Origin: a virus | Lineage: Duplodnaviria > Heunggongvirae > Uroviricota > Caudoviricetes | DNA: 64,000 nucleotides | Virus record (IMG/VR): IMGVR_UViG_2541047680_000004 | Direction: 5' to 3' (one strand) | Shown: positions 1-64,000 of the stretch, piece by piece | How the letters are laid out: every line of letters begins with the position of its first letter | Position numbering within the stretch: the first letter of the stretch is position 1 | Program-made: the position numbers and the translations under genes | Notes under the pieces: generated by a model | The model's input: the letters and a program-made list of their open reading frames with translations, nothing else | Databases searched by the model: none | What the model was told of the DNA's origin: nothing

Positions 1-263
1 ATGAACCTATTAATGTCACTTACTTTTACATCGGCAATGTGCGGCAAAACATGTATCAAAATACAATGAACAGCGATCTCTGGCCGACGTCTGGTTATCA
101 GCAGAGATAAGCGAGTGAATAACAGGAATGCGTCCGAGAATCTCATGTCATTGCTGACCTGGGAGATCATAACGGCCTGCATTTGAGATGCTCTTTCGAG
201 ATACTCTATCGCCTCTTTTGAGGTGTTCTCCGCAGCGCGTGCTCTGTCAAAGCTATTTTTCAT
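1..263 (-). CDS. hypothetical protein (N-terminal part only; gene runs off the left edge)
   Basis: Minus-strand ATG at 263 followed by open frame to window edge (MKNSFDRARAAENTSKEAIEYLERAS...). Confidence 0.25.
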   Translation of the reverse strand, partial: MKNSFDRARAAENTSKEAIEYLERASQMQAVMISQVSNDMRFSDAFLLFTRLSLLITRRRPEIAVHCILIHVLPHIADVKVSDINRF

Positions 264-473
264 ATGACAATCACCGAGTTACGCCGATGCACTGTATAAG
301 TAAACAGTATATTAGGCATAGATTCTTATAGGATCAAGAGTAAAAGTAACTCATTTTCAGCAATGATTCCATACATAGTAGGTATGGAATCATTTTGACG
401 TTGTTTTTTGAATTTTAAGGGAAATGGGAGTGAGTTTGGTGGGAATAAAAACGGCTCCTGTGAGCCGTTAAAA

Positions 474-719
474 TCAGAGGGTGCTGACGTATGCAGCCAG
501 TTCTGTGTATCCGCCAATCGGCTGGCCTTCGATCAGCACCTGGGGGATAGTCTCTACCGGTTTACCAACAATTTCACTTAGTTTTTCCTTGTCGATACCG
601 GCAGTGGTGATGTCGATGTACTCATAATCACCGTAGCCATGTCCCTTTAGTTGCTTCGCTAGCTCGACCGCACGTTTGCAGTATGAGCAGTTATCTCGTC
701 CGTAGATAGTGATCGTCAT
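474..719 (-). CDS. glutaredoxin-like protein
   Basis: MTITIYGRDNCSYCKRA... with CxxC redox motif and glutaredoxin-like length; track ORF 474..797 trimmed to the internal Met at 719. Confidence 0.65.
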   Translation of the reverse strand: MTITIYGRDNCSYCKRAVELAKQLKGHGYGDYEYIDITTAGIDKEKLSEIVGKPVETIPQVLIEGQPIGGYTELAAYVSTL

Positions 720-893
720 TGTTACCTCATAGAATTGATATGCAACTTTACTCACAAAGAAGATAGGTATGTGCATACTTATCTTTGCAGTCTGCATTAT
801 AAAGCTATTAAAGCCTCGATCAATCTATTAATTAAGGCATTGTTTGGTTAACATTACCCTAATATTTTATAGTTAGTAGAGTGAAATACATAC

Positions 894-2156
894 ATGCCTT
901 TTTTAATTTTCATTATTATACTACTGCTCACCGTGATTTTTTGGGATTGGGTTGTTTTAAATGGTCAAATTGTTGGAACATTGGCTACAGCATTTGCTTT
1001 TATAGCAACAGCATGGAATGCCTACGAAGCGAGAAAAAGTGCAAAAGCAGCTTTTTCAGCCCTTCAATTAACAACAGAATCATTGTTCGAAATGCGAAAG
1101 AGTGCATTTAAACAATGGTTTGATTCCTTATTAAATCAACATGATGAGCTATGTCTTCTTGCAAAACAAATTATCGATAAACGCAAAATTAATTTAAACA
1201 GCGATGAGTTACATAGACTATATTACCCATTGGTAAAACAGCATGAGGTAATACAGTATGTGAAGCATATTATTAATATTTTTGAGTATGTGGATAGTTC
1301 ATTTTATATTGATGGGGAATGTCTAAAGGAAAAAAGAGCGTATGTGTCACAATTAATTTTCAAAATCCCACCTCAGATGAAGTTGATCATTGCTATCTTT
1401 GGATTAAAGATCGATTATTGTGAACATATTAATTCGGGAAAACTGTGTTGTTTATTAAATAAATATGATTTTTTCAATGATGAAATATTTTTTGATGATG
1501 CTTATTCAGATATGCCTTATCTGGATGCATTCATAAACCTTAGATTCAACAAAATATTCAAATCTCGAATGATAAATTATTTTGATAATATCATTAAAAG
1601 TTATTATGTTCCATCGGACGTTAAAAGGGACTGGATGTTTCGAGACCCAAAGCTCGTACCGTCGGTTCTTATGAATTATAAAACTCCTTGTTCTCCTATA
1701 ATTAATGATTACTTTGAGAAGTTGCCTTTACATGTAAGAAACTACTTTGAGGAACTACTTAAAACCGCGAATGATAGAGTTACTCATTTTGACGTTTACA
1801 TCCCACGCCTTATTGGTTGTTCAATCGTGCAACATTACGAAGATGTGCCTTCCGAAAAAAACAGGTTAAATGACAGGAATGATGTAATAGCTATGGCTGA
1901 AGATTACATCGAGAAAAGAAAATCTAATCAACTAGATTACATACTTGAAGATATATACTTCAAGAGTGACGAAGATATAATCCCAGGCCACCATTTGATT
2001 GTGGCATTTGATGACTATGAATTTAAATTATCACTCATTAAGATAAATGAGAATAAAGATAGCGATAATCTTTTAAATCGAATTTATACTGAATCCAGTA
2101 GCATGGTTAAAGAATATAAGCGCGAAATATTAAAACTGGGCGACTATGTAAAGTAA
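894..2156 (+). CDS. hypothetical membrane protein (two N-terminal TM helices plus about 360-aa soluble domain), low-GC orphan
   Basis: 420-aa ORF, strongly AT-rich relative to surroundings, opposite strand to neighbours, own terminator downstream; N-terminus FLIFIIILLLTVIFWDWVV / IVGTLATAFAFIATAW hydrophobic. Confidence 0.6.
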   Translation: MPFLIFIIILLLTVIFWDWVVLNGQIVGTLATAFAFIATAWNAYEARKSAKAAFSALQLTTESLFEMRKSAFKQWFDSLLNQHDELCLLAKQIIDKRKINLNSDELHRLYYPLVKQHEVIQYVKHIINIFEYVDSSFYIDGECLKEKRAYVSQLIFKIPPQMKLIIAIFGLKIDYCEHINSGKLCCLLNKYDFFNDEIFFDDAYSDMPYLDAFINLRFNKIFKSRMINYFDNIIKSYYVPSDVKRDWMFRDPKLVPSVLMNYKTPCSPIINDYFEKLPLHVRNYFEELLKTANDRVTHFDVYIPRLIGCSIVQHYEDVPSEKNRLNDRNDVIAMAEDYIEKRKSNQLDYILEDIYFKSDEDIIPGHHLIVAFDDYEFKLSLIKINENKDSDNLLNRIYTESSSMVKEYKREILKLGDYVK

Positions 2157-2176
2157 ATTGCACTGTTCAACAAAAA

Positions 2177-2201
2177 AGGGGCCGAAGCCCCTTTGAATTT
2201 T
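2177..2201 (+). terminator. rho-independent terminator
   Basis: aggggccgaagcccct hairpin followed by T-rich tract immediately after the 894..2156 stop. Confidence 0.55.
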
Positions 2202-2348
2202 GCGCTGAAAAAAGTGTTGCTAGGATGTTAGCAAGCTATGGTTAAGAACGTCTGCCGTAATTATCTATCACAGCGTTGAGCGGTCTGGTTTATGTTAGCG
2301 GAGTCTTAATCGAGTTGATTAAAAGGCCAAACCGCTCAACGCTGTGTC

Positions 2349-2435
2349 TGGCGGAGAGTAATGGAATCGAACCATCATCGTTTGCACAATGGGACGGTTT
2401 TCAAGACCGCTTGAGCACCATGCTCCCTACTCTCC
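2349..2435 (-). tRNA. tRNA-Ser (anticodon UGA), class II
   Basis: Hand-folded: acceptor GGAGAGT/ACTCTCC, anticodon loop CTTGAAA, long variable arm, T-loop GGTTCGATTCC, discriminator G + encoded CCA; 87 nt. Confidence 0.75.
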
Positions 2436-2755
2436 AGCTATTGTGATGGTCGGTGCTGAACTCCGACACAGGGTTGTAGCAAGCCCCGCAAAGCGCGCAC
2501 TACTGTAGTTGCGGCACATCAGCCTGTGCATTCATCACAATGGTAAGATCACTACCTTTCGACCAGTCATTGTGCACATGAACGACGATTAACCGTAATG
2601 ATATTATCGTTGTGTTGTGAAGCCAGATGCTTATCTTCTGGTTGCTTCAAAGAGCTGCACTTCCTCACAACGGTAAGAGCACTGGTCTGACTCTATCGAT
2701 TTACGGCCTTGTGGGTCAGTATCGCCGATTCGCCCAATGCTCTTACCTGTTGTGT

Positions 2756-2831
2756 TGGTGCCGGTTAACGGACTTGAACCGCTGGCCATTCGCTTACAAA
2801 ACGACTGCTCTACCAACTGAGCTAAACCGGC
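2756..2831 (-). tRNA. tRNA-Thr (anticodon UGU)
   Basis: Acceptor GCCGGTT/AACCGGC, D-arm GCTCAGTTGGTAGAGC, anticodon loop TTTGTAA, T-loop GGTTCAAGTCC, encoded CCA; one mismatch at base of anticodon stem. Confidence 0.75.
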
Positions 2832-2835
2832 AATT

Positions 2836-2922
2836 TGGTGGGGAGTGATGGAGTCGAACCACCCGAGTCGCCATGACAGTAGATTTACAGTCTACACCGC
2901 TACCTCTACGGACTAACTCCCC
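2836..2922 (-). tRNA. tRNA-Tyr (anticodon GUA), class II
   Basis: Acceptor GGGGAGT/ACTCCCC, anticodon stem GTAGA/TCTAC with loop CTGTAAA, long variable arm, T-loop GGTTCGACTCC, encoded CCA; sequence differs from the E. coli host tRNA-Tyr. Confidence 0.8.
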
Positions 2923-2927
2923 TAAAT

Positions 2928-3002
2928 TGGCGATGGTGGGTGGATTCGAACCACCGACCAGTTGGTTAACAGCCAACTGCTCTACCGCTGAGCTACACCA
3001 TC
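2928..3002 (-). tRNA. tRNA-Asn (anticodon GUU)
   Basis: Perfect cloverleaf: acceptor GATGGTG/CACCATC, D-arm GCTCAGCGGTAGAGC, anticodon stem GTTGG/CCAAC with loop CTGTTAA, T-arm GGTGGTTCGAATCCACC, encoded CCA; differs from host tRNA-Asn. Confidence 0.85.
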
Positions 3003-3780
3003 AATTCAGCACTGCCAGTATTTATTACTCAACAGTGCCAATCGCGACGGTTTAGTTTCTGCCAGGAAACGCACCGCTACTTGCACTTTTCGTTAGTGCC
3101 AGACGCTTTCGACTTCGCTCAATAGTAGAAGGCAAAATCTTTAAGTAGATGATGTTTCTGAGGACAGCACCTACTTTGTAATTTATACAATGTGATGTAT
3201 GGAATCATTTGTTGTGAAAACAGGCACCAATGGCAACAGTGGTTAAACCTACACAACAATCCCGTCTTCACAACGTTGAGGCCACTACTCCGATTGAATG
3301 TTTGCCCAACATGTTACATATCAACGCTCGCCGGTATCTCTGTGAATAGAACCTTAGAATTGATAAAAATGTAATGGCCTCAACGTTGTGTGCTGGCTAA
3401 CCATACCAGCCGGGCTACGTCGCCGCTTTTTAACCCAGTATAAACGACATAATTGAACAAAATGACGTAACAGGATGGGCGGTCAGTGGCTAAGAATCCG
3501 GGAGTCATATGGAGTTGAAAATATACCAACCGCCCATTCTGTTACTTCATCGGAGGGAACATGAATGTTCCCTCCTGCGTTCTGCAATCACACTCGCTCA
3601 GTGTGTCCCATTTCGGTAACGAGGCTGGAAACTGACCTCGCTGGTGTTTGGCTTATTAGGCTACTGCCAGATAGACTTCTTCGTTTGCACTTGTATTTAA
3701 GTTCAAACAGTCGCGTCTCAACGAAAACAAAGTCATCTTATACACAAAAGATAAGTAAGTAAATACTTATCATTGTATTT

Positions 3781-4071
3781 TTATTCGGTTGTGACTTTTT
3801 TGATCAAGGCCACTCTACGACTAGGTGTTCTTGTGATGGTGGCAGTGAATCGTTTCGCCTGGATAGTAATGGTTTCGTTCTCCTTAAGTTGCCCGTAGCG
3901 AGTTTCCACCAGGGTGCCAAGACGCCACAGACCATCATCGATACGTTTATGACTAGCAAATTTAATCAGCAACAGTTTTACGACTAACTGACCTACGTAA
4001 AAGGCGAATGCGACTCCGGCCGCTAAGAAATAGGTGGCCAACCACCAGTCCCAAGAAGTTAAATTGCTCAT
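3781..4071 (-). CDS. hypothetical small membrane protein
   Basis: 96-aa ORF with N-terminal hydrophobic helix (WLATYFLAAGVAFAFYVGQLVV). Confidence 0.4.
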   Translation of the reverse strand: MSNLTSWDWWLATYFLAAGVAFAFYVGQLVVKLLLIKFASHKRIDDGLWRLGTLVETRYGQLKENETITIQAKRFTATITRTPSRRVALIKKVTTE

Positions 4072-4216
4072 TTTCTAACCTTTGTTTCATGAACTACCCG
4101 ATACACACGCTTTCCGATACACAGTGTTTTGGTTTTAAGTTCCTGCTTAATTAAATCACGACAGATGCCGAAGCCGATAAGGAAGCCACCCATAAAAGCT
4201 AATGAGATGTATGGAA

Positions 4217-4432
4217 TCATTTTAACACTCCTGATTCTACTAATTGCTGTAGCAATACTTTCCCTTTATCAGTTAACTGGTAGTTGGCCGAACACTTCGT
4301 TTCAGAAACGTTTGCAACCAACCCTAACCGCTCTAACTTAGCTCGCGTTTTAGGCTTCCAGTACTCAGGGAACTCCGGCCACTTACTGATTTCATGAAGC
4401 GTTTCCTTCTCCCGTTTACTTAATACGATCAT
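4217..4432 (-). CDS. hypothetical small protein
   Basis: 71-aa ORF in phage early-type region. Confidence 0.3.
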   Translation of the reverse strand: MIVLSKREKETLHEISKWPEFPEYWKPKTRAKLERLGLVANVSETKCSANYQLTDKGKVLLQQLVESGVLK

Positions 4433-4591
4433 CCTTAATCTCCTTCACGGTGTTGGTTATTTCTACAATGCGATAAATGCGACCTCGTCTTTCTATAACA
4501 CCGTTTTTAATGTAGTCATTAATGCAACTGGACATCACCACAATACCGATGAAAAAACCAACTGCTAAAAATGCAATCATCCAGCCGAGCA

Positions 4592-5914
4592 TCATTCTTT
4601 ATCTCCGATTCGATCTTCTGTATCGCGTAAGCAACGCGGCCATTTCAGTCGTGGGTGGCGTAAGCTGCCATCCGGCGTTTTCTCGTGACAATGAACCTCG
4701 ACAATACGACCACGGTACTTCTCTTTGTTGTTCCAGATCTCGTCCAGATATTTATGCTTAATGCCGCTCGCACGAACAATCACACCGTTTTCAAGGCGAA
4801 TAACAATTTTTCCAAGCGTGTTGGCAAAACCAGAGTCCGGGTCGCCCGGCTCAAAGTCGATAATTTCACCATCTTCTGAATCTTCGTCTTTTAACTTCCA
4901 CCAGCTGCGGGTACGTTTAAACTCGTAAACAGAGTTCGGATCTTTGCCCATCTCCCCTTCTTCGTTATCGTCCAGGCGTTTCATGAAGCGTTCGATGAAA
5001 TCTTCGTGGCTATGGATGATATAGAACGGATGCAGGTGAATGTCTTGTGCGTAGCCTTCACTGCGATCGTTTTTAAACAACGCCACCAGCATAGCCAGGC
5101 GCTCTTTCAGCTTCATACCTGTCTTTGCATACTCTTTGGATTTAGCCTGTGCCCGCCATTCCGGTAGGAAGAAGTCGAAAACATGATAAATAGCGCCAAT
5201 TGCCTGCACGTTCTTTTTGCGCAATGCAGATACGGACTGGTTAAATGAACCGGCTGTTCCTTCACCATCGAAGAAGATGTGTTTGTGGCCTGAAAGTTTG
5301 CCTAATTCGAGCATTGCTGGCTTTAGGTGATCGAGAGACGTGATTGGATTACCAGTACGAGAAAGGAAGTTAACCTCTTCCTCGTCAACAATAACCTCGC
5401 AAATTACTCGCAAACCATCGAGCTTAAGACTGCCAATCATCGGCCATTTTGCTTTAGGATTTGGCTTGAAGGGGTATTTGTCGCCTTTTTCTTTATACGG
5501 TGACGCCAGCTGCACCTCGAATTTCGGAATGGGATTTTCAAAAACCTTGTTGCATAGGCTAATCCCAACACCTGCTTTCGGGTCTTTTAAGAGGAAACGA
5601 CGGAACACGTCCTGCCCATCGGCGCACATTGACGCCACGATAGACTCAACAGCTGCTATTGCTGCGTTCCCCGTTAGCTCGCGAGAGGCCAGCTTATTCA
5701 GTATATCAATGGCTTTTTCGTCACTTGGGACGGACTCACTAAGCGGCTCTGCCACTTTGTATTTCTTTACCCCAAAACGGATGAAAGGGTTGAGCATCAA
5801 TGAAACCATGCTTTGTTCAAAGTCATCCATGTTGGCCAATGCCTCTTTTTTTGCATTGGTTCCCATAGCTTTCATTTCGTCCAGCTTATGCTTAAGTGCG
5901 ATCAACTTTTTCAT
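4592..5914 (-). CDS. ATP-dependent DNA ligase
   Basis: Adenylation motif I KxDG(x)R present as SLKLDGLRV; 440 aa, size and layout typical of phage ATP-dependent ligases. Confidence 0.8.
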   Translation of the reverse strand: MKKLIALKHKLDEMKAMGTNAKKEALANMDDFEQSMVSLMLNPFIRFGVKKYKVAEPLSESVPSDEKAIDILNKLASRELTGNAAIAAVESIVASMCADGQDVFRRFLLKDPKAGVGISLCNKVFENPIPKFEVQLASPYKEKGDKYPFKPNPKAKWPMIGSLKLDGLRVICEVIVDEEEVNFLSRTGNPITSLDHLKPAMLELGKLSGHKHIFFDGEGTAGSFNQSVSALRKKNVQAIGAIYHVFDFFLPEWRAQAKSKEYAKTGMKLKERLAMLVALFKNDRSEGYAQDIHLHPFYIIHSHEDFIERFMKRLDDNEEGEMGKDPNSVYEFKRTRSWWKLKDEDSEDGEIIDFEPGDPDSGFANTLGKIVIRLENGVIVRASGIKHKYLDEIWNNKEKYRGRIVEVHCHEKTPDGSLRHPRLKWPRCLRDTEDRIGDKE

Positions 5915-6381
5915 TGTTGTTTTGCCTCCATATGTTGATCGATTTGCTCATGTGTTTCTTTTGTTGTTTCTTCAAGCAACGCCGCATACACGTCAGTGAT
6001 CGCTGTTTGTGATGTGGCGCTCTTCTTAACCATGCTATTAATCGTTACACTGTCACGTTTTCGTTTTATAGTTCTGGCTTGTTTATTCCGTTCTTCAACC
6101 TCCTTAATGAGTGCGGTCATATCTTCAAAATACAGAGATTCTCCTTTACGAATCTCTTCAACCATCATTTTTAACGCCTTGCATTTGCCTGCTTTAATAG
6201 CGGTTGCGCACGACTGGAAAGAAGTTCGAGGAAGACGGTTTTCTTTGAAGGCAAGAATGGTGTGCTGGCAAACGGAATAGCTGCAATATGCCGACTCACC
6301 GTTTATCTTTACTTCCTCACAACGAAGTGAATAACTGTTATTTCCTGAAATAGAAGGGATTTTTGACAAATCAGCTTTCAC
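5911..6381 (-). CDS. hypothetical protein (Cys-rich N-terminus)
   Basis: 156-aa ORF overlapping ligase start (operon arrangement). Confidence 0.45.
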   Translation of the reverse strand: MKADLSKIPSISGNNSYSLRCEEVKINGESAYCSYSVCQHTILAFKENRLPRTSFQSCATAIKAGKCKALKMMVEEIRKGESLYFEDMTALIKEVEERNKQARTIKRKRDSVTINSMVKKSATSQTAITDVYAALLEETTKETHEQIDQHMEAKQQ

Positions 6382-6448
6382 AATTACCGCCAGAAATAAT
6401 CTTGTGCTTACCTATCATTATTTGCGTAAAAAACGACACACAGAGAGC

Positions 6449-7225
6449 TTACCAACTTCCCCAGCTAATCATCTTGCGCTGATCGCTTTCTAAGCGATAA
6501 GGGGCAAGAAGCTCTGTGACATGATTGGTGGCGTATGATTTAGCCTCTTGCTTAATCATCGGTAATTCGTTAGCAATCCTGACCATCTTCCCAGCAAATT
6601 CCGCCATTACGCCATCACAAGCCTTCCCCGCATCAACAACGATATGCACAAGATCCAACTGGCTTTTGCACATATCCCAAAGAGACGCGTATTCACTCTC
6701 TCTGATTACATTTACGGCACTATTAGCCCCTTTATTAATCAAAACTTCCAACAGATTTTTCGGGGTAACGAAATCTGCTTTCAGAGATAATGTCTTTTCA
6801 CCACTTATCGAACGCAAGTACTCTTCGTAGTTATTCTTCATCAAACCGCTGCTGCGCATTGCTAGAACTGCTTCTTGAATGGCCGCTTCAATAGTTTCGT
6901 CGTTTGAAAGACAAAAAACGGTATTTGTGTAGATCACTCTGCCATCAAGCCATGCTCCAACCTGCACTTTAAGACTGAGCGGGTTTTCTTTGCTAATAAA
7001 AACAACTAATGCAGAACGCCGTGCACAAGAAGGTTCGCCCCATACGTGTAACTCAACTTTCAGATAAGGCAACCCTGGTAGCGGGATCTCGTCCATACGA
7101 GCAGCGATATGATTCATTGCTGTATTGACGACCTTTCCAATGATGTCTAGTCGACTGCCCTCGCTGATTTCTAAACCTGTTTTATCAATGATGTCACAGG
7201 CCAATTTCTGAATTTCGTCTTTCAT
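6449..7225 (-). CDS. hypothetical protein
   Basis: 258-aa ORF with upstream conserved intergenic motif. Confidence 0.45.
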   Translation of the reverse strand: MKDEIQKLACDIIDKTGLEISEGSRLDIIGKVVNTAMNHIAARMDEIPLPGLPYLKVELHVWGEPSCARRSALVVFISKENPLSLKVQVGAWLDGRVIYTNTVFCLSNDETIEAAIQEAVLAMRSSGLMKNNYEEYLRSISGEKTLSLKADFVTPKNLLEVLINKGANSAVNVIRESEYASLWDMCKSQLDLVHIVVDAGKACDGVMAEFAGKMVRIANELPMIKQEAKSYATNHVTELLAPYRLESDQRKMISWGSW

Positions 7226-7350
7226 ACCAACTCCTAGCTAACAGATGAAAGTATTCTTACAAAAAACTAAGTATGTATCTACTTATCATTTTAGGCGCAA
7301 TAGTTCCCTATACGAAGATGCCGGGCTTATAGTCTGCCCGGCATTCACCA

Positions 7351-7764
7351 TTAATGAGCTACAGCCTCACTGTTGCACATCTTTCTGTAGACCTGCTTAT
7401 AACGCTGTAAGTCATGAGGATCATTAGGTGCCAACGACTTCGATAGGATTTTGTATACCACCCCTTTCGAAAACATGCCCTTTGGCTTCATTTCGAGTTC
7501 AACAACATATGAGTGATAGCCCACGTATGCACCAAAGCCATTTTTGGCGTTCAATTCTCCGCACACAAAGCCTGTCACACTCCCATCGTCATGATCAGTC
7601 CTGACAAACTTATCTTTCCTAAACATCACCGACGTGGGATCTTTCATATCATCCGCAATTGCTTGTTGGCCCAGAGCAATAGCCTTCTCGTCTGTAGGCT
7701 TACACCCCACTAAAGCAAACAAAGACAATAAAGCTCCTGTTAAAATCAGCTTATTTTTGCTCAT
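7351..7764 (-). CDS. putative lipoprotein
   Basis: Signal peptide with lipobox LSLFALVG-C near N-terminus; 137 aa. Confidence 0.55.
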   Translation of the reverse strand: MSKNKLILTGALLSLFALVGCKPTDEKAIALGQQAIADDMKDPTSVMFRKDKFVRTDHDDGSVTGFVCGELNAKNGFGAYVGYHSYVVELEMKPKGMFSKGVVYKILSKSLAPNDPHDLQRYKQVYRKMCNSEAVAH

Positions 7765-7996
7765 GTTGGCTTCCCTTTATTTATATTTATCGCAGGTATT
7801 AGTTAATCAAAACACGAGCAGTGCCACAATAATTAAATGGCGTACTATTTCTTATGGTTATTAGTTTCCCAGTAACTTTACCGACCATAAACTAAATCAA
7901 CAAAGCTGACATATTAACTAAATTTAAGTACCCTTTTTCGCACACTTGACGCTTGCCGCGTCTAAACTGTTCATCCTATATCAACAGAAAAAAAAC

Positions 7997-9142
7997 ATGA
8001 AATACATAAAATCTTCATCGTTGCTGGCATTAACTTTGCTTTTTAACTCTGGATTCGTTAACGCAGACAATAAACAAACGCTGATAGAAGCCGCTACCGC
8101 AGGGGATACCGCAGCACAAAGTGAGTTAGGTACAAATTATTTTGATGGTGTCAATGGTTTTGATAAGGATGTAGTTGAGGCCAAGAAGTGGATTGATCTA
8201 GCTGCAGAAAAGGGAGATAAAGTAGCATATTATGCACTTGGAGTTATGTACACATTTGGCGAGGGTGTAGATAAAGACCTAAATAAAGCTGTTGAGTACT
8301 ACAAACTTGCGGGGGATGCTCGTGAAGGTAGAGCCTACAACAATCTTGGTGCTATTTATCAAAAGGGGATGCTTGGTAAAGTAGATCATGCACTCGCCAT
8401 TAAATACTTCAAACTAGCCTCTGATGCCGGGTATGTTAAAGCAACTTCAGTTCTTGGGGCGTATTACCAATATGGTAAAGGCGTTAAAAAGAATTATAAA
8501 AAGGCTTTTACTTATTACAAAAAGGCGGCAGACCAAGGCAGTTCAGAAGCTATGATAGGATTAGGAATACTATACGATGATGGGTTAGGCGTTAAACGCA
8601 ATGATGCAGAAGCAGTTAAGTGGTATAAAAAGGCAGCGGAACTTGGAAACGCCGACGCCATAACCAATCTTGGCATTATGTATGAGAATGGGGAAGGTGT
8701 AAAAAAGGACTATAAAAAAGCAGCCGACCTTTATCAGACTGCTTGCGATAAAGGAGAAAAAAGAGGCTGCGATTACATTGCAGAACTGAAAGAAAGCGGC
8801 AAATATCGAGCGCCGGCTTCCAAAGCCAAAACAAAATCCGCCACCCAGCGACTTATTGCTAAATCCATTGATAAGGGCGTTAACGCTACATTTACCTGGC
8901 AGGGTGATGATGCTACCTTCACCGCTAATGATGGCAAAGTTGACTGCACCTTCCTGAAGGATTTTTCAGAGAAAGGAGGCAATCTGGCTACCTCGTTTGT
9001 TTGCACCGATAACGTTCAAATCATCCTGAAGCAATTCAGAGATACCAAGAATGCCTACCTCGCGGTAATGACTGACAACTTCAATACAGAAGTTAAATCA
9101 TTTTCGGTCAATGTGTATGTGACTAATACTGGTTCAAACTAG
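7997..9142 (+). CDS. secreted Sel1-repeat (TPR-like) protein
   Basis: Signal peptide MKYIKSSSLLALTLLFNSGFVNA followed by about 7 Sel1-type repeats (A..YxLGxxYxxGxGVxKDxxKAxxWYKKAA pattern); plus strand among minus-strand phage genes. Confidence 0.65.
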   Translation: MKYIKSSSLLALTLLFNSGFVNADNKQTLIEAATAGDTAAQSELGTNYFDGVNGFDKDVVEAKKWIDLAAEKGDKVAYYALGVMYTFGEGVDKDLNKAVEYYKLAGDAREGRAYNNLGAIYQKGMLGKVDHALAIKYFKLASDAGYVKATSVLGAYYQYGKGVKKNYKKAFTYYKKAADQGSSEAMIGLGILYDDGLGVKRNDAEAVKWYKKAAELGNADAITNLGIMYENGEGVKKDYKKAADLYQTACDKGEKRGCDYIAELKESGKYRAPASKAKTKSATQRLIAKSIDKGVNATFTWQGDDATFTANDGKVDCTFLKDFSEKGGNLATSFVCTDNVQIILKQFRDTKNAYLAVMTDNFNTEVKSFSVNVYVTNTGSN

Positions 9143-10387
9143 TGCTGCAATGCCTTTCACCTTGCTTAAGAGTTCAAGCTGTCGTGAATAAGGTTTTGCG
9201 CAATAGTAGGCTTTGATAATCTGCCCCGGTGTCGCATCGCCGGGGTCGAGTCCTTCCTCGCCCAAACACGCAACTTTGACATTAAGACCAATACTTGTGA
9301 GTCGCCTGGCTGCGGCCATAGTGTTGCGTATAGCTTGCTTTTCACTATCCCACATCATGATCACATTACGTAATCCACGCGCCTTGAGCGTCAGGAACGC
9401 GCCCAGCTGATCTTCTGCATCCTGAGTGGTGTTGCCAGATAGATGCATCCCGAACGTTCCTATTGGTTCCACGTAATCACGTAATGTTTCTTCGTCAAAA
9501 ATAGCTCGTTTAACTCCCATAACATCGAACGCCCCCTCACAGACAACTACAGTCTGTTTGCCAACTGCATTATGGCCGTTGTAGAGAAACTTACCTGAAG
9601 CTGGAAGCTGCATAGGAAAGAGGTAGCGGCGGTCTGCTGTACCGGTAATGTCTCGTCCCTGAAATGTCTTCATTACCCCATCCAGATCGTAAACCGGTAT
9701 CAGTACTCGCATATCGAATATCTGTCCTTTTACCTGATCTGTATACGGATCTACATAAGCGTGCTTGCCTTCGACGCAGTATCGTAGGTCAAAATACTTT
9801 GCCATTTCAGGCGATATGTTTCGTTCAACCAGATAGTCTGGAAGACGGCCATCTATAGGAAGTTCGTAATGACGAGGGAGTGCAAGTGGTCCCTCTAACT
9901 CGACTGTGCTTGTAAGCACTATCTCTTCTTTCTTTGGTGCCCACCCCTGGGAAAGAAGAGCGTTCTGCACATATTCCTCGAACTGTCGTCGTGATTTACC
10001 GCTGTAGTACTTGAGGAAGACCAGCTTATTGAACTGAATCTCTTCGGGATGATCACCAGCGAAGCATTTGCCGACGCCACTGGTCAGATTGAAATATACC
10101 TTCCAGTTGGAGCTGCCGCATACCGGACACTCCTTGATATTCACTTCACGACCGCGAGCACTCACGCCTCCACGTCGATAAACGATACCTTCAGTGTCCA
10201 ACCATTGTTCAAAATCTAATTCGGTAATTAGCTCTTTCAGCTCGCTCACGATAATTCCACTTTTAACAGGCAATATTGTGACCAACCTAAATGTTGATAT
10301 AACATAAAGGCTCATGTGTTTTTCTTTTGTGGTTTGGCAAAAGAAAAGTTGTTTCACCAATGAATCAAGCGTGGAGGTGTTCTCCAC
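9134..10387 (-). CDS. DNA primase (zinc-binding domain + TOPRIM), T7 gp4 primase-like
   Basis: CPVCGSS...C zinc ribbon and TOPRIM-like VVCEGAFD motif; immediately downstream of the helicase gene. Confidence 0.7.
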   Translation of the reverse strand: MENTSTLDSLVKQLFFCQTTKEKHMSLYVISTFRLVTILPVKSGIIVSELKELITELDFEQWLDTEGIVYRRGGVSARGREVNIKECPVCGSSNWKVYFNLTSGVGKCFAGDHPEEIQFNKLVFLKYYSGKSRRQFEEYVQNALLSQGWAPKKEEIVLTSTVELEGPLALPRHYELPIDGRLPDYLVERNISPEMAKYFDLRYCVEGKHAYVDPYTDQVKGQIFDMRVLIPVYDLDGVMKTFQGRDITGTADRRYLFPMQLPASGKFLYNGHNAVGKQTVVVCEGAFDVMGVKRAIFDEETLRDYVEPIGTFGMHLSGNTTQDAEDQLGAFLTLKARGLRNVIMMWDSEKQAIRNTMAAARRLTSIGLNVKVACLGEEGLDPGDATPGQIIKAYYCAKPYSRQLELLSKVKGIAALV

Positions 10388-10396
10388 GCTTATTTT

Positions 10397-11737
10397 TTAG
10401 GTAACGTCTAAGATCCGCTCAATGAAGCGCATTTGTTCGAGGTTTTGTTTAACACGAATGCTGATCCCTCCCTGCTGGTTACGTGAACCAGCAAAGTAGA
10501 GACGAGCCTCTCCTTTCGCTTCTTCTTCTTCGGTTTTGTTGATCGTTATTACCAGGTCAGCAATACGTACTTTTTCGATGTTGTCGGCGGCGTGCATCAT
10601 TGTGGCAACTTCTGACGCGCCACCTTCACGGTTTGTCTGCGATGCCGTGATTCCAGCAACGTTATGTTTGTCATAAAGAGCACGTAAATCGGTGTAGATA
10701 CTACGAATGTTGGCGCGATCATCACGAAGGTCATAACTGGCACGCATCAAATCTGCGTAGTCGACAACAAGCATGTCAGGCACCATGCCATTGGCTTTCA
10801 TACTGTTAAGCATACGGTCCAGATCTGCCGGTGACATACTTCCTGACGGACGCTCAACCACCCACAAACTACCAATCCCCTTCGTGGCTCCCAACTCTGC
10901 CAACTTACGATGAACCTCATCGCGCCGTTCCACCAGCTTGGACATTTCTGTCTCCGACAATCTTGCATCAAAACGGTCGGATAAAATGGTGGTGTGAACC
11001 TCCAGCGAAAGATACAGAACATTGTAGCCAGCAAGCGTTGCATTTATGGAAAATTCACCCATTGCGGTCGATTTACCGGATTTAGCGAACCCCATGAAGA
11101 GCACCATTTCACGCTTCGCCCAGCCTTTTTGGTACAGCAACCTATCGAGCAGAGGGAGTCCAGTTGTAATGCTGTTTGGCACATACTCCTCTGAAGCCTC
11201 ATATTCACGCGCTTTCAATCGCTCACTTGCGGAGGTGTAGTAGTCATAGATTCCGGTCGCTTCGTTCGATCCAATCTGCTGAACCTTGGCCATGATTGCC
11301 ATCGCCCCCTGAAAGTCGCCTTTCTCTTTCAGTTCAGCAGCCTTAATCAGAGCATCATCAAACGCTACACTTTTTGCGAAGGTTGATACCTGGTCAACCA
11401 TGTACGAGGTATCGGACAATTTTTCTGCAAGAATGCGCTTAAACGCAGCAACAACATCGGCGAATAGTTCCTCACGGATAGTCTTATCGCGTTTCGCACG
11501 CTTAAGCATATCCAGAATTGCAGATGAAGAGGGCGCGCTCTTGTACATACGGTAATAGCCCGAAACCATATTAACCAATATGGCATTGGCCGCATTGGCA
11601 AATTGGCTAGGCACAACCAGATCTCCCGCACGAGTAAGAAACTCGTGATCACGACAAAAATATGCCGTCAGTCTGTTCTGGAAATCTTCATCAAACTCTT
11701 CGGACAGCCCGCGTCCTGTATGGCAAAGTTCTGTCAT
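10397..11737 (-). CDS. replicative helicase, DnaB/T7 gp4 helicase-like (RecA fold)
   Basis: Walker A GFAKSGKST, Walker B LVVDYADL; 446 aa. Confidence 0.75.
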   Translation of the reverse strand: MTELCHTGRGLSEEFDEDFQNRLTAYFCRDHEFLTRAGDLVVPSQFANAANAILVNMVSGYYRMYKSAPSSSAILDMLKRAKRDKTIREELFADVVAAFKRILAEKLSDTSYMVDQVSTFAKSVAFDDALIKAAELKEKGDFQGAMAIMAKVQQIGSNEATGIYDYYTSASERLKAREYEASEEYVPNSITTGLPLLDRLLYQKGWAKREMVLFMGFAKSGKSTAMGEFSINATLAGYNVLYLSLEVHTTILSDRFDARLSETEMSKLVERRDEVHRKLAELGATKGIGSLWVVERPSGSMSPADLDRMLNSMKANGMVPDMLVVDYADLMRASYDLRDDRANIRSIYTDLRALYDKHNVAGITASQTNREGGASEVATMMHAADNIEKVRIADLVITINKTEEEEAKGEARLYFAGSRNQQGGISIRVKQNLEQMRFIERILDVT

Positions 11738-11756
11738 GTGCTTTCCTTTGTTTTTT

Positions 11757-11769
11757 AAACAAATTGTTT
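11757..11769. promoter_or_regulatory. palindromic operator-like site AAACA-N3-TGTTT
   Basis: aaacaaattgttt 20 bp upstream of the helicase start; same palindrome recurs at 10 sites. Confidence 0.5.
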
Positions 11770-11780
11770 TCTAGTATTAG

Positions 11781-12530
11781 TTAATTAGATAGGGGATCAA
11801 TAAACCGCCGTGCTTCTTCCAGTTCTTCTGGAAAGTGGGCGGAAATAAGGCGCTCTGGAACGATTTCCATTAGCCAGATAGCGGAGAAAATTGCGCGTAT
11901 GCGCTTGCTGCGAGGGATGGTGCGCAAACGCTCCAGAATCCACTCAAAATAGCTTTCCTGAATCGGGTTGAACTGCATGTCTCCCATATGCTTAAAGCTA
12001 ACAAGAGAGTCATCCAGACGGGTTGTTGCGCGTCTGGCTAATTTCTCTTCGAATATCTCAACCAGCTCTGGCTGCCACAAATGCTGTGGGCGCGGCAGCT
12101 TGTCCCACAGCCGTCGTGCAGCTGCGGAAAGAACGGTGGAGATAAAGTAGTCGTATGAGCAGCAATAGCGGTCAGCAAACTGGCGTGCTTTCCATAGAGA
12201 CGTTTTATTGGCAGTCGACAACTCCTGATAAGGCAGGCGTTTTAACCCGGTGGTGAACGGAGCTGTTTCAAAGTGTTCGCGACCGTGCGTCAGCATGATA
12301 TTTGAGTACTGACGTTTGTATGCCTCCGTAAACAGACAGGTGGCCATAAGAGGATGCATGTCTCGGTAATCAAACCACTTCGTCTCGAAGAGTTCAGCCT
12401 CGTCTTTACAGCGCGACAAACCAATGTTTTCAGCGACCCACTTGTCCATAACAGCGGTATTCCACTCTGTCATGAAGTCGTACTGGTCGTTGTCGATGGT
12501 ATCGAAAAAGATTTGGCTCATGTGGCTCAC
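11781..12530 (-). CDS. hypothetical protein (replication module)
   Basis: 249-aa ORF directly upstream of the helicase in the same operon. Confidence 0.45.
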   Translation of the reverse strand: MSHMSQIFFDTIDNDQYDFMTEWNTAVMDKWVAENIGLSRCKDEAELFETKWFDYRDMHPLMATCLFTEAYKRQYSNIMLTHGREHFETAPFTTGLKRLPYQELSTANKTSLWKARQFADRYCCSYDYFISTVLSAAARRLWDKLPRPQHLWQPELVEIFEEKLARRATTRLDDSLVSFKHMGDMQFNPIQESYFEWILERLRTIPRSKRIRAIFSAIWLMEIVPERLISAHFPEELEEARRFIDPLSN

Positions 12531-12637
12531 CTGGTAGGTAGTTACTTACTTATCACGATGGACGGATGATAGCGACTGGTGTCAGTTTTTGGAAGTGAAA
12601 ACGGAAGGGAGTTGTTCTGGTGGTGTCTTTTAAAAGA

Positions 12638-12683
12638 CCTGCTTCCGTATATATTTAATAAGTTACTTATTATTTATATACAG
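12638..12683. repeat. copy 1 of a 43-bp AT-rich repeat (second copy 45937..45984)
   Basis: cctgcttccgtatatatttaataagttacttattatttatata(c)ag, near-identical in both copies, each about 110 bp upstream of an operon start. Confidence 0.7.
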
Positions 12684-12795
12684 AAACAGGCTCCTAATGG
12701 ATACCAAGAACAACATAATTTGACTCCAACTCCAGATGCTATGTCATTGACAGATTTATCAAGGGAGATCATGTTAGAATTAGTGTTTTAGCCTC

Positions 12796-13869
12796 GTGGA
12801 TATTGTCACCATGCGCATGAATAGACTTCCAGGATATGGCCTTCCCGAACTGGCTTTTTGGCCTCAGCCTAAATATGAACGGAATAAATGGTCGATGTTC
12901 TGTCTGAAACTCCGTAATGATGGAACCCTTGCTTGGTATCGGCGATATGTTGATCGTGGTATGCCAAACCACGCTGTTGATGACGACTACGATAACTATC
13001 CTGAAGCAAGAAAAGCGGCATTAGAGCTGAATAAAAACGTGAGCTTTGACATTGAAAAACTTCCTCTATCTATGTTTCAAAAGAAGTCATTGCGTTTGAA
13101 AGTTGACAAAGCACTCAAAGCCAAATCACGTCTCATGGATGAAGAGTATATAATGCTCAACGAAGCAATTAAGGCACACGCCAACGATCCGCGAGTGACA
13201 TTAAATGAGTTAATAATTAACCCAGATTACGAAACTTTGCGTCAACCCCTTTTTGACGTGCTAAGCGAGATGCCTTACTTACATTTTGTTTTTCTTCCCA
13301 AATTCCAAGTTTCACTTCAACTCGTTGCTCCTAACACTTGGGAATGTTCATATAACAACAAAGCTAAGACAGCGAAGATCTGCTACCAAGAACGCATAGC
13401 CAGAGGTTTTGGTTTATCAGGTGCTGCACATTGGGGAAAAACAAAAGCGACTATTCGCTCAATGCTTCTGCCGCGTGCTAACCGGTTACTGCAACTCGCC
13501 AGCGTAAAAAGAATGCTGGATGAAGCTCTCAGGAATGGGCAAAAGGTACTGGTTGTTGGCAACTTTGTTTTCTGGTTTGAGGACAAAAATCAGGTAGGTT
13601 GGAGTGTTAAAGTTGCTAGCGAAAGCGAAACCACCTCAAGAGGCAATACGCTCTGGAAAGAAGGAACTATCATTTCAAAAAATCACGGTCGAATTGTCGT
13701 GCTGCCGTATACAAAAGAAAACGGTAAACATGTAAAAGGTTATACCAAGAATGCCCCTAACGACGGCAATGCAATTCCTAGACATAAGGATGAGTATGTT
13801 GAGTTGCCCTTTGAAATTTTGGATGGTGACTTGATGTTCAGTCTGTTCGGTGAGCTTAACTACGAATAG
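12796..13869 (+). CDS. hypothetical protein (plus-strand orphan)
   Basis: 357-aa ORF with bidirectional hairpin terminator at 13,880-13,920. Confidence 0.45.
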   Translation: MDIVTMRMNRLPGYGLPELAFWPQPKYERNKWSMFCLKLRNDGTLAWYRRYVDRGMPNHAVDDDYDNYPEARKAALELNKNVSFDIEKLPLSMFQKKSLRLKVDKALKAKSRLMDEEYIMLNEAIKAHANDPRVTLNELIINPDYETLRQPLFDVLSEMPYLHFVFLPKFQVSLQLVAPNTWECSYNNKAKTAKICYQERIARGFGLSGAAHWGKTKATIRSMLLPRANRLLQLASVKRMLDEALRNGQKVLVVGNFVFWFEDKNQVGWSVKVASESETTSRGNTLWKEGTIISKNHGRIVVLPYTKENGKHVKGYTKNAPNDGNAIPRHKDEYVELPFEILDGDLMFSLFGELNYE

Positions 13870-13929
13870 CTTTCATAGAACGAAATATTTCTAAGGCTGT
13901 CCAATGCAGACCAGCCTTAGAGATTTATA

Positions 13930-14289
13930 TCAACCTTTCTTCATTAACTCGCGTTTAATTTCATCGGTACGCATCGTGACATCGGCAGCAGTGATCGCCT
14001 CGTTCAGCTTCACGATGTCCTCGATTTCCTGCGGTGTCTTCTCCGCAAGATGGAAAATAGCAGCACGAATCACATCAGAGCGGGTGAATTTCTCGAAGCG
14101 AGGGATGAACTTCATCATCTCCAGCAGTTCGAAGTATTCGTCTTCCAGTGACATTGTGCGGCTTTTAATTTTCTCTTTGCCACGAGTCGGGCGTCCCTGT
14201 GGTCTGACTGGTTGGCGCAAAGGAGTTGTGTTCTTAGCCGGTGCATCAGGCTCTTTGCGCTTTGCTAGGTCACCCATTTTCATGGACAT
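13930..14289 (-). CDS. putative ribbon-helix-helix centromere-binding protein (ParG-like)
   Basis: Small protein translationally coupled to parA; predicted beta-strand/helix/helix segment SRTMSLEDEYFELLEMM...RSDVIRAAIFHLAEK. Confidence 0.4.
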   Translation of the reverse strand: MSMKMGDLAKRKEPDAPAKNTTPLRQPVRPQGRPTRGKEKIKSRTMSLEDEYFELLEMMKFIPRFEKFTRSDVIRAAIFHLAEKTPQEIEDIVKLNEAITAADVTMRTDEIKRELMKKG

Positions 14290-14957
14290 TATTCTTCTTC
14301 CTCCAGACTCAACAGATAATCTACAAATTCTTCAAACTCGGCTTCCGCCTTTTTGTCGCGCTCGCTACCGGTCATTTCAAAGATAGAACGACCAGACTCT
14401 TCCGCATCATCATAGACGTTGCGGTTATATAGATTGACTGGCGCAGACTCGATGCCAAACGTCTCAACAATCTCTTTAGCCGCCAGAATGCGAGACACTT
14501 GTGATGGCAAAGCCGGGCACTGGTTCATGACCGCGCGGACCTTCACTTTATCGTTTACATTACGAACATTGTCGATAATAGGATCGATGTCACGCAGAGA
14601 TTTCAAATCACGACGCTTAGGACGAAGCGGGATAATGATAACGTCGGCCATCAGCATCGCTTGTCGCTGAATTTCGGAGTCAAAGCCACCAGCATCTACC
14701 ACTACATACTCAGCTCTACCCTGAAGCGATTTTAGGTGCTTAATGATGTCATCCTGAACGTATGCAAAAGGAATCAGCTCAAGGTCTTCGTTCTGTCGAC
14801 GGTCTTCACACCAGCTCGTTGTCGTGCGCTGAATATCTATATCGGTGATATAAACCTTCTTCTTCTTTTTGACTTTCAGGCAAACGGCAATTTGCTGGGC
14901 TACGGTGGATTTGCCTGGCCCGCCCTTTGTGCCGCCAACCACAAAGATCTTGGTCAT
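14289..14957 (-). CDS. parA: ParA-family partition ATPase (short, type Ib-like)
   Basis: Deviant Walker A GGTKGGPGKST, Walker B-like VVVDAGG; 222 aa. Confidence 0.75.
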   Translation of the reverse strand: MTKIFVVGGTKGGPGKSTVAQQIAVCLKVKKKKKVYITDIDIQRTTTSWCEDRRQNEDLELIPFAYVQDDIIKHLKSLQGRAEYVVVDAGGFDSEIQRQAMLMADVIIIPLRPKRRDLKSLRDIDPIIDNVRNVNDKVKVRAVMNQCPALPSQVSRILAAKEIVETFGIESAPVNLYNRNVYDDAEESGRSIFEMTGSERDKKAEAEFEEFVDYLLSLEEEE

Positions 14958-14992
14958 TGGAGAGTTCCCTTTGCGTATATAATTATCGTCTG

Positions 14993-15005
14993 AAACAACT
15001 TGTTT
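14993..15005. promoter_or_regulatory. palindromic operator-like site AAACA-N3-TGTTT upstream of parA
   Basis: aaacaacttgttt 36 bp upstream of parA start. Confidence 0.5.
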
Positions 15006-15105
15006 TCTTATATGTGATATAGCCTAAATGCCTACGGCTGTGGTGTAAAGGTTTAATGATAGGTACATAGGTGGGCTTAATAACAAAAAACCCGCCGTAG
15101 CGGGT

Positions 15106-15879
15106 TTATTGATTCATAGATCGTTTACTCAGAATGTTCACTATATGAGTACAAGCACCTGGGGTGAGATTGATTTTATTAGTCCCCCACTCTTCACGTC
15201 TTCGCATCTGGCCTCCGTCAGACTTACCGATATCCCACGGAATAAAACCACTTACGCCACAGGCATCCTCACCCAATTCCTCTATAAAATTTTCGTTCTT
15301 CGTATCGTAAATTTCGACCAGTCCATGTTTGCGCATACTCACAGCCCAAAGAGTTGCGCCTTTTATCGTCTGTAACGTATCGCAAACCAAGTACTGATAC
15401 TTATCTACGAGATAAAGGTAAGCAAAACTTGCGATGCCTAATCCCATATAATCAGCATGAGTAAAAACCCCTCTAATCTGCTTGGCGCTGACTTTTACTC
15501 CAGATTTATCCTTGATTGGAAACTCGCAGTAGGCCACGCGGAAGACTGTTTGGACTGGCTGCCCCACATGCAACTTGTAGGATTCAATTTCTGCTCCTAT
15601 CTCAAGAGGTGTGTAACCAGCACGTTTGAGTCGCTTAACTTCCTGCTCTTGGTAATCAGGATCACATGACTCAAGACACTCGCCAACAATACAGCGTTCA
15701 TAGGCCGAATCAACAAGCTCGTATTCGGTAAATCGAATTAGATCGAAACCTCGGGAGATAAAATAGAACTCACCGAGAGCGATAATTCTCGTCGCTCTCG
15801 GCATTTCAGACAAGACCTTGCTGTAGTCTTCTATTTCAGGGATTAATCTGTTCGCCTGACCAATTAGAGATGGTGCCAT
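15106..15879 (-). CDS. hypothetical protein
   Basis: 257-aa ORF followed by bidirectional terminator (cccgccgtagcggg). Confidence 0.4.
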   Translation of the reverse strand: MAPSLIGQANRLIPEIEDYSKVLSEMPRATRIIALGEFYFISRGFDLIRFTEYELVDSAYERCIVGECLESCDPDYQEQEVKRLKRAGYTPLEIGAEIESYKLHVGQPVQTVFRVAYCEFPIKDKSGVKVSAKQIRGVFTHADYMGLGIASFAYLYLVDKYQYLVCDTLQTIKGATLWAVSMRKHGLVEIYDTKNENFIEELGEDACGVSGFIPWDIGKSDGGQMRRREEWGTNKINLTPGACTHIVNILSKRSMNQ

Positions 15880-16283
15880 GAAGTATTCTGTGCCGTTGAT
15901 GGTTCCATATCATCGATTTTACAGAATTTCTTCATAAAAGACTCTACAACTTGTTTGATTCGTGAAGAAATATCACGATCTAAACACTTCAAGTCAGGAT
16001 ATTGTTCAGCAACATCTAAAACAAAAGAGGTTCGTTTACCGTTAGCGACAACCTCGGCCAACGGTTTAACCAGTGACGTAGAATTAGAGACCTTTTCGGC
16101 ACGCGCCACATCGCTCTTAAAAGTGACGATGAAGTGCTGGCGGTTAGCTGATTCACGGCACAACATACGTCGCACTTCTACTGCGTCTTCACTGTTGTGA
16201 ATACGCATAGGAAAGCTGTCGATAACCGCAGTATTGGTGCGGATCGTCTGCATAGAACGCGTATTGTCATGATAATTTAGCAT
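15864..16283 (-). CDS. hypothetical protein
   Basis: 139-aa ORF. Confidence 0.4.
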   Translation of the reverse strand: MLNYHDNTRSMQTIRTNTAVIDSFPMRIHNSEDAVEVRRMLCRESANRQHFIVTFKSDVARAEKVSNSTSLVKPLAEVVANGKRTSFVLDVAEQYPDLKCLDRDISSRIKQVVESFMKKFCKIDDMEPSTAQNTSWHHL

Positions 16284-16492
16284 ATATCCACCTTAGCCGT
16301 TAACACAAGTGTCATTGCGGCACCCCTCTCGGGGTTGAAGGCTACGAGAATGCGTAGCCTGTATGTGCCCACTTACGTGGATGCCTAATAAATCTACATC
16401 AAATTACTAAATGATTCAACATGAGCTTGAGTGAACAGGCGTGTATATGAGTGAAGATGCCATCTTTAGGATAAAAGGTAAACTGAGATCAA

Positions 16493-16717
16493 TCATCGAC
16501 TCAGTTCAGGTGCCCCCCACTCACACAGCCTTTCACCTATCGTATTGTGGATAAGCAACTGTCGCTCCGTTTCCTCAGTCATAAAATCCTCTCTACTCAC
16601 ATAGATAGGATTTGCAGCATCGCAGAATAGCACGCCTGGAGCCTGCGTCTTAATCACGCACCCATTTATCAAACAGCTCGCGATGAACACCAGAGGCATC
16701 TTTTTGCCGCACTTCAT
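16493..16717 (-). CDS. o-spanin lipoprotein (Rz1-like), starting inside Rz in another frame
   Basis: MKCGKKMPLVFIAS-C lipobox; ORF begins within the Rz-like gene and extends past its stop. Confidence 0.45.
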   Translation of the reverse strand: MKCGKKMPLVFIASCLINGCVIKTQAPGVLFCDAANPIYVSREDFMTEETERQLLIHNTIGERLCEWGAPELSR

Positions 16718-16901
16718 TAACCGTTTCATTTTTGACATCCACTGTGCTTTGAAGTCGTTTTCTGTCTTCCTGTTTTGCCTTCTCTTCCATTGCTCGTCGC
16801 GCCGCATTCCCGCCCATCGTGTAAGCGCCGACCAGAACGAAAAGAACGGCAGCCAGCGTAATCAAAGCAACTTTTAGCTTTGTCATCAGGCTGCCTAGCA
16901 T
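16650..16901 (-). CDS. i-spanin (Rz-like)
   Basis: N-terminal TM helix then charged coiled-coil region; adjacent to endolysin. Confidence 0.55.
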   Translation of the reverse strand: MLGSLMTKLKVALITLAAVLFVLVGAYTMGGNAARRAMEEKAKQEDRKRLQSTVDVKNETVNEVRQKDASGVHRELFDKWVRD

Positions 16902-16902
16902 A

Positions 16903-17622
16903 TTAGACCATCCCTTTCTGGTGTTTTCTTACCTGCGACCAGGCAATGAATCCTGCCACAACAATAGTGGCAATACCGAAGATGATGCGTACTGTATCCC
17001 CGCTAGAGATATGACCTTGTGCTTTATCCATAGCAGCGGAAACCTGTGGCATAACATCGGCCAGCTGTGCCAGACCAATACCTGCTGTAACAGTTGCGCC
17101 TGCGGTTTCTTTAGTTACAGGAACAGCCTTCACGGTTTTCACCGGCTTAACGACGCCAGCTCGACGCAGACCTTCCTCAATAACTTCTGCCGCATACCAG
17201 GTGTTCAGCGTTTTTAGCGGACCTCGCCCATTCTCATGGCGAATGATTGCCTCAACCAAAGGTCGAAGGATGTCGTAATCATGCAGATCGATGATCATGT
17301 CTGCGGTTACACCAACGGCTTTAGACACCTCATTAATGTAGGCGTCAGTGTTGTTTTCATTCGGCGGTGCCCAACGTTCAATAACTTCACGAATGGTATC
17401 GATACTTGAGCCGTCTTTTGCGCGACGTTTGTCGTGGTAGGTAATTAGAGTCACCGCCAGCGCACGAATCCCCCAAACAGGGTCTTTAAACGTGCAAAAG
17501 CGCGGTTCGTCTGGATTCGCAACCAGACCTTGCCACGGTGATCCTTTATCAAGATTACCGGGGTTATTATTACGAATGCCTCTCGGAGTCTTCATCCTTG
17601 ATCTCCTGTTATTGCAGTCCAT
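16903..17622 (-). CDS. putative endolysin with C-terminal hydrophobic segment
   Basis: Position between holin-like and spanin genes; GIRNNNPGN motif region; C-terminal IIFGIATIVVAGFIAW helix. Confidence 0.45.
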   Translation of the reverse strand: MDCNNRRSRMKTPRGIRNNNPGNLDKGSPWQGLVANPDEPRFCTFKDPVWGIRALAVTLITYHDKRRAKDGSSIDTIREVIERWAPPNENNTDAYINEVSKAVGVTADMIIDLHDYDILRPLVEAIIRHENGRGPLKTLNTWYAAEVIEEGLRRAGVVKPVKTVKAVPVTKETAGATVTAGIGLAQLADVMPQVSAAMDKAQGHISSGDTVRIIFGIATIVVAGFIAWSQVRKHQKGMV

Positions 17623-17944
17623 TTTTTACGCCATACGCGGCTAACCCCAAAAGCAGTGCAGTAATAATGAACGACGTTATTTTAGAAACAATGCCGCCAA
17701 AGAACCCACTGGAGATGGAATCTAACCGGTTAAGGAGTTTGTCCAGATTGGAGTGTTGAATACTATGTTGCGCCGGGGTCATATCACCAAAGTAGGTTTT
17801 CAGCTGATCATTGACCTCTTGGCCAATTTCTTCACGTAGCTCTTTACCTAATTTACCAACAACCTCCCGAGCAACGATCGCGGCAATACGCTCAACTTGC
17901 TCTGTTGTAACGCCCGCCATCTCGTTCGACATATTTTCCTCCAT
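17609..17944 (-). CDS. putative holin / lysis membrane protein
   Basis: 111-aa protein with C-terminal TM helix (ITSFIITALLLGLAAYGV) immediately upstream of endolysin. Confidence 0.4.
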   Translation of the reverse strand: MEENMSNEMAGVTTEQVERIAAIVAREVVGKLGKELREEIGQEVNDQLKTYFGDMTPAQHSIQHSNLDKLLNRLDSISSGFFGGIVSKITSFIITALLLGLAAYGVKNGLQ

Positions 17945-18013
17945 GAAAAGTCAAATCGGGATGGCGGATTTATATCACATTTCACCCTTTTGTTGTAGGT
18001 GTGTGCTTACCTA

Positions 18014-18244
18014 TCATTCAGCATTGCAACGGACTGATGAGAAAGCACCTACTCCAACCCATCGCCAGTTATAGATGCTACCCGCTTTGTATAAGGTATA
18101 GTCGTTCACTTTTTTAACAGCATATATGGGTATGACTGTCTCCTGTCCACCAATGATAGCCTCACCATAACATATAGGTGTCGGCAATTTCTGGCAGCCA
18201 GTAAGAGAGAGAACAACAGCTATTGTTAGAAATAATCTTTTCAT
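18014..18244 (-). CDS. small lipoprotein, Cor/Llp-like superinfection-exclusion candidate
   Basis: 76 aa, lipobox LSLTG-C, located between the tail fiber genes and the lysis cassette as cor/llp are in T1/phi80/T5-type phages. Confidence 0.5.
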   Translation of the reverse strand: MKRLFLTIAVVLSLTGCQKLPTPICYGEAIIGGQETVIPIYAVKKVNDYTLYKAGSIYNWRWVGVGAFSSVRCNAE

Positions 18245-18254
18245 CGTTTACTCA

Positions 18255-18863
18255 TCAGTTATACAGATTTCTATTTATTACCGGTACTCTGCCATTTACA
18301 CTAAAACTATGGCCGCCATTAAGTTGGTTTACGAATATAGAGCTAACAGTATTTCCATATGCCGCATATCCATAAACCATTGTCATGGCCCCGCCCGGTA
18401 CTGGAACCGCGAACACATTTGCATATGTTGGGATTATCGCTGGCGGGTAATCAAAAACATGCCCTCCAGAACTGTTCCACTCCGTATTATTAAGAAAGGT
18501 AAATGAAAGTGGGATATTTGCCGTATTATAGATCTCCTCTCCTCGCGCATTGAAAAAACTCATGCCCCAAGTTTCTTTTTTGGCTATACCTTTCGAAAAT
18601 ACGTATATCGTGGCACTAGAGTCGCTACCCTGACCTCCGAAACTGTAAATCACCTGGTTGTTACGCACTATTCTGTTGGCTATTAATGAAACAGCTTTCG
18701 AATAGGCAACAAAAATCATCGGTGAACGATCTGGAGATATTTGGGTGTTAAACTCTGTCCCGCCGGACAAAGAAACAACCTGCTTTCTCTGAAAAACGAT
18801 AGGAGACAAAGAAGGAGACATCCAGACCTTCCCGTCAGATCGATATATCTTGCTTCCGTACAT
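18255..18863 (-). CDS. hypothetical tail-fiber-associated protein
   Basis: 202-aa ORF, start overlaps stop of the upstream gene (TAATG). Confidence 0.4.
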   Translation of the reverse strand: MYGSKIYRSDGKVWMSPSLSPIVFQRKQVVSLSGGTEFNTQISPDRSPMIFVAYSKAVSLIANRIVRNNQVIYSFGGQGSDSSATIYVFSKGIAKKETWGMSFFNARGEEIYNTANIPLSFTFLNNTEWNSSGGHVFDYPPAIIPTYANVFAVPVPGGAMTMVYGYAAYGNTVSSIFVNQLNGGHSFSVNGRVPVINRNLYN

Positions 18864-19117
18864 TATTTTTGAAAAACCAATATGTTTAAATTACCACTAG
18901 CTCCAGACCACGAAATGGTATTTCCAGAAACCGTAAGACTTGTGTATTTTCCATTGGTTACGTCCATTATGTAATAGTCGATTCCCAATCCCGCCTCAAC
19001 CTCATATGTTCTACTTCCTGAACCAGAGGGAGTAAAATAATCGAGGTAATAAACAGGGGCCAACGCATCGACCATCTCCTGTCTTGATGGCGACCAAACC
19101 TGTGCACCATAGCTCAT
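18863..19117 (-). CDS. hypothetical protein (tail-fiber-associated)
   Basis: 84-aa ORF directly downstream of the long tail fiber gene. Confidence 0.4.
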   Translation of the reverse strand: MSYGAQVWSPSRQEMVDALAPVYYLDYFTPSGSGSRTYEVEAGLGIDYYIMDVTNGKYTSLTVSGNTISWSGASGNLNILVFQK

Positions 19118-19177
19118 AAATATATCCTTATACTTTTAAGCAGGGGCTGGTTTAGTTCCAGCCCCGATTGAAGTTGT

Positions 19178-22100
19178 TTATTCTTTAGGTGAATTTAACT
19201 TCGTTTCAAGCTCCTCAACCCTTTTGGTCAATTGCTGAATATGATGAATGAGTGGTACAACCAAACGCTCATACATCACTCCTTCAGCGACCATACCATT
19301 TGAGGAAATATCTCCTGGAGAATCATTATTTGTTGGTTCACGCCAATGGACATATTGCGGGGCAATCTCACCAACCTCTTCAGCAATAAGGCCGTAATAC
19401 CCCCAATCCTTTCGGTCACCTCGACAAATTGAACGATACCAAACAGGTCTTAATGACAAAAGTTCATCAGCATATCGATCTTGTAATGTTTCAATATCCT
19501 TTTTATAGCGCCTTGAAGATGTTGAACGCCAAACTGTATTGATACCTGGGTTTGGATCAATGTACATATTGGCACCGCTAGTAGTTGTGCCAATATCCCA
19601 TATAGCAAACCCTCCACTACCGCCTGATTTGACAACCAGTGTTTCAGCAATAATATCCAGGTTGCCACTATAGCCTGTCAGTGATGATCTGCTTGCATAG
19701 GAACTTAGAAGGTTTGTTACCTCTGTTTTCGTATAAGCATTAAGGTTAGCCGCAGTCAAAGTAATATCGGCAGAGCCATCAAACGCCACACCAGCAATTT
19801 TCCTTGCTGTCTGCAATTTTGTGGCTGTTGCGGCATTACCAGTAGTATTCTGATTACCGGTTGTATTCACACCAGGGATTGAATCCTTAGCGGTATATAC
19901 CTGCGCCCACGCTGACCATGCCGCATCAGTGGTATCTCTTCTGGAGCGAATGAAAACCGGCGCATGTGCACCGCTCGTACCACTCCAGCCAATAAGCAAC
20001 TCGCCCTCACCAGCAGCACTCGCACCTTTCATGTGCAATACGTTGCCATACGTGGTCGGGTAGCTATTGTTGTACGCCTCGTACATTTGAATGCCAGCAG
20101 TACCTTGAGTAGAACCGCTTAAAGCCGTAACTCGACCACGAGAAACCAATGTATTAATATTGATATCACCTGAACCATCAAACTTAACACCATTGATGTT
20201 TCTCGCTGTTTGCAACTTCGTAGCTGTTGAAGCATTGCCATTCAAGCTACCATTTACGCCACCAGTAACATTTAGTCCATTACCAATAGACACAACACCG
20301 CTGCTATTATTAATTATAATCGGTCGCAAACTGTTCCATGAACCTAACGTATCTCCTGATGCTGTTAGCATGAAATATGTGCTGCCGCCGTCATTACGGA
20401 TAAAGAACCCGTAGTTACCGTAAGCAATGCGGAAACCATTTGCATATTTTGAAACGATCTCACCAGAAGACGTCAACCCTCCAGATAATGTGCCACCTGA
20501 AAGCGGTAATGCTCCTACATCAGAAGCTGTTGGTTTGTTTCTAGTGTTATAAGAACGACGCCAGCCTGGCGCATAATCACTCCCATTGTACACATAAATA
20601 AATTCCGCATTATTAACACCACCATGACCTGATGTTGTTGCCGTTGTAACACGAATAGTGTAGTGGCTTGTTGCCTTATTACTAAACACCTCAATCACGG
20701 AACCAGATAGATCGATCCTACCGCAACCAGTGTCGTCTATATAATTATTGTTGGCGTAAGTCCATGAGCACCGTGCGATCCAATGTTTGTTTGTAAATGC
20801 CCCCTGATTGTTTAGCCAAGTTATAAATTGAGCAGTCGTAAATGCCGTTCCGTTACCACTATTTAACCATCCAGCGGCAGCGGTTGGTGCGTTTATATCA
20901 GCCGGCTGAGGCATAAATCCAGTCGTGTAAACCTGCTCCCAACCACTTTCAAAACCATAGCCATCTCTTGAGGAACGGTAGAACAGACCACCATTTTTAT
21001 AGTGAGCTTTAATTTGAAGCGTACGGCAACTACCTACACCGGTATAAAAGTTGGCAAGAATATAACTGGCGCCTGTTCTAGTTACATTGTAAGCACCAGA
21101 TTCAGCATTCCACGGCACGCCACCATCAGCATCCGCATATGACCCTGTTGCCCTTCTTGCGAAAGCGGCAACATGCGCAGCGGTTAAAGTGATATCAGTA
21201 GAACCATCAAATGGAACACCGGATATTTTTCTTGCAGTCTGAAGTTTTGTAGCAGTTGCAGCATTACCAGTGGTGTTCTGATTACCCGTAGTGTTTACAC
21301 CTGGAAGGTTGATATTTGCAGAACCGTCGAAACCAACTCCACCGATAGATCTTGCCGTCTGCAATTTCGTTGCTGTACTTGCATTACCATTTAATGTTCC
21401 GGTGATCCCACCAGTAACAGACAACGGACCTGAAACTGTTCCTCCGGTTGTTGGCAGTGCTCCAATATCTAACGGCGTCGGTTTCTGATGTGTGCTATAC
21501 ATCGTATAAACAACACCATCGGTAACGCTGGAAGGCTTACTCGCTGAATATGTTGGCGATGTATAAACAGAAACTGACGCATTTGCAGTACAATCCCAAT
21601 GGATATTTACACTCGTCGCATAATTGCCAATTTCAACGTAAATATCATATGTATCGCCGGATGTGTTGATCCAGGCGAAATTCGTTAATCCGACAGCTGT
21701 ACGCTTCCACAAAGCACCTGTAATCCCTTTGGGGTTTCCATTGCCTGCTCGTAGAACCAGTTCTGAAATGCCTGCCTGATGTGGGGAGCCGACGTTGTAA
21801 CCAGCGCCACCAATCAATGCGATGTAAACGATGGAACTCGCTTGTGGCATTGTAACAGTAGCCAGTTTGAACCACCCGGCCCCGCCAGAGAAAGACATCG
21901 TTATTGAATTTAAAGTACCAATATCTTTCGGCGTTAATGTGATATCCGCAGTCAGTGCTTTCCCGTTAATTTTTCGGTTAGATGGCACCCTGCTGTTCGC
22001 ATTGTCATTGACTACTTTAACTGCTTTTGGCGTTGCGGCCAGCGATTCACTGGTGCTGTCGACAGCACTGCTAAGTTTCACAACACCTTTAGTTGTAAGG

Positions 22101-23476
22101 CTTGCGTCTTCCATCGCAACTGCACCGGCAATCTCTTCAGCACGATCAGCAGCAGCTTCCGCACGGGTCGCAGCGGATTCAGCAGCAGTTTTGCTCTGAG
22201 ATGCTGCCGTCGCACTGCCTGCCGCCTCTGTTGCTTTCGTGGATGCCGTCGTGGCGCTGCCCTTCGCTGCTGACGCCTGTCTGGTCGCCTCATCTTTTGA
22301 AGCAGACGCAGATGATGCCGATGACGCTGCCGAACTGGCGGACGATGCGGCTGCCGTTTTTGAGGATTCTGCACGGGTTTCCGACGCTTTCGCGTTCGTT
22401 TCGGATGTCTTCGCTGCGGAAGCAGACCTCGCTGCTGCGCTGGCCTGTTCAGTGGCTTCGCCAGCCTTCGTTGTGGCTGTTGAAGCAGATGATGCGGCAC
22501 TTTCTGCCGATTTTCCGGCGGCGGTGGCACTGGCTGAGGCCTGCCCGGCACTTGTTGACGCGGCACTGGCAGACGACGCAGCCGCTGTTTTTGAGCCTGC
22601 CGCAGCCGAGGCGCTCTGTCCCGCTGCCGTTTCAGAAGACCTGGCGTTCGTCTCGGACGTTTTTGCCGCCTTCGCGGAATTTCCTGCCGCCGTTGCCGAG
22701 GAAGCGGCATTACTGGCGCTCGAGGCTGCGCTCGTTTCTGATGATTTCGCTGCCTCTTTTGAGGCCGCCGCATCCCGGGCTGAGGTGGCAGCTTCTGACG
22801 CCTTCGTGGTCGCGGTGGATGCAGAAGTGGCTGCAGATTTTTGTGACGCTGCAGCATTCGTTTCAGACGTTTTCGCGGCACCGGCACTGGTGGCCGCCGC
22901 GCTTTTTGAGGACTCTGCAGCGGATGCACTTTGAGACGCTTGAGAGGCTTTTTCTCCAGCGGTATTGGCGCTTTCTGCTGCTGCGGCAGCACTGGCCGCC
23001 GCCTCACGAGCTTTGTCGCCAGCAGCATCAATCGCGTCAGTGTTATTTTTATACCACTCAACGTTTTCGTTGTGCTCGTTGACGATCTGCATTAGCGGCT
23101 TAACGGTCACTTCTGTACCGTCTTCACGCTCGATTGTCACCTCATCCAGAGCAGTCAACCAACTGCGCATGGACTTGGAATCAGCCGACATACGCGACAT
23201 TAGTGCTGTAAAGCGCGCGCTAAACTGTGTTAAGTCGCCTTCATAGGTCGTAATGATTCGGCACGGAACTTCAGACTGAGTTTCGCCGGTATAGGGTTCT
23301 GAGAGAACAATGTTCGTATCACTGGTTACGCGCTTGATCTCATACAGCTTATTGTCGGGGCCAATGACGATCATCCCCGGCAACACACCATTAGCTGTTA
23401 CGTTCCAGGCTGTCCCTGCCCCAACCAGAGTATTGCTGCCCTGTGTAAATGTGATAGTACCTTCCCTGTACCACAT
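19178..23476 (-). CDS. long (side / L-shaped) tail fiber with C-terminal S74 intramolecular chaperone domain
   Basis: 1432 aa; Ala/Ser-rich stalk; four GNAATATKLQTAR-type fibre repeats; C-terminal auto-processing chaperone-like segment. Confidence 0.8.
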   Translation of the reverse strand: MWYREGTITFTQGSNTLVGAGTAWNVTANGVLPGMIVIGPDNKLYEIKRVTSDTNIVLSEPYTGETQSEVPCRIITTYEGDLTQFSARFTALMSRMSADSKSMRSWLTALDEVTIEREDGTEVTVKPLMQIVNEHNENVEWYKNNTDAIDAAGDKAREAAASAAAAAESANTAGEKASQASQSASAAESSKSAAATSAGAAKTSETNAAASQKSAATSASTATTKASEAATSARDAAASKEAAKSSETSAASSASNAASSATAAGNSAKAAKTSETNARSSETAAGQSASAAAGSKTAAASSASAASTSAGQASASATAAGKSAESAASSASTATTKAGEATEQASAAARSASAAKTSETNAKASETRAESSKTAAASSASSAASSASSASASKDEATRQASAAKGSATTASTKATEAAGSATAASQSKTAAESAATRAEAAADRAEEIAGAVAMEDASLTTKGVVKLSSAVDSTSESLAATPKAVKVVNDNANSRVPSNRKINGKALTADITLTPKDIGTLNSITMSFSGGAGWFKLATVTMPQASSIVYIALIGGAGYNVGSPHQAGISELVLRAGNGNPKGITGALWKRTAVGLTNFAWINTSGDTYDIYVEIGNYATSVNIHWDCTANASVSVYTSPTYSASKPSSVTDGVVYTMYSTHQKPTPLDIGALPTTGGTVSGPLSVTGGITGTLNGNASTATKLQTARSIGGVGFDGSANINLPGVNTTGNQNTTGNAATATKLQTARKISGVPFDGSTDITLTAAHVAAFARRATGSYADADGGVPWNAESGAYNVTRTGASYILANFYTGVGSCRTLQIKAHYKNGGLFYRSSRDGYGFESGWEQVYTTGFMPQPADINAPTAAAGWLNSGNGTAFTTAQFITWLNNQGAFTNKHWIARCSWTYANNNYIDDTGCGRIDLSGSVIEVFSNKATSHYTIRVTTATTSGHGGVNNAEFIYVYNGSDYAPGWRRSYNTRNKPTASDVGALPLSGGTLSGGLTSSGEIVSKYANGFRIAYGNYGFFIRNDGGSTYFMLTASGDTLGSWNSLRPIIINNSSGVVSIGNGLNVTGGVNGSLNGNASTATKLQTARNINGVKFDGSGDININTLVSRGRVTALSGSTQGTAGIQMYEAYNNSYPTTYGNVLHMKGASAAGEGELLIGWSGTSGAHAPVFIRSRRDTTDAAWSAWAQVYTAKDSIPGVNTTGNQNTTGNAATATKLQTARKIAGVAFDGSADITLTAANLNAYTKTEVTNLLSSYASRSSLTGYSGNLDIIAETLVVKSGGSGGFAIWDIGTTTSGANMYIDPNPGINTVWRSTSSRRYKKDIETLQDRYADELLSLRPVWYRSICRGDRKDWGYYGLIAEEVGEIAPQYVHWREPTNNDSPGDISSNGMVAEGVMYERLVVPLIHHIQQLTKRVEELETKLNSPKE

Positions 23477-23567
23477 GTTGAATATGCTCCTTGATTTGGT
23501 GGGCTATCCTTGCCCCCATTAAGTGTGTACCTACTTATTTTTACCGATATAAATATTTTTTTCTACA

Positions 23568-26500
23568 TTACAGAAGGCCAATTCTTACTCGTAGGACGTT
23601 GTTATCGTCATAAACGTCAATCCGCTGACCATTTATGACCAGTCGCCCATTACCCCCGCTATTACCGTTGATCTCAAGCGTTCCATTTTTGCCGAACCGC
23701 CATCCAGATCTACCGCTAACAAAATTGGTAGATTGCAGATCGCCTACTTTTGCATTGGTGATTGTGCCATCCTTGATATACGCACCATTCATATAGGCGA
23801 TACTGTTTTCGATAACAAATGGCGTGGTGATCTTCCCGTTAACAGAGTTGACCAAACCAAACCTGTCAGCCTGCACCAAAAACTGAGAAAGGCCAGTGGT
23901 GTCGATACCAAGCGCAATACCAGCAACATACTTCTGCCCTCCGCTCGTTGAAGTTTCCATTTTCAACGTCCACGCGGTTGACACTTTTTTGTTGGTATCA
24001 GCAATAGCTGTTGCCTGCTGTTGAATTGTCGCGGTATTTCCATCCACCTCTGCTTTCAGAGTATCGATTCGCCCACTCAGAGCATTATCTGCCTGCGTTC
24101 TCGCTGTCGTTTCAGTTGTTACCGCCGCGGAAATGTTGGCTGCCGTTTGAGACTCTAAGTTTGTGATTTGAGTCGCCAATGCAGCATCTTGCTCTGTACG
24201 CGTTTTCGTTTCGGTTGCTACAGCCGCTTTAATATCCTCTTTGTATTGAGAGGTCAGCTTGGTGATCTGAGACGACAACGCCGAGTCAGCATCAGTTCGA
24301 GCCTGCGTTTCAACTGCAACGGCCGCACTAATATCTTTCGCTGTCTGTGCTTTTAAACTTGAAACCTCTTTTGTTAAAGCGGTATCACCATCAGCACGAG
24401 CCGTTGTTTCTCTGGCAAGAGATGCCTCGAGATCATTAGCTTTTGCTGTAAGAGACGAAATCTGAGTGGACAATGCACTATCGGCATCAGTCCTTGCCTT
24501 TGTCTCTACAGCAACCGCTGCGGCAATATCAGTTCCGGTTTGTGCTCGCAGGCTGTTAATTTCTCGTGAGAGCGCCTGGTCAGCACTTGCTCTGGCCTCC
24601 TGCTCCTGAGTGATGGCAGCGGATATATCACCGTCAACCTTTGACTGAAGCTGGTTTATTAGTTTGGCTAACGCAGAGTCCCCGCTTGCTCGGGCCTCCT
24701 GCTCACTACGTATTGCAGCAGAAATATCATCATCAACCTTTGCCTGAAGTTGGGTGATCTGGCTTGCCAGAGCCGAATCTTCCGTTGCTCGGGCTTCTTG
24801 CTCTTCCTTAATAGCTGCGACGATATCGTTGCTTACTTTCGACTCAAGCTGAGTGATCTGTGTCGTCAGAGCTTCATCGGCAGATGTGCGAGCCTCCTGC
24901 TCTGTACTAATCGCCGCGCTGATATCTCCTTCAAACTTAGATTGCAGCTGAGTGACACGCTTTGCCAACGCTTCATCGCCATCGGCACGAGCGGTGGACT
25001 CTTCCAGAATACTGGCCTTAATGTCTTCGCCAATTTCTACGCGAATTTCCTCAACCTTCGTGGCCATTGCAGACATATCATCAGCAAAGGTTTTCTGTGT
25101 TGTTGCGATCTTCGCGTTATTGACCATCTGCTTGTGCTGGTCTTCATCTTGACGAAGAGCCAGGTCAATATTTGTTTTGGCTAACGCCTCAATGTTCGTA
25201 GTCAGTTCTGCACTGGCACGATCGACCTCTGCAACCGTCTTTTTCATTTCTTCAACGGCAGCGGAGCTTTCCTCTACCGTTGACTGCAACACTTCCAGTT
25301 GTTTAGCGTTTGCAGCATCGCCTTCAACACGAGCCTCGCTTTCCTTAGCAATAAGAGCCGCCGCTTCATCTCTTGCAGCCTTTATTGCCTCGACTGTATT
25401 AGCGAGAGCTTTATCGTGTTCAGATACGGTGTTTTCGATTTCAACAATTGCAGCATCAGTGGCATCAATTTTTTCAAACGCTTCATTGACCTTGTCGATC
25501 GTTGCCGAAACCTCACCTTTAAGCTCGGTTTGTGCGTTCTCCAAAGCATCGCTACGCTCGTTGAATTTTATTTCAAAACCCGCGAGGTTATCGCTGAACT
25601 GCTTATCTAATTCAGCTATATCTTCCTTAACGTCGTTTACCGACCCCTCCAAAGATTCGACGCTCTGGTTGATATGCTCATTTAACTCGTCAACTGCTTC
25701 TTGAGAGGCTTTGCTGTTGATGTCCTCAAGCAGAGCCTGACCAAGCTCGGAAGATGTAATTTTGCCAGCCAGGAACGACAGTACATCGCGAGTTGTCGCC
25801 TCTGTACCCAAGTTTGAGTTCGGAGGGCTTAACATACCTCGCTTGTTCGATGCTCGAACCCAGTAATACCACGTTTCGCTATCCCCAAGACCAGCATGTG
25901 TAAAGGTGGTGCTTGCAGACTCTGCGATCAGTTTCGCCGTATCCAGATTGTTGGTCTGGGATGCGTAAACATTAATGTGATCAAGGTCTACCGAATCTGG
26001 ATTAACCCAATTCAGTATCACATTACGATAGTCTCCAACGGCCGTTAATGACGTTGGGGCATCCGGCGGTGTCATTGTGCCCAACACCTGATAAACGGTA
26101 CTGATAATCTCTGTTTTTTTACCGTTGAATGAAACCGCATACAGTTGGAAGTCGTAGCGTCCATTCTCCGCGACATTAACGATTTCGTATTGCTCTTCGG
26201 TTACACGCGCCGATTGCCAGTTCGATACATTGTTTTCATCAGAACGTCGCCAACTGATCCAATACTCTGGAGATTTTCCTTCCCATGTTGCAGTCAGTTT
26301 TACTGACAGGTTGCCCGGGCTTGAGAGATAAGTCCCTTCAGTGATTTGCAGATTAGATGGCTTGGAGTAAGTTGGGTCCAATACCGTCGTATTCTGCGGG
26401 ATCAGCGTTGCACCATTGTCGATTGCCTCATATTTAGACGGATTGTTCTCAACAGCGGTGATGTCAAAGCTACCCGGCGTTTCCCCCTGCGCGATGTTAA

Positions 26501-28298
26501 CGATGCGAACGCGCATAGGTTCGAGATCTGGTTCTGTAATTGTCCAGACACCGTTCAAAACAGGCGTTTCCGCTGACGACAGGGCTTTTGAAAACGTAAC
26601 CTTTGTTATGTTTTCGCCAGTTTCAAGAACATCGCGTTCAACGATTTTGCCTTCCTGATTCAATATCCGAATAAAGCTGCCGCTTTTAGCTAACGACACA
26701 GGCGCATCGAGAGTGATGCTGTTTTTGGTAAACTCCACAATTCGACCGGAGTTACGTTTACCTGCACGATATTTGTTCTGAATCAGAACGGTTTCACCGG
26801 GCATCAGAAATGAGGCGTCTAAGCCGGCAGTAAATGTAATTACATCCGACTCCATTCTGGCGGTATACAAAAGCCACAAACCAACTCGGTGAGCCTGGCC
26901 TCGGCTTGTACATCCAAATGCTACGACTTCTGTTTTACGCTCACCATAACGGCGCATTGCGTCCTGATCTTCAACGTACTCGATGTTTTGCTTATAACCG
27001 TCCTCCTTGTTGTTGTAGGTTACGAGCGCAACGGATGGGCGATCTTTACGCGCAGAACCTTTATAGGTAAACAGTCCATCTTTGACGTTGGAGTTGGTAA
27101 ACATCATTACCGGATCTGATGGGCTATCCTGCATGATGTTAACCATGCCACCAGCCCAAAACACCATGCCGCGGAATGCACCGGCAATATCCTGAATTAA
27201 TCGGTATGCGTCTTGTCGACTGGTGATCTGCGTATTGATTGCAAAGCGTTTCTCTTTACCCCCAAAGCCATCATCGACCTCTTCGTCACAATATCGACCA
27301 ATCTGGTAGAGCTGGCCGAGGTCAATCATGGATTCCGACACAAATTGCCCAAGACCATACCGAGTATTGGTAAGCAAATCGTAGAGAATCCACGCAGGGT
27401 TTGAAGAAGACAACAGCTTAAAAGTACCGTCCCATACGCCGACATAAGTATTGGTGTATTCGTTGTAGTTTGACGGTACTCGGATTTTGATACCGCGCAC
27501 CAAATACGAACGGGAAGGCATTGTGCTACCAAACTGCTCTGAATTGACCTTCAAGCCAACAAGAGCAGAGTTAGGGTAGTTCATTGGCGTGTCGACAATC
27601 TCACCGATGGAATCAACCCATGTGTCGTTGTAGAGGTACTGGCTACTATTATCATCTGTAAGACGAATCACCCTAACCTTGTATGCACGACCAGGCTTAG
27701 GCAGTTTCAGCTCATAGCTACGGTAATACACGCCGGTTTTCTTTGCCGTTAGCGTGATATCAACGCTTTTCTCACCTTCTGCCACTACATCAGAAAATGT
27801 TGCGTCTGCGTTGGCGATCTGGAATTTGTACTTCACCGTAGTGCCATTTGTATCGCCAGAGCTTTTATCAACGCTACGTAAAGAGGGGAATTTCATGATG
27901 ACACGAACGCGATCAGCTTCATCGTTATCGATTGAAACCGTAACGTCGTGTGTTTTTTTAAGCTGAATATTTACGGACTTAGGCGTTTCGACAAAATCAA
28001 AACCAGCCATTGGCGTCTGATCTTGTGAGCCGTCACGAAAATCCCATGTAATACCGCTGAAGTTGGAAGAGCCATCTTCATTCAAGATCGGTAAATCGTC
28101 GATGAAGATCGACTTTGCGCCATTTACCAGGCCACCGATAACCCCCTCGCCAAGAAGGTCGAGGATGGCTGCCATAGCACGAGAATTGACAGTATCATCA
28201 GCTTCAACCGGGGTACGGCTGGAGCTTTTACTTTTCTTGCCACCAGCACCGGCAATAAGAAGCGGTAATTTTTTCTTCTTGAACTGTTCCATGTCCAA
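23568..28298 (-). CDS. central tail fiber / host specificity protein (lambda J-like) with expanded coiled-coil repeat insert
   Basis: 1576 aa; blocks matching lambda J (PNSALVGLKVNSEQFGS, FGCTSRGQAHRVGLWL, C-terminal VAGIALGID...FLV region); about 14 tandem 28-aa repeats. Confidence 0.85.
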   Translation of the reverse strand: MDMEQFKKKKLPLLIAGAGGKKSKSSSRTPVEADDTVNSRAMAAILDLLGEGVIGGLVNGAKSIFIDDLPILNEDGSSNFSGITWDFRDGSQDQTPMAGFDFVETPKSVNIQLKKTHDVTVSIDNDEADRVRVIMKFPSLRSVDKSSGDTNGTTVKYKFQIANADATFSDVVAEGEKSVDITLTAKKTGVYYRSYELKLPKPGRAYKVRVIRLTDDNSSQYLYNDTWVDSIGEIVDTPMNYPNSALVGLKVNSEQFGSTMPSRSYLVRGIKIRVPSNYNEYTNTYVGVWDGTFKLLSSSNPAWILYDLLTNTRYGLGQFVSESMIDLGQLYQIGRYCDEEVDDGFGGKEKRFAINTQITSRQDAYRLIQDIAGAFRGMVFWAGGMVNIMQDSPSDPVMMFTNSNVKDGLFTYKGSARKDRPSVALVTYNNKEDGYKQNIEYVEDQDAMRRYGERKTEVVAFGCTSRGQAHRVGLWLLYTARMESDVITFTAGLDASFLMPGETVLIQNKYRAGKRNSGRIVEFTKNSITLDAPVSLAKSGSFIRILNQEGKIVERDVLETGENITKVTFSKALSSAETPVLNGVWTITEPDLEPMRVRIVNIAQGETPGSFDITAVENNPSKYEAIDNGATLIPQNTTVLDPTYSKPSNLQITEGTYLSSPGNLSVKLTATWEGKSPEYWISWRRSDENNVSNWQSARVTEEQYEIVNVAENGRYDFQLYAVSFNGKKTEIISTVYQVLGTMTPPDAPTSLTAVGDYRNVILNWVNPDSVDLDHINVYASQTNNLDTAKLIAESASTTFTHAGLGDSETWYYWVRASNKRGMLSPPNSNLGTEATTRDVLSFLAGKITSSELGQALLEDINSKASQEAVDELNEHINQSVESLEGSVNDVKEDIAELDKQFSDNLAGFEIKFNERSDALENAQTELKGEVSATIDKVNEAFEKIDATDAAIVEIENTVSEHDKALANTVEAIKAARDEAAALIAKESEARVEGDAANAKQLEVLQSTVEESSAAVEEMKKTVAEVDRASAELTTNIEALAKTNIDLALRQDEDQHKQMVNNAKIATTQKTFADDMSAMATKVEEIRVEIGEDIKASILEESTARADGDEALAKRVTQLQSKFEGDISAAISTEQEARTSADEALTTQITQLESKVSNDIVAAIKEEQEARATEDSALASQITQLQAKVDDDISAAIRSEQEARASGDSALAKLINQLQSKVDGDISAAITQEQEARASADQALSREINSLRAQTGTDIAAAVAVETKARTDADSALSTQISSLTAKANDLEASLARETTARADGDTALTKEVSSLKAQTAKDISAAVAVETQARTDADSALSSQITKLTSQYKEDIKAAVATETKTRTEQDAALATQITNLESQTAANISAAVTTETTARTQADNALSGRIDTLKAEVDGNTATIQQQATAIADTNKKVSTAWTLKMETSTSGGQKYVAGIALGIDTTGLSQFLVQADRFGLVNSVNGKITTPFVIENSIAYMNGAYIKDGTITNAKVGDLQSTNFVSGRSGWRFGKNGTLEINGNSGGNGRLVINGQRIDVYDDNNVLRVRIGLL

Positions 28299-28309
28299 AA
28301 AATCCTTGA

Positions 28310-28900
28310 TTACATAAGCTGGTCGATGGTGATAGAAGAACTCACGACCTGTGAGCCAACTAAAATTTCCTCGCCATAGATAAGCTGTACAGGGTTCCCC
28401 TGGTTTGTTGTGTTTTGAGGTCCATCAAAGTAATAAGAGTTCGAGTTATCCGCCTGCCTCACACTTTCGTTAGTGGCTTGCGGAGATATGATTTGCGCTA
28501 TACCGCCCATCATCAGTGACAAACCGAGAGGCGCAAGAGCGGGCACCCATATCGAGGCAACCATTAATACTGCTCCAACAACCGTCTGAAACCATCCAAA
28601 AGCAGATCCACCACTTCCTCGCGGAACAGGGGTAATGCGGATTTTTGCAATATTGTCAGACTGCCCCATCATCTGATATTCACTCTCGTCCACAGACCAC
28701 TTGTGGCCCTGTTTATTGGTGATCTGGATGTGGTATCTGTCATAGGTTTTGATATTGCGCTTCATCCATGCTTTAAACCCAGGCTTGTTGGCCTCAATTA
28801 AATCCAGAGCCTGTTTTGTATTACGCACCTTTAGATGCCAGTGGCGGCCAAAATGTTTGGCCATAGGGCCGCCAAGCTGCACATGAACTAACTCAGACAC
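28310..28900 (-). CDS. tail assembly protein I-like
   Basis: 196 aa, hydrophobic central segment, lambda I-like position between K and J. Confidence 0.75.
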   Translation of the reverse strand: MSELVHVQLGGPMAKHFGRHWHLKVRNTKQALDLIEANKPGFKAWMKRNIKTYDRYHIQITNKQGHKWSVDESEYQMMGQSDNIAKIRITPVPRGSGGSAFGWFQTVVGAVLMVASIWVPALAPLGLSLMMGGIAQIISPQATNESVRQADNSNSYYFDGPQNTTNQGNPVQLIYGEEILVGSQVVSSSITIDQLM

Positions 28901-29712
28901 GTCTCATCTCCCTTGAGCAAGTCTCTGTGACGCAAGTGATGCGTCGTATGTTTCTGATACATCCCGCCGTAATAAGCACGACAACTAAGGCGGTCGATCT
29001 GGTGATGAAGAATCATTCCATCGCCGATATAAACCGCACAGTGGTCAGGCATTTTTCCGTATTGGATAAAGAAGACGTCCCCACGTTGAGGTTCTGTTCC
29101 GGGCGCAAGCCGTACCAATCCTTCGTTTCGGTAGTTCTGATCGAGAATGTCGTTATCGCCGGTGTACCACGATGGAATATGCAGGTGTGCGTTCGGGTTT
29201 AGTTCGACGTTAAACTCACGCTTCAAATAGTCCCGACACAACATCCAGCAATCAAATACGCCAAATACATACGGTCTGCCCAGGTATGGCATTTCGAAAC
29301 CATCAGGTGTGATCACATTCATCTCGCTAAAATGGAAAGGGGCATCTCCCTCAACATTCTTGCGAATAGCCAGAATCATCCACGGAACTTCCGTCGCTTC
29401 GCAGCCTGCACGATCGGCATAAGATGCTTCTGCTGATTCATCAGTATGTGAATGCCAGATTGCGATAACATCACCCGCATCCTCTGCCGCCATAATGTCG
29501 TCAACGTGCATTACAAAAGTGTTCTGCGGGTTCTCCGAAACATTCCGCGCTTCCATAAAGCGATATTTGTCGCCATTAGTTCTAACCAGAAAGCCACACG
29601 CTTCATTAGGGTAGCGATTTATGGCGCAGAGATAGATTTGCTGCATAACGTCAGAGCCAAGCTCAGGGATTGCTTTATTACCCATACCGCGTAGCTCCAA
29701 TAAATCCGCCAA
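28888..29712 (-). CDS. minor tail protein K-like (MPN/JAMM + NlpC/P60)
   Basis: HSHTDE metal-binding motif and Cys/His NlpC-P60-type segment (DCWML...H); lambda K position. Confidence 0.8.
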   Translation of the reverse strand: MADLLELRGMGNKAIPELGSDVMQQIYLCAINRYPNEACGFLVRTNGDKYRFMEARNVSENPQNTFVMHVDDIMAAEDAGDVIAIWHSHTDESAEASYADRAGCEATEVPWMILAIRKNVEGDAPFHFSEMNVITPDGFEMPYLGRPYVFGVFDCWMLCRDYLKREFNVELNPNAHLHIPSWYTGDNDILDQNYRNEGLVRLAPGTEPQRGDVFFIQYGKMPDHCAVYIGDGMILHHQIDRLSCRAYYGGMYQKHTTHHLRHRDLLKGDETCLS

Positions 29713-30409
29713 AATGGATCACACCGTCGGCAAAATAATTCCGACGCGCATTACAGGCGTCATAACGTTTTGTGCAGTAATCCGCACCAGACATAGACGT
29801 CTGCTGGTTATTTTTGTCGAAATATGGACCGGTATAGCCGCATTCTGGCCCTCGGTATTTCCACGGGCAGGTGTTTTTAATGATCTGACGATACGGCAGT
29901 TGCACCCCCATCAAATCGAACACACTGGACAATTCAAACTCGACAACCTGATGAGTTTCGAGAGTTTTCTGTTCGATAAACCACATTTCATCCGGGAAAT
30001 GTTGGTTTGGATCTGCTGTTGGGTTGCCGTCTTTAAAATTAACGGCATCGAGGAAGCGAGCCAGCGTCATCTTGCGAATAATGCGGCAGCCAACAAGATC
30101 GTCGTTCGCCTGAACTTCCGCAGAGACGGTTCCGGCAAAGTTCGATACCTGAATTTTTGGACGTGGCAACGTTCCCTGGCCAGTTTTGTCAAAGCCTGAT
30201 GCTTTGATTGGCCACGGCTCGTATGTCACTCCTTGCCAGACGACCGGTTGCATCAGTTCGTTTGTTCCGGCGTGGAAGAATAGCTTCCCCCCTGAAGTTG
30301 TGTTCGACATATCCAGTACGAACAACTCAATGAGTGCAGAGGGAGATAAGCTCTGAATATCAGCTTTAATTCCCATTGTTTCATCCTTGAAATAAGTAGG
30401 CGCTAACAT
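29678..30409 (-). CDS. minor tail protein L-like
   Basis: 243 aa with C-terminal Cys cluster (CPWKYRGPECGYTGPY...C..C), lambda L position. Confidence 0.8.
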   Translation of the reverse strand: MLAPTYFKDETMGIKADIQSLSPSALIELFVLDMSNTTSGGKLFFHAGTNELMQPVVWQGVTYEPWPIKASGFDKTGQGTLPRPKIQVSNFAGTVSAEVQANDDLVGCRIIRKMTLARFLDAVNFKDGNPTADPNQHFPDEMWFIEQKTLETHQVVEFELSSVFDLMGVQLPYRQIIKNTCPWKYRGPECGYTGPYFDKNNQQTSMSGADYCTKRYDACNARRNYFADGVIHFGGFIGATRYG

Positions 30410-30458
30410 CCTGTCAGCGCCACAATGATAGTAAATTAGTACTTACTTATCCAGATAC

Positions 30459-30794
30459 TTAAGCCTCAAATACTTGTCTGAATGTAGCAGTTAAGACACA
30501 GTACCCCTGATATCGCTTGACCGTATGACTGTCACATACAACTACAATCTGCTTGCCTCTTGGATTAACCCAATAGAACGATTCAACACCTGATCGCTCA
30601 GTCAGGAAGTCATCGATTGCATTAATTTCGTTGTATGATCTGGTAAAGGTTAACGACCATTCTTCTTTAATACGATTAAGACCTTGAGCCTGTCGCTGCT
30701 CGTAGTCATCACCAAAATTAAGTACCGTTACATTCGGTTTTACGCTCTTTTCAGATTCGTAATCTGGATACCAATTAAACGTTTGTCTTTCCAT
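30459..30794 (-). CDS. minor tail protein M-like
   Basis: 111 aa, immediately downstream of tape measure gene as in lambda. Confidence 0.7.
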   Translation of the reverse strand: MERQTFNWYPDYESEKSVKPNVTVLNFGDDYEQRQAQGLNRIKEEWSLTFTRSYNEINAIDDFLTERSGVESFYWVNPRGKQIVVVCDSHTVKRYQGYCVLTATFRQVFEA

Positions 30795-30836
30795 CTCACA
30801 TCCTTGTGAGACTGCCCCGGTCGGGGCAGTCGATAG

Positions 30837-33800
30837 TTAGTTACGTTGAGTGTTTGGGTTGAGTGATCCGCCAGGGCGTTTCTCTTGAGCGATAGTCTCA
30901 AGCGCGATTGCTTTCATCCGTTGAGCGGCATTGTTCCATATGCTTTCTGTATCGCCGGATTCTGTCGTGCTACCGTCACTATGGACGTTGATCTCAATTG
31001 ATACAGGAGAAAGAACATTTCCGCCTCCACTCATACCATCGGTACTGAGCGTTACAGGGATTGTTCGGCCATCAGGCAATGGAACATACGCCTCATTCAT
31101 AGAACCTTCCCCAAACAACGCTAATTGAGGCGAGTTAGCAATACCGCCTTTCTGGTATGCCCCGAGCGGGATCACGCCGTCTTTTCCGAATATTCCTCCA
31201 TTTGCAAACTTCGGGATTGCAGGAATGCCTTTAGTTCCGTCAGCCACACTGCTGGTTGCGGTTTTAGCAGAGCTTGATGTCACGCTGTCGAAACCACCGC
31301 CAGCCCAAGCTGAAACAAGACCAGATGCAACCGTTGCTCCAAAACTCAACCACTTATTACCAGAGCCGGAAGCATTAGCTCCAAGCATTGCAAACGCGGC
31401 AGACAGCGCGCCGGTAACAGAGCTGAGGTTCTGCATCGAGAAGATGGAGTCCTTCACGGCTTTTGTCTCGGCATCTTTGGCTTCAGTGCTATCAAATAGC
31501 CCTGATACCCAGCTACCAATCGCATTTGTTGCAGTGCCAATTGCGCTGGTGGTCTGCTGTGTTGTTTGCCCCAATCCAGTTACCGAACTGGACGTCTCCT
31601 TCGTGGCTTCTCCTACCGACTTGTCGCCGTTAACAGTGTTGCCCATTCGTACCCCTTGATTGGCAACGGCGGAAGCAACCCCGGTCAGCAAATTACCACT
31701 CTGTGAACTACCAGCTGCGGTGGTTCCCATCCCCAACATGTTCATTAGAGGCAGCGTGATTTGCGACTTCACGACCATATTGGTGATATCTTTCAAAATG
31801 GACTGAGATAGGCTGGAGAAGCTCATCTTCCCGTTAATAACGAAATCAGTCAGGACATCAGTTAAGCCACTAAACAAATCAGTCCAGGTGCTTTCGATCT
31901 GCTCTGCCAAGTTTTCGTATTCCAGTGCCAACTTCTGCGTCGCAGTCCCCGTCTCTTTAATAAGCGCGGTATTGCCAGCAGCAATCAGTTGATTGATTTT
32001 CTTTGTATAAAGCGCCACAACTTTAGGATCAGACGCCTTATCACGAAGTTCTATCAACGCTTTGAGATTGCGGTTGTAGGTGTCTTCGAAATCAGCAACT
32101 TTCTCTTCGCGAGACGGCGTATAGCCAGCACTAATAATGGAATCCGCCTCCGGTGCCCAAGTGGAGATCATCTGCTCAACATTGCGGCGATTAAACATCT
32201 CGCGATATTCAGGTGTCGCATTTTTGAGGTCTTCAAGACGTTTTTTCGCCTTGTCGATCATCTCTTGAGTGATGAACTCGTTAGGAACCGCATTAGCCAA
32301 ATCTGTCAGCGATTTCGTTGTATCGCGAAGAGACTGATCAAACGATACCGTAGCCTTAGAGCTTTCACCCATTTGCCCCATAAGCTGATCGGCTTTGTCC
32401 AGAGCCTTCTGGTATCCGGCTGCCAGTTTCTGTTGCGCTGCCTGTTCCTTCTTGGCCGCACGCTGCGAGGCGTTAGCTGATCGTTGGGCTGCTTTCTCGG
32501 CAGCTGCTGCATCCTGTTCACGAGCTTTAGTTAGTGCAGCAATGGCTGCGGCACGCTCTTCATCGCTCATTTTCTCCAGAGAGCTGGCGCTGGATGCTTT
32601 CTGCAAATTAAGCTGCGTCTTGAGTTGTTTAGGCCCAATAATCGGCTTACCTTCGAAGTCCATCATCGGAGTGCCGTCAGGCAAAGTACGCTGATAAGTC
32701 GCAGAATCCATCTGGTTTCGCATATATTGCGCCAACGCCTTCTGAGCAGCTTTATCAGTTGTACCTAACCCAAGAACAGTCCCCTGGTTTGACATTACGC
32801 CCTTACCAGTTTTGGCCGCGTTATCTCTCTCGAACTCTGCCTGAGTAAGTTCCTGAGCAACGGCTTCCAAATGCTCCTGATAACCACGAATACTGCCTTG
32901 CAGTTTCTGGATTTGCTCGGTATTGCCATCCTTTTTGGCTTTTTCAAGCTGATCATTAAGAGTCGCGATTTGCTTCTCGGTCGCATTCTTACGAGAAGAA
33001 AGTGAATCAACCAGTTTTTGCGCAGGCTCCAGATAGCTTTTGTTTACCGTTTCACGTAACGGTGCCAATAGCTTGTTCTTTTCGTCATCTGAAAGTGAAC
33101 CGTCATCATTGATTTTCTGAATCTTATCCAGAGCCTCCTGCCGGGCTTTCACGAATGTTGCCGCGAAAATCTGGTTTTCCTCTCGAATTTTCTCAATCTG
33201 AGATTCGGCAGCCTCTTTAGCCAAACGCTTTGCTACAGCGCCGTCACCAAGAGCTATCGTGCCGGTTATCTTTTGATACTCTTCCTGATTTTTTTTCAGG
33301 CGTGCTTCGATGTCAGCCTTCGACTCTTTGTGAGTAATAACACCGGCAGAGTTAGATACGTAATTAACGCCCTCACCATTTTTTAATGCTCGTTGATCAG
33401 CGAGAATCTGCTTTTCGAGCTTTTCTGCGCGATCGGCCATCTGTGCTCGTTTGGCCGCTGTCATCGCCTCTGGTATTTTCCTAATCTCGTCAACGACCTT
33501 TGAAGTTTCGCTGCGGAGCATGGTCATGTACGTGATTAGGCCAGCAACAGCTACAGTGGCAACTGTAAATGCTGCCCCTATAGGGTTTGCTGCAATGAAC
33601 GCCGTTAATCCCGCAAAAGCGCCTTTAAGCCCCGTAATCGCCCCACGGATGGCGAAAATAAGAGAGGGGATCGGAGCCAGCCCCATACGTGCCGCACGAT
33701 TGAATCGAGTTACTGCTGTAGCACCGAGATTAAATGGAGTCTGTATGGCGGTCGCCATCGTGGCAAAGGTGCTAACCATCTGGCTCCCAGCGCCAACTAC

Positions 33801-35411
33801 CCCCATGATCCCTGCTCGCATCAGTTTGAACGCAACCATCGCGGCCACGACCTTACCGAGATTAATTACCAGCTCTTGGTTCTTTGCTAACCATTGAGCA
33901 AGCTGACGCAACCCATCGATTGCCGTTGTTAACCCCGAACCTAAAGAATTGGCAAACGAAATCCCTTCGGCGCTATTCATGATTGAAGCCAGTTCTTTCA
34001 TCCCCTTCGATAGAGAATCCAGATATCCGGCCTGACCAACCCGATCAGCAAATAACGTGAATGACGTCTGAAGTTGCGCCAGCGCACCTGTGTAGGTTTG
34101 CATCATGTCTTTCGCTGCGTTCTCATTCTCCGCACGCAGACCAACAAACATCAGAGACAACGCCTGTTTTGCCTCAACCGTACCGCTGGCAACGGCTTTA
34201 GTCAGTTCCCCCATAGTGATGCCTGCGGCGTCTGCCATTGCCTGCATCGCGTTAGGAACGGCTTCACCTAATTGCTGACGTAGCTCTTCCATTGACACAA
34301 CGCCCTTACCGGACATCTGCTGAACGGCCACAGCCGCACGTTTCAACAGCTCACTATCACCACCAAAACGAGCAACGGAGTCCACCAGCGCCTTCAGAGA
34401 ACCATCGGTTGGATCTAAGCCAGCAGAACGAAACTTCACGAAGGAGTCTGTTAACGCCTGCATCGCGAACGGCGCATTTTGAGCCATGTCTACGATGTAC
34501 TTCATATCATCAGCGGCAGCCTGGCCCGGGTTGGACTTCTCCTTATTCAACCCTCGAAGCATCACCCGCATACGTTCCATTTCGGCCGCAGCTTCAACAA
34601 TAGGCTTCTGCCACCCAAACATGATGTCAGTAACCGTTCTGGCTGCATCTCCGATCTCGCCAAGCAGGAAAATGTTGCCACGAAGGCCAGAGAACATACC
34701 TCCTTCGTTACTTTTACCGCTATGGCCAGAAGCGCCGCTACGCCGCCCGCTACCACCATCGCCACTTCCAGATGTACGAACGCGTACCGGCTTGCTAATC
34801 AGTTGCTGACGTCCGATAACTTCGTCCATCTGCTCACGAACCTTTTTCAGTCCCTCGGCAGCCTGACTCGTTGTGACACCCCAATTACTGAGTCGCTTCG
34901 TCGTGGTATTAAGGCGCGTATTCATGCCACTCACGGACGCAGAGGCTTCTTTGACCTCCGTACCAAAGCGGCTTGCGCTTTTGCTTGCATAGGTCGCCCA
35001 ATCAGAGAAATCATTTAGCTCTGATTGCACTTTACGTAATGACGCGGTGAGTTTATCTACTGAAGAAGTTGTCGTATCGACGCGCTCAATCAGGGCTTTA
35101 AGACCAGAATTGAGGCTGGTGATGTTGCCACGCATTTTACGCGTAGCATCTGAAGCAAGCTCAAAACCGGCAGCTACATCCTGTAGTTTATCTGCAGTAG
35201 AATCGAGCTTGCTTTCCAGAACGCCAATGATACGGGCGACCGAACCCAAAGAGCGTTCAAAGGTTTGGATTTTTTGAGCAGGCTTTGTTACCTGCTCACC
35301 AAATCGAGTAAGCAGTTTCCCCGCACGATCGATTGACGCTGTAAACTGTTTGTCTTCCAGCGACAGGATAAACTCTACGTTTTGTGACATTCCCTTGTCA
35401 TCCTCTGCCAA
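30837..35411 (-). CDS. tail tape measure protein
   Basis: 1524 aa, extensive coiled-coil/helical repeats, hydrophobic central segments, Gly-rich C-terminus; located between G/T chaperones and M. Confidence 0.85.
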   Translation of the reverse strand: MAEDDKGMSQNVEFILSLEDKQFTASIDRAGKLLTRFGEQVTKPAQKIQTFERSLGSVARIIGVLESKLDSTADKLQDVAAGFELASDATRKMRGNITSLNSGLKALIERVDTTTSSVDKLTASLRKVQSELNDFSDWATYASKSASRFGTEVKEASASVSGMNTRLNTTTKRLSNWGVTTSQAAEGLKKVREQMDEVIGRQQLISKPVRVRTSGSGDGGSGRRSGASGHSGKSNEGGMFSGLRGNIFLLGEIGDAARTVTDIMFGWQKPIVEAAAEMERMRVMLRGLNKEKSNPGQAAADDMKYIVDMAQNAPFAMQALTDSFVKFRSAGLDPTDGSLKALVDSVARFGGDSELLKRAAVAVQQMSGKGVVSMEELRQQLGEAVPNAMQAMADAAGITMGELTKAVASGTVEAKQALSLMFVGLRAENENAAKDMMQTYTGALAQLQTSFTLFADRVGQAGYLDSLSKGMKELASIMNSAEGISFANSLGSGLTTAIDGLRQLAQWLAKNQELVINLGKVVAAMVAFKLMRAGIMGVVGAGSQMVSTFATMATAIQTPFNLGATAVTRFNRAARMGLAPIPSLIFAIRGAITGLKGAFAGLTAFIAANPIGAAFTVATVAVAGLITYMTMLRSETSKVVDEIRKIPEAMTAAKRAQMADRAEKLEKQILADQRALKNGEGVNYVSNSAGVITHKESKADIEARLKKNQEEYQKITGTIALGDGAVAKRLAKEAAESQIEKIREENQIFAATFVKARQEALDKIQKINDDGSLSDDEKNKLLAPLRETVNKSYLEPAQKLVDSLSSRKNATEKQIATLNDQLEKAKKDGNTEQIQKLQGSIRGYQEHLEAVAQELTQAEFERDNAAKTGKGVMSNQGTVLGLGTTDKAAQKALAQYMRNQMDSATYQRTLPDGTPMMDFEGKPIIGPKQLKTQLNLQKASSASSLEKMSDEERAAAIAALTKAREQDAAAAEKAAQRSANASQRAAKKEQAAQQKLAAGYQKALDKADQLMGQMGESSKATVSFDQSLRDTTKSLTDLANAVPNEFITQEMIDKAKKRLEDLKNATPEYREMFNRRNVEQMISTWAPEADSIISAGYTPSREEKVADFEDTYNRNLKALIELRDKASDPKVVALYTKKINQLIAAGNTALIKETGTATQKLALEYENLAEQIESTWTDLFSGLTDVLTDFVINGKMSFSSLSQSILKDITNMVVKSQITLPLMNMLGMGTTAAGSSQSGNLLTGVASAVANQGVRMGNTVNGDKSVGEATKETSSSVTGLGQTTQQTTSAIGTATNAIGSWVSGLFDSTEAKDAETKAVKDSIFSMQNLSSVTGALSAAFAMLGANASGSGNKWLSFGATVASGLVSAWAGGGFDSVTSSSAKTATSSVADGTKGIPAIPKFANGGIFGKDGVIPLGAYQKGGIANSPQLALFGEGSMNEAYVPLPDGRTIPVTLSTDGMSGGGNVLSPVSIEINVHSDGSTTESGDTESIWNNAAQRMKAIALETIAQEKRPGGSLNPNTQRN

Positions 35412-35667
35412 ATATTTGCATCAGTTGCTCTTTGGCGTCAGGGTCTGCCTTATCCTGGCTTGGATCGTAGACTTTATCTGTTACGACTGGTCTTCCAATC
35501 CTGAGTTGCAAACCCTCCATGAACGCCTTCACAGCCTCGCCATCCGCCTGGGACGCACGAGCGACTTGTAAGTTGCGGACATCCTCTTCCGCACGCAGAC
35601 GGTCTATATTGCGACTGAGCATCCAGAACATCGTGAGAGGAACGTTCAGTAGCTCTAATGGCGACAC
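35398..35667 (-). CDS. tail assembly chaperone T-like segment (expressed as G-T fusion by -1 frameshift)
   Basis: Frame is open upstream to 35,784 overlapping the 3' end of the G-like gene in the -1 frame; track ORF starts at GTG. Confidence 0.5.
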   Translation of the reverse strand: MSPLELLNVPLTMFWMLSRNIDRLRAEEDVRNLQVARASQADGEAVKAFMEGLQLRIGRPVVTDKVYDPSQDKADPDAKEQLMQIFGRG

Positions 35668-35747
35668 GGCGTAGTGAGCAACTACACGACTGAAATAGAA
35701 TCCGAGATCTATTGAGACGGTCCTTGTCCCGGATTCATCGCGGGAAA

Positions 35748-36065
35748 TTACTTTGCCCCTTCGCCAGCCGCTTTTTCGTTTTCTTCATCAATCACTTCCA
35801 TAGCGAAGGTGAAGATCTGCTGGAGTTGCGGAACAGTCAGTTTTTCAAGAACTTCGTCAGGTACTGAAGGGATAACCTTACGAACCAGATCTGCATAAGC
35901 TGTCACTTGCTCAACAGGAGACATGTTCATGAGATCTTTACCTTCCATCTGCTTGATGGAAACGAACAGACCTACCGTCATTTCAACGATGGGATATTCC
36001 TGACCGCCAAATTTGATGCTTTTCTTCGGAGGCAGAATGGAATCGAGATCGAGTAATTTGGTCAT
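35748..36065 (-). CDS. tail assembly chaperone G-like
   Basis: 105 aa acidic protein between major tail and tape measure genes with overlapping -1 frame ORF. Confidence 0.6.
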   Translation of the reverse strand: MTKLLDLDSILPPKKSIKFGGQEYPIVEMTVGLFVSIKQMEGKDLMNMSPVEQVTAYADLVRKVIPSVPDEVLEKLTVPQLQQIFTFAMEVIDEENEKAAGEGAK

Positions 36066-36120
36066 TGGTTAAAATCCTTTTAAAAGAGAGGCCCATCCTG
36101 AGCCTCTGCTTAATTACTGA

Positions 36121-36903
36121 TTAATCTGCGGGGTTAATCGTTACTGACTTAGTTGCCTTCTTACCACCGCTATTGCTGGTGAAGGAGATATTTGTAGAAC
36201 CCTGCGCCACACCACGTACCAGACCCGTTTGATCTACCGTGGCCTTTTCCTGGTCTTCGGATTCCCAAACACCGGTTTTGTCTGCGGCATCAGCTGGAGT
36301 GATTTCGGCTGTCAGTTGCACAGTTTCTCCAGCTTTTACGGTTGGAGATTCCGGTGAGATCGACACAGTTTTTACCGGTTTAGGACCGCTCATTTTGCCC
36401 AGAACGCCTTCATCATCCGGGTATGCGCTGAACTGAACAGAGAACACACGAACATCATCAGACTGGTAGGTCATAGTGAAGTTGCCCGCGGTTGCCGCTT
36501 TCGGGATGGTCAACACATAGTCGGTGGTGTCCTGCGGAGTCAGAACCAGCTCCTTCGCCACATCAATCAGGTTAACGCCCTGTGCAGATGTGATCGTGAC
36601 AGAGTTGTCATCTTCGCTCAGAGTAGAACCAGGCATCAGGTCAACCATGTTTTGGAGTACAGACTCAGCCAGAGGCGCGGTGATGGTAATGTTGCGCCCC
36701 TGAACTAATTCGGAAATTACGGTCTGCCCCAACTGATCGACGGTGACTTTCAGCGTTTCAGTGGCTACTTCAACCTGAACACCACCTTTGGTGTAACCCA
36801 AATCCACACCACCAAACGACACCTTACAGGCACCAAGTTTGATGTTTTTTACATGGGTATTAGACATTGATGGAAAACTCCTTTTTCCGTTAATTCTACG
36901 CAT
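36121..36903 (-). CDS. major tail protein (V-like) with C-terminal Ig-like (Big_2) domain
   Basis: 260 aa; C-terminal segment VSISPESPTVKAGETVQLTAEITPADAADKTGVWESEDQEKATVDQTGLVRGVAQGS typical of Big_2. Confidence 0.75.
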   Translation of the reverse strand: MRRINGKRSFPSMSNTHVKNIKLGACKVSFGGVDLGYTKGGVQVEVATETLKVTVDQLGQTVISELVQGRNITITAPLAESVLQNMVDLMPGSTLSEDDNSVTITSAQGVNLIDVAKELVLTPQDTTDYVLTIPKAATAGNFTMTYQSDDVRVFSVQFSAYPDDEGVLGKMSGPKPVKTVSISPESPTVKAGETVQLTAEITPADAADKTGVWESEDQEKATVDQTGLVRGVAQGSTNISFTSNSGGKKATKSVTINPAD

Positions 36904-36941
36904 TCATTGCGCTAATAGTAAGTATATACTTACTAATTGAG

Positions 36942-37298
36942 TTAATTCAATAAATAGCCAGCAAATTCAACAGGAATGCCTGCTTCTATTAATGCCCCAT
37001 CATTTTTGGGATAAATGATTGGCATCGCCATCGGTCGTACAAGTCGAAAATAAACACCACCAGATTCCGTTTCCTCTACTGGAAACATCTCAATGATTTT
37101 ATTGGCTTTCTCAACCGTCGTAGTAATTGACGAACCACGCACAATGATTGTGAATGATTCGAGATAAAAGCCCTGTAGCTCATGATCGATGCTGATACCG
37201 GTATTTGGGTTAATAAGCAGGACGCCAGATTTCACATTGGCAGGCAAGTAGTGACAGAAAATGTCAGTCCCGACCGTGCCAATCTTTGCCTTCTGCAT
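36942..37298 (-). CDS. tail terminator/completion protein (U-like), start trimmed
   Basis: Position upstream of major tail gene; track ORF 36942..37448 overlaps the upstream gene, internal Met at 37298 used. Confidence 0.4.
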   Translation of the reverse strand: MQKAKIGTVGTDIFCHYLPANVKSGVLLINPNTGISIDHELQGFYLESFTIIVRGSSITTTVEKANKIIEMFPVEETESGGVYFRLVRPMAMPIIYPKNDGALIEAGIPVEFAGYLLN

Positions 37299-37326
37299 CA
37301 AACTTGCAAACGCTTCAATAAACACA

Positions 37327-37800
37327 TTAACCTCTCGTAAATCCGGCTTTTCTGGCAGCCTCAAGAATCGCTTCTGAGAACTGCTTCTCGCTAATTTCCA
37401 CCGCTCTTTCCAGAAAGTGTGGCCCAACACGGGGTTTAACACCGGCAATTGGTGGGTTTGTCACGTTCTTCATTCGAGAAAGATAACCGAGTCGGTATTT
37501 ACCCAGCTCCATGTACTTAGCATAGTCACCTACTTCTACGCCCGGATGCCCCTGACGTGGTTTTGCTCCAGACACAGAAAGCTCAATACGCAGCCCTGAA
37601 TAACCTTCTTTAATCACCCTGGCAAAGATGGCTGTCTCCAGAGATCCGGTTTCCAGCGGGGCCATTGCACGGCTGAGACGCTCAACCAAACGCGCCAGCT
37701 TTTCCATGTCCCGAATAAGATATCGCTTAAATGCTTTCTGGCTGTTGTTGAGTCGATTCCCCGCACGTTTGAACTGATGCGCATCGTATTTCAGACCCAT
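37327..37800 (-). CDS. head-tail joining / tail component protein
   Basis: 157-aa ORF in connector region. Confidence 0.45.
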   Translation of the reverse strand: MGLKYDAHQFKRAGNRLNNSQKAFKRYLIRDMEKLARLVERLSRAMAPLETGSLETAIFARVIKEGYSGLRIELSVSGAKPRQGHPGVEVGDYAKYMELGKYRLGYLSRMKNVTNPPIAGVKPRVGPHFLERAVEISEKQFSEAILEAARKAGFTRG

Positions 37801-38135
37801 ATATTCGCCCCTACTTCAAGATGCCCAGGTCTTCCTCGTAGCCCCCAGCGGCGATGAACACTGGACACCTTTAATTTTTGACCTTCAAGGATCAGTACAT
37901 CATCAAGTTGTACAGCCGCTTCCAAAGGGACAACTAACACAGCATCAAACAGCTCCAGACTCGCCTTACCACGACTACCAGAGCTATCAGCACGAACTGA
38001 CGATTTCTCATTACTCTGTTCGAACTTAACCACGCCGACATTCGTCTTCCTGACGAATTGTAATTGCGCCTCACCGTAAACGTTCTTTGCGCCAAAGCGG
38101 TAGATCGCAATTTCTGTTTGCCATGAAATATTCAT
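37791..38135 (-). CDS. head-tail connector protein (start trimmed)
   Basis: Connector-region ORF; internal Met chosen to avoid overlap with upstream gene. Confidence 0.35.
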   Translation of the reverse strand: MNISWQTEIAIYRFGAKNVYGEAQLQFVRKTNVGVVKFEQSNEKSSVRADSSGSRGKASLELFDAVLVVPLEAAVQLDDVLILEGQKLKVSSVHRRWGLRGRPGHLEVGANIWV

Positions 38136-38214
38136 GCTCTCTCCCTGTTGTTGTCGGTCGCTCTCATTACTGGCCAAAAACCCTTTAGACCAAAAGTAAA
38201 TAATGCGACTGGCG

Positions 38215-39048
38215 TTACGCACGGCGAACAATCATACGGTTGTTGATGTAACTGACCAGCAAGCGCCAGGTACTACGAGCCACATGCACGTTTGCAGCTT
38301 TACCGGTACGGTACATGTTGGTTGTTTCACCGATGGACTCTGACAAAATGCCATCCTCTCGTGCTGCGGCTACATCATTGCCATTTGCGATCTCACACGC
38401 TTCGTTGACAACGGCAAGCATCAACGCTTCTTTGAAGTAGTCAGGGAACTCTTCAAACTTCTCCTGCGTCATCTTTTCCCAATCGACTAAATCATGCCGG
38501 TACGCTCCATCTGCTCCCCACGGAATATCATACACATTCAGCATATTTTGAGGGCGATCGTATCGGTCAAAGTCGATACGTAGAATTTTGCGGATTGAGA
38601 ACGGTAAAGTTTTAATTCGTCTGGTAGCCTCAATGAGACGCTTGCGCATTAAGCCTTCACCATCCGACAGCAAAGTGTCCCCATTCAGCATATCGATCGC
38701 CTGCATTTGAGCATCAGCGACAGTTGCAAACGACTGTTCTGGTATCGACAGTTCAAAACTATTCAGCAGAACATACATTTGCCGCTCTTCATGCGTCAGA
38801 CCCGATGCAACAGCCTTCACAATGACGTACCGCAGATCTCGCTCTTTCTCAGAGAGCTGGTTATATTCAGCCGACACGACGACCGGAATCGACATTTGAC
38901 CGCTGGTAATTTCTAGCGGCTCGCCATCAACGAGAATAGCCCCGGTGCTGTCCTTTACTGTGTAGGTGGCAGATTCGATATCCAGCACGTTGAAGGCAAA
39001 TGAAAGAGAAACAGCTTCACCGCTACGATACGAGTCGATCTGCGCCAT
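38215..39048 (-). CDS. hypothetical structural protein
   Basis: 277-aa ORF between capsid and tail modules. Confidence 0.4.
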   Translation of the reverse strand: MAQIDSYRSGEAVSLSFAFNVLDIESATYTVKDSTGAILVDGEPLEITSGQMSIPVVVSAEYNQLSEKERDLRYVIVKAVASGLTHEERQMYVLLNSFELSIPEQSFATVADAQMQAIDMLNGDTLLSDGEGLMRKRLIEATRRIKTLPFSIRKILRIDFDRYDRPQNMLNVYDIPWGADGAYRHDLVDWEKMTQEKFEEFPDYFKEALMLAVVNEACEIANGNDVAAAREDGILSESIGETTNMYRTGKAANVHVARSTWRLLVSYINNRMIVRRA

Positions 39049-39482
39049 TACTCACCGCCTTGTGCTTTCAGGATGCCGTCAATCATTTCGACAATTCCTT
39101 TCGCTTTGACACCAACCTGATTACCAATAACTCGTAGACCGGCAATACCTTCGTTGTCTGCAATTGACTCCAGCTCTTCTCGTGTGAAAGTCTGGATCTG
39201 TTTGGCCGGTTCATCTGGTGTCCCACGTTTCATTGGCACAATGTCAGGCGCTGCTGGCTCGGTAATCAGGTCTGCTGTCAATTCACCACGATCACTGTAT
39301 GCGGCAGACGGAGAAACATTTTTGCCCTCTACTGTTGACGCTCGCATTGAAGCACAAATCCTCTGCTGATCGATAAAAGGCAACTCCGCTACGGATACCC
39401 CGTTCTCGAACTGAACGCCACACAGCATTCCCGAATAACCGGAAAATTGCGGTTCTAATAAAACAATTTTTGCTGGTTTCAT
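39048..39482 (-). CDS. hypothetical structural protein
   Basis: 144-aa ORF translationally coupled to the downstream gene. Confidence 0.4.
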   Translation of the reverse strand: MKPAKIVLLEPQFSGYSGMLCGVQFENGVSVAELPFIDQQRICASMRASTVEGKNVSPSAAYSDRGELTADLITEPAAPDIVPMKRGTPDEPAKQIQTFTREELESIADNEGIAGLRVIGNQVGVKAKGIVEMIDGILKAQGGE

Positions 39483-39526
39483 AACGCTTTCTCTCTACAT
39501 GGGCGGCTTTCGCCGCCCAATATTGA

Positions 39527-40447
39527 TTATTCCTGTGCAGCAGTGACTTCTACGGTCGCTGTCGCTTTGTGGCTACCATCTTGGGTAGTAACCTCGATTG
39601 TGGCAGTACCAGCCGCAACGCCAGTTACAACACCGGTTTCGCTATCCACCGTTGCAAACTCGGTATTTTTGGATTCCCAAGTAACGGTTTTATTTGTTGC
39701 TCCTGCCGGCTCGACATTTGCGGACAGCTGAACAGTTTTGTTTGCCTCAACGGTTGTGCTATTTGGGTCGATTTCGACGCCGGTAACAGCCACAACAGGC
39801 GCAGTTACTTCCACCGTTGCAGTTGCCTTTTTGCTGCCATCTTGGGAAACGATCTCAATCGTCGCAGTGCCAACTTCTACACCAGTAACGTTCCCGCTCT
39901 GGTCTACCGTTGCCTTATCTTCATTTTTGGAAGACCAGGTAACAGCCTTATTCGTCGCATTTGACGGCTGAACATTCGCTTTCAGACTGACTGATTTCCC
40001 TTTCTCAACAGACGTTGATTCTGGCGTTACCGTTACGGATTGAACGGCTACCGGATTTACGGTGACTTCCACTGAAGCGGAAAGCTGGGTTTCCTGATCA
40101 GTTGCAGTAATTTTTACTTTGCCTGGTGCTACGCCAGTTACTAATCCAGTGCCGTTAACGGTTGCAATTTGGTCATTTGCTGACTTCCAGGTGAATGAAC
40201 TGGCACTCTTACCCATACTAATACCTGCACTAAGTTGAACAGTTTTCCCAACCAAAACTGACGGTGAAGCCGGGGTTATGTTTACGGATTGGGAGAGGGG
40301 AACCGCCTGCAAACAAGCAGATAGCTGACTTTGTTGCCGCTCGGTTAAAGGTTCATCGGAGATAGAATTGGTAAATCCGGCACGGCACATATGCCCCGTA
40401 AAATCCGAAAATGCCTCTTCCGTAATCTTCATCTTTTGTTCTGGCAT
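39527..40447 (-). CDS. Ig-like (three Big_2 domains) protein, putative head decoration
   Basis: Three repeats of ..TV.P.S.TV..GKTVQLSA.V.P..ATNK.VTW.S.N...ATVD..G.VTGV..G.ATI.. directly downstream of major capsid gene. Confidence 0.6.
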   Translation of the reverse strand: MPEQKMKITEEAFSDFTGHMCRAGFTNSISDEPLTERQQSQLSACLQAVPLSQSVNITPASPSVLVGKTVQLSAGISMGKSASSFTWKSANDQIATVNGTGLVTGVAPGKVKITATDQETQLSASVEVTVNPVAVQSVTVTPESTSVEKGKSVSLKANVQPSNATNKAVTWSSKNEDKATVDQSGNVTGVEVGTATIEIVSQDGSKKATATVEVTAPVVAVTGVEIDPNSTTVEANKTVQLSANVEPAGATNKTVTWESKNTEFATVDSETGVVTGVAAGTATIEVTTQDGSHKATATVEVTAAQE

Positions 40448-40520
40448 TTCTCGCTCCTACAAAAAGGGTGGGCGTATAGCCCACCCTTTAACATAGATAA
40501 CTACTTATCTACTACACTGA

Positions 40521-41396
40521 TTAAATTTTTACATTGGTCAGTGCAGCGATAGCCTTATCATGCTTATTCGCCAGAGAGCAGTACCACTTCACACGGGTAC
40601 GTACTGCGTCTTTGTTCTGTACAGTACCAATGTTTTCAACAACGATACCTGCGTTATCGCCGCCATACAGACCAGTAACGCCGTTCTCTTCTGACAGATG
40701 CAGGCAGTAGATGCTTGCTTTGCCAGCATCGGTCGGGATGAAGTCGTTGATGATGAACGGAACGCCGTTATGACACAGCATCGGACGACCAAAGTTCTCC
40801 ATCATGATTTCAGACGGACCTACGTTTACTGTACGCAGCAGCGCACGATAAGCACGCAGGTGCTCTGAACGCATCATGATGCAGTCAGCACCAAGATCTT
40901 TCACCGCATCGACCAGTTCGTCGAACATAGAGAAAGTCATAGATGCACCGGCGATATCGATCTTCTGATCTGCGTGCATCAGGCGTGGAATGCCGTCAAA
41001 CGCCTTGTTGTTGGAGCTGGAGTCACCCAAAATCAGGTTGCGACGGAACGCACGAGCCAGACCTTTAACTTTCTGACGAACCTGAATAGCCAACTGGTTG
41101 TTGGTGTCGGCCATAGTGGTCGCCAGGAATTTATCAACGTCTACGTCACCAGCCAGAATACGCAGTTTCGCAACGCATTCTTCGAAGGTTGCTGCACCTT
41201 CAGGGATGGTGTCGTTAACGTCGATGAAGGTAGCTTCACTCAGCGTTTTTTCACGGTTGTACAGATATGCCTTTGAATTAATTTTCATAAAAGGCAGGAT
41301 GGCAAACAGGTCATCGCGATCGATGATAGTTTCGATCACACCCTGTTCAAGTTCGTTGTTAGACAGCTTTTCAGCTTCTTCACGCAGTAATGGCAT
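40521..41396 (-). CDS. major capsid protein
   Basis: 291-aa ORF between scaffold and decoration genes; strong terminator hairpin after stop. Confidence 0.7.
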   Translation of the reverse strand: MPLLREEAEKLSNNELEQGVIETIIDRDDLFAILPFMKINSKAYLYNREKTLSEATFIDVNDTIPEGAATFEECVAKLRILAGDVDVDKFLATTMADTNNQLAIQVRQKVKGLARAFRRNLILGDSSSNNKAFDGIPRLMHADQKIDIAGASMTFSMFDELVDAVKDLGADCIMMRSEHLRAYRALLRTVNVGPSEIMMENFGRPMLCHNGVPFIINDFIPTDAGKASIYCLHLSEENGVTGLYGGDNAGIVVENIGTVQNKDAVRTRVKWYCSLANKHDKAIAALTNVKI

Positions 41397-41421
41397 CTAT
41401 CAATTCCCTTTGATTTAGATG

Positions 41422-42309
41422 TTACTTAAGTCCAATTTTCCCCAGACCGGAGGCCAACTTATCCATAGTCGACTTGTTCTTCGGTTGGGATATTGTGTAG
41501 GTCGATTTGGAATGTGAGCCTACACCCTGCTTGGCTTCGCTACGCATCAATGCGTCAGCTTCCGGATCTGCCCGCACAATGCGTTCAATCGCGGATTCAA
41601 ACGGCAACGGCTTACCTTCACCGTCAACCAGAACAGCTCGTTCTTTGTGACCTGCCGGTTTGTCATAACCCACTACGCTACCGTCTTCACCCACTTCAAA
41701 ATGAGAACCGTAGATCACGCGGGCTTTTGCCGGGGTCATCAGAACTTTGTCACGTAGGAAGAGAGAGTTACTGAAGGAAGCGCCCACGGTCATCTCGACT
41801 AATTGAGATTTCAGTGATGCGTTTTCACTTTCCAGTGCTGCATAACGTTCGTCACGCTGTGCCAGCTCTGCCTGGTGTGCTTCGATCATCTGTTTTTTAA
41901 CAGCATCGAACTCACCACGACGCTCCAGTTCAGCTTGCTCCGCCTCACGACGTGCGTTTTCTGCGGCCTGTTCAGCTTCTAAAAGCTGGCGAGCACGAGC
42001 CGGATCGATATCACCGTACTGAGCAAGCTGATCGGCCAATGTGCGCTCTTTCTCTTTGCGCTTCATGTTCTCCTTCAGCAGTTCAGCACCAGCTTTCTTG
42101 GTTTTACGAAGTTCGGCCAGTAACTCTTCCTGAGTCATGCCAGCGTATTCGTCATCGCCCTTCGGCTGCTCTTTTTGTTCACCCTGTTTGTCAGGATCTT
42201 GTGTACTCTGCTCATTATCAGCAGCTACACCGCCAGCGCCTCCACGCTCATGCGCTTCAGCGACATCCATCAGACCACGACGGGCCAAAAGCATTTGCCA
42301 CAGATTCAT
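41422..42309 (-). CDS. scaffolding protein
   Basis: 295 aa, highly charged helical/coiled-coil (EAEQAAENARREAEQAELERR), between portal and capsid. Confidence 0.6.
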   Translation of the reverse strand: MNLWQMLLARRGLMDVAEAHERGGAGGVAADNEQSTQDPDKQGEQKEQPKGDDEYAGMTQEELLAELRKTKKAGAELLKENMKRKEKERTLADQLAQYGDIDPARARQLLEAEQAAENARREAEQAELERRGEFDAVKKQMIEAHQAELAQRDERYAALESENASLKSQLVEMTVGASFSNSLFLRDKVLMTPAKARVIYGSHFEVGEDGSVVGYDKPAGHKERAVLVDGEGKPLPFESAIERIVRADPEADALMRSEAKQGVGSHSKSTYTISQPKNKSTMDKLASGLGKIGLK

Positions 42310-42330
42310 AAAAATTCCTTTTGTTACTTA

Positions 42331-43905
42331 TCACTCGTTCTCTTGAGTAGATGAGTCCCCATTCCCTCGGGGTTGATCTTGCCCTCTTTCTTGGGCTGCA
42401 CCACGATCATAAGTAAGTGCTGACTTATTTTCAAGGGTATTTAGATCATTTTTTGGAGGAAAATTCAAGAGATCTTTATCAAATTCCTTTTTCATCGCCT
42501 CAGTAATGTTCGGGAAAATCTTCTCAATAAGCATTTCCATCTGGTGACGACGTACAGAGTCCGGTGCCTGAAGTAATGACAGTTTCTCGGCAACAGAAAA
42601 TTCATCAGTAAGGCCACGAATATCGAAACTTTCTGGATACGCAATTAAAGAGTGGTCTTCGTCCAGATCTACCCCCATCCATTTCGCAACCAGTAGCATG
42701 ATTTGGCGTTCAGCCCTTTCCAGACGCTCTGCTTTTGTGACAAGCAAGCTATTTACACGCTGGAAGTCATACATTTTTGCGGCACCAGATGAGTTATCGA
42801 TTCCCTGTGCGTTGTCCTGCTTCGTTCGCTCACCAGCTACACCAACTGAATGGTAGATTTCGTTAATCACCGTCTTAATCGTAGTGATGATCATCTGAGC
42901 TTGTTTCGGGTCTGGTGACAGATAAAACGGCTGGTTTCCACCTTCAGAATCGTAGGTGAAGACTCGCTTTGTGCCCATTTCAAGCACTTTAGTGTGGTTT
43001 TCATCACCAGGTAAAAGCGACTGTACTGGTATAGCCAACTGGCTAAATGTCTGATCCTGAATAATGGCATCAAGGTTTGACAGATAGTTTGCAACCGCAC
43101 GATCAAGATAAGCGATATCATCGATCAACGATGGGCTGAAATACGGTGATTCACTTTCTCCAATACAATCAACAGGAAACACAGGAACTACGCTGAGATT
43201 ATGCTCACCGCTATCCTCTAAAATAACTTTTGCCTGACGGCGACCTGCTCCACCAGCGCCCTTCTTCACTTCCTCACGGAACAGATACCACTCGTTTTGT
43301 GTCCACAGACGATAACGTTGGTATTCCTGACCTGTAGAAGTAAAAGGATCTGCGTCATCGCGAGCGACTTCCACAATTAACGCCCATAACATATTCCCGT
43401 CGTCGTCCCATGCCACATCCAGCATTTGCTGAGGTGAAATCCAGTAGGCGTAGGCGCGAGCATCTTTCTTTTTCTCGTCAGCTACTGACTCAACATCACC
43501 ACTCATCGTGCTATCGACAACAACCCATATGCGACCGTAAATAGACGACTGCAAATCAATAGCGGCCATAAATGAGTCAATAGAGGCATTCTGGCGAGTC
43601 GCACGTTTCCAGAAATTGCGGATCTGCTCTGGTGCCTCTTCGATATTTCTATGAATGTCTTCTTTAAAGAGATATTTGTTGATGAGGTTTACCACCTCAC
43701 GAGTGTGGTTGAAGCGATAAGCACGTTCAACTCGCTCCTTAAACTCCTGATCTCCCTCTTTAAAGTAACGAAAGATATTGTCTGTAAACCAACCACGCCC
43801 GCCAGCGTAAGTGCTGGCGAGGAAGTCCCAATGTTCTTTTTTCTTTTCGTATTCCGGGTGGCGTCGCGCCACCAGATCCTTAATTTGTTTGTCGTTCAAT
43901 TCCAT
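42331..43905 (-). CDS. portal protein
   Basis: 524 aa directly downstream of terminase large subunit. Confidence 0.65.
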   Translation of the reverse strand: MELNDKQIKDLVARRHPEYEKKKEHWDFLASTYAGGRGWFTDNIFRYFKEGDQEFKERVERAYRFNHTREVVNLINKYLFKEDIHRNIEEAPEQIRNFWKRATRQNASIDSFMAAIDLQSSIYGRIWVVVDSTMSGDVESVADEKKKDARAYAYWISPQQMLDVAWDDDGNMLWALIVEVARDDADPFTSTGQEYQRYRLWTQNEWYLFREEVKKGAGGAGRRQAKVILEDSGEHNLSVVPVFPVDCIGESESPYFSPSLIDDIAYLDRAVANYLSNLDAIIQDQTFSQLAIPVQSLLPGDENHTKVLEMGTKRVFTYDSEGGNQPFYLSPDPKQAQMIITTIKTVINEIYHSVGVAGERTKQDNAQGIDNSSGAAKMYDFQRVNSLLVTKAERLERAERQIMLLVAKWMGVDLDEDHSLIAYPESFDIRGLTDEFSVAEKLSLLQAPDSVRRHQMEMLIEKIFPNITEAMKKEFDKDLLNFPPKNDLNTLENKSALTYDRGAAQERGQDQPRGNGDSSTQENE

Positions 43906-43931
43906 TTGAATAACCTTAGATAATTACTTAC

Positions 43932-45188
43932 CTATCGAGAACCACCAAGAATAACACGGTTTTTGACTGGATACCTACGATGTACTGGATAGCCCAATGC
44001 GTCTGCACTATGCTCAATGCCACCTGTCTTATCCATATCTCGTGTTCCAGGCTTGTAGATGACTTTTTCCAGTGAATCAATCAAATGCTTGCACTTCGGA
44101 TCGATATACAGCCGGATATCTCCAGATGCGGTCATCAGCATTCGGTTAACAGCATTAACACGATCCGCAATTGGCGGGTGCTTTTTCGAATAATCGACAC
44201 GTAAGAATCCCTTCTCTTTGAATATGTCGACGTCAGACTCCCCGCGAGCATGTTGGCGATAAGCACCTGCCGGATCTGGAAATATCGTTATCTGTGATTT
44301 CCAGCGCCAGAAGCGTCTCTCAAGCTCATCACAAACCTCTGCCGTGTTAGAGGAAAAGAGCACCAATTCATCAATTGCCCATAGCTCACCATTTGGCTGA
44401 GGTTGCAAAATTACGGAAGACATCGGGTCAATGTTGAAGTCCTGCCCTACCCATATAGGTAACCGAGGGTTGAACTGAAGCGGTTTTACATGCACGTTAC
44501 GATCGAACGGGTAGTAAACGCGCCCGGACATGTTCTCAAAGCTGGCCAGGTACTCCTGAGCGAACGATTTGGGGTCCATATCGTTCTTAGCAGCTTCAAT
44601 TTCCGCCGTAGGTACAAACGGAGAATCGGCAGTTACAAACTGCCAGCTCTTCCACTGTCCCTTTCTTTGCAGCTCTACGTTCTGGCCTATAGTCCACAGT
44701 TTGTGAAATTCCGAGAAGCCTTTTGGCGTACCAATGATCAGTGCACCGCCGCGTGTCGATGAAAGAGTAGGTCGTAACACCTTGTACCAAGTGTCAGCCT
44801 TCATATCCTGAAATTCATCAAGCACTACAAAATGCAACGCTACGCCGCGCAGAGTGTCAGGCTTATCAGCACCTTTGAGGGCGATCTCCGAACCGTTCTT
44901 CAACACGATTGTCATCGTGGTGTCGTTCTTTTTCCTAACCCACTTACGAGGCAGAACTTCCTGTAGATCGTCCCACAAAATCTGGCGAGCCATCTGGTAA
45001 GTAGGAGCGACATACCAGACCCTTTGCTTTTTTTCCTTTGCCGCCGCACGAATAATAGTGGAGATCGACAACCGGGATTTTCCCCAGCGTCGACCAGCAC
45101 AAACAACTTTAAATCGATGCGGAGACTGGAAGACTTTCATCTGTCCAGAATGCAGTTGCACAAGACTGAGCGAGGACGGGATTGCCAT
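43932..45188 (-). CDS. terminase large subunit
   Basis: N-terminal Walker A (CAGRRWGKSR), Walker B-like VVLDEF, C-terminal nuclease-type acidic residues. Confidence 0.8.
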   Translation of the reverse strand: MAIPSSLSLVQLHSGQMKVFQSPHRFKVVCAGRRWGKSRLSISTIIRAAAKEKKQRVWYVAPTYQMARQILWDDLQEVLPRKWVRKKNDTTMTIVLKNGSEIALKGADKPDTLRGVALHFVVLDEFQDMKADTWYKVLRPTLSSTRGGALIIGTPKGFSEFHKLWTIGQNVELQRKGQWKSWQFVTADSPFVPTAEIEAAKNDMDPKSFAQEYLASFENMSGRVYYPFDRNVHVKPLQFNPRLPIWVGQDFNIDPMSSVILQPQPNGELWAIDELVLFSSNTAEVCDELERRFWRWKSQITIFPDPAGAYRQHARGESDVDIFKEKGFLRVDYSKKHPPIADRVNAVNRMLMTASGDIRLYIDPKCKHLIDSLEKVIYKPGTRDMDKTGGIEHSADALGYPVHRRYPVKNRVILGGSR

Positions 45189-45820
45189 TATTCGTCCTCC
45201 CCTTCACTTCCATCATCTGTCGCATCAAATTCGCTTAGAGCTTCTTCTTCCAACGTCTCAAGCAATTCGTCATCGATGATTTCAGGCTCGTCGTCTTCCT
45301 GACGTAATTTCGCCACCTGGGAAGGCGTAAGCTCACCAAATACCAGATTCGGAATTTCTTCCTCGTCATTTTCCGCATGATCCATGCCCAATGCTTTGGA
45401 CGAAACTTCAAAGCATTTTGCAAGGGTATTACTGGCTCTCTGTAAGCTCTTGAGAGAATCCTCAATCGCCCCTAAAGGCTTACCCTCACGTTTGGCCGTA
45501 GTGACTTCGACCATCACCATCTGCCCCAACGCATACGCCCAGCCGTCATAACGTGTACGACGTTCTTCTATCTTTTCCGCACGGGCTTTAGCGCGAAGCT
45601 CTGCGTCAGATTTAAGAGACTCACGAACCATCTTCCCAACAGAGTCCGCGCCTTTCTCTAATCCTCGCTTTTTGAAATGTCTGGAGAGTGTTTCACGACG
45701 AATGCCGTACTCTTCCTCCAGCTTTGAGAGTGTATATTCGCCTGACGTCCATTTGGCTTCAGCTTCGGCCCACTCCGCTGGTGTCAGGCGAGTTTTTACC
45801 TCGTCTTTTTCGACCGTCAT
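45188..45820 (-). CDS. terminase small subunit
   Basis: 210 aa with N-terminal HTH-like segment (TLSKLEEEYGIRRETLSRHF) and acidic C-terminus; stop overlaps TerL start. Confidence 0.6.
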   Translation of the reverse strand: MTVEKDEVKTRLTPAEWAEAEAKWTSGEYTLSKLEEEYGIRRETLSRHFKKRGLEKGADSVGKMVRESLKSDAELRAKARAEKIEERRTRYDGWAYALGQMVMVEVTTAKREGKPLGAIEDSLKSLQRASNTLAKCFEVSSKALGMDHAENDEEEIPNLVFGELTPSQVAKLRQEDDEPEIIDDELLETLEEEALSEFDATDDGSEGEDE

Positions 45821-45860
45821 AGATCCCTCTAAAACACACAGAGCGCGTCCATGCGCTCTA

Positions 45861-45898
45861 AAACAACTTGTTTACTGCATCTGCTAACCAACTTGTTT
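45861..45898. promoter_or_regulatory. two tandem AAACA-N3-TGTTT operator-like palindromes upstream of terminase operon
   Basis: aaacaacttgttt (45861-45873) and aaccaacttgttt (45886-45898), 40-80 bp upstream of TerS start. Confidence 0.5.
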
Positions 45899-45936
45899 TC
45901 TGGGGTGTTTAATTAGGTCTGGCATGTCTTACGAAG

Positions 45937-45984
45937 CCTGCTTCCGTATATATTTAATAAGTTACTTATTATTTATATATACAG
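45937..45984. repeat. copy 2 of the 43-bp AT-rich repeat
   Basis: Near-identical to 12638..12683. Confidence 0.7.
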
Positions 45985-46015
45985 ATGCAGGTCTTTAAAT
46001 AAGCTCCCAGACCGA

Positions 46016-46282
46016 TTACATCACCAGTAACTTCGCTTTGGCTCGACCTAAAGTGGTTAACCCAAGAGTTCGGCGGTGATAGCGATTGTCACTGCGTTGG
46101 CGCGTATGCCCTTTCTCCACCAGCCCCTTTTTTATCAGAGCGCGAATTGAGAACTGGATACTTTGCTTGGTTGTCTTGTACGGCAAAACTTCAAGCAATT
46201 CGTCCAGGTCAAGTAGATGACCTCGCTCATAACCGAGATTGAGCGTTTTGATGATGTCCTTTTGTTTATCGGTTAACGTCAT
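46016..46282 (-). CDS. small winged-helix-like protein
   Basis: 88 aa, basic C-terminus; helix-turn-helix-like segment. Confidence 0.35.
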   Translation of the reverse strand: MTLTDKQKDIIKTLNLGYERGHLLDLDELLEVLPYKTTKQSIQFSIRALIKKGLVEKGHTRQRSDNRYHRRTLGLTTLGRAKAKLLVM

Positions 46283-46291
46283 GGCAAATCC

Positions 46292-47182
46292 TTATGCCGG
46301 TAAAGCAATTTCTAACGGTTTATCCAAAGGTTGTTTGTCGAATGCCAGCAGTGGCAGCGTGTCAGGCAGTCGACGGCCAAAGTCAGGGTTTCGGTACACA
46401 CCATACAACGGAGACGTAAAGCTCAGGTTGTGAATGTCCTTGAGCAGCTTCACAATGCTGGCCTCGTCCACCAGACTGTCGGCAATGTCCTGAATCGTCG
46501 TGCCACGATTCCGCCCAGCTTTTGCCAGGGAACTGTTCTTGTGGTAGTCCGCCACCAGATCACGCAGTGCACGGCGACGACGAGACTCGCTCATTGCGAA
46601 CAATTCTTTGACGATCGCCTCGTTATCACCCGGGTCGGAACGGAAATGGCGCTGGAATACACGCAGTGCACTTTCATAGCTCTTCGGTCGCTCAGGGCGG
46701 ATGAACTTAAACCCTGCTTTCATGGCGAAGGGATTGTATTTGCTCATCGAGGACTGGATCTCAATGATTGGCCGGTCATGCATCCTGCTAACCAGGTTAA
46801 TCATTCGATAAGAGACGCCTACGCCACGATACTGAGTATCCACAACTGAGCGACTGATCACCGCAAAGTTGTTATTCACGTACCGACCCCAGTACTGGTT
46901 AGCCACGGTGGTATTAGTGGTTGGTTTCAACTTAGGAAACATGCGGTGGCGAGGTGCCAGCAGTAGTTTCGGGTAAGCCATAACCACGACGCCCACCAGA
47001 CGGTCATCAAGTTCGCAGCGATAGTAAGTTGGCGCGAAAGGTTTGCCGTCTGTTTTGTAGTGAAGCGACTTAAGAGCGTGCCAGTCCTCTACAGTTCCCT
47101 TTGTGACAGTCATTCGCTCCAGAAAGTCCAGATGACGCGGAAACTCTTCAGGGCGGTAGCGTTTAATGATGATGTCCGTCAT
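46292..47182 (-). CDS. GNAT-fold acetyltransferase-like protein
   Basis: CoA-binding-type motif VVDTQYRGVGVSYRMINLV (R-G-x-G-x-S) in a 296-aa protein. Confidence 0.4.
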   Translation of the reverse strand: MTDIIIKRYRPEEFPRHLDFLERMTVTKGTVEDWHALKSLHYKTDGKPFAPTYYRCELDDRLVGVVVMAYPKLLLAPRHRMFPKLKPTTNTTVANQYWGRYVNNNFAVISRSVVDTQYRGVGVSYRMINLVSRMHDRPIIEIQSSMSKYNPFAMKAGFKFIRPERPKSYESALRVFQRHFRSDPGDNEAIVKELFAMSESRRRRALRDLVADYHKNSSLAKAGRNRGTTIQDIADSLVDEASIVKLLKDIHNLSFTSPLYGVYRNPDFGRRLPDTLPLLAFDKQPLDKPLEIALPA

Positions 47183-47844
47183 AAATGAACCTCATCATGA
47201 CTACCATTGTGATATTCCACCTTCACGCGTTCTTTGTAGTGCTTGGTGATCTGCATATCCGGGCGCAGCGCGTTCTTCAGGTCTTCGTGAGTCGTCGCCA
47301 CCATTACCGTCGCACCAACCTTTCGAGCGGCACGCTGGAGGTTAGATGCCACAACCTGAGCGGTTACACGGTCTAGAACAGCACCGAACTCGTCAGCAGC
47401 CCACACTTTAGCGCCTGACTCAATCAGTTTGGCAATCTTGAGACGATATTTCTGACCGTCTGACATTTCAGAAGGCTTGCGAACAAACAGATATGCATCG
47501 TTCAGACCAGCCATAGATAACAACCCAAGCGCATCGCTGGTCGTTTTGCCCAACTGATCGATGACGTTAACCTCATTATCGAAGGTAAAATCATCGATGG
47601 AGGCTACAGACAGCCCTTCATCCTTCATCTGTCGTTGCAACTCGCGCAGCACAACGGATTTGCCGGAACCGGATTGGCCGGTGATGTACACCACATCGCC
47701 CTGCTTCACTTCCAGCTCCAGATTGTCGTAAAGCGTCCACTCTTTTTCGTCCAGGCCAAGCCCGAACGACTCAGCGATTTCCAACGTGCGCGTGGTTTTA
47801 TTTACGCGTGTCTGAAACGATACGTTGATGATGTATTTGCTCAT
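47179..47844 (-). CDS. stand-alone ABC-type ATPase (nucleotide-binding domain only)
   Basis: Walker A GQSGSGKS, signature-like MSDGQKYR, Walker B VWAADEF, H-loop TTHED. Confidence 0.65.
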   Translation of the reverse strand: MSKYIINVSFQTRVNKTTRTLEIAESFGLGLDEKEWTLYDNLELEVKQGDVVYITGQSGSGKSVVLRELQRQMKDEGLSVASIDDFTFDNEVNVIDQLGKTTSDALGLLSMAGLNDAYLFVRKPSEMSDGQKYRLKIAKLIESGAKVWAADEFGAVLDRVTAQVVASNLQRAARKVGATVMVATTHEDLKNALRPDMQITKHYKERVKVEYHNGSHDEVHL

Positions 47845-48542
47845 ACAGCCATCTCCCCGGAAGAGATCTTCTCCGCATATGCCACAAATGCGTCTACCCC
47901 GCTTTCTCCCGTCATTTCTTCCATGTGGGCAAGCAAATCACCAACAACAATGGCAGAGCCAGCAGGAAGCGTTTTAAAGCCCAATACGTCGACAACACGT
48001 ACTTCTTCCGCTGCAACTTCACGACTGATCTCGGTGTGTTCATCCTTCTGTCGTTTAGTTTCTTCGCCAAGATCGATAACTAGCGAGTCGGTGTCCATTT
48101 CTTCTGTCATGCTGCCAACGAGAACATTCAACTCACGCTCTTCAAAGCCGAAAACCTCGATATCGTCCAGAACAAGCGACTCAAGCTCTTTCTGTAGCTT
48201 AATTGCATCGTAATCAATGCTGGCAAGTCGGTTATCTTCAAGGCGCTTCGCACGAACCTCGTCATCACTGAGATCATCGCGAACAATAACCGGTACGCGC
48301 TCAAGTCCAGCAAAAATTGCAGCCTCACGGCGGCCGTGGCCAGTAATAATTACGTCGTTCTTATCGACCGTAATTGGCTGGTCAAATCCGCGCTTTTTAA
48401 TGGCTGCGGCTAGATCTCGGATCTGCTGTTCATCATGCTTTTTGGCATTCATCTCATAGGGAATAAGATCTGCCGGGTCGCGATATACGATTTCAAACTT
48501 TTTGGTCATTACATACGCTCCTTGTAGTAGTCGACCAGCCAC
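47841..48542 (-). CDS. ParB N-terminal domain (ParB/Srx-like) protein
   Basis: ITGHGRREAA motif resembling the ParB GxxRxxA box. Confidence 0.6.
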   Translation of the reverse strand: MAGRLLQGAYVMTKKFEIVYRDPADLIPYEMNAKKHDEQQIRDLAAAIKKRGFDQPITVDKNDVIITGHGRREAAIFAGLERVPVIVRDDLSDDEVRAKRLEDNRLASIDYDAIKLQKELESLVLDDIEVFGFEERELNVLVGSMTEEMDTDSLVIDLGEETKRQKDEHTEISREVAAEEVRVVDVLGFKTLPAGSAIVVGDLLAHMEEMTGESGVDAFVAYAEKISSGEMAV

Positions 48543-49207
48543 ACCAGAGCCTCACCAGCGTTCTCCATTTCATTACCGGTGTTAATAGCCTGCTCTTTGA
48601 TGATGTTTTTTATGGTTTCTGCAACACGATCTGACGCATCGAAAGTTACTTTGAAGCGCATGGTCTGATGTTCCGCCCCCACACGTTCGGTTTTCTCTCG
48701 TTTGTCGGTATCGACAGGCTCATCACTACCACGAGACAACGCCTCCAGTGCTTCAAGGTCGATTGCCGCCTCTTTTGCTAAAACCATCGAGATTTCGTCG
48801 TCATACGGGGCGATTTCAGACAGTTGATAGTCAAGTTCTGACTGAATTTCTTCAATGAAGCGTTGCAATGCGATTTGGTCGTCTTCACCGTATCGCTCGT
48901 TGTCCACCAGTGACATCTGTTTAGCTACGACATCGCTAATTTTGCCCACAGAAAGCACTGGAACCGTTGAAATTCCTTGCTCAATAGCGGCACGCCAGCG
49001 ATGTTCGCCGCCGAGGATTTCAAAAAATCCATCTTCAAGTTCACGAGCCAAAATTGGCTTAAAAAAGCCCAATTTTTCGATAGAACCTTTCAGTTTTTCA
49101 AAATTCTGCGCACCAACCGAATTGGTGTTCCAGGTATTCGGGCGAAGGTTGGCAACATCAACCTGCAAAATCGTGATTTTTACATCCATTTTATTGCTAC
49201 AATCCAC
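48509..49207 (-). CDS. ParB N-terminal domain (ParB/Srx-like) protein
   Basis: ILGGEHRWRAA motif resembling the ParB GxxRxxA box. Confidence 0.6.
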   Translation of the reverse strand: MDCSNKMDVKITILQVDVANLRPNTWNTNSVGAQNFEKLKGSIEKLGFFKPILARELEDGFFEILGGEHRWRAAIEQGISTVPVLSVGKISDVVAKQMSLVDNERYGEDDQIALQRFIEEIQSELDYQLSEIAPYDDEISMVLAKEAAIDLEALEALSRGSDEPVDTDKREKTERVGAEHQTMRFKVTFDASDRVAETIKNIIKEQAINTGNEMENAGEALVWLVDYYKERM

Positions 49208-49271
49208 TAAGTAATCACTTACTTATTATAATAGCCAAATAACATACAAAAGGCACTAAGGAAAGAGGTTT

Positions 49272-50831
49272 ATGACTGTTCGGATTGTATCTAACGCAGT
49301 TAATGCGCTTATTTCTGGCGCAGATGACAAGGTAAAGCAACTGGTGCAACAGATGTTGAGCTACGAAGTCGAGACTGGCGACTGGAAGGGCACAAGCACA
49401 ATGTTCAACTGGAGTAAAAACTCGTTCCCTGCAGGCTTTGCCAAGCCTGTAGCGGCGAACTTGAACAAGGCGGGCATCAAATGTGTTCATATCCGCAAAG
49501 ACAAAGCCCCGGCGCTTGGAAAACCAAATCCGGCGGTTAACCCATTCCCATACAATCCTGATTATGCGTATCAGGATCAGACTGTGGAAACACTGGTTCG
49601 AGAGGGAATGATGATTGCGCAGATCGCTACTGGTGGCGGGAAATCTAACGTTGCCTGCAAAGCAGCTGCACGTATCGGTCGAATGACATTATTTTTAACA
49701 ACCCGCTCTGTTCTGATGTTTCAAATGGCCGAAAACTTCCAGAGATCCATCGACTACCGCGCCGAAAATGGCGAACCGTGGTTAAAAGACCAAAAGGTTG
49801 GAGTCATTGGCTCGGGTGAGTTCCAGGTATCACGACATATCAACGTCGCTACAGTTCAAACTCTTGCAAGTTTCCTCGAAGAACCACCACGCGATGCAAC
49901 ACCAGATAAGAAAAGCTACCACCTCAAACGTCGGGAGTTGGTGAAACGCTTCCTTTCAAGTGTCTCTCTTCTTATTCTGGAAGAGGCGCATGAGTCTTCA
50001 GGCTCAAATTTCTATGACATCGCCAGATTATGTGTGAACGCAGACTATCGTCTGGCGCTTACAGCCACGCCGTTCATGAAGGATTCGACGGAAGCCAACA
50101 TGCGCCTGATGGCGGTGGCCGGGCGAATTGAAATTAAAGTCACAGAAAAGTACCTGATTGATCGAGGCATTCTGGCAAAGCCGTACTTCCTTTATCATAA
50201 AGTTGCCTACAAGCCAGACGAGGCCAGAATCAAGGCCGAACTTGCCAACAAACACCTCAATTTTAGAGTTGGTATGAGCACCGCCTACCAAAAGGCTTAT
50301 CAGTTGGGGATCGTGTATAATTTGGGACGTAACGAGGCCATTGTTCGCGAAGCATTGCTCTATAAGCAACATTCTCTCAATTGTATGACTCTGGTTCGTC
50401 TTAAACGCCACGGGCAAATCCTGATGGAAATGATGAAAGAGTCCGGCCTTAGAGTTGACTTCATCTATGGGGAATCTAACCAGGCGACAAGGCAAGCAAA
50501 GCTGAACAGTTTAGCGTCTGGAGAAATAGATGTTTTAATAGGCTCGACTATTCTGGATGTCGGTGTTGATGTGCCAAGCGTTGGTGCGGTCATTCTTGCT
50601 GGTGGTGGGAAAGCAGAAGTTGAAATGAGGCAGCGTGTCGGTCGTGGCTTACGAGCAAAAAAAAATCAGGCAAACGTGTGTTTTATCACTGATTTCATTG
50701 ACATTAGCAACAAATACCTGTTGTCTCACTCTTATGAGCGAAAACACATCATCGACACCACACCTGGCTTTGCAGAAGGTGTATTGCCTATTGATGGAGC
50801 ATTCGATTTTGGAGTTCTGAAACGAGATTAG
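49272..50831 (+). CDS. superfamily 2 DEAH-box helicase
   Basis: Motif I ATGGGKS, motif II LILEEAHE, motif III TATP, motif VI QRVGRGLR. Confidence 0.8.
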   Translation: MTVRIVSNAVNALISGADDKVKQLVQQMLSYEVETGDWKGTSTMFNWSKNSFPAGFAKPVAANLNKAGIKCVHIRKDKAPALGKPNPAVNPFPYNPDYAYQDQTVETLVREGMMIAQIATGGGKSNVACKAAARIGRMTLFLTTRSVLMFQMAENFQRSIDYRAENGEPWLKDQKVGVIGSGEFQVSRHINVATVQTLASFLEEPPRDATPDKKSYHLKRRELVKRFLSSVSLLILEEAHESSGSNFYDIARLCVNADYRLALTATPFMKDSTEANMRLMAVAGRIEIKVTEKYLIDRGILAKPYFLYHKVAYKPDEARIKAELANKHLNFRVGMSTAYQKAYQLGIVYNLGRNEAIVREALLYKQHSLNCMTLVRLKRHGQILMEMMKESGLRVDFIYGESNQATRQAKLNSLASGEIDVLIGSTILDVGVDVPSVGAVILAGGGKAEVEMRQRVGRGLRAKKNQANVCFITDFIDISNKYLLSHSYERKHIIDTTPGFAEGVLPIDGAFDFGVLKRD

Positions 50832-50833
50832 TT

Positions 50834-51112
50834 ATGAGTGAAAAGAAAACAACTTACTGTCAGGTAGCATTGTCTGATAAGGCCAATGACAAACTTGGAA
50901 AGTTTCAAGTGAAACTAAAAGAAAAAAATATCAAAATGTCTAAGGCTGAAGTCATAAATACCATTCTGGAACAATTGACAATGGCCGACTTTGACAAGGT
51001 TATATCTTCTGTCGGGGCTTCCGCTAAGACTCGTGAGAAAATCATGCGTATCTATGAGAACTCTAATATGACAAAGGAAGATCTCGAAACGCTATTAAGC
51101 AGATTAAAATAA
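50834..51112 (+). CDS. small ribbon-helix-helix-like protein
   Basis: 92 aa; beta-strand/helix/helix pattern TYCQVALSDKANDKLGKF...SKAEVINTILEQL. Confidence 0.35.
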   Translation: MSEKKTTYCQVALSDKANDKLGKFQVKLKEKNIKMSKAEVINTILEQLTMADFDKVISSVGASAKTREKIMRIYENSNMTKEDLETLLSRLK

Positions 51113-51180
51113 TCACGCTATCAATTAGGGAGACAAAGATGAAGTCTCCCATACTGTTCACTTTCTGTTCTAAAACTATC

Positions 51181-51603
51181 ATGAAATACTCGCTTCTCCC
51201 TCTACTAACGTTACCAGTGTTGATGCTTACCGCGTGCCAATCACGCCCAATATCAATCCATGACGCCAAACCAGCACCGCAGGCCAAAGTGTTCAAGTAT
51301 CAAAGCGCAGCGCCAGCTACGTTGGTGGTAATGAGAGACACAGGTTTTGTAGGAGCTGGATGTGATGCTTCCATTTTCATCAACGGCGAAACTGTCGCAA
51401 AACTGGCTACAGGCGAAAAAGCGACTTTCCATTTAAATGCCGGAGAATTAATTGTGGGTGCATCTCTTGAAGGTGCAGGTTTATGTGCTCTAAACCCCGC
51501 TCGTCAAGAGCGAGAAACGACTCTGAAGAATGGAGACACAAAAGCGTTCAGGGTGTTCACCAGCAATTCTGGTGACATCGACATTCTGCCAACAACTCTG
51601 TGA
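51181..51603 (+). CDS. lipoprotein
   Basis: Signal peptide MKYSLLPLLTLPVLMLTA-C lipobox. Confidence 0.55.
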   Translation: MKYSLLPLLTLPVLMLTACQSRPISIHDAKPAPQAKVFKYQSAAPATLVVMRDTGFVGAGCDASIFINGETVAKLATGEKATFHLNAGELIVGASLEGAGLCALNPARQERETTLKNGDTKAFRVFTSNSGDIDILPTTL

Positions 51604-51607
51604 TGAC

Positions 51608-52132
51608 ATGACAACCAAAGATATTACCTACGGTATCCAAGCTGAACTCTGGCCGCGAGATTACACTAACGTTGAAAAACTACTGATGTTCTGGCGCAGA
51701 GAACAAATTCCTGTAAGGGTCACTCTCGAAGATGGCCAGGCGTTTTGCATGTACGTTTATGGCCTCATGCCATCTCGTAACAAAGTTGACCTTTGCCCAG
51801 CCCCTTTTGACAAAGAAAATCGTATAAGGCTCCCACTTGAACGCATTAGTACAATTGAATCAGGTGTGGTTGACAGTATCGCTCACGATTTCAAAGGTCG
51901 ACTAACAGTTCACCCTGATTATGTCGATAATCGGCCATCACGCCGCGATTTTTTTGCAATTTGCAACCAAGCCTACAAAGCAAACAAATCTATAAGGGTG
52001 TACATGGCGGATGGCCGTGAAATTGAGGGGGTGTCAGCAGGCGCAGATGCTTGTCAGGTTACACTACGTGTCGAGAACGGTAGAAAAATAGTTGTTTTGT
52101 TCGATTGGGTTGAACGAATTTTGCCTTTTTGA
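51608..52132 (+). CDS. hypothetical protein
   Basis: 175-aa ORF (internal Met with reasonable spacing after lipoprotein stop). Confidence 0.45.
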   Translation: MTTKDITYGIQAELWPRDYTNVEKLLMFWRREQIPVRVTLEDGQAFCMYVYGLMPSRNKVDLCPAPFDKENRIRLPLERISTIESGVVDSIAHDFKGRLTVHPDYVDNRPSRRDFFAICNQAYKANKSIRVYMADGREIEGVSAGADACQVTLRVENGRKIVVLFDWVERILPF

Positions 52133-52135
52133 GTT

Positions 52136-52444
52136 ATGAAATCGATATTGTTACCACCATTATTTTTACTTTGCTCAGTTGCGGCAAATGCAATGGACTA
52201 TAAGCCTGTCATTCAGTCGCTGATGAATGACGTGTGCTCAACGTCTCAGAATGTATCAGTTTGCATGTATCAATTTTCGGCAGCCGTAAAAGCAGGAAAA
52301 GCGATAGGTGAGAATGTGGAACTGTGTAAGAAAGTGGCAAATGAAGAACGGGCAATGTTGGATTGCGAATCTAGCGAGTCATCGGCACAGTTCGTTGATG
52401 CGCTATTTGACACCAATCGTAAGGCTGTAGAGTCTGTTCAATAA
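52136..52444 (+). CDS. small secreted Cys-containing protein
   Basis: Signal peptide MKSILLPPLFLLCSVAANA; four Cys in mature part. Confidence 0.5.
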   Translation: MKSILLPPLFLLCSVAANAMDYKPVIQSLMNDVCSTSQNVSVCMYQFSAAVKAGKAIGENVELCKKVANEERAMLDCESSESSAQFVDALFDTNRKAVESVQ

Positions 52445-52458
52445 ATCTATAAGGTTAA

Positions 52459-52486
52459 TAACCGGCTAAGTCCGGTTATTATTTTT
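52459..52486 (+). terminator. rho-independent terminator
   Basis: aaccggctaagtccggtt hairpin followed by T-tract. Confidence 0.55.
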
Positions 52487-52726
52487 CACATCACTTCTTT
52501 ATATCTATAAATCAAATAATCTAAATATATAAGGTCGAAAGCCGGAATCGATTATTTATTTAGGGAACACCTTCGACGATCTCGCTTTTATTTCTAGGAC
52601 TTTCATCCCTGCAAAAAAAACTTAAAAAAACACTTGCAATCTTTTTTCGCGTATCGATAATTGAACTCGTCGAAAGCGAAGACGCTAACGACAATAAATT
52701 TTAAATTTACATAAGGAAAAATTATC

Positions 52727-53377
52727 ATGGCTAACATTATCATTTCTAAAAAGTCCATCATTGAAGCTGCATCTATTGTATCCGACGAGCTGCGCGAAAA
52801 AGCAGATCTGGCAACTCAAACATATAACGAACATTATAAAAATGGTACGCACACTAAAGCAGACAAAGCAAATATGCAAGCTGCGACCACTAAACTTGCT
52901 TACTTCATCAACAACGTCGTAAACGCAGTAGAAGACGAAAAATTATGCTCTGTTTTCTACTATGCGATTAAAGCAAGCAAACAAGCGCCAGAAGTATTTT
53001 TCCGTGATGCAATGACTAATAGTTATTCTCTGGAAAAACTGGTTTATCTGGTTAAATCAATTAAATCTGGTAAATGCGTTTATTCCGTCGCTGATATGTC
53101 TGGATCTCGTGTATTCGCTTTAATCGATATGATTAACGACGAGATCGACACGTTCACTAATGGCGCTGTTTTCGATTTAATGAATGAAGCTAAAAAAGCG
53201 TGTGAAATTAAATTGGACGCTGGCTATACTCAAGCCAACCAGTTGATCAATCTTTGCGAACGTCTTGGACTTGTTGAAAAAGTCAAAGGAGCTGGGAGTG
53301 CGAAAGCTGGTACTCAGCAATATCGCTTTATTAAAAATGATTTCTACAATTATTTAGCTGATGCTTTCAAAGCGTAA
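52727..53377 (+). CDS. hypothetical protein (AT-rich cassette gene 1)
   Basis: 216-aa ORF with AT-rich codon usage, strong RBS-like aaggaaaaa upstream. Confidence 0.5.
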   Translation: MANIIISKKSIIEAASIVSDELREKADLATQTYNEHYKNGTHTKADKANMQAATTKLAYFINNVVNAVEDEKLCSVFYYAIKASKQAPEVFFRDAMTNSYSLEKLVYLVKSIKSGKCVYSVADMSGSRVFALIDMINDEIDTFTNGAVFDLMNEAKKACEIKLDAGYTQANQLINLCERLGLVEKVKGAGSAKAGTQQYRFIKNDFYNYLADAFKA

Positions 53378-53425
53378 TTAATGGAATCAAGCGCCCACTA
53401 TGGGCGCTTTAAAGGAGCTTTAAAG

Positions 53426-53629
53426 ATGGTCAGCTATGACAAGATCCGCGCGGAATATCGCGCAAAGTATCGCGCTTATAAACTGGAATTAATCGATGAT
53501 TTGATCGCGCAACGCGACCAATTAAATTTTACGTTTTCTGATTTGCTTAACAACAAGCGAGATTGCAAGCGTAAACGTGAATACTTACGTTTAAGCGCAT
53601 TAATCGGAAAACTTCAAAATTCTATTTAA
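53426..53629 (+). CDS. hypothetical small protein (AT-rich cassette gene 2)
   Basis: 67 aa; start chosen at Met with aaggag RBS; track ORF 53381..53629 begins inside a hairpin. Confidence 0.4.
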   Translation: MVSYDKIRAEYRAKYRAYKLELIDDLIAQRDQLNFTFSDLLNNKRDCKRKREYLRLSALIGKLQNSI

Positions 53630-53648
53630 TTTTTTAAGGAGCTTAATC

Positions 53649-53879
53649 ATGTTTGTTCTTATCGCTGGCGTTAACGTCCATAATGAATATTATGTTAATC
53701 GCATCGCTGGGATCGCTGGTTACGCTGGGCGCGCAGTCGAGCTTATAGATGAAACGACGCGCAAAATTGACTTATTGAGCGACCAGGAGCGAAAAAAAGC
53801 AGACGTGAACGACGCTGATATATTTTTAATGTTAAAAGCGTTTGTAGAAATGGGATTTGAAATCAGTCTACATAAATAA
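53649..53879 (+). CDS. hypothetical small protein (AT-rich cassette gene 3)
   Basis: 76-aa ORF followed by terminator. Confidence 0.4.
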   Translation: MFVLIAGVNVHNEYYVNRIAGIAGYAGRAVELIDETTRKIDLLSDQERKKADVNDADIFLMLKAFVEMGFEISLHK

Positions 53880-53883
53880 AATC

Positions 53884-53908
53884 GAGCGCCCACTATGGGC
53901 GCTTTTTT
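53884..53908 (+). terminator. rho-independent terminator
   Basis: gagcgcccactatgggcgc hairpin + TTTTTT; same hairpin without T-tract at 53,389-53,410. Confidence 0.6.
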
Positions 53909-53930
53909 CGTTTCCAATACTCCCACCAAA

Positions 53931-53956
53931 ACGCGCCAATGATGGCGCGTTTTTTA
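53931..53956 (+). terminator. rho-independent terminator (second in tandem)
   Basis: acgcgccaatgatggcgcgt hairpin + TTTTTT. Confidence 0.55.
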
Positions 53957-54370
53957 TTGTCTTTAACTCACTCCAACAACATAAAAATAAGCGCCAAAAT
54001 AACGCCATAGACGCGCTTTTATATCCTTACCAGTACATACCCATTACTTAACACATTAACGCGCTTAAAACGCGTTATATTGCGCTATAGAGTATGGTTA
54101 ATCATTGGCTTTTAGTCTTGCTTTATGATCCGCGTTTATTTGTCGGCGCGGATCGGCATTTTGTTTTGTTCCGTATCCGCTCGCGTATTATGTGCGCGTG
54201 ATTTTTCACATAATCACACCACTTAATCACGTATGTGATTATGCTACGAAAGAAATCTGGATGTCTCAGGCGACGAAAGTCATCATAATTTTCCCCGCTC
54301 ACCTGTCCGACAACCGCTGGTTGGATTCCACCAGCTTCCCGATGTTTTTTCTACACAAAGGCGAATGCAG

Positions 54371-54450
54371 CCGTTTCCCGAAAAAATCCTGGCCGTTCCC
54401 CGTCGGCTCATGAATACGTTCCTCGCCGTTTCTGAAAATTTCCCTGCGGC
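54371..54450. repeat. iteron cluster A (3-4 direct repeats, consensus CCGTTTCCCGAAA)
   Basis: ccgtttcccgaaaa / ccgttccccgtcgg / ccgtttctgaaaat / ttccctgcgg spaced about 22-33 bp. Confidence 0.6.
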
Positions 54451-54495
54451 AGCTGGTGGCTATAGAGAAAGGGCCGTTTCTGGCCCTCTTCTCAG

Positions 54496-54978
54496 TTACA
54501 CGCCATCAAGGATGTGGATGCGGTTGCTTGCGTATACATTCAGCATAAAGTTAGCGCAAAACAGTTTCCATGTATCAACGCCAGCGGTATACGTAATGTT
54601 TTTGCATTTAATCGCATTGTTGGCGATCCGCATCCCCTGCGATACTGCTTCATCGTCGGAAAATTTGAACGACGATTGAGTTTTAATCCAGACAGAAATC
54701 TGCGTAGCAAACTCAATCAGCTTAGACTGGCAGAATCGCCCGGAGCGTACCGGGAAGACGAACGTTCCGAATCCAGAATTAACCACATATGCTTTCTCAA
54801 ATACCCTCGAGTAACGACGATTGCCAATGATGTCGCGTGCAATAATGCATTTTTCTTGTGCTGACAGTTCTACCGTCTCATTGTCGCGCCATGCACCAAG
54901 TACTCGTTTTTCAATGTCAGAGAACGTTACAGCGATATTGCCATGTGCGGGTGCGTTTACAGTAGCGATAAAATTCAT
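54496..54978 (-). CDS. hypothetical protein (small-gene cassette 1)
   Basis: 160-aa ORF; operator palindrome at 54,999-55,011 upstream. Confidence 0.45.
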   Translation of the reverse strand: MNFIATVNAPAHGNIAVTFSDIEKRVLGAWRDNETVELSAQEKCIIARDIIGNRRYSRVFEKAYVVNSGFGTFVFPVRSGRFCQSKLIEFATQISVWIKTQSSFKFSDDEAVSQGMRIANNAIKCKNITYTAGVDTWKLFCANFMLNVYASNRIHILDGV

Positions 54979-55328
54979 GATTAATTCCTTATCGTAAATA
55001 ACAAATTGTTTTCTTGTTGGTGTTAATTATCGTTGTACGAATAAGGCGTCAAAGTGGAAAGTTGCGGTAGCCGGACGGGAACAGGTGGGTTTGTCGGTTG
55101 CCTGGAGGTAAGAGGTTGGTGTTTTTAGCCTGCGGGAAACAGGATGGTCATTTAAGGCCACCAATGCTGATGGCCTTAATAATTATCGACCGATTACGCT
55201 AAGGATCTTTTCCTCAACTGATTTGTTGTTGCGACTAAACTGCCTTGCGTATCTGATGACAGAAGAGGCGTTTTGCTTTCTGACCATCTCGGCTCTTTCC
55301 TTCAGGCGTTTCTTGAAATCGCCCATAT

Positions 55329-55703
55329 TTACCACCAGGCGCAGAAGGTCAGTCTGTTATTGTGAAAGTCGTGGTTCCTGATCAGGTCTTCCACAAGTTT
55401 TTTCAGCTTATCCACGTCATGCCAGTAACCTTCGTCGTACTCCTGACTGCCGAAGAAAAAACCTTCCCGAGTAGGCAAGTACTCTTCGCAATTGCTTTCG
55501 TTTATGTGCATCAAATGAGCTTTCAGAAGACAAATGTCATTCATCGTTAATTCTAAAAGCTCACAATTTTCGACTTCACCTACGTTGCGCTCCATCCACC
55601 CAACGAGCGCATTGAACTTACGGAAGTAAGCAACCTGCTTTCTGGATGCCTCGTTATTCAGATCGTTTTTAGGCTGTGTCTCGATATAGATATCAAGTCC
55701 CAT
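55329..55703 (-). CDS. hypothetical protein (small-gene cassette 2)
   Basis: ORF with AAGGAA RBS before ATG at 55,703; operator-like palindrome at 55,763-55,775. Confidence 0.4.
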   Translation of the reverse strand: MGLDIYIETQPKNDLNNEASRKQVAYFRKFNALVGWMERNVGEVENCELLELTMNDICLLKAHLMHINESNCEEYLPTREGFFFGSQEYDEGYWHDVDKLKKLVEDLIRNHDFHNNRLTFCAWW

Positions 55704-55820
55704 GATGGTTTCCTTATTAAGTTGCTTCAGTGAAATCATTTTCACAAATCAGATAAGGCAGAAAACAAATTGTTATCGGGCATAATAAAATGGCGCGGTT
55801 TACGCGCCATTTAAAGAGGA

Positions 55821-56216
55821 TTAAGCGAATACGCTTTCAGGGATTAAGGTGTCGGCAGGAATGCCAGAGGTAATGCGCAGACCGTACTGGCCAATCCAGG
55901 TGGTGCTGGTGTTCAGGCTGGAGGCGAATACGGTGTTAACCATATTCATCATGGTTTCAAACACCTCTTCATCAACCTGGCGGAAGTAGTTCTCGATTTT
56001 CAGCAGCAGCGGGTCAGTTGCATCGAGAATGGACTGGTATTGAGTCGCGTACTCGCCGTCGGAGGCATCACCTTTACGCACGATCGTACTGGCCTGTACT
56101 TCGGCACCAGTTTCGGTGTTGTACGTAACAACGGTGATTTTTGCCACATTCTTACCTTCGGCGGTTTCAGAGGCATAGTAAACATCAACTGTCAGTTTTT
56201 CGCGTTTAACGGTCAT
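55821..56216 (-). CDS. hypothetical protein (small-gene cassette 3)
   Basis: ORF with GGAGAG RBS before ATG at 56,216. Confidence 0.45.
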   Translation of the reverse strand: MTVKREKLTVDVYYASETAEGKNVAKITVVTYNTETGAEVQASTIVRKGDASDGEYATQYQSILDATDPLLLKIENYFRQVDEEVFETMMNMVNTVFASSLNTSTTWIGQYGLRITSGIPADTLIPESVFA

Positions 56217-56342
56217 TTCACTCTCCGTAGTGTATTGGTTATTTTTATATTCTATGATCGTAAGTATGTACTTACAATACAAAAAAGCCCCGTAAGGATG
56301 GCGGGGCTGTCGTACTGTCGACTAATTACCACTTGCACATTA

Positions 56343-56654
56343 TCAGGCTATTGCCATCACTGATGCTCTCTGAATTTCTTGCTGGGCCACGCGGTTAACT
56401 TCCATCAAGGCCAGTTCGAGCTGATGTTCCGGCCACATTCTTTGAAACGCCATCCAGCCTTTTCCACGCTGGCGACGAACATTCATTACATAACGAGTAA
56501 AGGTGTTTTTATCGAAAGACACCGCTGTTTCACGGAACAGACGAATAGAGGTTCCATTGGCAACGATGTCCAGCAAAGTTAATTGAGCAACCAGCGCAGG
56601 CTTCTCTTTTCTCTTCTGGTCTTTGTCCAGACCAAGAACCAATGATTTTTTCAT
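56343..56654 (-). CDS. hypothetical protein, possible DNA-binding regulator (small-gene cassette 4)
   Basis: ATG at 56,654 lies 12 bp downstream of palindrome 56,666-56,678; terminator hairpin after stop. Confidence 0.45.
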   Translation of the reverse strand: MKKSLVLGLDKDQKRKEKPALVAQLTLLDIVANGTSIRLFRETAVSFDKNTFTRYVMNVRRQRGKGWMAFQRMWPEHQLELALMEVNRVAQQEIQRASVMAIA

Positions 56655-56665
56655 CACAACTCCGT

Positions 56666-56678
56666 AAACAACTTGTTT
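56666..56678. promoter_or_regulatory. palindromic operator-like site AAACA-N3-TGTTT
   Basis: aaacaacttgttt immediately upstream of gene start 56,654. Confidence 0.5.
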
Positions 56679-56808
56679 TCTCAATGGCGTAAATAATACC
56701 AGTAAGAAAACGGCTACAAAGCATAATGATCAGGTGTATGAGCGATATGCAGGTTCTTCCCTGCGGCTACAGATGAAGTTAAGCCAGCATTGCTGGCTTT
56801 GGTTGGGT

Positions 56809-57138
56809 TTACTCGAATACTTCAAGAAACTCCTGAACGTCCCAATGCTGGACGAGGTGAAGATAGACCTTAGAAATCACGTCATTTTCGCTATCGCATG
56901 TGAAGTAGTACTTCTGGCTGCGGTTGTATGTGTCCACACAAAATTCGCTCATATCCATAAAGTCAGCATCTTCACCCATGTCGCAAATCATCAAAGCAGG
57001 TGCATCATCACGAGTCATCAGCTCCAGCACCCATCTTGAATTAATCAGAGTGGAAGACCAACCTTCCAGCTCATAGAACTGGTCAAACTCTTTTTGAGTT
57101 AATTTCTTGATTTGGTTGATGTCGATATTTGCAAACAT
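56809..57138 (-). CDS. small acidic protein (small-gene cassette 5)
   Basis: 109 aa with about 22 Asp/Glu; ATG at 57,138 is 13 bp downstream of palindrome 57,151-57,163. Confidence 0.45.
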   Translation of the reverse strand: MFANIDINQIKKLTQKEFDQFYELEGWSSTLINSRWVLELMTRDDAPALMICDMGEDADFMDMSEFCVDTYNRSQKYYFTCDSENDVISKVYLHLVQHWDVQEFLEVFE

Positions 57139-57150
57139 AAAGCAATCCTT

Positions 57151-57163
57151 AAACAACATGTTT
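57151..57163. promoter_or_regulatory. palindromic operator-like site AAACA-N3-TGTTT
   Basis: aaacaacatgttt. Confidence 0.5.
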
Positions 57164-57499
57164 TCTTGATGGTGTTATTATCGCAATAACGCACAGGCGA
57201 AAAAGGATTTTATTCCGGTGAATATGGTTTTGGCAGTGAGTTTTCAGGTTCAGTACCGAGTATACTTTTTACATTATTCTGATTTAGTGGCCGAAGGTGG
57301 CTGGTGGGCAGAATAATCCTCTCCCCGAAAACCTACTGAAATCGATTGTGACCCGTTGGCTGTCTGGCACAATTACGCTGTAGCTGGGCATTCAGAGGGA
57401 ATCCAGCGGTAAGCAAGTCCGCCTACGTGAGCGCCTCTCTTCTTCCCGCACATTACAGGTGGGTAGCCGCAACTCTCCCTCTCGCTATACCGGTACGCC

Positions 57500-57635
57500 G
57501 CCGTTCCTGAACCGGCATCGAGCCTTTTCCCGAAATCCACACAGGCAACTCGACCGTTTCCCTGAAAACCTCCAGCCGTTCCCCGAAGGCAACCCAGCCT
57601 TTTCTGTAGCGGGATGCAACCTTTTCCCTGTATGG
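57500..57635. repeat. iteron cluster B (6 direct repeats, about 22-bp period, consensus CCGTTTCCCGAAA)
   Basis: gccgttcctgaacc, gccttttcccgaaa, accgtttccctgaaaa, gccgttccccgaagg, gccttttctgtagc, accttttccctgta at about 57,501, 57,524, 57,555, 57,576, 57,598, 57,621. Confidence 0.65.
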
Positions 57636-57749
57636 ACCGAAGGCTGACCGTAGGGGTTTTACGGGGGATAAAATCAGGAGTTGAATAAATACGAAAAAGG
57701 AGGCGACACCCCTCCTTCCCTCCCCACTTATACATACCTGGCTTCTTCG

Positions 57750-58600
57750 CTATACATGTTGTGTTTTCTTCGTGTTTTATCTGTCTCAACCTCTCTATAG
57801 GCGTTAATGCTCACTCCTTCCAGAACCTTCTATACGGCGACTATTTCTGTTGGTGAATTGGGTGTGTTGTTCTCTCTGTCGGTGTATGTGGTTTCGTTCG
57901 TTTTGCGGTGGTTCTTCTATGGGGTGTTCTCGTCGTTTTGGTGATTGTTCTTCTCCGTGTATGGAGTAATGGCAGGTGGGCGATTCCTTTCGTTATTGTG
58001 TTTGAGTTGTTTGTCTGGAGTGTGTGAAAGGCTTTTGTAGTTATTCGTGTATTGGGTAATGGCGTTTCCCGTGATTGTTATGTTTCGTGTCTTTTGGGAT
58101 TGAGAGAAACCTTGCGGTTACAGGCTTCGTTGGGGTTTCAGTGATTCTGGTGTTTCTTCGCTGTTTGGGTAATGGCGTGTCGTGGGTATCGCGCGTATGA
58201 ATGTTTTCGGATTGCCTGTGAAAGTTAGGTTGGTTGTCCGGTAGCCTGGGGAGAAGAGGTGGGTCTTTTCGGTAGCCTGCCATAAAGAGGTTGGTTGTTT
58301 TGGGTAATGGTATATGTGTTATTTAGTTGTTTTGTTATGCCTGAAAATAAGTTGTTTATATGGTTGTGTAACGCAACGGGAGCGATTTTGAGCGTGTGTT
58401 TTTGTTGGTAGTGTGTTGAGTCGTCTGTGGTGAAAATTGGACGCTGTGGCGCTATCTGCTGCGTAGAATTACGGGTATAAGAAGTGATGTGTGATAACGT
58501 CAATTTTTTAGACCAAATCGGGAGAAAGCGTTGATGTTTCGTTGATCTGTTATTTAGTTGTTTTCTTATTGGTATAAACAACCATAACCTATTGATATTT
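57750..58600. repeat. GT-skewed non-coding tract with short dispersed repeats
   Basis: Plus strand almost devoid of C-runs, rich in G/T; repeated tgggtaatgg (x4), gttatttagttgtttt (x2), ggtagcctg...agaggttgg (also at 55,060-55,130). Confidence 0.55.
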
Positions 58601-58700
58601 AATGATGTGATTGCTGGTATGGGAGGGGAGTAGTGGCGATCAACGGGTTCTTATAGAAAAGAATCAAATTGTGACCGCCATTATCAATAAGTTGCAACCG

Positions 58701-59306
58701 TTAGTTGTTCAGATAAACATTTGGAACACGGACGTAGAACTTACTGTTACCGGTAAGTTCCAGAGTAATGTTAATGTCATTACCATTGTCTAGTGTAGCC
58801 GTCGCTCTATAGAACTTATCAGTTACCTTTTCGTCAATATTAACCTTGATGCATTTCGCCGCAGTAGAACCATTATGCTCTTTCAGAATAGTTGTCACGA
58901 CAGGACATGCGGCTTCCTCAATGACGCCATCTTCCTGTTTCGGTATTACAATGAAGAATACGTAAGCCAGCAAGGTAACGACTATAATAAATGGCAGTCT
59001 ACTGCTCTTTGTTATAGTCGCACGCTTCCATAGGTAGATTGGCATGAAAACTATTCCCCATAAAATAGCAGGTGGCTCATAGCCGGATTCCGAAATCGCC
59101 ATTCTGTCAGCCACTAATAATCCGATGGCAGCTAAACTTCCAATTAATACAGCATAATTTGCATACTCTTCGTTCGGAATGCCGAAGCAAATTGGAATAA
59201 AAGCTAAAATCCACGCATAAGTGTTATTCAAAGGTTTTTTTTGTTGGTTATTGGTTTCCATCACATCCATCTCATCACTTAAATTACTTGTATATATTAT
59301 CAACAT
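58701..59306 (-). CDS. hypothetical integral membrane protein
   Basis: About 4 predicted TM helices then soluble C-terminal domain; 201 aa. Confidence 0.45.
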   Translation of the reverse strand: MLIIYTSNLSDEMDVMETNNQQKKPLNNTYAWILAFIPICFGIPNEEYANYAVLIGSLAAIGLLVADRMAISESGYEPPAILWGIVFMPIYLWKRATITKSSRLPFIIVVTLLAYVFFIVIPKQEDGVIEEAACPVVTTILKEHNGSTAAKCIKVNIDEKVTDKFYRATATLDNGNDINITLELTGNSKFYVRVPNVYLNN

Positions 59307-59382
59307 TTAACAAACATAACCTAAACACACAGCAGATATAGCATTACAAACTCATTGTGAAAACCATTATCATAGGAAACGA

Positions 59383-59568
59383 TTAGATGAGATGGTCTAA
59401 TTCATCATCTATCATGGCTTTGACGCTGGAGTCATTCACTCCATATTTATTTATGAGCTGTTTCAGCTCTGGCGAAAACTGAAGGTAGATATCGTGAGCG
59501 TTTTTCACTGTAGGTTCAACGCCACGCATTTCAAGCGCCTTTAGTAGATATGAGTCTTCTTTAAGCAT
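59383..59568 (-). CDS. hypothetical small protein
   Basis: 61-aa ORF. Confidence 0.3.
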   Translation of the reverse strand: MLKEDSYLLKALEMRGVEPTVKNAHDIYLQFSPELKQLINKYGVNDSSVKAMIDDELDHLI

Positions 59569-59604
59569 AAATTCTCCGTTATCTAGTATGAAGCGATTGC
59601 CGGA

Positions 59605-59904
59605 TTACCATTGCCAGCACTCAAGCCCTTCAACGACCGGTGCGCCACAATCAAAATGTACAGAGTCAAAGCCTACATCAAGTACTTTCTGAATGTTCGC
59701 AATCGCGCCCTCGGATATACCATATCGACGCAACTCATCTATCCAGTCATCGTCCTGTAACCCGGCGTGGACAATGCAACCGTACTCAATTTGTGAAACC
59801 CAATCCAGCTCATTGCTTGCGATCATGAATCGGCGAGCATCTTCCTCTGATGTATGAGATGAGCTGATCAATGCCACCTGGTAGGCTTGGGTAATGTTCA
59901 ACAT
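59605..59904 (-). CDS. hypothetical protein
   Basis: ORF with ATG at 59,904 located 14 bp downstream of operator palindrome 59,918-59,930. Confidence 0.4.
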   Translation of the reverse strand: MLNITQAYQVALISSSHTSEEDARRFMIASNELDWVSQIEYGCIVHAGLQDDDWIDELRRYGISEGAIANIQKVLDVGFDSVHFDCGAPVVEGLECWQW

Positions 59905-59917
59905 TTCAACCACTCCA

Positions 59918-59981
59918 AAACAAGTTGTTTTCTTATGTGGTTTATTATCTCCATCAACAAAAGGCAGAAAACATATTGTTT
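59918..59981. promoter_or_regulatory. two AAACA-N3-TGTTT operator-like palindromes at the right edge of the element
   Basis: aaacaagttgttt (59,918-59,930) and aaacatattgttt (59,969-59,981). Confidence 0.5.
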
Positions 59982-60015
59982 TAGGTACTGTGTAAATCAG
60001 AAGGGATTGTGTCTA

Positions 60016-60045
60016 TATGAAAATGCCCGGCGTGTTGCCGGGCAT
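60016..60045 (-). terminator. rho-independent terminator of metG
   Basis: atgcccggcgtgttgccgggcat hairpin followed by T-tract on the minus strand, about 20 bp past the metG stop. Confidence 0.6.
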
Positions 60046-60065
60046 TGCGAAGAGAGGTTGTTTAA

Positions 60066-62099
60066 TTACTTAACCTGGTGGCCAGGTTTAGCACCAGCAT
60101 CCGGGCTTAACAGGAAGATATCTTTCCCGCCGGGGCCAGCAGCCATCACCATGCCTTCAGAGATACCGAAGCGCATTTTACGCGGAGCCAGGTTAGCCAC
60201 CATAATTGTGTGACGACCAATCAGTGCCTGTGGGTCTGGATAAGCAGAACGGATGCCTGAGAAGACATTACGCTTTTCACCACCGAGATCCAGCGTCAGG
60301 CGCAGCAGCTTGTCAGAACCTTCAACAAACTCTGCGTTTTCAATCAGCGCCACGCGCAGGTCAACTTTAGCGAAGTCGTCAAAGGTGATGGTTTCCTGAA
60401 TCGGGTCGTCTGCCAGTGGGCCAGTTACCGGTGCGGCTGTGGCTTTCACTTCTTCTTTGGATGCTTCCACCAGTGCTTCCACCTGTTTCATATCGATACG
60501 GTTATACAATGCCTTGAACGGATTCACTTTATGGCCCAGCAGCGGTTGCTGGATACCATCCCAGGTCAGTTCTGTATTCAGGAATGCTTCTGCACGTTCA
60601 GTCAGTTTCGGCAGTACCGGTTTCAAGTAAGTCATCAGCACGCGGAACAGGTTAATGCCCATAGAGCAAATCGCCTGCAGATCGGCATCGCGTCCTTCCT
60701 GCTTCGCCACCACCCACGGAGCCTGTTCATCAACATAGCGGTTAGCCAGGTCAGCCAGTGCCATGATTTCACGGATAGCTTTACCAAATTCGCGGCTTTC
60801 CCATGCTTCGCCAATCACTTCAGCGGCATCAGTAAAGGTTTTGTACAGTTGCGGGTCAGCCAGTTCGCTTGCCAGCACGCCGTCAAAACGCTTGTTGATA
60901 AAGCCTGCATTACGGGAGGCCAGGTTAACCACTTTGTTCACGATATCGGCATTCACGCGCTGAACGAAATCCTCCAGGTTGAGATCGATATCATCAATGC
61001 GCGAAGAGAGTTTCGCAGTGTAGTAGTAACGCAGGCTGTCGGCGTCAAAATGATTCAGCCAGGTGCTGGCTTTAATAAAGGTACCGCGAGACTTAGACAT
61101 CTTCGCGCCGTTCACCGTCACATAGCCATGAACAAACAGGTTGGTCGGCTTGCGGAAGTTGCTGCCTTCCAGCATTGCTGGCCAGAACAGACTGTGGAAG
61201 TAAACAATATCTTTACCGATGAAGTGGTACAGCTCGGCGGTGGAGTCTTTCTTCCAGTATTCATCGAAGCTTACGCTGTCGCCGCGCTTGTCGCACAGAT
61301 TCTTGAAAGAACCCATATAGCCAATCGGCGCATCTAGCCAGACGTAGAAATATTTACCCGGCGCGTTCGGAATTTCAAAACCGAAATACGGCGCGTCGCG
61401 GGAGATATCCCACTGTTGCAGGCCAGATTCAAACCACTCCTGCATTTTATTTGCCACCTGCTCCTGCAACGCACCGCTGCGGGTCCATGCCTGCAACATT
61501 TCGCTGAAAGAGGGCAGATCAAAGAAGAAGTGTTCAGAATCACGCATTACCGGCGTAGCGCCAGAAACCACCGATTTCGGCTCGATCAATTCAGTCGGGC
61601 TGTAGGTCGCGCCGCAGACTTCGCAGTTATCGCCGTATTGATCCGGGGATTTACATTTCGGGCAGGTGCCTTTCACAAAACGATCCGGCAGGAACATGCC
61701 TTTTTCCGGGTCGTACAACTGAGAGATAGTGCGATTTTTAATAAAACCGTTCTCTTTCAGGCGAGTATAGATAAGCTCAGACAACTGACGGTTCTCTTCG
61801 CTGTGCGTCGAGTGATAGTTGTCATAGCTGATGTTAAAGCCTGCGAAATCAGTCTGGTGTTCCTGACTCATTTCGCCAATCATCTGCTCCGGTGTGATAC
61901 CAAGTTGCTGTGCTTTCAGCATGATCGGCGTACCGTGGGCATCGTCGGCACAGATGAAATTAACCTCGTGGCCGCGCATTCGCTGGTAACGAACCCAGAC
62001 ATCAGCCTGGATGTGCTCCAGCATATGGCCGAGGTGGATTGAGCCGTTAGCGTACGGCAGCGCGCACGTCACCAGAATTTTCTTCGCGACTTGGGTCAT
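60066..62099 (-). CDS. metG: methionyl-tRNA synthetase
   Basis: 677-aa product beginning [26 protein letters not shown] (HIGH motif) with KMSKS motif, matching enterobacterial MetG as recalled from memory; track ORF 60066..62228 has a spurious N-terminal extension. Confidence 0.95.
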
Positions 62100-62256
62100 A
62101 GTAGGCATTACTTCTTTGTAGTGAAAAGGGGCTTGATAGTAACAAAATGGCCTTATGTCTGCCATGTGATAACAGCATTTCTCATAAATGATTAAATGTC
62201 GCAGCTGGAGTACACTACAAGGCGACAATTGCGCAAATTAAAATAAAGGAGACGGG

Positions 62257-63357
62257 ATGAGCGAGTCCAAATCGCCGGATGCCCTGAGAGCAATGGTAGC
62301 CGGTACGCTGGCTAATTTTCAGCACCCAACCCTGAAACACAACCTGACTACGCTTAAAGCGTTACACCATGTTGCGTTGATGGATGACACACTGCATGTC
62401 GAACTAATCATGCCTTTCGTGTGGAATAAGCCTTTTGAAGACCTGAAAGAGCAATGTAGTGGTGATCTGCTCCGTATCACTGGCGCAAAGGCTATTGACT
62501 GGAAGCTGTCGTACAACATTGCCACGCTTAAGCGCGTCAAAAACCAACCAGGCATTAATGGTGTTAAGAATATTATCGCCGTAAGCTCAGGCAAGGGCGG
62601 TGTAGGCAAATCGTCCACAGCAGTAAACTTGGCACTGGCTTTGGCTGCTGAAGGTGCGAAAGTTGGTATTTTGGATGCCGATATCTATGGTCCATCAATT
62701 CCAACCATGCTGGGCGCGGAAAACCAACGTCCAACCTCACCGGACGGTACTCACATGGCACCTATCATGTCTCATGGCCTGGCAACCAACTCTATTGGTT
62801 ATCTGGTCACCGACGACAATGCAATGGTGTGGCGTGGACCGATGGCCAGCAAGGCGCTGATGCAGATGTTGCAGGAAACACTGTGGCCTGATCTGGACTA
62901 TCTCGTTCTCGATATGCCGCCGGGCACTGGTGATATTCAATTGACGCTGGCGCAGAACATTCCTGTAACTGGTGCGGTTGTGGTAACTACGCCGCAAGAC
63001 ATCGCGCTGATCGATGCGAAGAAAGGCATTGTGATGTTCGAAAAAGTCGAAGTGCCGGTACTAGGTATCGTCGAAAACATGAGTGTGCATATTTGCAGTA
63101 ACTGCGGTCATCACGAGCCAATTTTTGGCACCGGTGGCGCACAGAAACTGGCCGAGAAATACAACACGCAGTTGTTAGGCCAAATGCCACTTCATATCTC
63201 TCTTCGTGAAGATCTGGATAACGGAACACCAACCGTTATTAGTCGTCCAGATAGCGAATTTACGGCTATTTATCGTGACCTCGCAGATCGCGTTGCTGCC
63301 CAAATGTATTGGCAAGGTGAAGTAATACCTGGCGAAATCGCATTCCGCGCAGTGTGA
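62257..63357 (+). CDS. apbC: Fe-S cluster carrier ATPase Mrp/ApbC
   Basis: Product ...SPDALRAMVAGTLANFQHPTLKHNLTTLKALHHV... with P-loop SGKGGVGKSS and CxxC (CSNCGHH); divergent from metG as in E. coli. Confidence 0.9.
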   Translation: MSESKSPDALRAMVAGTLANFQHPTLKHNLTTLKALHHVALMDDTLHVELIMPFVWNKPFEDLKEQCSGDLLRITGAKAIDWKLSYNIATLKRVKNQPGINGVKNIIAVSSGKGGVGKSSTAVNLALALAAEGAKVGILDADIYGPSIPTMLGAENQRPTSPDGTHMAPIMSHGLATNSIGYLVTDDNAMVWRGPMASKALMQMLQETLWPDLDYLVLDMPPGTGDIQLTLAQNIPVTGAVVVTTPQDIALIDAKKGIVMFEKVEVPVLGIVENMSVHICSNCGHHEPIFGTGGAQKLAEKYNTQLLGQMPLHISLREDLDNGTPTVISRPDSEFTAIYRDLADRVAAQMYWQGEVIPGEIAFRAV

Positions 63358-63394
63358 TAAAAAGGTGGTGCAATGCACCACCTAAACAGTTCTC

Positions 63395-63784
63395 CTACAT
63401 CACAGGACAATCATCAAACTCGCCACTTCTTGCGTCGTTGATAATGTGAGTGATCACACCAAACACGGCATTGCTGCCCGTGCATCCATCATCATCCTTT
63501 GGCAATGCTTCCTTCTTACCAGTTCTTAAATCCTCCAGATGCTGACGTGGATACTTCCGGTATCTTTTTACGCGATATTCCCCATCCAGAGCACATACAA
63601 GAAGAGATCCATCAACAGGAGTCAGTGAGGAATCGACCACCAGCAATGCACCCTGCAATATTCCCTCACGATGATGACTATCAGCCGCCCTCATGAAGTA
63701 GGTCGCTGAAGGATGTCTAATTATCTGCTGATCAAGAGAAATACGGCTCTCAGCATAATCCGCCGCAGGAGAAGGGAAGCCCAT
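63395..63784 (-). CDS. UmuD-prime-like S24 peptidase-family protein (natively lacks the N-terminal arm)
   Basis: Begins MGFPSPAADYAE, matching UmuD from Gly25 onward (GFPSPAADY...HPSATYF); in-frame stop 4 codons upstream of ATG. Confidence 0.7.
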   Translation of the reverse strand: MGFPSPAADYAESRISLDQQIIRHPSATYFMRAADSHHREGILQGALLVVDSSLTPVDGSLLVCALDGEYRVKRYRKYPRQHLEDLRTGKKEALPKDDDGCTGSNAVFGVITHIINDARSGEFDDCPVM

Positions 63785-63802
63785 AATACTCGCCTCTTAA
63801 TG

Positions 63803-63818
63803 CTGTATATGCATACAG
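63803..63818. promoter_or_regulatory. LexA (SOS) box
   Basis: CTGTATATGCATACAG = CTGT-N8-ACAG, 19 bp upstream of the UmuD-prime-like start. Confidence 0.75.
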
Positions 63819-64000
63819 TATATGTTGAAGCTATATATTTTTGAACTCTATCTCTTAAAAAAGATGTTAATAAGATGCTAACTATTGAAAGGCATAAATA
63901 TATACAATTCCAACAAACGTTATTTTTAACAAATTTTTACTTCCCATTGACTTTCCCAGACTCCTTGTCTGAACTAATGTCCGCGGAAACCACTTTTTCC

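Follow-up and report, generated by a model that had tools for sequence, protein, structure and literature searches.

Why does a stretch of DNA that encodes a siphovirus particle seem to run straight into metG, a core chromosomal gene? The window, that is, the whole 64,000-nucleotide stretch of IMG/VR virus record IMGVR_UViG_2541047680_000004, was described in a first-pass annotation as an element that ends abruptly at metG and lacks an integrase. Comparison with plasmids, phages, and complete genomes leads to another reading. The window is very probably ~64 kb of a ~110-kb low-copy Escherichia coli phage-plasmid of the SSU5/pECOH89/pLF82(Cyrano) type, circularity being seen in its relatives, and metG–apbC is a host-derived 3.4-kb cassette inside the phage-plasmid, not a chromosome junction. 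This high confidence covers jointly what is claimed here about identity, anatomy, and recombination; the physiological role of the cargo lies outside it. The SSU5/pECOH89-type phage-plasmid is itself an already known element, and no paper discussing its metG–apbC cargo was found.

Phage Cyrano (pLF82) and ~200 circular plasmids of 100–126 kb, found in E. coli, Shigella, E. albertii, and E. fergusonii, are collinear with the window. In 191 complete E. coli genomes, circular plasmids match the 57000–64000 region of the window at 95–98% identity, and its collinearity with NZ_OZ501614 is gapless, with 97.2% identity over 59500–64000. A RepB-type initiator, a recombinase, and tRNAs are annotated in NZ_OZ501614, with the RepB-family initiator spanning the origin of that record, ~17 kb to the left of the window start and thus outside the window. 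The virion module shows 94–98% nucleotide identity to the E. coli members and 81% to SSU5 over ~10 kb. Furthermore, a survey of 5,426 complete E. coli genomes gave 247 head-gene matches in 237 of them, all plasmid-borne and none chromosomal. The virion-module identity and the plasmid-only head genes bear out the initial view of a phage-plasmid of the SSU5/pHCM2 type, as opposed to a lambdoid prophage.

The closest relatives are pECOH89, p09EL50, pLF82 (= phage Cyrano, OV696614), PhiR41_1, and CMS-2020a, which have 94–100% nucleotide identity to the window in the searched regions (virion, replication, and accessory). The pECOH89/pLF82 group also shares its gene order—tyrosine recombinase, grxA, tRNA cluster, ParA, ParB/Srx pair, metG–apbC, and humD-like gene—and differs only in alleles and in the other genes occupying the variable slots at 894–2156 and 12796–13869. 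As a further difference, the window contains no ISEcp1/blaCTX-M-15 (PMC3999498). Cyrano is a 5.5-copy plasmid that forms siphovirus particles and is inducible by ciprofloxacin (PMC9928086). Salmonella SSU5, pHCM2, and the SSU5-like phage-plasmids of Klebsiella, Citrobacter, and Enterobacter have a homologous virion module (79–81% nucleotide identity) and the same overall architecture but, unlike the window, lack metG–apbC.

At the left edge, bases 1–263 (minus strand) encode the first 87 codons of a 367-aa tyrosine recombinase; one of these 87 residues differs from the N-terminus of WP_000797846 (NZ_CP031136), and the full-length protein matches Pfam Phage_integrase. The integrase had seemed to be missing because its gene is cut by the window edge, so that the accompanying guess of a recombinase gene at or beyond the left edge proved literally correct. 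A tRNA cluster (Ser-UGA, Thr-UGU, Tyr-GUA, and Asn-GUU; 2349–3002, minus strand) was detected by ARAGORN, with three of the four tRNAs also detected by Rfam and the same cluster annotated in NZ_OZ501614. The partition pair occupies 13930–14957 (minus strand), with an operator palindrome at 14992–15006. The ParA/MinD-type ATPase (14289–14957), already recognized as ParA, is confirmed by matches to Pfam AAA_31, MipZ, CbiA, and ParA. The 119-aa protein downstream of it (13930–14289), examined as a ribbon-helix-helix partner, matched no Pfam family, its sole PHROG match being 5111, of unknown function. In addition to this ATPase, the partition system in the window comprises two ParB_N-domain proteins (47841–49207).

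The particle and lysis genes were likewise correctly read. PHROGs place an endolysin (16903–17622), an Rz-like spanin (16650–16901), and a small membrane protein of no assigned family (17609–17944) in a lysis module at 16493–17944. The siphovirus virion module spans 19178–45820, also on the minus strand, and is supported by PHROGs, by 79–98% nucleotide identity to SSU5-like phages and phage-plasmids, and by the RefSeq annotation of NZ_OZ501614. It contains tail fibers, central fiber J, the tape measure, an Ig-domain major-tail-like protein, the major head protein, the portal, and the large terminase, as well as a DNA-binding protein that is a candidate small terminase. The palindrome AAAACAAnTTGTTTT occurs in nine copies, against 0.41 expected from shuffles. 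Two operator-like palindromes (59917–59931 and 59968–59982) lie upstream of a leftward DUF5983 operon and form the last backbone element before the cassette; the last copy ends at 59,982, in agreement with the operator palindromes described up to ~59,981. The iteron arrays reported alongside them were not confirmed, the search giving only loose, degenerate direct repeats of ~30 nt (55065–55153, 57500–57626, and 58239–58300).

Homology of the backbone to the metG-less plasmid NZ_CP141793 runs to ~59995 and resumes at 63395, with a DUF4145 gene replacing the cassette in that plasmid and no duplication seen in the breakpoint alignments. The cassette (59996–63394) thus occupies a variable backbone slot, which is filled by ydfZ and an LprI gene in Citrobacter pCF5125-1 and, in Klebsiella, by an HD/PDEase-domain protein (annotated as a ppGpp pyrophosphohydrolase/synthetase homologue) and others. 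Beyond it, the backbone continues with an S24 peptidase (HumD/UmuD'-like; Pfam Peptidase_S24) gene at 63395–63784 and its LexA box at 63801–63820 (both within 63395–63820, minus strand; one LexA match against none expected). In the relatives, metG–apbC likewise has the operator region on one side and the LexA-controlled HumD-like gene on the other, and past apbC the plasmids continue with humD, ead/Ea22, rnhA, dam, dfrA51, thyA, and nrdAB. With phage-plasmid backbone to the left and right of metG–apbC, the element thus continues past metG.

The cassette is widespread in the family. Plasmid-borne metG was found in 220 places, and 201 PLSDB plasmids from E. coli, Shigella, E. albertii, and E. 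fergusonii match a 3.4-kb query across the cassette over at least 80% of its length; plasmid matches outside Escherichia/Shigella are chromosome-like records at ~83%. The same MetRS also occurs, with 99.3–99.4% amino-acid identity, in the phage records Cyrano, PhiR41_1, and CMS-2020a. About 80–93% of the E. coli family members carry the cassette, and ~7–20% have other genes in the slot. The neighboring humD-like gene has matches at 80–90% in hundreds of plasmid records, most of them without SSU5-type flanks and apparently P1-sized. Phage P1 is a phage-plasmid with humD and the Cre/lox recombinase. Like the window, it combines a plasmid prophage, an S24 peptidase gene of the HumD type under LexA control, and a tyrosine recombinase whose role is not necessarily chromosomal integration, whereas its myovirus virion, unrelated replication modules, and lack of metG–apbC set it apart.

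An ordinary prophage integrated beside metG would have attR at ~60 kb and, past the left edge, attL and its integrase; it would fit both the recombinase gene straddling that edge and the fact that metG and apbC are also divergent neighbors on the E. coli chromosome. However, such a prophage is extremely improbable: the backbone on both sides of metG–apbC leaves no element boundary there, and the uniformly plasmid-borne head genes argue against integration. Furthermore, yehF/DUF4132 and yehE, which flank metG–apbC on every chromosome examined, are absent from the window, homology to the K-12 chromosome ends at the stop codons of both genes, and in the relatives, which are circular plasmids encoding their own RepB initiator, ~43 kb of backbone separate the recombinase from the cassette. 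A misjoining of a phage-plasmid contig to the chromosomal metG region through similar metG copies has almost no chance of being the explanation, even though breaks in metG or chromosome::plasmid hybrids (L092, L114), as well as odd tandem arrangements (L101), do occur among IMG/VR draft contigs. In this window, the flanks, terminator, intergenic region, and divergent apbC (82% identical to the host gene) are all of plasmid type, the chromosomal flank is absent, and the collinear circular plasmids were assembled independently. The earlier suggestion that the element abuts core chromosomal genes by insertion or co-assembly is therefore contradicted by the backbone on both sides and by the same layout on circular plasmids and in the three phage records.

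Within the cassette, metG (60066–62099, minus strand) is predicted to encode a full-length class I methionyl-tRNA synthetase of 677 aa, on the basis of its domains (Pfam tRNA-synt_1g, 6.7e-166; Anticodon_3; tRNA_bind) and intact motifs: HLGH at 22, KMSKS at 333, the zinc knuckle CPKC/CEVC, and the C-terminal tRNA-binding domain. The protein has five amino-acid differences from that of K-12. The gene is followed by an intrinsic hairpin terminator (60022–60046, minus strand; dG −19.1 kcal/mol, z −5.6), confirming the terminator previously noted; it is not homologous to that of K-12, alignment breaking at the stop codon. In the divergent promoter region (62100–62256), the ~75 nt beside metG are K-12-like, and the remainder is divergent. 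The adjoining apbC/mrp gene (62257–63357, plus strand) is predicted to encode a 366-aa ApbC/Mrp Fe-S cluster carrier P-loop NTPase (NUBPL-type), with Pfam PF10609 (2.4e-102), the intact deviant Walker A motif GKGGVGKS at 112, and the C-x-x-C motif CSNC at 280. Compared with K-12, apbC has 81.8% nucleotide identity, a dS of 1.65, a dN/dS of 0.02, and a GC3 of 0.51 versus 0.62; this dS exceeds that between K-12 and Salmonella (1.36). A search of 5.8 billion proteins gave no closer ApbC, with 94–95% identity for the best clusters outside plasmids.

The two genes differ markedly in their relation to the host chromosome. Between 24 plasmid and 9 chromosomal alleles—the latter selected to span a gradient of identity, so that chromosomal diversity is inflated, and including no E. 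albertii or E. fergusonii alleles—metG, ~94% identical to E. coli metG, shows 7 fixed differences and 103 shared polymorphisms, compared with 114 fixed and 10 shared in apbC and 43 fixed and none shared in the intergenic region. Chromosome-like tracts in plasmid metG form blocks that differ from copy to copy. Individual copies contain tracts of 257–950 nt identical to particular chromosomal alleles, including perfect-identity runs of 257 nt (window versus L122) and 344 nt (L106 versus K-12). Permutations give more state switches along metG than are observed (z −3.3), and the Hudson–Kaplan Rm is 66. Among plasmid copies, pi is 3.3% in metG versus 0.4% in the adjacent intergenic region, with plasmid–plasmid divergence of metG about equal to plasmid–chromosome divergence. 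Thus, given the few fixed sites, many shared sites, and block mosaic, metG in all likelihood undergoes recurrent homologous recombination with the host chromosomal metG, which scarcely affects apbC and the intergenic region, and each plasmid metG is therefore a different mosaic.

Without ongoing recombination, metG and apbC would have been captured together from an unsampled Escherichia-like donor and would evolve at unequal rates, the shared polymorphisms being ancestral. Indeed, metG is generally slower than apbC (dS 0.28 and 0.58, respectively, for K-12 versus E1V33), and spatial clustering is modest (z ~−3), so that some of the shared polymorphisms may be ancient. Such a history is nevertheless very unlikely as the whole explanation: the apbC:metG divergence ratio is about twice that between chromosomes, and the Rm value, the opposed shared/fixed ratios of the two genes, the excess of pi in metG, and the tracts matching particular chromosomal alleles all favor recurrent exchange.

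The metG and apbC ORFs are intact in all 26 copies examined, in which synonymous polymorphisms outnumber nonsynonymous ones by 155 to 13 in metG and by 97 to 5 in apbC (dN/dS 0.01–0.03 for the cassette genes). Such a pattern is consistent with purifying selection, the within-plasmid dN/dS argument being weakened by the import of many polymorphisms from selection-filtered chromosomes. A functionless fossil of a capture resembling specialized transduction, kept intact only through gene conversion from the essential chromosomal copy, is an unlikely alternative with some points in its favor. Conversion from the selected chromosomal copy could preserve metG without selection on the plasmid copy, part of the family lacks the cassette, and the transcript level of the MetRS homologue CYRAN_100 in LF82 is low (PMC9928086), although reads mapping to the 95%-identical paralogue may have led to undercounting. 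However, apbC is little converted and yet remains intact, with several copies showing a dN of 0 at dS values of up to 0.13, and its LF82 homologue CYRAN_99 is transcribed 9-fold above the prophage background (PMC9928086). Retention of the cassette despite changing flanks, and even in an E. albertii plasmid reduced to 63.8 kb, also argues against neutral carriage.

The cassette is of enterobacterial chromosomal origin and keeps the divergent gene pair and the metG promoter. It resembles the cargo of lambda gal/bio-type transducing phages and phage "morons" in that adjacent host genes with their own promoter and terminators are carried by a temperate phage and expressed in the lysogen. Unlike in the gal/bio case, a plasmid-prophage, for which no attachment site beside metG is known, acts as the carrier here, and the capture is old and fixed in a widespread lineage, not a laboratory-type defective transducer. 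Virus-encoded aminoacyl-tRNA synthetases are known from giant viruses and a few large phages, such as Microcystis phage MaAM05 with its metG, and the window shares with them a full-length MetRS alongside tRNA genes; its MetRS, however, is 99% identical to the host protein and recombines with the host copy, whereas other phage MetRS matches are 23–66% identical.

We infer that metG–apbC was captured once, long ago, through illegitimate recombination or aberrant excision, and that the cassette may then have drifted toward AT. Its retention—the weakest step of this scheme—would reflect a benefit of a plasmid-borne MetRS and Fe-S carrier to the element or its host. Since the MetRS is only ~5 conservative residues away from the host enzyme, any benefit from it would be one of dosage, and the cassette may perhaps support translation and Fe-S-dependent metabolism during plasmid carriage or lytic growth.

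The window is part of an SSU5-like phage-plasmid of the known pECOH89/pLF82 lineage, as judged from its sequence matches to plasmids, to phages, and to pECOH89 itself. With positions 57000–64000 as a megablast query, the whole 7 kb was matched in 191 of 5,426 complete E. coli genomes, and the top-ranked matches listed were all circular plasmids of 100–126 kb with 95–98% identity; PLSDB gave the same result, with plasmids of E. coli, Shigella, E. albertii, and E. fergusonii. In a phage collection, Escherichia phages CMS-2020a, PhiR41_1, and Cyrano (the phage name of pLF82) match the window at 94–98%, and Klebsiella phage-plasmids and Salmonella phage SSU5 match its virion genes at 79–81%; the left third matches pECOH89 (NC_023916) and relatives. 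The head genes are present in 237 of the 5,426 genomes, with all 247 matches on plasmids and none on a chromosome. The virion and lysis genes described in the first-pass annotation are borne out by PHROGs (terminase, portal, major head, tape measure, central fibre, endolysin, spanin). For the proposed ParA/RHH partition pair, the ParA half is supported by a Pfam match to a ParA-type ATPase, with two ParB_N proteins also confirmed by Pfam, and the 119-aa ParA partner was assigned to no family by Pfam or PHROGs, neither of which confirmed RHH. Neither the element nor its cargo is new: public records contain and annotate both.

The element had also been said to end abruptly at metG, at 60,066. 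The cassette of metG (60066–62099, − strand) and apbC (62257–63357, + strand), lying within 59996–63394, is internal to the plasmid in the RefSeq annotation of NZ_OZ501614 (111,205 bp, circular), being flanked by a DUF5983 operon on one side and by a HumD-type S24 peptidase, ead/Ea22, rnhA, dam, dfrA51, thyA, and nrdAB on the other; window positions 59500–64000 are collinear with this plasmid, without gaps, at 97.2%. Furthermore, in an alignment with the K-12 chromosome, homology extends no further than the two stop codons, those of metG and mrp/apbC, and part of the intergenic region inside it has diverged; the K-12 metG terminator and both chromosomal neighbors are absent from the window. 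Thus, there is no element end at 60,066: the backbone returns at 63,395, inside the window, and the puzzle dissolves on inspection of relatives. Co-assembly of the element with chromosomal genes is a reasonable worry in general but does not apply to this window.

The same slot holds different cargo in related elements. Homology between the window and the metG-less E. coli phage-plasmid NZ_CP141793 runs until ~59,995 and again from 63,395, and between these breakpoints that plasmid has a DUF4145 gene with a hairpin of its own; the slot is occupied by ydfZ and an LprI gene in Citrobacter pCF5125-1, and by other genes in a Klebsiella relative. The metG-apbC cassette is kept despite changed left or right neighbors, and an E. 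albertii plasmid reduced to 63.8 kb still carries it. The cassette breakpoints show no target duplication, and a concatenated-flank search revealed cassette replacement only, with no exact empty site.

The palindrome AAAACAAnTTGTTTT occurs in nine copies at ≤1 mismatch, against 0.41 expected, and every copy except the last lies directly upstream of minus-strand genes. The report of element-specific palindromes persisting to ~59,981 holds, the last copy being at 59968–59982; this copy and the one at 59917 are both upstream of the DUF5983 gene. The metG terminator was missed by a simple terminator scan and then confirmed by folding, as a hairpin at 60022–60046 (−19.1 kcal/mol, z −5.6). Tandem Repeats Finder and repeat scans detected no clean iteron array in the window, and the claimed iteron arrays reduce to degenerate ~30-nt repeats, probably those at 57140–58700. 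In this ~1.5-kb region, RefSeq relatives annotate no coding sequence, several families of degenerate ~30-nt direct repeats are found, and conservation is ~69–73% in the Citrobacter plasmid and in the E. coli plasmid that lacks metG, and 92–97% in metG-carrying copies; the 58–60 kb bin around it shows a G and T skew on the + strand. On the other side of the cassette, a near-consensus LexA box (TGCTGTATATGCATACAGTA; 63801–63820; one match, none expected) precedes the S24/HumD-like gene by 17 nt; for the Cyrano homologue of this gene, CYRAN_98, the LF82 supplementary table (PMC9928086) lists higher values in its later data columns.

The statement that no integrase occurs in the 60 kb shown proved to be an edge effect, because positions 1–263 (− strand) hold the 87-residue N-terminus of a tyrosine recombinase. 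In NZ_CP031136, a 367-aa “site-specific integrase” with a Pfam Phage_integrase match over the full-length protein ends 263 bp into the region equivalent to the window start, and the translation of 1–263 differs from the first 87 residues of this protein by a single substitution. Cre resolves multimers in P1, and by analogy multimer resolution is the more likely role of this recombinase, since the elements are always found as plasmids. A RepB-family initiator lies further left, beyond the window.

Several other features of the backbone were recorded. Four tRNA genes (Ser-UGA, Thr-UGU, Tyr-GUA, Asn-GUU) are clustered at 2349–3002 (− strand), and tRNAs were the sole RNA families found in an Rfam scan; the pECOH89 announcement reported two tRNAs only, Thr and Asn (PMC3999498). 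The central tail fibre gene contains a 99-nt tandem repeat at 24586–24803 (2.2 copies, 77% matches), and the distal fibre gene (19178–23476) contains a long low-complexity stretch rich in Ala and Ser. The 200-aa protein encoded at 51530–52129 (+ strand), hypothetical in RefSeq relatives, matches Pfam Flag1_repress (FljA, phase-1 flagellin repressor; E 2.5e-84), and a flagellin repressor encoded by a phage-plasmid could change host motility or H-antigen expression. Two variable slots on the + strand, at 894–2156 and 12796–13869, encode proteins of 420 and 357 aa, respectively, without convincing Pfam matches; relatives carry an AbiGi-family gene pair (NZ_OZ501614) or a P-loop NTPase (NZ_CP031136) there, and these slots may be hotspots for defence-type cargo.

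Both cassette genes retain their motifs, namely HLGH, KMSKS, the zinc knuckle, and the C-terminal tRNA-binding domain in MetG, and GKGGVGKS and CSNC in ApbC. The reading frames are intact in all 26 plasmid copies examined, with 155 synonymous vs. 13 nonsynonymous polymorphisms among plasmid copies in metG, 97 vs. 5 in apbC, and pairwise dN/dS of 0.01–0.03. In E. coli LF82, Misson et al. list the ApbC homologue, CYRAN_99, among the morons under the name of MinD-like protein, with transcription 9-fold above background, and their supplementary table gives ~16 units for the MetRS homologue CYRAN_100 vs. ~92 for CYRAN_99; there are 5.5 copies of Cyrano per chromosome, and the induction of its virions by ciprofloxacin is 39-fold (PMC9928086). 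Elements of this family carry many nucleotide-metabolism and replication genes and also translation-related functions, including the four tRNAs of the window; SSU5 encodes a small alarmone hydrolase that reverses tRNA pyrophosphorylation (bioRxiv 10.1101/2024.07.05.602228). A dosage benefit of the cassette, for translation and for Fe-S dependent enzymes, is plausible. No paper discussing the cassette was found in the literature on SSU5-like phage-plasmids with metG, MetRS, or apbC, and it is absent from the text of the pECOH89 announcement (PMC3999498).

A match to metG is present in all 5,426 complete E. coli genomes, at 5,422 chromosomal and 220 plasmid places. A plasmid metG substituting for a lost chromosomal one is therefore rejected as a general explanation.

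The two genes differ sharply in their divergence from the host. Nucleotide identity to K-12 is 94.6% in metG, 66% in the intergenic region, and 81.8% in apbC; dS is 0.27 in metG (with five amino-acid differences), the level of K-12 vs. a cryptic Escherichia clade, and 1.65 in apbC (dN 0.032; GC3 0.51 vs. 0.62 in K-12), above the K-12–Salmonella value of 1.36. Between 24 plasmid and 9 chromosomal alleles, there are 7 fixed differences and 103 shared polymorphisms in metG, 43 and 0 in the intergenic region, and 114 and 10 in apbC, and π among plasmid copies is 3.3%, 0.4%, and 1.6%, respectively. No closer ApbC was found in a 5.8-billion-protein database, the best matches being E. coli and Salmonella clusters at 94–95%. 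The matches listed in a MetG search of genome contigs comprised K-12-like and cryptic-clade Escherichia, Citrobacter, Salmonella, and others; among them, neither an E. albertii or E. fergusonii chromosome nor a locus with the plasmid-type terminators was found.

When informative sites of metG were coded as chromosome-like or not, chromosome-like blocks appeared at positions differing between copies. The state changes less often along the gene than it does when sites are permuted (z −3.3), and the plasmid copies require at least 66 recombination events. Stretches in which a copy fully matches a particular chromosomal allele measure 257 nt in the window (61426–61682), 344 nt in a complete 108-kb plasmid, and 950 nt in a hybrid contig. 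A haplotype built from plasmid-specific metG alleles is only ~90% identical to K-12 (GC3 0.56), suggesting a much more divergent original plasmid metG that has since been overwritten in part. In the simplest reading, the metG-apbC pair would have been acquired in a single old capture and have diverged with an AT bias, followed by recurrent and continuing homologous exchange with host chromosomal metG; exchange would have continued in this gene because it stayed similar enough to recombine, which apbC and the spacer did not. The residual interest of the finding lies in the mosaic metG, which shows that a phage-plasmid and an essential gene of its host continue to recombine.

The chromosomal metG alleles (L002, L120, L122, L127–L132) are unusually diverse, with a π of 2.8% in what is a deliberately spread sample, and the 103 polymorphisms common to chromosomal and plasmid metG suggest that phage-plasmid sequence also flows into the chromosomal gene. 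One of these alleles, that of the HN68 chromosome (NZ_CP141844, L132), carries the annotation of a pseudogene; it has a 13-bp deletion at metG nt 1648–1660, with a frameshift immediately ahead of the C-terminal tRNA-binding domain.

Many IMG/VR draft-genome contigs stop inside metG. Two (L092 and L114) join chromosomal yehF and the 3′ part of metG to the 5′ part of plasmid metG, apbC, and the backbone, and another (L101) contains three partial metG-apbC modules in tandem; such contigs are either assembly artefacts due to the paralogue or real cointegrates. A further reading, which we consider improbable, is that metG serves as a portable homology arm, the phage-plasmid repeatedly integrating into the host chromosome and excising from it by RecA-dependent crossovers within the gene; entry and exit through crossovers at different points would leave exactly the patchwork seen in plasmid and chromosomal alleles. 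If so, L092 and L114 would hold real cointegrate junctions and not artefacts, and the element would be a transient chromosomal passenger, a reservoir from which divergent alleles enter an essential gene of the host, and possibly a vehicle transducing the metG neighborhood.

A practical lesson for genome scanning is that a housekeeping gene adjoining phage genes is no sign that the mobile element ends there. The element family is found in ~4% of complete E. coli genomes, and the second metG confuses assemblers, with draft contigs breaking or becoming chimeric inside the gene; it could also mislead prophage-boundary callers, MLST-like typing, and copy-number analyses. As a host housekeeping pair long kept on a temperate phage-plasmid, with one gene exchanging with its essential chromosomal counterpart, the cassette offers a natural system for measuring recombination between a mobile element and a core gene, and for asking why a phage retains MetRS and an Fe-S carrier.

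Follow-up and report, generated by a model that had tools for sequence, protein, structure and literature searches.

The gene at positions 894..2156 (+ strand, stop codon included) is swappable AT-rich cargo in a fixed backbone slot, and the DNA that carries it is an E. coli SSU5-like phage-plasmid. Its product, a protein of 420 aa, is by one-step homology a member of the putAbiC superfamily, and can be described as a divergent AbiC/P-like membrane protein. With some reserve, we lean towards the view that the gene was acquired horizontally and provides a one-protein defence against phages, of the AbiC/AbiP type. The window referred to below is the whole stretch of DNA that was analysed, 64,000 nucleotides in length.

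Reading frame, composition and the replaceable cassette

The ORF is genuine. It opens at the first in-frame start codon, and the MP(F/I/V)L start is retained in every homologue. Alleles as low as 31% identity keep intact ORFs of 416-438 aa; among alleles that are 95-99% identical, dN/dS is 0.24-0.44, and the gene is under purifying selection. The protein matches PHROG 18168 (E 4.5e-215), a family of unknown function, and is annotated merely as 'hypothetical protein'. A promoter scan found nothing above threshold on the + strand upstream of 894; the best + strand candidate by eye (8/12, about 784-812) lies below the scan threshold. There is also a promoter-like site on the - strand (TTGATC-16-TATAAT, 10/12; 796..823), which is a consensus match only, lies within the cassette and points toward grx. 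An AT-rich composition and a negative promoter scan are what a chance ORF or a decaying pseudogene in AT-rich junk DNA would give, but the probability of this is negligible: the intact frames down to 31% identity, the dN/dS values and a confident structural model (pLDDT 88.8) all stand against it, and the conservation data effectively refute it.

The initial annotation described the gene as AT-rich compared with the flanking DNA, and a windowed GC run bears this out. The GC content of the ORF is 0.320, against 0.462 for the whole window, and is the lowest among gene-sized segments (z = -3.9 versus all 1263-bp windows). Windows equally low in GC make up 0.2% of the total, and each of them overlaps the ORF. 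GC3 is 0.29, the lowest among the 38 ORFs of at least 200 aa. The gene is also transcribed against its neighbours and adjoins a tRNA cluster, as had been stated. On its left is a gene for a grxA-family glutaredoxin (grx; 474..719, - strand); on its right are four tRNA genes (2349..3002, - strand), the first of which is tRNA-Ser(UGA) (2349..2435, - strand). All genes further downstream are likewise on the - strand. The grx and tRNA-Ser genes belong to the SSU5-like backbone and form the left and right flanks of the slot.

The slot holds a cargo cassette of 1.44 kb (732..2170). Backbone similarity ends at 730/731 and restarts at 2169-2173 in comparisons with Cyrano, L003, L005 and L008. The breakpoints are constant: phage-plasmids with 94-99% flank identity lack segment 732..2170 or have another in its place. 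Near-identical backbones carry in this slot alleles of the 420-aa protein with 31-53% protein identity, a gene pair containing AbiGi, an unknown 302-aa gene or a Gp49 gene. Each + strand occupant has a low GC content (0.29-0.35). No partner or antitoxin gene was found in the cassette, and an RNA partner was not found either; an Rfam scan of positions 1-4000 of the window gave tRNAs only.

The complete cassette is present in 40 of 5426 complete E. coli genomes, in all cases on plasmids of about 110 kb and never on a chromosome. By tblastn, the protein family occurs in 138 PLSDB plasmids from Escherichia, Klebsiella, Enterobacter and Salmonella; these are mostly 105-115 kb and non-mobilizable. 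The gene is missing from the sequenced phages Cyrano, CMS-2020a and SSU5, and tblastn of the protein against the INPHARED phage collection gave no match. Related-locus searches with an alignment of seven close sequences (A1) found no match in species-representative genomes, and SSU5-like contigs only in IMG/VR. The gene had been read as a moron. That reading now holds more firmly because replacement at fixed breakpoints, seen as presence or absence in collinear relatives, adds to the evidence of deviant GC; the independent orientation agrees with it.

The gene had also been credited with its own hairpin terminator. There is a genuine GC-rich hairpin at 2175-2194, with a GGGGCC/GGCCCC stem (-17.6 kcal/mol, z = -2.9), but it is borne by the backbone. 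It lies outside the variable cassette and is kept in Cyrano, CMS-2020a and Klebsiella phages, which do not have the gene. The terminator scan scores it on the - strand only, where a UUCG loop is followed by U6; read on the + strand, the U-tract is broken (UUUGAAUUUU). The hairpin reads best as the - strand terminator of the tRNA operon, placed between that operon and the convergent cassette gene, and it may act in both directions.

Protein architecture and kinship with AbiC and AbiP

The protein begins with a predicted TM helical hairpin (residues 2-44; 897..1025, + strand). Hydrophobic helix 1 covers residues 2-22 (Kyte-Doolittle mean up to 2.8) and is joined by a 3-residue loop (N23-G24-Q25) to hydrophobic helix 2, residues 24-44. 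The second helix is borderline by hydropathy (Kyte-Doolittle 1.6-1.7) and has many small residues; at positions T32, A35, A38, T39 and A43, 74-94% of the family share the residue. AlphaFold places helices at 2-22 and 24-97. The two N-terminal hydrophobic helices of the initial annotation are borne out. Basic residues (R47, K48, K51) follow TM2, and because of these an in/in topology with a mostly cytoplasmic soluble part is inferred. Two N-terminal TM helices might also be expected of a lytic-cycle component of the phage-plasmid, such as a holin-like or lysis-timing membrane protein. This is very unlikely. The gene is missing in about four fifths of related plasmids (it is present in 138 of the ~636 that share the right flank) and in the three sequenced phages named above; it is also distant from the structural and lysis genes, lies on the opposite strand and has a foreign composition.

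Immediately after the membrane comes a juxtamembrane motif, ATAWNAYEARKSAKAA (residues 38-53; 1005..1052, + strand), the best-conserved stretch of the close family. It is invariant in all seven sequences of A1, including an allele with 31% identity, and the sole DNA similarity between the cassette and the L003 allele lies at window positions 987-1051. The putAbiC-domain core follows (residues 113-200; 1230..1493, + strand); in relatives, PF16872 corresponds to about residues 120-210. Y122, F193 and F194 are invariant across 50 family sequences. Several polar residues of the family consensus are replaced in the 420-aa protein: I stands in place of S120 and of R155, Q in place of D161 and N in place of E195.

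The C-terminal half (residues 201-420; 1494..2153, + strand) is hypervariable and family-specific, with a mixed alpha fold and three short strands. Its conservation score is 0.23, versus 0.48 for residues 1-200, and it contains three of the 40 well-conserved positions. Pairwise identity is 10-24% in this half and 50-60% in the first 60 residues. The soluble part as a whole (residues 45-420) has a pI of 5.99 and a net charge of -6. The AlphaFold model used here was built from the 50-sequence alignment (pLDDT 88.8); a run with seven sequences was poor (pLDDT 60). No solved structural relative of the model was found, and a profile search against PDB sequences gave nothing under E 0.05.

According to the initial annotation, the soluble domain had no recognised motif. 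This stands for direct searches: a Pfam scan of the 420-aa protein gave no PF16872 (putAbiC) match even at E <= 1, and neither the AbiC nor the AbiP model of PADLOC matched. It does not stand once homologues are considered. The family comprises 67 clusters by profile search, and 37 of 50 members match PF16872 at E <= 0.01. The gathering cut-off of PF16872 is 22 bits; the closest alleles score 18-22 bits (P0007 18.0, P0009 22.0), and P0020 (25.4) and P0030 (45.1) exceed the cut-off, as do P0024, P0028, P0029 and P0031. P0020 is a full-length BLASTP match to the 420-aa protein (30% identity over 422 aa, E 5e-38); P0030 is matched with E 9e-23, and in the profile search P0020-P0031 had E-values between 1e-62 and 1e-22. 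The PADLOC AbiC model matches seven family members and the AbiP model four.

The link between the family and AbiC proper is weak at this level of comparison. An hhalign comparison of the family (A2) with the lactococcal AbiC clade (A3) gave E 1.3e-4 and a probability of 54% over 61 columns; it pairs residues 117-177 with AbiC residues 190-250, which is the expected core. Between the close-subfamily profile A1 and A3 there was no alignment of the core; TM2 alone was aligned (E 0.008). The lactococcal p275A protein scores 32.2 bits against PF16872. Even for the putAbiC family, the assigned function is no more than 'putative', and a literature search on 'putAbiC' found no papers.

Other defence families were considered. 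Septu PtuB gave a weak PADLOC match only (E 9e-4, residues 30-128, that is TM2 and the stalk), and PtuB identity was rejected: Pfam shows no HNH domain, and the cassette contains no PtuA or second gene. One family member matches PD-T4-4_B (3.6e-4). The Abi_C/AbiJ HEPN RNases, with their R-phi-x3-5-H motif, resemble AbiC in name only. No HEPN or Abi_C family was found in the 420-aa protein (Pfam, E <= 1) or in the 50 family members (E <= 0.01), and the SadR family, which has the Abi_C HEPN domain of AbiJ, is not related to AbiC (PMC13590631).

Defence context and proposed action

Defence genes occur in the same slot and near relatives of the protein. In two other E. coli phage-plasmids, NZ_CP062814 and NZ_CP061757, the slot is filled in the same orientation by AbiGi (PADLOC E 6e-47) and a partner gene. 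The gene for P0030 has AAA_15/21 and HNH genes (Septu-like), DndB, DUF4145 and an integrase as neighbours; that for P0029 is placed after an N6-methyltransferase on an integrative element. The family is also present on a colicin plasmid. The first guess at function, abortive-infection or superinfection-exclusion cargo, gains support from the AbiGi pair, from these defence-like neighbourhoods and from the putAbiC homologues.

Superinfection or entry exclusion would mean that the DNA entry of phages, rival SSU5-like elements or plasmids is blocked at the inner membrane without killing; the diversity of alleles would in that case be a mark of rivalry among related phage-plasmids. The protein is membrane-anchored and prophage-carried, and it is found on plasmids only, never on chromosomes, among the 5426 E. 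coli genomes. Highly different alleles in near-identical backbones are also what would be expected of determinants of exclusion between elements. However, the sole detectable relatives are of the AbiC/P type, which acts after DNA entry (PMC13064643), the protein is predicted from the basic residues after TM2 to be mostly cytoplasmic and not periplasmic, and the Pfam and PHROG scans gave no named exclusion family. Exclusion is thus distinctly unlikely, and abortive infection is favoured over it by homology alone.

An accessory membrane protein outside defence, such as one that serves host fitness or the envelope, or a membrane toxin that aids plasmid maintenance, is unlikely though not far-fetched. 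It would suit the lack of a direct match to defence models, a fold without a known relative, the family member on a colicin plasmid and the 'putative' status of putAbiC. On the other side, a cassette without a partner, antitoxin gene or conserved RNA does not suit a toxin of this kind, and both the AbiGi-containing pair in the slot of other elements and the neighbourhoods of relatives point to defence. A hypervariable half in a gene under purifying selection suits recognition of a changing target.

If the AbiC/AbiP-type reading is right, the TM hairpin would be the protein's inner-membrane anchor, the soluble part would lie in the cytoplasm, and the variable C-terminal half would sense a component of the infecting phage. 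The trigger may be a late structural phage protein; this is proposed by analogy with AbiP, because the major tail protein triggers AbiP and co-expression of the two is toxic (PMC12184496). The conserved module (membrane, juxtamembrane and putAbiC regions) would then halt infection at the cell's cost. Its effect would probably be on the membrane and not catalytic, because the family conserves almost no polar residue and the 420-aa protein lacks several of the consensus ones. As lysogenic-conversion cargo of the resident phage-plasmid, the gene would in this way shield both the host and the phage-plasmid against competing phages. A broader proposal, which we put forward tentatively, is that the grx/tRNA-Ser slot of SSU5-like phage-plasmids in enterobacteria is a defence hotspot with fixed breakpoints, whose commonest known occupant is an unrecognised AbiC/P-like family. 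Its two modules would be a conserved membrane effector (TM hairpin, juxtamembrane motif and putAbiC core) and a hypervariable C-terminal sensor, with alleles that differ in phage specificity.

Significance and comparison with known systems

Clinical E. coli, Shigella, Klebsiella and Salmonella commonly carry SSU5-like phage-plasmids, for which defence-finding tools list few defence genes. The accessible part of a DefenseFinder survey of SSU5 elements does not mention AbiC among its systems. Standard defence-finding models miss the 420-aa protein; the gene appears to be an undetected AbiC/P branch in a slot which also houses AbiG. If active, it would add a defence hotspot, together with a set of specificity alleles, to the biology of SSU5-like elements, and would help to explain how resident phage-plasmids and lytic phages compete, a matter of relevance to phage therapy. 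It would also offer a genetically tractable E. coli model for the AbiC/AbiP class, known since 1992 and with its mechanism unsolved. No general principle is altered by the finding.

AbiC carries two TM helices; its domain outside the membrane can be superimposed on that of AbiP, hence an 'AbiC/P' group (PMC13064643). Lactococcal AbiC (pTN20; AbiC-like, p275A) and the 420-aa protein are each encoded by a single gene of very low GC on a mobile element. In both, a pair of TM helices at the N terminus precedes a soluble domain that is mostly helical, and a core of about 60-80 residues is common to the two. They differ in length (420 aa here, ~340 in AbiC), in the TM loop (3 residues here, ~20 in AbiC) and in the stalk, which is shorter here; the 220-residue hypervariable C-terminal half has no AbiC counterpart. 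The present gene is carried by a phage-plasmid of Enterobacteriaceae, whereas AbiC is lactococcal. The AbiC phenotype is a reduction in major capsid protein; an AbiC-like lactococcal protein gave no resistance on testing (PMC11381338).

AbiP is likewise membrane anchored, and its PADLOC model reaches four members of the present family. However, AbiP is anchored by one TM helix and its domain is basic and binds nucleic acid, whereas the protein described here has two hydrophobic helices; its mildly acidic soluble part speaks against a likeness to AbiP. AbiG (AbiGi and partner), found in other E. coli SSU5-like phage-plasmids, is a positional analogue of similar composition (GC 0.33-0.34); it consists of two genes and is unrelated, with no sequence similarity to the 420-aa protein. 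PdpSau of S. aureus prophages is a membrane-anchored, structurally AbiP-like abortive infection system made of a single protein, and it guards lysogens against lytic phages (PMC10127798). Its anchor is a single TM helix, its cytoplasmic domain is OB-like and positively charged, and its hosts are Gram-positive; its likeness to the protein described here lies in the proposed biological role.

The gene and its setting

Positions 1-6 kb of the window match E. coli SSU5-like phage-plasmids. Over these first 6 kb, plasmid p108_MLI108-3 (NZ_CP117002, 108 kb, non-mobilizable) matches at 99.9%, and Escherichia phages Cyrano and CMS-2020a match at 97-99%, in pieces. The gene order is integrase, grxA-family glutaredoxin (grx; 474..719, minus strand), the query ORF (420 aa; 894..2156, plus strand), four tRNA genes (Ser, Thr, Tyr and Asn; 2349..3002, minus strand), small genes, DNA ligase and primase. 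The initial annotation described a 420-aa plus-strand ORF of low GC content which runs against its neighbours, and these points hold. Its GC content of 0.320 compares with 0.462 in the window as a whole (z = -3.9); in a windowed GC analysis, all 1263-bp windows of equally low GC overlap the gene. Its GC3 of 0.29 is the lowest among 38 ORFs of at least 200 aa, and everything around it lies on the minus strand. Between alleles which are 95-99% identical, dN/dS is 0.24-0.44, so the gene is maintained by selection; a chance ORF is ruled out by the conservation data.

The gene had also been credited with its own hairpin terminator. The hairpin (2175-2194) is real, but it sits in DNA which is kept by relatives without the gene and is thus part of the backbone. 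It scores as a minus-strand terminator (a UUCG loop, then U6) and most likely belongs to the tRNA operon; it may also terminate the transcript that converges on it from the plus strand. In the promoter scan, no candidate for the ORF on the plus strand passed. A strong promoter-like site on the minus strand (796-823, 10/12) lies within the cassette (732..2170) and faces grx, whereas in Cyrano a Gp49 gene precedes grx in the same orientation; the grx promoter may thus come from the cassette.

The tRNA-Tyr gene (2836-2922) and about 300 bp between the tRNA-Ser and tRNA-Thr genes (2451-2749) are missing in Cyrano; neither a tRNA nor an Rfam family was found in the latter stretch. Downstream of tRNA-Asn, about 780 bp (3003-3780) have no convincing ORF and are 99% conserved in relatives; the sole Rfam match here is tmRNA-like and sub-threshold (17 bits, 3605-3707). 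A 381-aa Sel1-repeat protein (7997-9139, plus strand; Pfam Sel1, 178 bits) has neighbours on the opposite strand and a low GC3 of 0.37; its gene is a second insert on the plus strand with foreign composition. The phage-plasmid also encodes a FljA-like repressor of phase-1 flagellin (51530-52129, plus strand; Pfam Flag1_repress, 281.7 bits), followed about 600 bp downstream by a 216-aa plus-strand ORF (52727-53374, GC3 0.34) with no Pfam match. This region may bring about lysogenic conversion of flagellar expression.

The cargo slot and its occupants

The slot was mapped by aligning the window with Cyrano and with contigs carrying other alleles. Backbone similarity stops at 730/731, immediately upstream of the grx ribosome-binding site, and returns at 2169-2173, immediately before the hairpin; the content in between varies between elements. 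In Cyrano it is a Gp49-family gene (116 aa, minus strand). A 438-aa allele 31% identical to the query (contig L003, flanks 94-99% identical) and a 431-aa allele 53% identical (L005-7) share the position and strand of the query gene. A 33%-identical allele is found in more distant 108-kb elements (L008/L009), the backbone DNA of which is about 74% identical. Three E. coli plasmids (pHXH-2, pEcoFMU073332c and pSJC33-2) carry a 302-aa protein unrelated to the query, and two others carry AbiGi (273 aa; PADLOC E 6e-47, Pfam 88 bits) with a 403-aa partner behind it. Every plus-strand occupant has a GC content of 0.29-0.35, against about 0.46 in the backbone. The suggestion that the gene is a moron is borne out by this composition and by the swapping of contents between fixed breakpoints.

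The 302-aa hypothetical protein is WP_001755525 in pHXH-2 (L030:720-1628) and pEcoFMU073332c, with a similar form, WP_219805973, in pSJC33-2. Its gene lies on the query-gene strand, has a GC content of 29% and has no Pfam or PADLOC match; it is a candidate for another defence gene. The AbiGi pair is found at L033:3939-5998 and L035:3939-5998. No PADLOC or Pfam model matched the partner; it could be an AbiGii that has diverged, or some other effector. Between integrase and grx (413-495) lies a second variable slot, which has no occupant in the window. It holds a 184-aa plus-strand gene in Cyrano, a YafO-family toxin (Pfam 78.5 bits) and a 202-aa gene in L003 and L008, and a 307-aa plus-strand gene without Pfam or PADLOC match in the phage-plasmid NZ_CP062814.

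The exact cassette is present in 40 of 5426 complete E. coli genomes, on a plasmid every time. By tblastn, the query family is found in 138 PLSDB plasmids, mostly of 105-115 kb and non-mobilizable, from Escherichia, Klebsiella, Enterobacter, Salmonella, Citrobacter and Pantoea; the same search of the INPHARED phage collection found no member. Since the gene is missing from most relatives, it is unlikely to take part in lysis by the element itself. One family member (P0030) lies on an integrase-bearing island with an AAA_15/AAA_21 ATPase and an HNH protein (Septu-like), DndB and DUF4145; another (P0029) comes directly after an N6-adenine methyltransferase in an integrative mobilizable element, and a third (P0031) is on a small colicin plasmid. 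The family thus travels on mobile elements, often beside defence genes; an accessory role outside defence is an alternative reading.

Family and architecture

The soluble domain of the product had been said to have no recognisable motif. This is true of the query, for which a direct Pfam scan gave no family, but not of its relatives. A word-indexed homology search gave seven close relatives and no more; an exhaustive profile search gave 67 clusters, nearly all of 416-495 aa, and 37 of 50 full-length members match PF16872 (putAbiC, 'putative phage abortive infection protein') at E <= 0.01. Six members pass the cut-off of 22 bits, with 25-45 bits; their domain (about 120-210) corresponds to query residues 113-200. 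Among members above the cut-off, P0020 is 30% identical to the query over 422 aa (E 5e-38) and P0030 is 24% identical over 331 aa (E 9e-23). PADLOC models for AbiC and AbiP match seven and four family members, respectively. One-step homology to members above the Pfam cut-off gives good support to a place for the query in the putAbiC superfamily. The query belongs to PHROG 18168 (function unknown); its own weak PADLOC match was judged spurious.

The AbiC-like gene carried by Lactococcus plasmid p275A matches PF16872 with 32.2 bits. An alignment of its family was built for profile-to-profile comparison, in which query residues 117-177 pair with AbiC-like residues 190-250 (E 1.3e-4, probability 54%); the narrow subfamily profile of the query alone did not reach the lactococcal AbiC-like family. 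Kinship to lactococcal AbiC proper appears remote, extending to a core of about 60-80 residues and a common architecture only. P0043, a distant member, matches PADLOC PD-T4-4_B over nearly its whole length (E 3.6e-4), a hint that the B component of PD-T4-4, a PADLOC-listed system, may be related to the putAbiC core.

Of the two N-terminal TM helices proposed initially, the first (residues 2-22) is strongly hydrophobic; the second (24-44) is only moderately so, with many small residues, and is followed by R47, K48 and K51. The AlphaFold model built on the 50-sequence alignment is confident (pLDDT 88.8, pTM 0.76). It shows a hairpin of helices (2-22, 24-) that extends as a long helical stalk to about residue 97; next come a helical bundle (106-235) and a mixed domain (254-414) that contains three short strands. 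Conservation is sharply bipartite. Residues 1-200 score 0.48 and residues 201-420 score 0.23; of the 40 positions that at least 70% of members conserve, 37 fall within residues 17-199, and alleles 10-24% identical in the C-terminal half keep 50-60% identity over the first 60 residues. All close-family members share the juxtamembrane motif ATAWNAYEARKSAKAA unchanged, and its region alone in the cassette retains DNA similarity between divergent alleles. Family-wide, only Y122, F193 and F194 are invariant, and the query departs from the polar consensus at several positions (120, 155, 161 and 195), a pattern that speaks against a conserved catalytic centre. With a pI of about 6, the soluble part is mildly acidic. 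In short, the cassette is exchangeable and carries a single gene, for a putAbiC-superfamily protein that has a hydrophobic hairpin at its N-terminus, a conserved N-terminal part and a variable C-terminal part.

Proposed mechanism and known systems

By the positive-inside rule, the hairpin would anchor the protein in the inner membrane, with its bulk in the cytoplasm. The variable half may recognise a phage component and the conserved membrane-proximal module may execute an abortive response, more probably by membrane perturbation than by catalysis. Superinfection exclusion, or exclusion of one element by another, would fit the membrane location and the allelic diversity, but does not fit the homology of the query.

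In the records inspected, the annotation of the gene reads 'hypothetical protein', and direct Pfam and PADLOC scans miss it. A survey of SSU5-group phage-plasmids with DefenseFinder (bioRxiv 10.1101/2025.09.12.675607) does not, in its available part, name AbiC as one of the systems. Judged by its sequence, the query is a divergent member of a known defence superfamily; some relatives with the same architecture are already above the Pfam cut-off. What is added is the definition of a fixed-breakpoint cargo slot, which has AbiG among its occupants, and a bipartite conservation pattern which leads to a testable sensor/effector hypothesis. E. coli could become a place to study AbiC/P-type defence.

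An abortive response has precedents among the putative analogues. AbiC reduces major capsid protein production; AbiP requires its membrane anchor and binds RNA more readily than ssDNA, and its toxicity is triggered by a phage major tail protein (PMC13064643, PMC12184496). PdpSau, a prophage-encoded, membrane-anchored, AbiP-like protein, aborts Kayvirus infection in S. aureus (PMC10127798). One lactococcal AbiC-like protein had no activity against the phages tested (PMC11381338); family membership is thus no guarantee of activity. The query also shows differences: it fails direct HMM tests, is not basic, and carries a large extra C-terminal half.

Follow-up and report, generated by a model that had tools for sequence, protein, structure and literature searches.

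Conserved hairpins interleaved with the tRNA genes of an E. coli phage-plasmid are probable RNase III processing signals

The tRNA operon in the phage sequence analysed here (a stretch of 64,000 nucleotides, hereafter the window) ends in a long untranslated tail, in which conserved hairpins of two families are interleaved with the tRNA genes. These hairpins are probably RNase III processing signals which punctuate an untranslated tRNA/sRNA transcript. On the sequence evidence, we consider this more plausible than an origin as tRNA relics because, in many temperate phages of enterobacteria, the two families lie between tRNAs and sRNAs, and because the main family's copy in E. coli K-12 coincides, as judged from RNA lengths, with an experimentally mapped RNase III cut.

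All of the tRNAs and hairpins are on the minus strand, within a 1.6-kb operon tail that runs untranslated from 3780 to 2175. In the direction of transcription, ARAGORN identified tRNA-Asn (GTT, 2928..3002; 75.5 bits with the Rfam tRNA model), tRNA-Tyr (GTA, 2836..2922; also matched by Rfam tRNA), tRNA-Thr (TGT, 2756..2831; Rfam tRNA, with its CCA end at 2756), and tRNA-Ser (TGA, 2349..2435; Rfam clan match). The terminator scan returned one strong terminator, directly past the last hairpin. This intrinsic terminator (2175..2194, minus strand; AAAGGGGCUUCGGCCCCUUU followed by a U run) closes the tRNA/hairpin transcript. Promoter-like sites between 2050 and 4700 numbered 0, against 3.9 expected. 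A coding explanation was rejected, as the sizeable ORFs of 2157-3780 lie only antisense over the tRNAs and none exceeds 73 aa. An earlier reading of this DNA, made from the sequence only, contained neither the minus-strand location of the hairpins nor the occurrence of their families in both P1 and lambdoid phages.

Two kinds of structured element occupy the tail: type A, with five copies, and type B, with one full, one mini, and one B-like member. Type A is a hairpin of approximately 20 bp with conserved arms (CACAAC-GKURAG...CUYAMC-GUUGUG) and mutually unrelated tops of 24-82 nt. Covariance models were built for the main family, type A (R1), and for type B (R2). Over the 64-kb window, R1 detected five copies, all within 2266-3549 and none elsewhere, while a generic hairpin scan found four stems of at least 20 bp with large loops in this 1.3 kb versus about two in the other 62 kb. 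Given both the confinement of R1 copies and the local excess of long stems, this clustering is not due to chance.

The type A copy furthest upstream is E6 (3466..3546, minus strand, as are all elements described here), a member of an AACAG subtype whose helix reaches 3462-3550 (22-27 bp, z = -5.8). Its inverted repeat spans 22 nt at 91% complementarity, and it scores 34.5 bits with R1 on the minus strand versus 14.6 on the plus strand. Directly 5' of E6, the inverted-repeat search found a short 11-bp hairpin, E7 (3552..3575, z = -4.6), which keeps its position in several relatives, among them pJN2-26 and SSU5, where the stems covary. E1 (3269..3390), found by the same search, measures 122 nt and has a 20-23-bp stem, CACAACGUUGAGGCCAUUAC / GUAGUGGCCUCAACGUUGUG (z = -5.8; R1 51.3 bits minus versus 35.0 plus). 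E2 (2666..2754, 89 nt) begins 1 nt, an A, past tRNA-Thr, and its 6 + 14 bp helix carries a bulged A in the 5' arm (z = -6.1; R1 65.6 versus 46.8 bits). E3 (2536..2614) is degenerate, with 17 of 20 pairs (R1 37.7 versus 19.9 bits), and its orthologue in CMS-2020a (L003 1412-1490) is intact. E5 (2269..2346, 78 nt) begins 2 nt, GA, past the CCA of tRNA-Ser and has a 20-bp stem including one U-G pair (R1 50.2 versus 39.0 bits). Its predicted fold of -41.2 kcal/mol (z = -9.6) was equalled by none of 200 shuffles.

The sequence-only reading had picked out five inverted repeats, and all are present where it placed them (by sequence check, inverted-repeat search, and hairpin scan), although their extents required correction. 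The 14-bp stem described at 2271-2344 is real and forms the inner part of the 20-bp helix at 2269-2346; similarly, the stem at 2672-2749 is the inner part of the 6 + 14 bp helix at 2666-2754 with its single bulged A, and the 9 bp described at 3473-3536 are the core of the 22-27-bp helix at 3462-3550. The 11-bp hairpin given as 3551-3575 corresponds to E7 and stands, as do its covarying stems in relatives. Three elements had been overlooked, namely E1, which is the longest, the degenerate E3, and the B-like hairpin E8.

On the basis of its predicted fold, type B is a separate, branched module located after type A, whose GUUGUG also serves as part of the type B closing helix. The full copy, E4 (2440..2541), has a 9-bp closing helix, AUUGUGAUG / CAUCACAAU, and scores 90.8 bits with R2, the plus strand giving no R2 match at E up to 0.1. 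Within it, the hairpins GCACA-GGCUGA-UGUGC on the 5' side and GUCGG...CCGAC on the 3' side are separated by a variable centre. Taken alone, the E4 fold is no better than that of shuffled sequences (z = -1.4, 23/200), and we accept the element as real because it is conserved across homologues, not because of its folding energy. The closing helix, already proposed as a 9-bp stem at 2440-2542, is paired in 18/18 homologues with compensatory changes, and a 97%-identical copy of E4 lies in the late leader of a lambdoid prophage. A mini type B between E2 and E3 (2614..2671; closing helix GUUGUGAGGAAG / CUUCACAAC; R2 18.6 bits, E = 0.005) has equivalents in P1, D6, Ro157c2YLVW, and pJN2-26, with the spacer conserved in the last of these. 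E8 (3211..3274) has a 14-bp closing helix, GUUGUGAAGACGGG / CCUGUUUUCACAAC, in which GUUGUG is shared with the 3' arm of E1. Changes in the E8 stem compensate one another in SSU5 (GTTGTGAAAGCAGG/CCTGGTTTCACAAC) and pJN2-26 (CGTTGTGGTCACGG/CCGTGGCCACAACG).

The helices are under selection for pairing, and on the strand of the tRNAs. For a diverse set of 41 type A copies, pairing holds in 92.2% of cells versus 36-56% when the partners are slid, both sides have changed in 14 of the 20 pairs, and the observed values were reached by 0/500 shuffles. When 94 unique copies were oriented like their adjoining tRNAs, G-U pairs numbered 215 and A-C only 59, and the single-base bulge, where present, fell on the 5' arm in 32/32 cases. 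This G-U excess and the one-sidedness of the bulges point to the tRNA strand as the functional one; the R1 margin of minus over plus is 11-20 bits for every copy in the window. The mean helix has approximately 20 pairs (1675 Watson-Crick and 215 G-U over the 94 copies). Covariation in related elements had been suggested earlier as a check, and both families proved to be conserved, with strongly covarying pairing. The arms are identical around at least six unrelated tops, which are not kept at orthologous positions; those after tRNA-Thr, for example, are unrelated in the window, P1, and Ro157c2YLVW.

Many type A copies abut tRNA 3' ends (33 of the 94 unique copies start between -2 and +2 nt from one), and the two families are common to several phage lineages, having been found in P1, D6, SSU5-like, and lambdoid phages. 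In a genome-wide pattern scan, true copies were confined to the Enterobacterales, matches in other phyla being attributable to chance or simple repeats. The stretch 2436-2756 is matched in 749 of 5426 complete E. coli genomes. Close relatives differ in their tRNA sets, which include Asn-Tyr-Thr-Ser, Asn-Thr-Ser, Asn-Ser, Asn alone, and Arg-Tyr-Thr-Ser. CMS-2020a is without exactly E2 and the mini type B, and Cyrano is without the whole interval from tRNA-Thr to tRNA-Ser, the junctions lying at CACAA repeats in both. The E3/E4 module is 96-97% identical between SSU5-like plasmids, P1-like plasmids, and a lambdoid prophage with unrelated flanks. The K-12 prophage DLP12 gave no matches, and the Stx2 phage Sp5 has no type A hairpins beside its late-leader tRNAs and yielded a weak B-like match only. 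An identity with the put-type antiterminator RNA of HK022 was rejected on an R2 search, which found no match in HK022 20-40.7 kb. Our literature search, covering the arm sequences, the P1 genes plp and upl, and hairpins in SSU5, returned no description of the elements.

The Qin prophage of K-12 carries a full-length type A copy (L147 21171-21260; R1 32.8 bits sense versus 10.9 antisense) approximately 125 nt upstream of dicF. A 190-nt DicF species is RNase III-dependent, its 5' end having been mapped by primer extension (PMC10448788), and RNase III is reported to form the 3' end of the 72-nt DicF (PMC5069750). Calculated from these reported RNA lengths, and not from a marked nucleotide, the first cut falls at about 21246-21250, at a distance of 190 nt from the DicF 3' terminus and within the 3' arm of the Qin type A copy (21238-21257, corresponding to NC_000913.3 1649237-1649256), while the second falls at about 21454, the foot of a type B closing helix. 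By length arithmetic, a K-12 member of the family is located at the site of a published RNase III-dependent 5' end. The published work describes one isolated processing site here and does not assign it to a family (PMC10448788). DicF itself gave no Rfam match in the window, and nothing there resembles it by eye.

The sequence-only reading had offered three interpretations of the inverted repeats: stable RNAs analogous to those of T4 and T5, processing signals, and degenerate tRNA relics. The second is favoured by RNA-level selection on the tRNA strand, adjacency to tRNA 3' ends, and the K-12 homologue at a published RNase III site, whereas the third is unsupported; that the hairpins yield stable small RNAs is possible. 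As processing signals, they would act as minus-strand RNA, within the extended untranslated 3' portion of a polycistronic phage transcript; its predicted course starts in the DNA-ligase operon, takes in the tRNAs, and stops at the 2175 terminator. Host RNase III would cut the five near-perfect type A duplexes of about 20 bp, detaching each tRNA, or tRNA-sized structured unit, from the RNA downstream. Because the hairpin starts 1-2 nt past the CCA, such a cut would free each tRNA, leaving a short single-stranded trailer for exonuclease trimming, and cutting would also part the tRNA block from the upstream mRNA. Good substrates of E. coli RNase III have about 20 bp or more of continuous duplex, or about two helical turns, and the enzyme requires no particular stem sequence. 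On the transcribed strand, the helices of E1 (20-23 bp), E2 (6 + 14 bp), E5 (20 bp), and E6 (22-27 bp) have this length. For the copies in the window, both cleavage by RNase III and a role of that cleavage in tRNA maturation are our inference.

Several features sit less comfortably with RNase III processing. It leaves the conserved arm sequence, retained around replaced tops, unexplained, and the closing helix of the window's type B is, at 9 bp, short for the enzyme. With a 20-bp hairpin directly beside the CCA, 3' maturation might just as well be impeded. The Sp5 late-leader tRNAs, having no type A beside them, indicate that such hairpins are not generally needed by phage tRNAs.

Known classes of element were compared with the hairpins and set aside. 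Rfam, searched with the window at gathering thresholds and with the region at E up to 10, returned the tRNAs plus noise (sX4, snoRNA, and tmRNA fragments), neither family reaching an Rfam threshold. The Rfam family STnc100 (RF02076) does not match the window's type B (2440-2541) even when this is searched alone, and its scores for the type B of K-12 (34.1 bits) and P1 (33.4 bits), both matched at model positions 21-154, are below the gathering score of 47. Integron attC sites were rejected, since the ends (U)CACAAC/GUUGUG(A) fit the attC core only in part, the helix is continuous, and no integron integrase is annotated, the annotated recombinases being only plasmid-type tyrosine recombinases. 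A MITE or other small transposable element is contradicted by flanks without duplication and by internal sequences unrelated between copies. As for intrinsic terminators, no U run follows any long hairpin, and only 2175-2194 qualifies.

Among rival explanations, we give hardly any credence to degenerate tRNA genes or Y-RNA-like tRNA mimics. Type B does resemble a cloverleaf: inside the closing helix, a 3-nt linker leads to the 5' hairpin, and the 3' hairpin abuts the closing 3' strand. T-arm motifs also occur in a few type A tops. However, ARAGORN at default, 95%, and 80% called the four true tRNAs only, plus one spurious tmRNA (at 80%); its calls at 70% lie elsewhere than the hairpins, at which no pseudo-tRNA was called, and the Rfam tRNA model found nothing beyond the true tRNAs at E up to 10. 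A bacterial Y RNA was likewise rejected: the YrlA model is silent on the window's elements, its sole match, in P1, overlaps true tRNAs, and no Ro (Rsr/TROVE) gene is annotated in a near-identical plasmid. A passive role, in which uncut hairpins would block 3'-5' exonucleases or Rho loading on 1.6 kb of untranslated RNA, seems quite improbable. It would suit a stretch so long and almost wholly folded, and in K-12 the ydfA-containing transcripts vanish in an rnc mutant, which shows that upstream RNA stability there is affected by structure and processing. Yet RNase III is expected to cleave near-perfect 20-bp duplexes in E. coli, the homologous K-12 hairpin is at a mapped cut site, and a conserved arm sequence would be as unnecessary to passive structure as to processing.

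The stems could instead be packaging for cargo RNAs, the variable tops (24-82 nt) being functional when released or as whole hairpins; the products would be decoys for tRNA-directed host nucleases, or regulators like the stable RNAs of T4 and T5. tRNAs are used by other phages against tRNA-cleaving defences. Cargo would agree with the identical arms around at least six unrelated tops, the adjacency to tRNAs, and the perfect T-arm-like hairpins in some tops, such as CAGAG-UUCGACU-CUCUG (L028 8902-8988) and GGGUUCGAAUCCC (P1, L001 1828-1914). In addition, a subtype linked to tRNA-Ser keeps the loop motif AAGACUCCGC in SSU5-like, Klebsiella, and divergent E. coli plasmids. We consider cargo unlikely nonetheless: tops differ at orthologous positions, Rfam provides no match, and the T-arm motifs occur in few copies and on either loop side. 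It also appears quite doubtful that the elements are DNA-level recombination linkers or mobile cassettes, with arms ending in CACAAC/GTTGTG as crossover points, for homologous or site-specific recombination, that shuffle units of tRNA or sRNA plus hairpin both inside a phage and from one phage to another. Cassette-like variation of tRNA sets among close relatives, the presence or absence of whole units with CACAA-repeat junctions (CMS-2020a, Cyrano), the E3/E4 module shared at 96-97% identity across lineages with unrelated lambdoid flanks, and a loose likeness of the arm ends to the attC core RYYYAAC...GTTRRRY all speak for such linkers. Conversely, the preference for G-U over A-C and the one-sided bulge reflect selection on one transcribed strand and not on duplex DNA, and arm covariation over 20 bp exceeds what a protein site would need. 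P1, SSU5-like, and lambdoid phages have no recombinase in common, the annotation shows no integron integrase, target-site duplications are absent, and the loss of units at short direct repeats is expected from ordinary slippage or homologous recombination. At the speculative end, types A and B might together constitute a modular RNA cassette system in temperate phages of enterobacteria. RNase III-cut stems of conserved sequence would serve as both excision signals and recombination linkers, with tRNAs, DicF-like sRNAs, and tRNA-arm hairpins as payloads that would be released as small stable RNAs and traded among P1-like, SSU5-like, and lambdoid phages, some as decoys against tRNA-directed defences; we would give this scheme only a small chance.

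The analysis resolves about 1.6 kb of a common E. coli phage-plasmid, previously spacer lacking annotation, into defined RNA elements and links these to the two RNase III sites flanking DicF in K-12. Our results suggest that, in P1, plp and upl are spurious genes placed over structured RNAs. RNase III processing, the reading we prefer, predicts that P1 and SSU5-like elements need host RNase III to mature the tRNAs they encode. The elements also provide specific sequences to account for cassette-like differences in tRNA sets among phage-plasmids, and R1 and R2 could seed new RNA families.

Long hairpins between units of a phage transcript are cut by host RNase III at the T7 early R sites, in the lambda N leader and sib, and in the T4 tRNA precursor, and paralogous RNase III sites within one phage resemble each other. 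The T7 sites differ from type A in having an internal loop and a single cut, whereas type A is nearly perfect, abuts the CCA, and has replaceable tops. Integron attC sites (59-base elements) are also imperfect inverted repeats (57-141 bp) whose centre varies while the ends (..AAC / GTT..) are conserved, and they sit directly 3' of a cassette gene; type A is without their unpaired central spacer or extrahelical-base pattern, and its asymmetry tracks the transcribed strand. The small RNAs of the T4 and T5 tRNA clusters (species 1 and 2) are, like these elements, non-tRNA structured RNAs co-encoded with phage tRNAs; the T4 RNAs are set apart, by description, as discrete conserved genes, while here stems are conserved and tops are not. 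STnc100, a prophage sRNA of Salmonella and E. coli related to PasD, is prophage-borne like type B, and its model partly matches the type B of K-12 and P1. Unlike type B, which lies inside a transcript, STnc100 and PasD have been characterized as Hfq-binding sRNAs that end in a terminator (bioRxiv 10.64898/2026.05.13.724894). The Qin dicBF RNase III site (Faubladier et al. 1990; Ragunathan et al. 2023, PMC10448788) is a homologous hairpin of about 22 bp, with CAUAAC...GUUGUG ends and a one-base bulge in the 5' arm as in type A. It too occupies an untranslated part of a phage early operon and adjoins a small stable RNA, although it precedes an Hfq-binding sRNA whereas type A in the window follows a tRNA.

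The four tRNA genes, all on the minus strand (tRNA-Asn, 3002-2928; tRNA-Tyr, 2922-2836; tRNA-Thr, 2831-2756; tRNA-Ser, 2435-2349), form the end of an operon whose first members are an ATP-dependent DNA ligase gene and several small ORFs. Between its last ORF (3781-4071, minus, 96 aa) and an intrinsic terminator at 2194-2175 (minus), we found no ORF longer than 73 aa and, on either strand, no promoter-like site where 3.9 were expected. The tRNAs and accompanying hairpins thus occupy the last 1.6 kb of a polycistronic transcript, an untranslated tail. SSU5-like Escherichia phage-plasmids CMS-2020a and Cyrano match the region at 96-98% identity, and plasmid pSTEC409_1 is identical over 3005-3790. 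In SSU5, as in many RefSeq plasmids, the 96-aa ORF adjoining the tail upstream goes by the name 'C-type natriuretic protein', which, as Pfam yields no match, looks like a propagated annotation artefact. On the opposite side, a 420-aa ORF (894-2156, plus; 31-34% G+C against 43-46% in its surroundings) converges on the operon and shares its terminator. It has no Pfam domain, its sole PADLOC match is weak (PtuB, E = 9e-4, 16.9 bits) and, since relatives carry other genes at this position, it looks like variable cargo.

All five inverted repeats which a sequence-only reading had reported here are present, four of them being mere cores of longer helices. The minus-strand folds of 2269-2346 (20 bp, z = -9.6), 2666-2754 (6 + 14 bp with a bulged A, z = -6.1), 3462-3550 (22-27 bp, z = -5.8) and 3552-3575 (11 bp, z = -4.6) were equalled in stability by 0 of 200 shuffles. 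At 2440-2541 the 9-bp helix is real, but the fold taken alone is unexceptional (z = -1.4). Three further elements, at 3269-3390 (the largest hairpin, z = -5.8), 2536-2614 (a degenerate copy) and 3211-3274 (a hairpin), had been overlooked.

The long hairpins resemble one another in their arms (direct-repeat family D2) and are termed type A, with the consensus 5'-CACAAC-(A)-GKURAG-NNN-AYUGG ... CCAGU-NNN-CUYAMC-GUUGUG-3' and a length of 65-122 nt. Its covariance model, R1, detected five copies and no more in the 64-kb window, each of them within 2266-3549. The same arms occur in P1, D6, Ro157c2YLVW, SSU5, pJN2-26 and more than 120 IMG/VR contigs, and a one-genome-per-species scan placed true copies in Enterobacterales only. 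Across 41 diverse copies (alignment A2), 92.2% of cells are paired, against 36-56% with slid partners, and 14 of 20 pairs show changes on both sides; none of 500 shuffles reached the observed values, a control limited by the relatedness of many of the 41 sequences. Where the arms are otherwise identical, the three-pair NNN block occurs in six or more compensating versions. Within some of the interiors enclosed by the arms lie perfect T-arm-like hairpins, one (L028, a comparison locus, 8902-8988) with a 5-bp stem and the loop UUCGACU, another (L001, P1, 1828-1914) with the sequence GGGUUCGAAUCCC; they occupy opposite sides of the type A loop, 5' in one case and 3' in the other.

The element at 2440-2541 belongs to a second structured family, type B (90.8 bits with its covariance model, R2), whose consensus is 5'-RUUGUGRUGAAU-[GCRCA-GGCUGA-UGYGC]-variable-[5-bp hairpin]-CCAYCACAAY-3'. 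In alignment A3 the closing helix is paired in all 18 copies, with two covarying positions, and the 5' hairpin shows covariation in each of its five pairs. R2 also picked up a mini copy at 2611-2674. The two families form A-B units, in the window 2536-2614 with 2440-2541, 2666-2754 with the mini copy, and 3269-3390 with the B-like 3211-3274. The GUUGUG which closes type A also opens the type B that follows, and the two helices are therefore mutually exclusive over six nucleotides. The conserved 5' part of type B (2517-2541, minus, in the window) reads GUGAUGA...CUGA, resembling the C and D boxes of C/D RNAs from archaea (Rfam sR7 at 15.7 bits, E = 0.1), a likeness probably due to chance.

In an Rfam scan of the window nothing besides tRNAs reached any threshold. 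The K-12 and P1 type B subtypes score 34 bits, against a threshold of 47, with STnc100, a prophage sRNA recently tied to PasD. Identification of the hairpins as YrlA, attC, MITEs or terminators was rejected, the YrlA model and the criteria for the other three having failed. A full-text literature search, whose scope excluded two key older papers, found them nowhere described as a family.

Among 94 unique type A copies, 33 begin -2 to +2 nt from a tRNA 3' end. The window's junctions read tRNA-Thr-CCA-A-hairpin (2666-2754) and tRNA-Ser-CCA-GA-hairpin (2269-2346), and in pJN2-26 the last two bases of CCA are taken into the hairpin. Other copies have no tRNA nearby: A-B arrays fill the leader from a CI-like repressor gene to the first early gene in Pantoea-type lambdoid prophages (L011-L013, L140), and the late leader from Q to holin in an E. 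coli prophage (L145). In P1 (NC_005856.1), the annotated ORFs upl and plp (L001 1213-1945, record 69472-70204) run antisense to tRNA-Thr and three type A/type B units; the equivalent stretch has no annotated ORF in D6 and a single small hypothetical ORF, on the other strand, in Ro157c2YLVW. Both were non-essential in a CRISPRi screen, and they are probably not genes. A 133-nt PGAP call, 'tRNA-OTHER', in pSTEC388_1 (L146 1070-1202) shows the acceptor, D and T arms of tRNA-Thr, and ~57 nt are inserted in its anticodon region.

Because G-U pairs outnumber A-C mismatches by 215 to 59 when the 94 copies are oriented like their tRNAs, because the one-base bulge lies in the 5' arm in 32 of 32 cases, and because sense outscores antisense for every copy in the window and 18 other loci, the sequences favour selection acting on one strand, in the sense orientation, over selection on duplex DNA, a transcript being the simplest candidate. 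The bulge is strand-diagnostic, and each copy that has it shares its strand with the neighbouring tRNAs; in lambdoid prophages and in K-12, the flanking genes run in the sense orientation.

R2 unexpectedly matched the K-12 prophage Qin (L147, NC_000913.3) between dicF and dicB (L147 21452-21585), where the closing helix extends to ~26 bp. With filters off, R1 matched a type A copy at full length, ~125 nt upstream of dicF (L147 21171-21260; 32.8 bits sense, 10.9 antisense), and a second A-B unit lies upstream of essQ (L147 13059-13227, minus). In an rnc mutant, a 190-nt DicF species with a 5' end mapped by primer extension is lost and ydfA-containing transcripts disappear (PMC10448788); RNase III is also reported to make the 3' end of 72-nt DicF (PMC5069750). 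The position 190 nt before the DicF 3' end (21435-21439) is 21246-21250, within the type A 3' arm (21238-21257) and ~8-12 nt from the stem base, and that 72 nt on from the DicF 5' end is 21454, at the foot of the type B closing helix. By this arithmetic on published RNA lengths, rather than on figure-marked nucleotides, the two copies match the reported RNase III sites flanking DicF.

We lean towards regarding type A hairpins as RNase III processing sites which punctuate the untranslated transcript. Cleavage of a hairpin starting 1-2 nt past CCA would release the tRNA carrying a trailer of some ten nt, open to trimming by exonucleases, and would separate the tRNA block from the upstream mRNA. 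Single-strand selection, abutment on tRNA 3' ends and the K-12 sites all support the suggestion, made in the sequence-only reading, of processing signals; its alternative of tRNA relics found no support, as tRNA finders gave no call for the hairpins. RNase III, however, needs no particular sequence, yet the sequence of the arms is conserved even between unrelated phages. Type A tops are replaced wholesale between copies, identical arms (CACAACAGGUAAGAGCA/UGCUCUUACCGUUGUG) enclosing at least six unrelated interiors, and some interiors hold the T-arm-like hairpins; the interiors may thus be payload RNAs, and the stable RNAs also envisaged in that reading may exist. The arms may likewise double as recombination linkers, given that whole units are gained and lost at CACAA repeats and that the module 2536-2614/2440-2541 recurs at 96-97% identity in SSU5-like, P1-like and lambdoid backgrounds. 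Arm conservation, together with these observations, keeps both ideas alive beside RNase III processing.

RNase III stems flank rRNAs, and phages T7, lambda and T4 have RNase III processing sites; the scheme proposed here would follow the same logic. An RNase III hairpin in phage polycistronic RNA is a known kind of element. The apparent novelty is that the hairpins constitute a conserved family whose stems are fixed in sequence, that the family abuts tRNA 3' ends and pairs with a second structured module, and that P1, SSU5-like and lambdoid phages have it in common, the two RNase III sites around DicF being included.

Follow-up and report, generated by a model that had tools for sequence, protein, structure and literature searches.

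The window, i.e. the whole stretch of DNA analysed here (64,000 nucleotides, 64 kb), contains exactly four tRNA genes and none besides as called by ARAGORN, all on the minus strand and all with an encoded 3′ CCA (Table 1). Position, strand and CCA ends agree with the original prediction, and Asn, Thr and Tyr were also recovered by the Rfam tRNA model at 75.5, 66.8 and 41.6 bits, respectively, all above the gathering score of 29. Because the E-values range from 1e-16 to 3e-7, these matches are not due to chance. The Ser gene stayed under the threshold of this general model. The predicted packing at 4–5 nt holds for the Asn-5 nt-Tyr-4 nt-Thr part of the cassette, but a gap of 320 nt (2436–2755) separates Thr from the downstream Ser. 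The claim that all four fold cleanly was too generous: cloverleaves are called by ARAGORN, but Thr, Tyr and Ser have odd features.

Table 1. Features of the tRNA cassette and its surroundings (positions in the window)
Feature	Position	Strand	Evidence or remark
Intrinsic-terminator-like GC hairpin	2175–2194	-	T runs on both sides; sole such site in 1800–3800
Family hairpin after tRNA-Ser	2269–2346	-	Inverted repeat I2, 95% complementary; 3 nt after tRNA-Ser
tRNA-Ser(tga)	2349–2435	-	ARAGORN
Block B, predicted cloverleaf-like multi-branch RNA	2440–2541	-	Ends 4 nt before tRNA-Ser
Hairpin H2, degraded second family copy	2536–2614	-	Direct repeat D2
Hairpin H1	2666–2754	-	Inverted repeat I4; 1 nt after CCA of tRNA-Thr
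tRNA-Thr(tgt)	2756–2831	-	ARAGORN
tRNA-Tyr(gta)	2836–2922	-	ARAGORN
tRNA-Asn(gtt)	2928–3002	-	ARAGORN; first of cassette
Family hairpin in leader upstream of tRNA-Asn	3269–3390	-	Inverted repeat I3, 95% complementary

Identity to the K-12 isoacceptors is only 62% for Ser (serT), 74% for Thr (thrU), 68–70% for Tyr (tyrU/tyrT) and 65% for Asn (asnT), and therefore none of the four genes is a host copy. A host origin of the tRNAs was ruled out by these values. Tyr and Asn had been predicted to be unlike their host counterparts, which they are, and the difference extends to all four tRNAs. The identity rules of the E. coli synthetases for Thr, Asn, Tyr and Ser are well established, and their elements are kept in Thr (G1-C72, C2-G71, G35, U36), Asn (GUU and G73), Tyr (GUA, A73 and a long variable arm) and Ser (G2-C71, A3-U70, G73 and a long variable arm); we infer that all four can be charged by host synthetases.

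Judged by its similarity to known plasmids, the DNA is a pECOH89-like phage-plasmid of the SSU5 supergroup in E. coli. The ~1-kb region is 99.2% identical to pECOH89 (NC_023916.1) and 99.8% identical to NZ_CP031136.1, with plasmids of 109–114 kb, pECOH89 included, covering the range 99.2–99.8%. A match to some form of the cassette occurs in 744 of 5426 complete E. coli genomes, and 767 of the 781 matching places are on plasmids of ~110 kb. This plasmid location bears out the prediction that the element owns its tRNAs. They are not a private set, however, as had been proposed: the cassette is widely shared, and the four tRNAs are already annotated in RefSeq. pECOH89 itself has been described as SSU5-like, with tRNA-Thr and tRNA-Asn reported. 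The tRNA set is largely known, and earlier publications already cover its likely roles.

Related cassettes were found in P1, a P1-like phage, D6, Cyrano and N4-like phages, and in most of 120 IMG/VR loci, which had been fetched with a tRNA-Thr pattern; the exact Asn-Tyr-Thr-Ser form occurs 14 times, and relatives add Arg-UCU and Ile2-CAU genes. On sequence comparison, the cassette is a mosaic module that has clearly been exchanged between unrelated phages. P1, the P1-like phage Ro157c2YLVW and D6 share with the window the order Asn, optional Tyr, Thr, the strand, the 2–5 nt spacing and an H1-type hairpin after Thr. P1 lacks Tyr and Ser and has an additional tRNA-Ile2. The element in the window is an SSU5-type phage-plasmid unrelated to P1, yet 2442–2553 (112 nt) is 96% and 2610–2861 is 78% identical to P1. 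In P1, trnA (Asn) and trnT (Thr) belong to the C1-controlled ban operon, whereas upstream of the window's cassette neither a Pban/C1 operator nor a dicF-like region was picked up by promoter scan and Rfam. A further comparison is T5, which is virulent and carries ~24 tRNAs including tRNA-Lys, whereas the window comes from a temperate element that exists as a plasmid and has four tRNAs, none of them tRNA-Lys.

The 320-nt gap between Thr and Ser is structured and conserved, with hairpins and a cloverleaf-like block on the tRNA strand. These conserved RNA structures had been overlooked in the original prediction; the present analysis came upon the hairpin RNAs, and upon a tRNA-Ser of atypical, Sec-like form, as side findings. 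H1 has a ~20-bp stem with a conserved bulged A and a 48-nt variable tip, and its minimum free energy of -38.6 kcal/mol is well below that of shuffled sequences (z = -5.4). A hairpin of the H1 family lies at the equivalent place in almost every related cassette, and its arms covary. Repeat D2 (2531–2553 vs 2661–2683, 87%) links H1 to the degraded H2, the 3′ arm of which overlaps the closing stem of block B by 6 nt; an intact H2 version is found directly 3′ of tRNA-Thr in one locus (L026). Block B is predicted to be closed by a 9-bp stem (AUUGUGAUG/CAUCACAAU), with a fold of -36.8 kcal/mol that is marginal against shuffles (z = -1.9). It is 95–100% identical in 60 loci, P1-like elements among them, and is therefore better conserved than the tRNAs themselves. 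An exact 30-mer of block B occurs in 106 IMG/VR stretches, mostly contigs that also bear the cassette. Across the family, stems are conserved and tips hypervariable, some tips holding T-arm sequences.

Two further hairpins were recovered by the family scan. The one after tRNA-Ser has 20-nt arms and a 38-nt loop and is kept in phage Cyrano, while the one upstream of tRNA-Asn has 20-nt arms and an 82-nt loop and sits within a 780-nt non-coding leader. The latter is 96–100% conserved in 22 SSU5-like loci, and the leader (3003–3780) is shared with SSU5-like loci only. Searches of spacer, leader and trailer against Rfam gave only noise-level tmRNA, STnc130, sX4 and C/D-box matches, and no DicF or other Rfam match was obtained in 3003–3780. 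The region downstream in P1 has a sub-threshold STnc100 match (33 bits vs a gathering score of 47), which is absent from the window. According to its record, T5 has structured stable RNAs of ~70–170 nt in between its tRNA genes. Terminal helices close the ones that were folded for comparison, which in this resemble the window's hairpins and block B, although they have no sequence similarity to the window's hairpins.

The P1 annotation places two hypothetical genes, upl and plp, in the spacer on the strand opposite to the tRNAs, plp also overlapping trnT, and their frames are broken in the window. A coding remnant of upl/plp was rejected as the cause of the spacer's conservation, since the window yields only 21 amino acids of Upl and scattered pieces of Plp in three frames with stops. 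The stems contain 43 G.U vs 7 A.C pairs on the tRNA strand, which also argues against conservation driven by coding. P1 upl and plp may be mis-annotated non-coding hairpin RNAs in what is a classic model phage. An integron attC-like reading of the CACAAC...GUUGUG stems was set aside as well, as they do not fit the R''/R' consensus by eye.

With regard to transcription, the terminator-like hairpin is probably the end of both the tRNA transcript and the convergent gene at 894–2156. The single site seen in 1800–3800 compares with 1.5 expected in shuffled sequence, so that its occurrence is weak evidence alone. A scan for sigma-70-like promoters in 1800–3800 returned none, and inspection of the leader by eye gave nothing convincing.

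The tRNA-Ser is an atypical member of the elongator tRNAs, because the general model failed and its best Rfam match is the tRNA-Sec model (44.8 bits, gathering score 47). Its D arm is compact (4–5 bp stem, 3–5 nt loop), its variable arm is long and it has G73. With an A8-U pair the acceptor stem can reach 8 bp, in which case the T stem has 4 bp; the predicted 8/4 cloverleaf (-30.9 kcal/mol, vs -27.5 for 7/5) leaves a normal 2-nt linker, and an 8/4 arrangement is possible. Positions 8 and 65 are invariant across 14 variants and T5 and give covariation nothing to test. Among the variants, the 6-bp variable stem shows one change that is compensatory and several that are compatible, and the family's changes as a whole fit the predicted structure. 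T5 tRNA-Ser1(UGA) is 73% identical and shares A8, the compact D arm and the ATGG/CCAT T stem, and phage D6 carries the odd tRNA-Ser(UGA) too (97% identity). tRNA-Ser of the 8/4 type have been reported in bacteriophages (Mukai et al., 2017). The (8/4) tRNA-Ser and allo-tRNAs of that study share the long variable arm and compact D arm with the window's Ser, which differs in that its 8/4 form is favoured by predicted energy and linker-length logic alone and in that its anticodon is an ordinary serine one.

The tRNA-Tyr is of class II with a long variable arm and, in the Rfam alignment, has 2 extra nt between the acceptor and D stems; it is 82% identical to T5 tRNA-Tyr and 97% to the Tyr of Ro157c2YLVW. 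The tRNA-Asn is 89% identical to that of P1 and 99% to that of Ro157c2YLVW. The 3′ side of its anticodon arm reads U36-A-A-C39-C40-A41 vs U-A-A-U-C-C in the host, and position 39 also differs from P1 (U39). Relatives have an Arg-UCU gene that was remoulded from Asn and still has the same acceptor and T arms.

The tRNA-Thr is 82% identical to that of P1 and 91% to that of Ro157c2YLVW, but only 62–63% to that of T5, as is likewise the case for Asn. Its anticodon arm (GUCGU-UU-UGU-AA-GCGAA) differs from the ACUGA/UCAGU stem of host thrU and from the CCUGC/GCAGG stem of P1. The 27:43 pair is replaced by a G27.A43 mismatch, U31.G39 is a wobble, and neither 28–30 nor 40–42 holds CNG (UCG/CGA where the host has CUG/CAG). 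This stem has only three Watson-Crick pairs and is seldom seen (2 of 116 in IMG/VR); it could reflect a slight defect and not an adaptation. A single Thr acceptor stem is combined with at least seven different anticodon stems, which looks like diversification focused on the nuclease target site. G39 is present in every cassette Thr and also in the validated Thr of T5, and the window's Thr has G41 in addition.

These changes can be compared with what is known of tRNA-cutting defences. The anticodons of all four tRNAs match host isoacceptors that are depleted by published E. coli anti-phage nucleases. P2-OLD targets tRNA-Thr-UGU, and phage Thr-UGU tRNAs rescue cells from it through an altered CNG and a lost 27:43 pair. 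PARIS AriB cuts Lys-UUU, Thr-UGU and Asn-GUU at 40/41 beside U36-A-A-U39, and changes at 39 and 41 of T5 tRNA-Lys confer resistance to AriB. The tRNA-Lys, Thr and Asn of T5 neutralise PARIS, with tRNA-Lys being required for escape. Retron-Eco7 PtuAB depletes tRNA-Tyr, and T5 tRNA-Tyr rescues; the HNH nuclease of a type I-A retron depletes all tRNA-Ser species, and T5 tRNA-Ser(GCU) is not resistant to the Ser-cleaving retron.

Against this background, a counter-defence role of the cassette appears plausible. In a determinant check that covered Thr and Asn, the substitutions sit exactly on the OLD/AriB sites 27:43, 28–30, 39 and 41. The P2-OLD rescue tRNAs (tRNA-Thr6 and tRNA-Thr21) have the same anticodon as the window's Thr, and the altered paired CNG and lost 27:43 pair are both present in it; the window's Thr departs from thrU at ~20 positions, tRNA-Thr6 at just 12. 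Ser, Tyr and Asn have the same anticodon loops as their host counterparts. In the commonest, P1-type cassettes, Thr keeps CUG/CAG and Asn keeps UAAUC/A; as these variants retain the nuclease motifs, resistance is not general to the cassette. The PARIS-neutralising set is incomplete, since tRNA-Lys(UUU) is missing both from the window and from the other 45 kb of the closest plasmid. PrrC and RloC, which had been named as suspects, drop out on the same point: PrrC targets tRNA-Lys, and the element is without it.

The other function originally proposed, compensation for codon usage, is upheld in part. Relative to one 50-kb K-12 sample (42 genes, 52% GC vs 46% in the window), ACA is over-used 3.05-fold (rank 4 of 61 codons) and UCA 2.69-fold (rank 6 of 61), so that codon bias matching these anticodons does exist. 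In the same comparison Ser (1.44-fold), Asn (1.30-fold), Tyr (1.25-fold) and Thr (1.19-fold) are four of the top five enriched amino acids, the chance of four picks from 20 all falling in the top five being ~5/4845. However, enrichment is no more than mild for the Asn and Tyr codons (1.0–1.8-fold), and AGA, AGG, CGA and AUA, the most enriched rare codons, have no matching tRNA on the element. The Arg-UCU and Ile2-CAU genes of relatives do match the top-ranked AGA, AGG and AUA.

Such figures would suit pure supply matching, whereby the tRNAs fit AT-richer codons and structural proteins rich in Ser, Thr, Asn and Tyr, and the differences from the host reflect foreign ancestry of T5/P1 type and not selection by nucleases. 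We regard this as possible but rather doubtful. The host genes for the over-used codons, thrU and serT, are single-copy, and the nuclease motifs retained by P1-type Thr and Asn fit supply matching too, as does the decoding by relatives of enriched Arg and Ile codons. Yet the host has four asn and three tyr tRNA genes for codons of mild enrichment, and the differences from the host are uneven: the anticodon stem alone has been swapped at least seven times on one Thr backbone, Ser position 39 shows three different bases among genes otherwise at least 95% identical, and the Thr and Asn changes fall exactly at the cleavage determinants.

We favour, as reasonably probable, a functional cassette owned by the element that combines a supply of decoders with isoacceptors altered at nuclease determinants. 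We infer that the four genes are co-transcribed on the minus strand together with the long hairpins and the cloverleaf-like block, in a transcript that would end at the terminator-like hairpin (2194–2175). The hairpins would most likely act as processing or stabilising modules, e.g. as RNase III-type cleavage sites, and host enzymes would process the tRNAs before host synthetases charge them. The products would provide more decoders for ACA and UCA, each read by a single-copy host tRNA gene, and a greater supply for Ser, Asn, Tyr and Thr, which are in high demand in the element's proteins. The cassette would also replace isoacceptors destroyed by P2-OLD, AriB, PtuAB and the type I-A retron HNH nuclease from prophages or satellites. 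Because the anticodon arms are altered at cleavage determinants and may thus resist, translation of the element could go on after host tRNAs have been cut.

A more speculative reading, which we think unlikely, takes the cassette not as a plain tRNA supplement but as a modular, fast-evolving anti-nuclease toolkit of temperate phage-plasmids, with the hairpins and block B as a new tRNA-linked RNA family serving, for instance, as decoys or sponges for tRNA-directed nucleases or as mobile slots that move cargo from phage to phage. It draws on the swapped anticodon arms, the remoulding of Asn into Arg-UCU, the putative 8/4 Sec-like Ser, and the hairpins and block B.

It is very improbable that the cassette is passive cargo, or a recombination hot spot derived from P1-/T5-like phages, with little effect on translation. 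Its mosaic exchange between unrelated phages, the Thr-to-Ser spacer of 8–646 nt across cassettes, the tyrosine recombinase gene and variable accessory genes within 3 kb, and the Tn3-type resistance transposons reported to insert near tRNA loci of SSU5-like phage-plasmids would all agree with cargo. Nevertheless, all four genes keep cloverleaves, CCA and identity elements, substitutions among variants are compensatory or structure-compatible, and hundreds of plasmids and phages have kept the cassette (744 of 5426 genomes, as above). The T5 homologues are active as well: the T5 record notes the Tyr and Ser(UGA) tRNAs as active suppressors after anticodon change, and T5 tRNA-Tyr is active in rescue.

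Self-immunity, i.e. resistant tRNAs protecting against a tRNA-cutting exclusion system of the element itself so that it alone could go on translating, is hardly credible: such defence nucleases are often on mobile elements, and an AT-rich 420-aa membrane-anchored protein (894–2156) with a weak PtuB match (16.9 bits, E = 9e-4) adjoins tRNA-Ser, but the match is to its transmembrane N-terminus, with no HNH motif by eye, a tRNase function is unsupported in Pfam, NCBIfam and PDB sequences, no tRNase was found by PADLOC in 29 non-structural ORFs of the window or in what is annotated on the remainder of the closest plasmid, and the cassette occurs without this gene, e.g. in Cyrano.

Clinical E. coli often carry SSU5- or P1-type phage-plasmids, and these spread resistance genes. 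If the tRNAs of the cassette permit replication in hosts with P2-OLD, PARIS or type I-A retrons, the cassette would help to set host range. The anticodon-stem variants also form a natural panel for mapping nuclease recognition. If true, the ‘rescue tRNA’ idea would reach from large virulent phages like T5 to temperate plasmid-prophages.

In the 64-kb window ARAGORN detects only four tRNA genes, each on the minus strand and with an encoded CCA end, which agrees with the original prediction of an element-encoded Ser-UGA, Thr-UGU, Tyr-GUA and Asn-GUU set. As expected, they are unlike the host copies, being only 62% (Ser, serT), 74% (Thr, thrU), 68-70% (Tyr, tyrU/tyrT) and 65% (Asn, asnT) identical to the E. 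coli K-12 genes. The tRNA set is real and owned by the element. The proposed packing at 4-5 nt holds for Asn, Tyr and Thr (gaps of 5 and 4 nt) but not for Ser, which lies 320 nt beyond Thr. The four genes are already annotated by the RefSeq pipeline, and codon compensation and counter-defence are both established ideas for phage tRNAs.

Coordinates of the tRNA genes and spacer structures of the cassette
Feature	Position	Strand	Details
tRNA-Asn(gtt)	2928-3002	minus	ARAGORN; Rfam tRNA model 75.5 bits, above gathering score
tRNA-Tyr(gta)	2836-2922	minus	ARAGORN; Rfam tRNA model 41.6 bits, above gathering score
tRNA-Thr(tgt)	2756-2831	minus	ARAGORN; Rfam tRNA model 66.8 bits, above gathering score
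tRNA-Ser(tga)	2349-2435	minus	ARAGORN
H1 (long hairpin after tRNA-Thr)	2754-2666	minus	starts 1 nt past the Thr CCA; stem of about 20 bp with a bulged A; tip of 48 nt
Degraded second hairpin copy	after H1, within 2436-2755	minus	same family
Full hairpin copy	2346-2269	minus	3 nt after Ser
Full hairpin copy	3390-3269	minus	leader upstream of Asn
Block B	2541-2440	minus	102 nt; between hairpins and Ser; predicted four-armed fold, 9-bp closing stem

The 1-kb cassette region matches the E. coli plasmid NZ_CP031136.1 (109 kb) at 99.8% identity and pECOH89 at 99.2%; the latter was described as a phage-like plasmid akin to Salmonella phage SSU5, and the original report on it gave tRNA-Thr and tRNA-Asn only. 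Among 5426 complete E. coli genomes, 744 have some match to the region and 158 have at least 80% of it, and the matching places are plasmid-borne in 767 of 781 cases. A minus-strand block of small genes, including an ATP-dependent DNA ligase, lies upstream of the cassette, and an uncharacterised 420-aa gene is convergent with it. This AT-rich gene (894-2156, plus strand, facing tRNA-Ser) encodes an N-terminal membrane anchor and belongs to phage protein family phrog_18168, which has no assigned function; the protein has no match in Pfam, NCBIfam or PDB sequences, and a weak match to PtuB was judged spurious. At this position the SSU5-like phage Cyrano carries other, shorter genes, and the gene may be accessory or defence cargo. 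Further away (60065-63353), the element also has metG, a methionyl-tRNA synthetase gene that is 94% identical to K-12 at the nucleotide level, together with mrp/apbC (82%), which are adjoined by an IS1 remnant in the closest plasmid and recall the glnS carried by D6-like phage-plasmids.

Related cassettes occur in diverse phages. P1 has an Asn-Thr layout with tRNA-Ile2 further on, while the P1-like phage Ro157c2YLVW has Asn-Tyr-Thr, spaced by 5 and 4 nt as in the window. In D6, Asn-Thr is followed by a gap of about 465 nt and then the same odd Ser(UGA); Cyrano has Asn-Thr-Ser without the gap and without Tyr, and N4-like phages have Asn-Ser-Thr, with a Ser of a different lineage. A pattern scan of IMG/VR returned at least 120 loci, with layouts of Asn-Thr (at least 44), Asn-Tyr-Thr-Ser (at least 14, of which at least two, L046 and L058, have the exact 5/4/320 spacing), Asn-Thr-Ser (at least 12) and Asn-Tyr-Thr (at least 10), and with Arg(UCU) instead of Asn in at least about 12. 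The window Tyr is 82% identical to the T5 tRNA-Tyr that neighbours tRNA-Ser1, and the window Ser 73% identical to T5 tRNA-Ser1(UGA), values well above those for the host genes. The tRNA set belongs to the P1/D6/SSU5/N4 cassette, its Tyr and Ser genes being of T5 ancestry. In the relatives with Arg(UCU), about a dozen or more and including L012, L014, L018 and L037, that gene occupies the first cassette slot and shares its acceptor stem, T arm and CCA with Asn(GUU), with a new D loop (giving A20) and a new anticodon arm, which suggests that an Asn tRNA was remoulded into an Arg tRNA.

The serine gene is missed by the general Rfam model, and its best match is the tRNA-Sec model (44.8 bits against a threshold of 47); the 5'-UGA anticodon, a serine anticodon, makes it an unusually shaped serine tRNA, as opposed to one for selenocysteine. 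It has A8, a D stem of 4-5 bp with a loop of 3-5 nt, and a 6-bp variable stem abutting a 4-bp T stem. An A8-U pair could lengthen the acceptor stem to 8 bp, and the resulting 8/4 cloverleaf is predicted to be 3.4 kcal/mol better than the 7/5 form, with a normal 2-nt linker. T5 tRNA-Ser1(UGA) (10846-10935 in the T5 locus, L134) has these shape features in common with it and, according to the T5 record, is an efficient suppressor once its anticodon is changed; in the D6 record, tRNAscan-SE was unable to name the amino acid of the corresponding gene. Genes for 8/4 tRNA-Ser have been reported in phages, and from the modelled fold membership of this group is plausible, albeit unproven because positions 8 and 65 are invariant.

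The Thr-Ser gap and the cassette flanks hold a family of hairpins. H1 folds far better than shuffled controls (z = -5.4), a hairpin of its family directly follows Thr in almost every cassette among the loci listed (L007-L131), and scanning the entire 64 kb recovered no full copies beyond those tabulated. The base of the stem is conserved, CA(C/U)AA(C/U)...(G/A)UUGUG plus the bulged A, and the tips are hypervariable (30-120 nt), of at least seven mutually unrelated types, some containing perfect T-arm sequences such as GGGUUCGAAUCCC. When the stems of 38 distinct hairpins (166 copies) are read on the tRNA strand, they contain 669 Watson-Crick pairs and 43 G.U pairs but just 7 A.C, an asymmetry that favours folding as RNA on that strand over a DNA palindrome. 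With 14 arm pairs aligned, 8 of the 17 pairs show changes on both sides and pairing holds in 97.9% of cells, a count that is partly circular because arms were selected by pairing. N4-like phages (L011, L120) and L088 also have a long hairpin of about 24 bp, with differing sequences, directly 3' of tRNA-Thr(UGU); placing a long hairpin behind a tRNA may be a general design across unrelated phages. The 780-nt non-coding leader also holds a 22-nt inverted repeat (3462-3483 with 3529-3550) and a perfect 11-bp palindrome (3552-3575), on the minus strand and conserved in SSU5-like loci; no promoter was recognised near them, and they may represent an operator or a further RNA structure.

Block B, the cloverleaf-like stretch before Ser, has a marginal fold (z = -1.9) and matches no Rfam family; its identity between P1-like and SSU5-like elements is 95-100%, so that it is better conserved than the neighbouring tRNAs. 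A nearby P1 segment matches the prophage sRNA STnc100 below threshold (33 bits against a gathering score of 47). In P1, the spacer DNA is annotated on the opposite strand as hypothetical genes upl and plp; their frames are broken in the window, so protein coding fails to explain the conservation. The nearest precedent is T5, with structured stable RNAs annotated between its tRNA genes, and species 1 RNA of T4 is an RNase III substrate. We favour the view that the hairpins and block B act as modules for processing or stabilising the tRNA transcript over a possible role as decoys.

As to the function of the cassette, we judge it somewhat probable that it serves supply matching and counter-defence both. 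Compared with 42 annotated K-12 genes from a single 50-kb host sample (GC 52%, against 46% in the window), ACA is enriched 3.05-fold (rank 4 of 61) and UCA 2.69-fold (rank 6), as codon compensation would require, but AAU only 1.77-fold (rank 13) and AAC, UAU and UAC only 1.0- to 1.3-fold. Ser (1.44-fold), Asn (1.30), Tyr (1.25) and Thr (1.19) are four of the five most enriched amino acids, the fifth being Lys; the chance of four picks from 20 all falling in the top five is about 0.001. The top-ranked codons AGA (the most over-used, 3.9- to 4.9-fold), AGG, CGA and AUA have no cognate tRNA in the element, and the cassette slots of relatives include Arg(UCU) and Ile2(CAU). Given the ACA, UCA and amino-acid enrichment and these slots in relatives, supply matching is a real component. 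It is strongest for Thr and Ser; for Asn and Tyr the codon-level match is weak. That supply matching alone explains the cassette seems to us unlikely.

For the combined explanation, each of the four isoacceptors has been published as a target of E. coli anti-phage nucleases. PARIS AriB cleaves Lys(UUU), Thr(UGU) and, less strongly, Asn(GUU) between 40 and 41 beside U36-A-A-U39; T5 tRNA-Lys resists AriB through changes at 39 and 41, and T5 Lys, Thr and Asn in combination neutralise PARIS. Retron-Eco7 PtuAB depletes tRNA-Tyr, with rescue by T5 tRNA-Tyr, and a type I-A retron HNH nuclease depletes all serine tRNAs. P2-OLD acts on Thr(UGU), and phage Thr(UGU) tRNAs rescue cells from it through an altered CNG motif and a lost 27:43 pair, both changes being required. 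The window Thr arm (GUCGU-UU-UGU-AA-GCGAA; host ACUGA/UCAGU) has a G.A mismatch at 27:43, G39 and G41, and lacks CNG on either strand since 28-30 is UCG and 40-42 is CGA; the Asn arm has UAACC|A where the host has UAAUC|C. G39 occurs in every cassette Thr gene and in the validated T5 Thr, at least seven anticodon stems are found on one constant Thr acceptor stem (GCCGGTT/AACCGGC), and the Ser family (at least 95% identical) has three different bases at position 39. Judged by sequence, this variation looks like diversification focused on the nuclease-read region. Against counter-defence, the element lacks the tRNA-Lys that T5 needed against PARIS (the remainder of the closest plasmid has no further tRNAs), and the P1 type, the commonest cassette, retains CUG/CAG in Thr and UAAUC|A in Asn. 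In addition, the Ser-specific retron cut T5 tRNA-Ser(GCU), the Ser, Tyr and Asn anticodon loops are the same as the host's, and the window Thr stem is a weak, rare variant with three Watson-Crick pairs. No tRNA-cutting nuclease was found encoded by the element itself, either by PADLOC among 29 non-structural ORFs of the window or in the annotation of the remainder of the closest plasmid. Three aspects appear to be undescribed before: the hairpin RNAs and block B with their conservation, the swapping of anticodon arms, of which the Asn-to-Arg remoulding in relatives is one case, and the match of this temperate-element cassette to the target set of OLD, PARIS and retrons.
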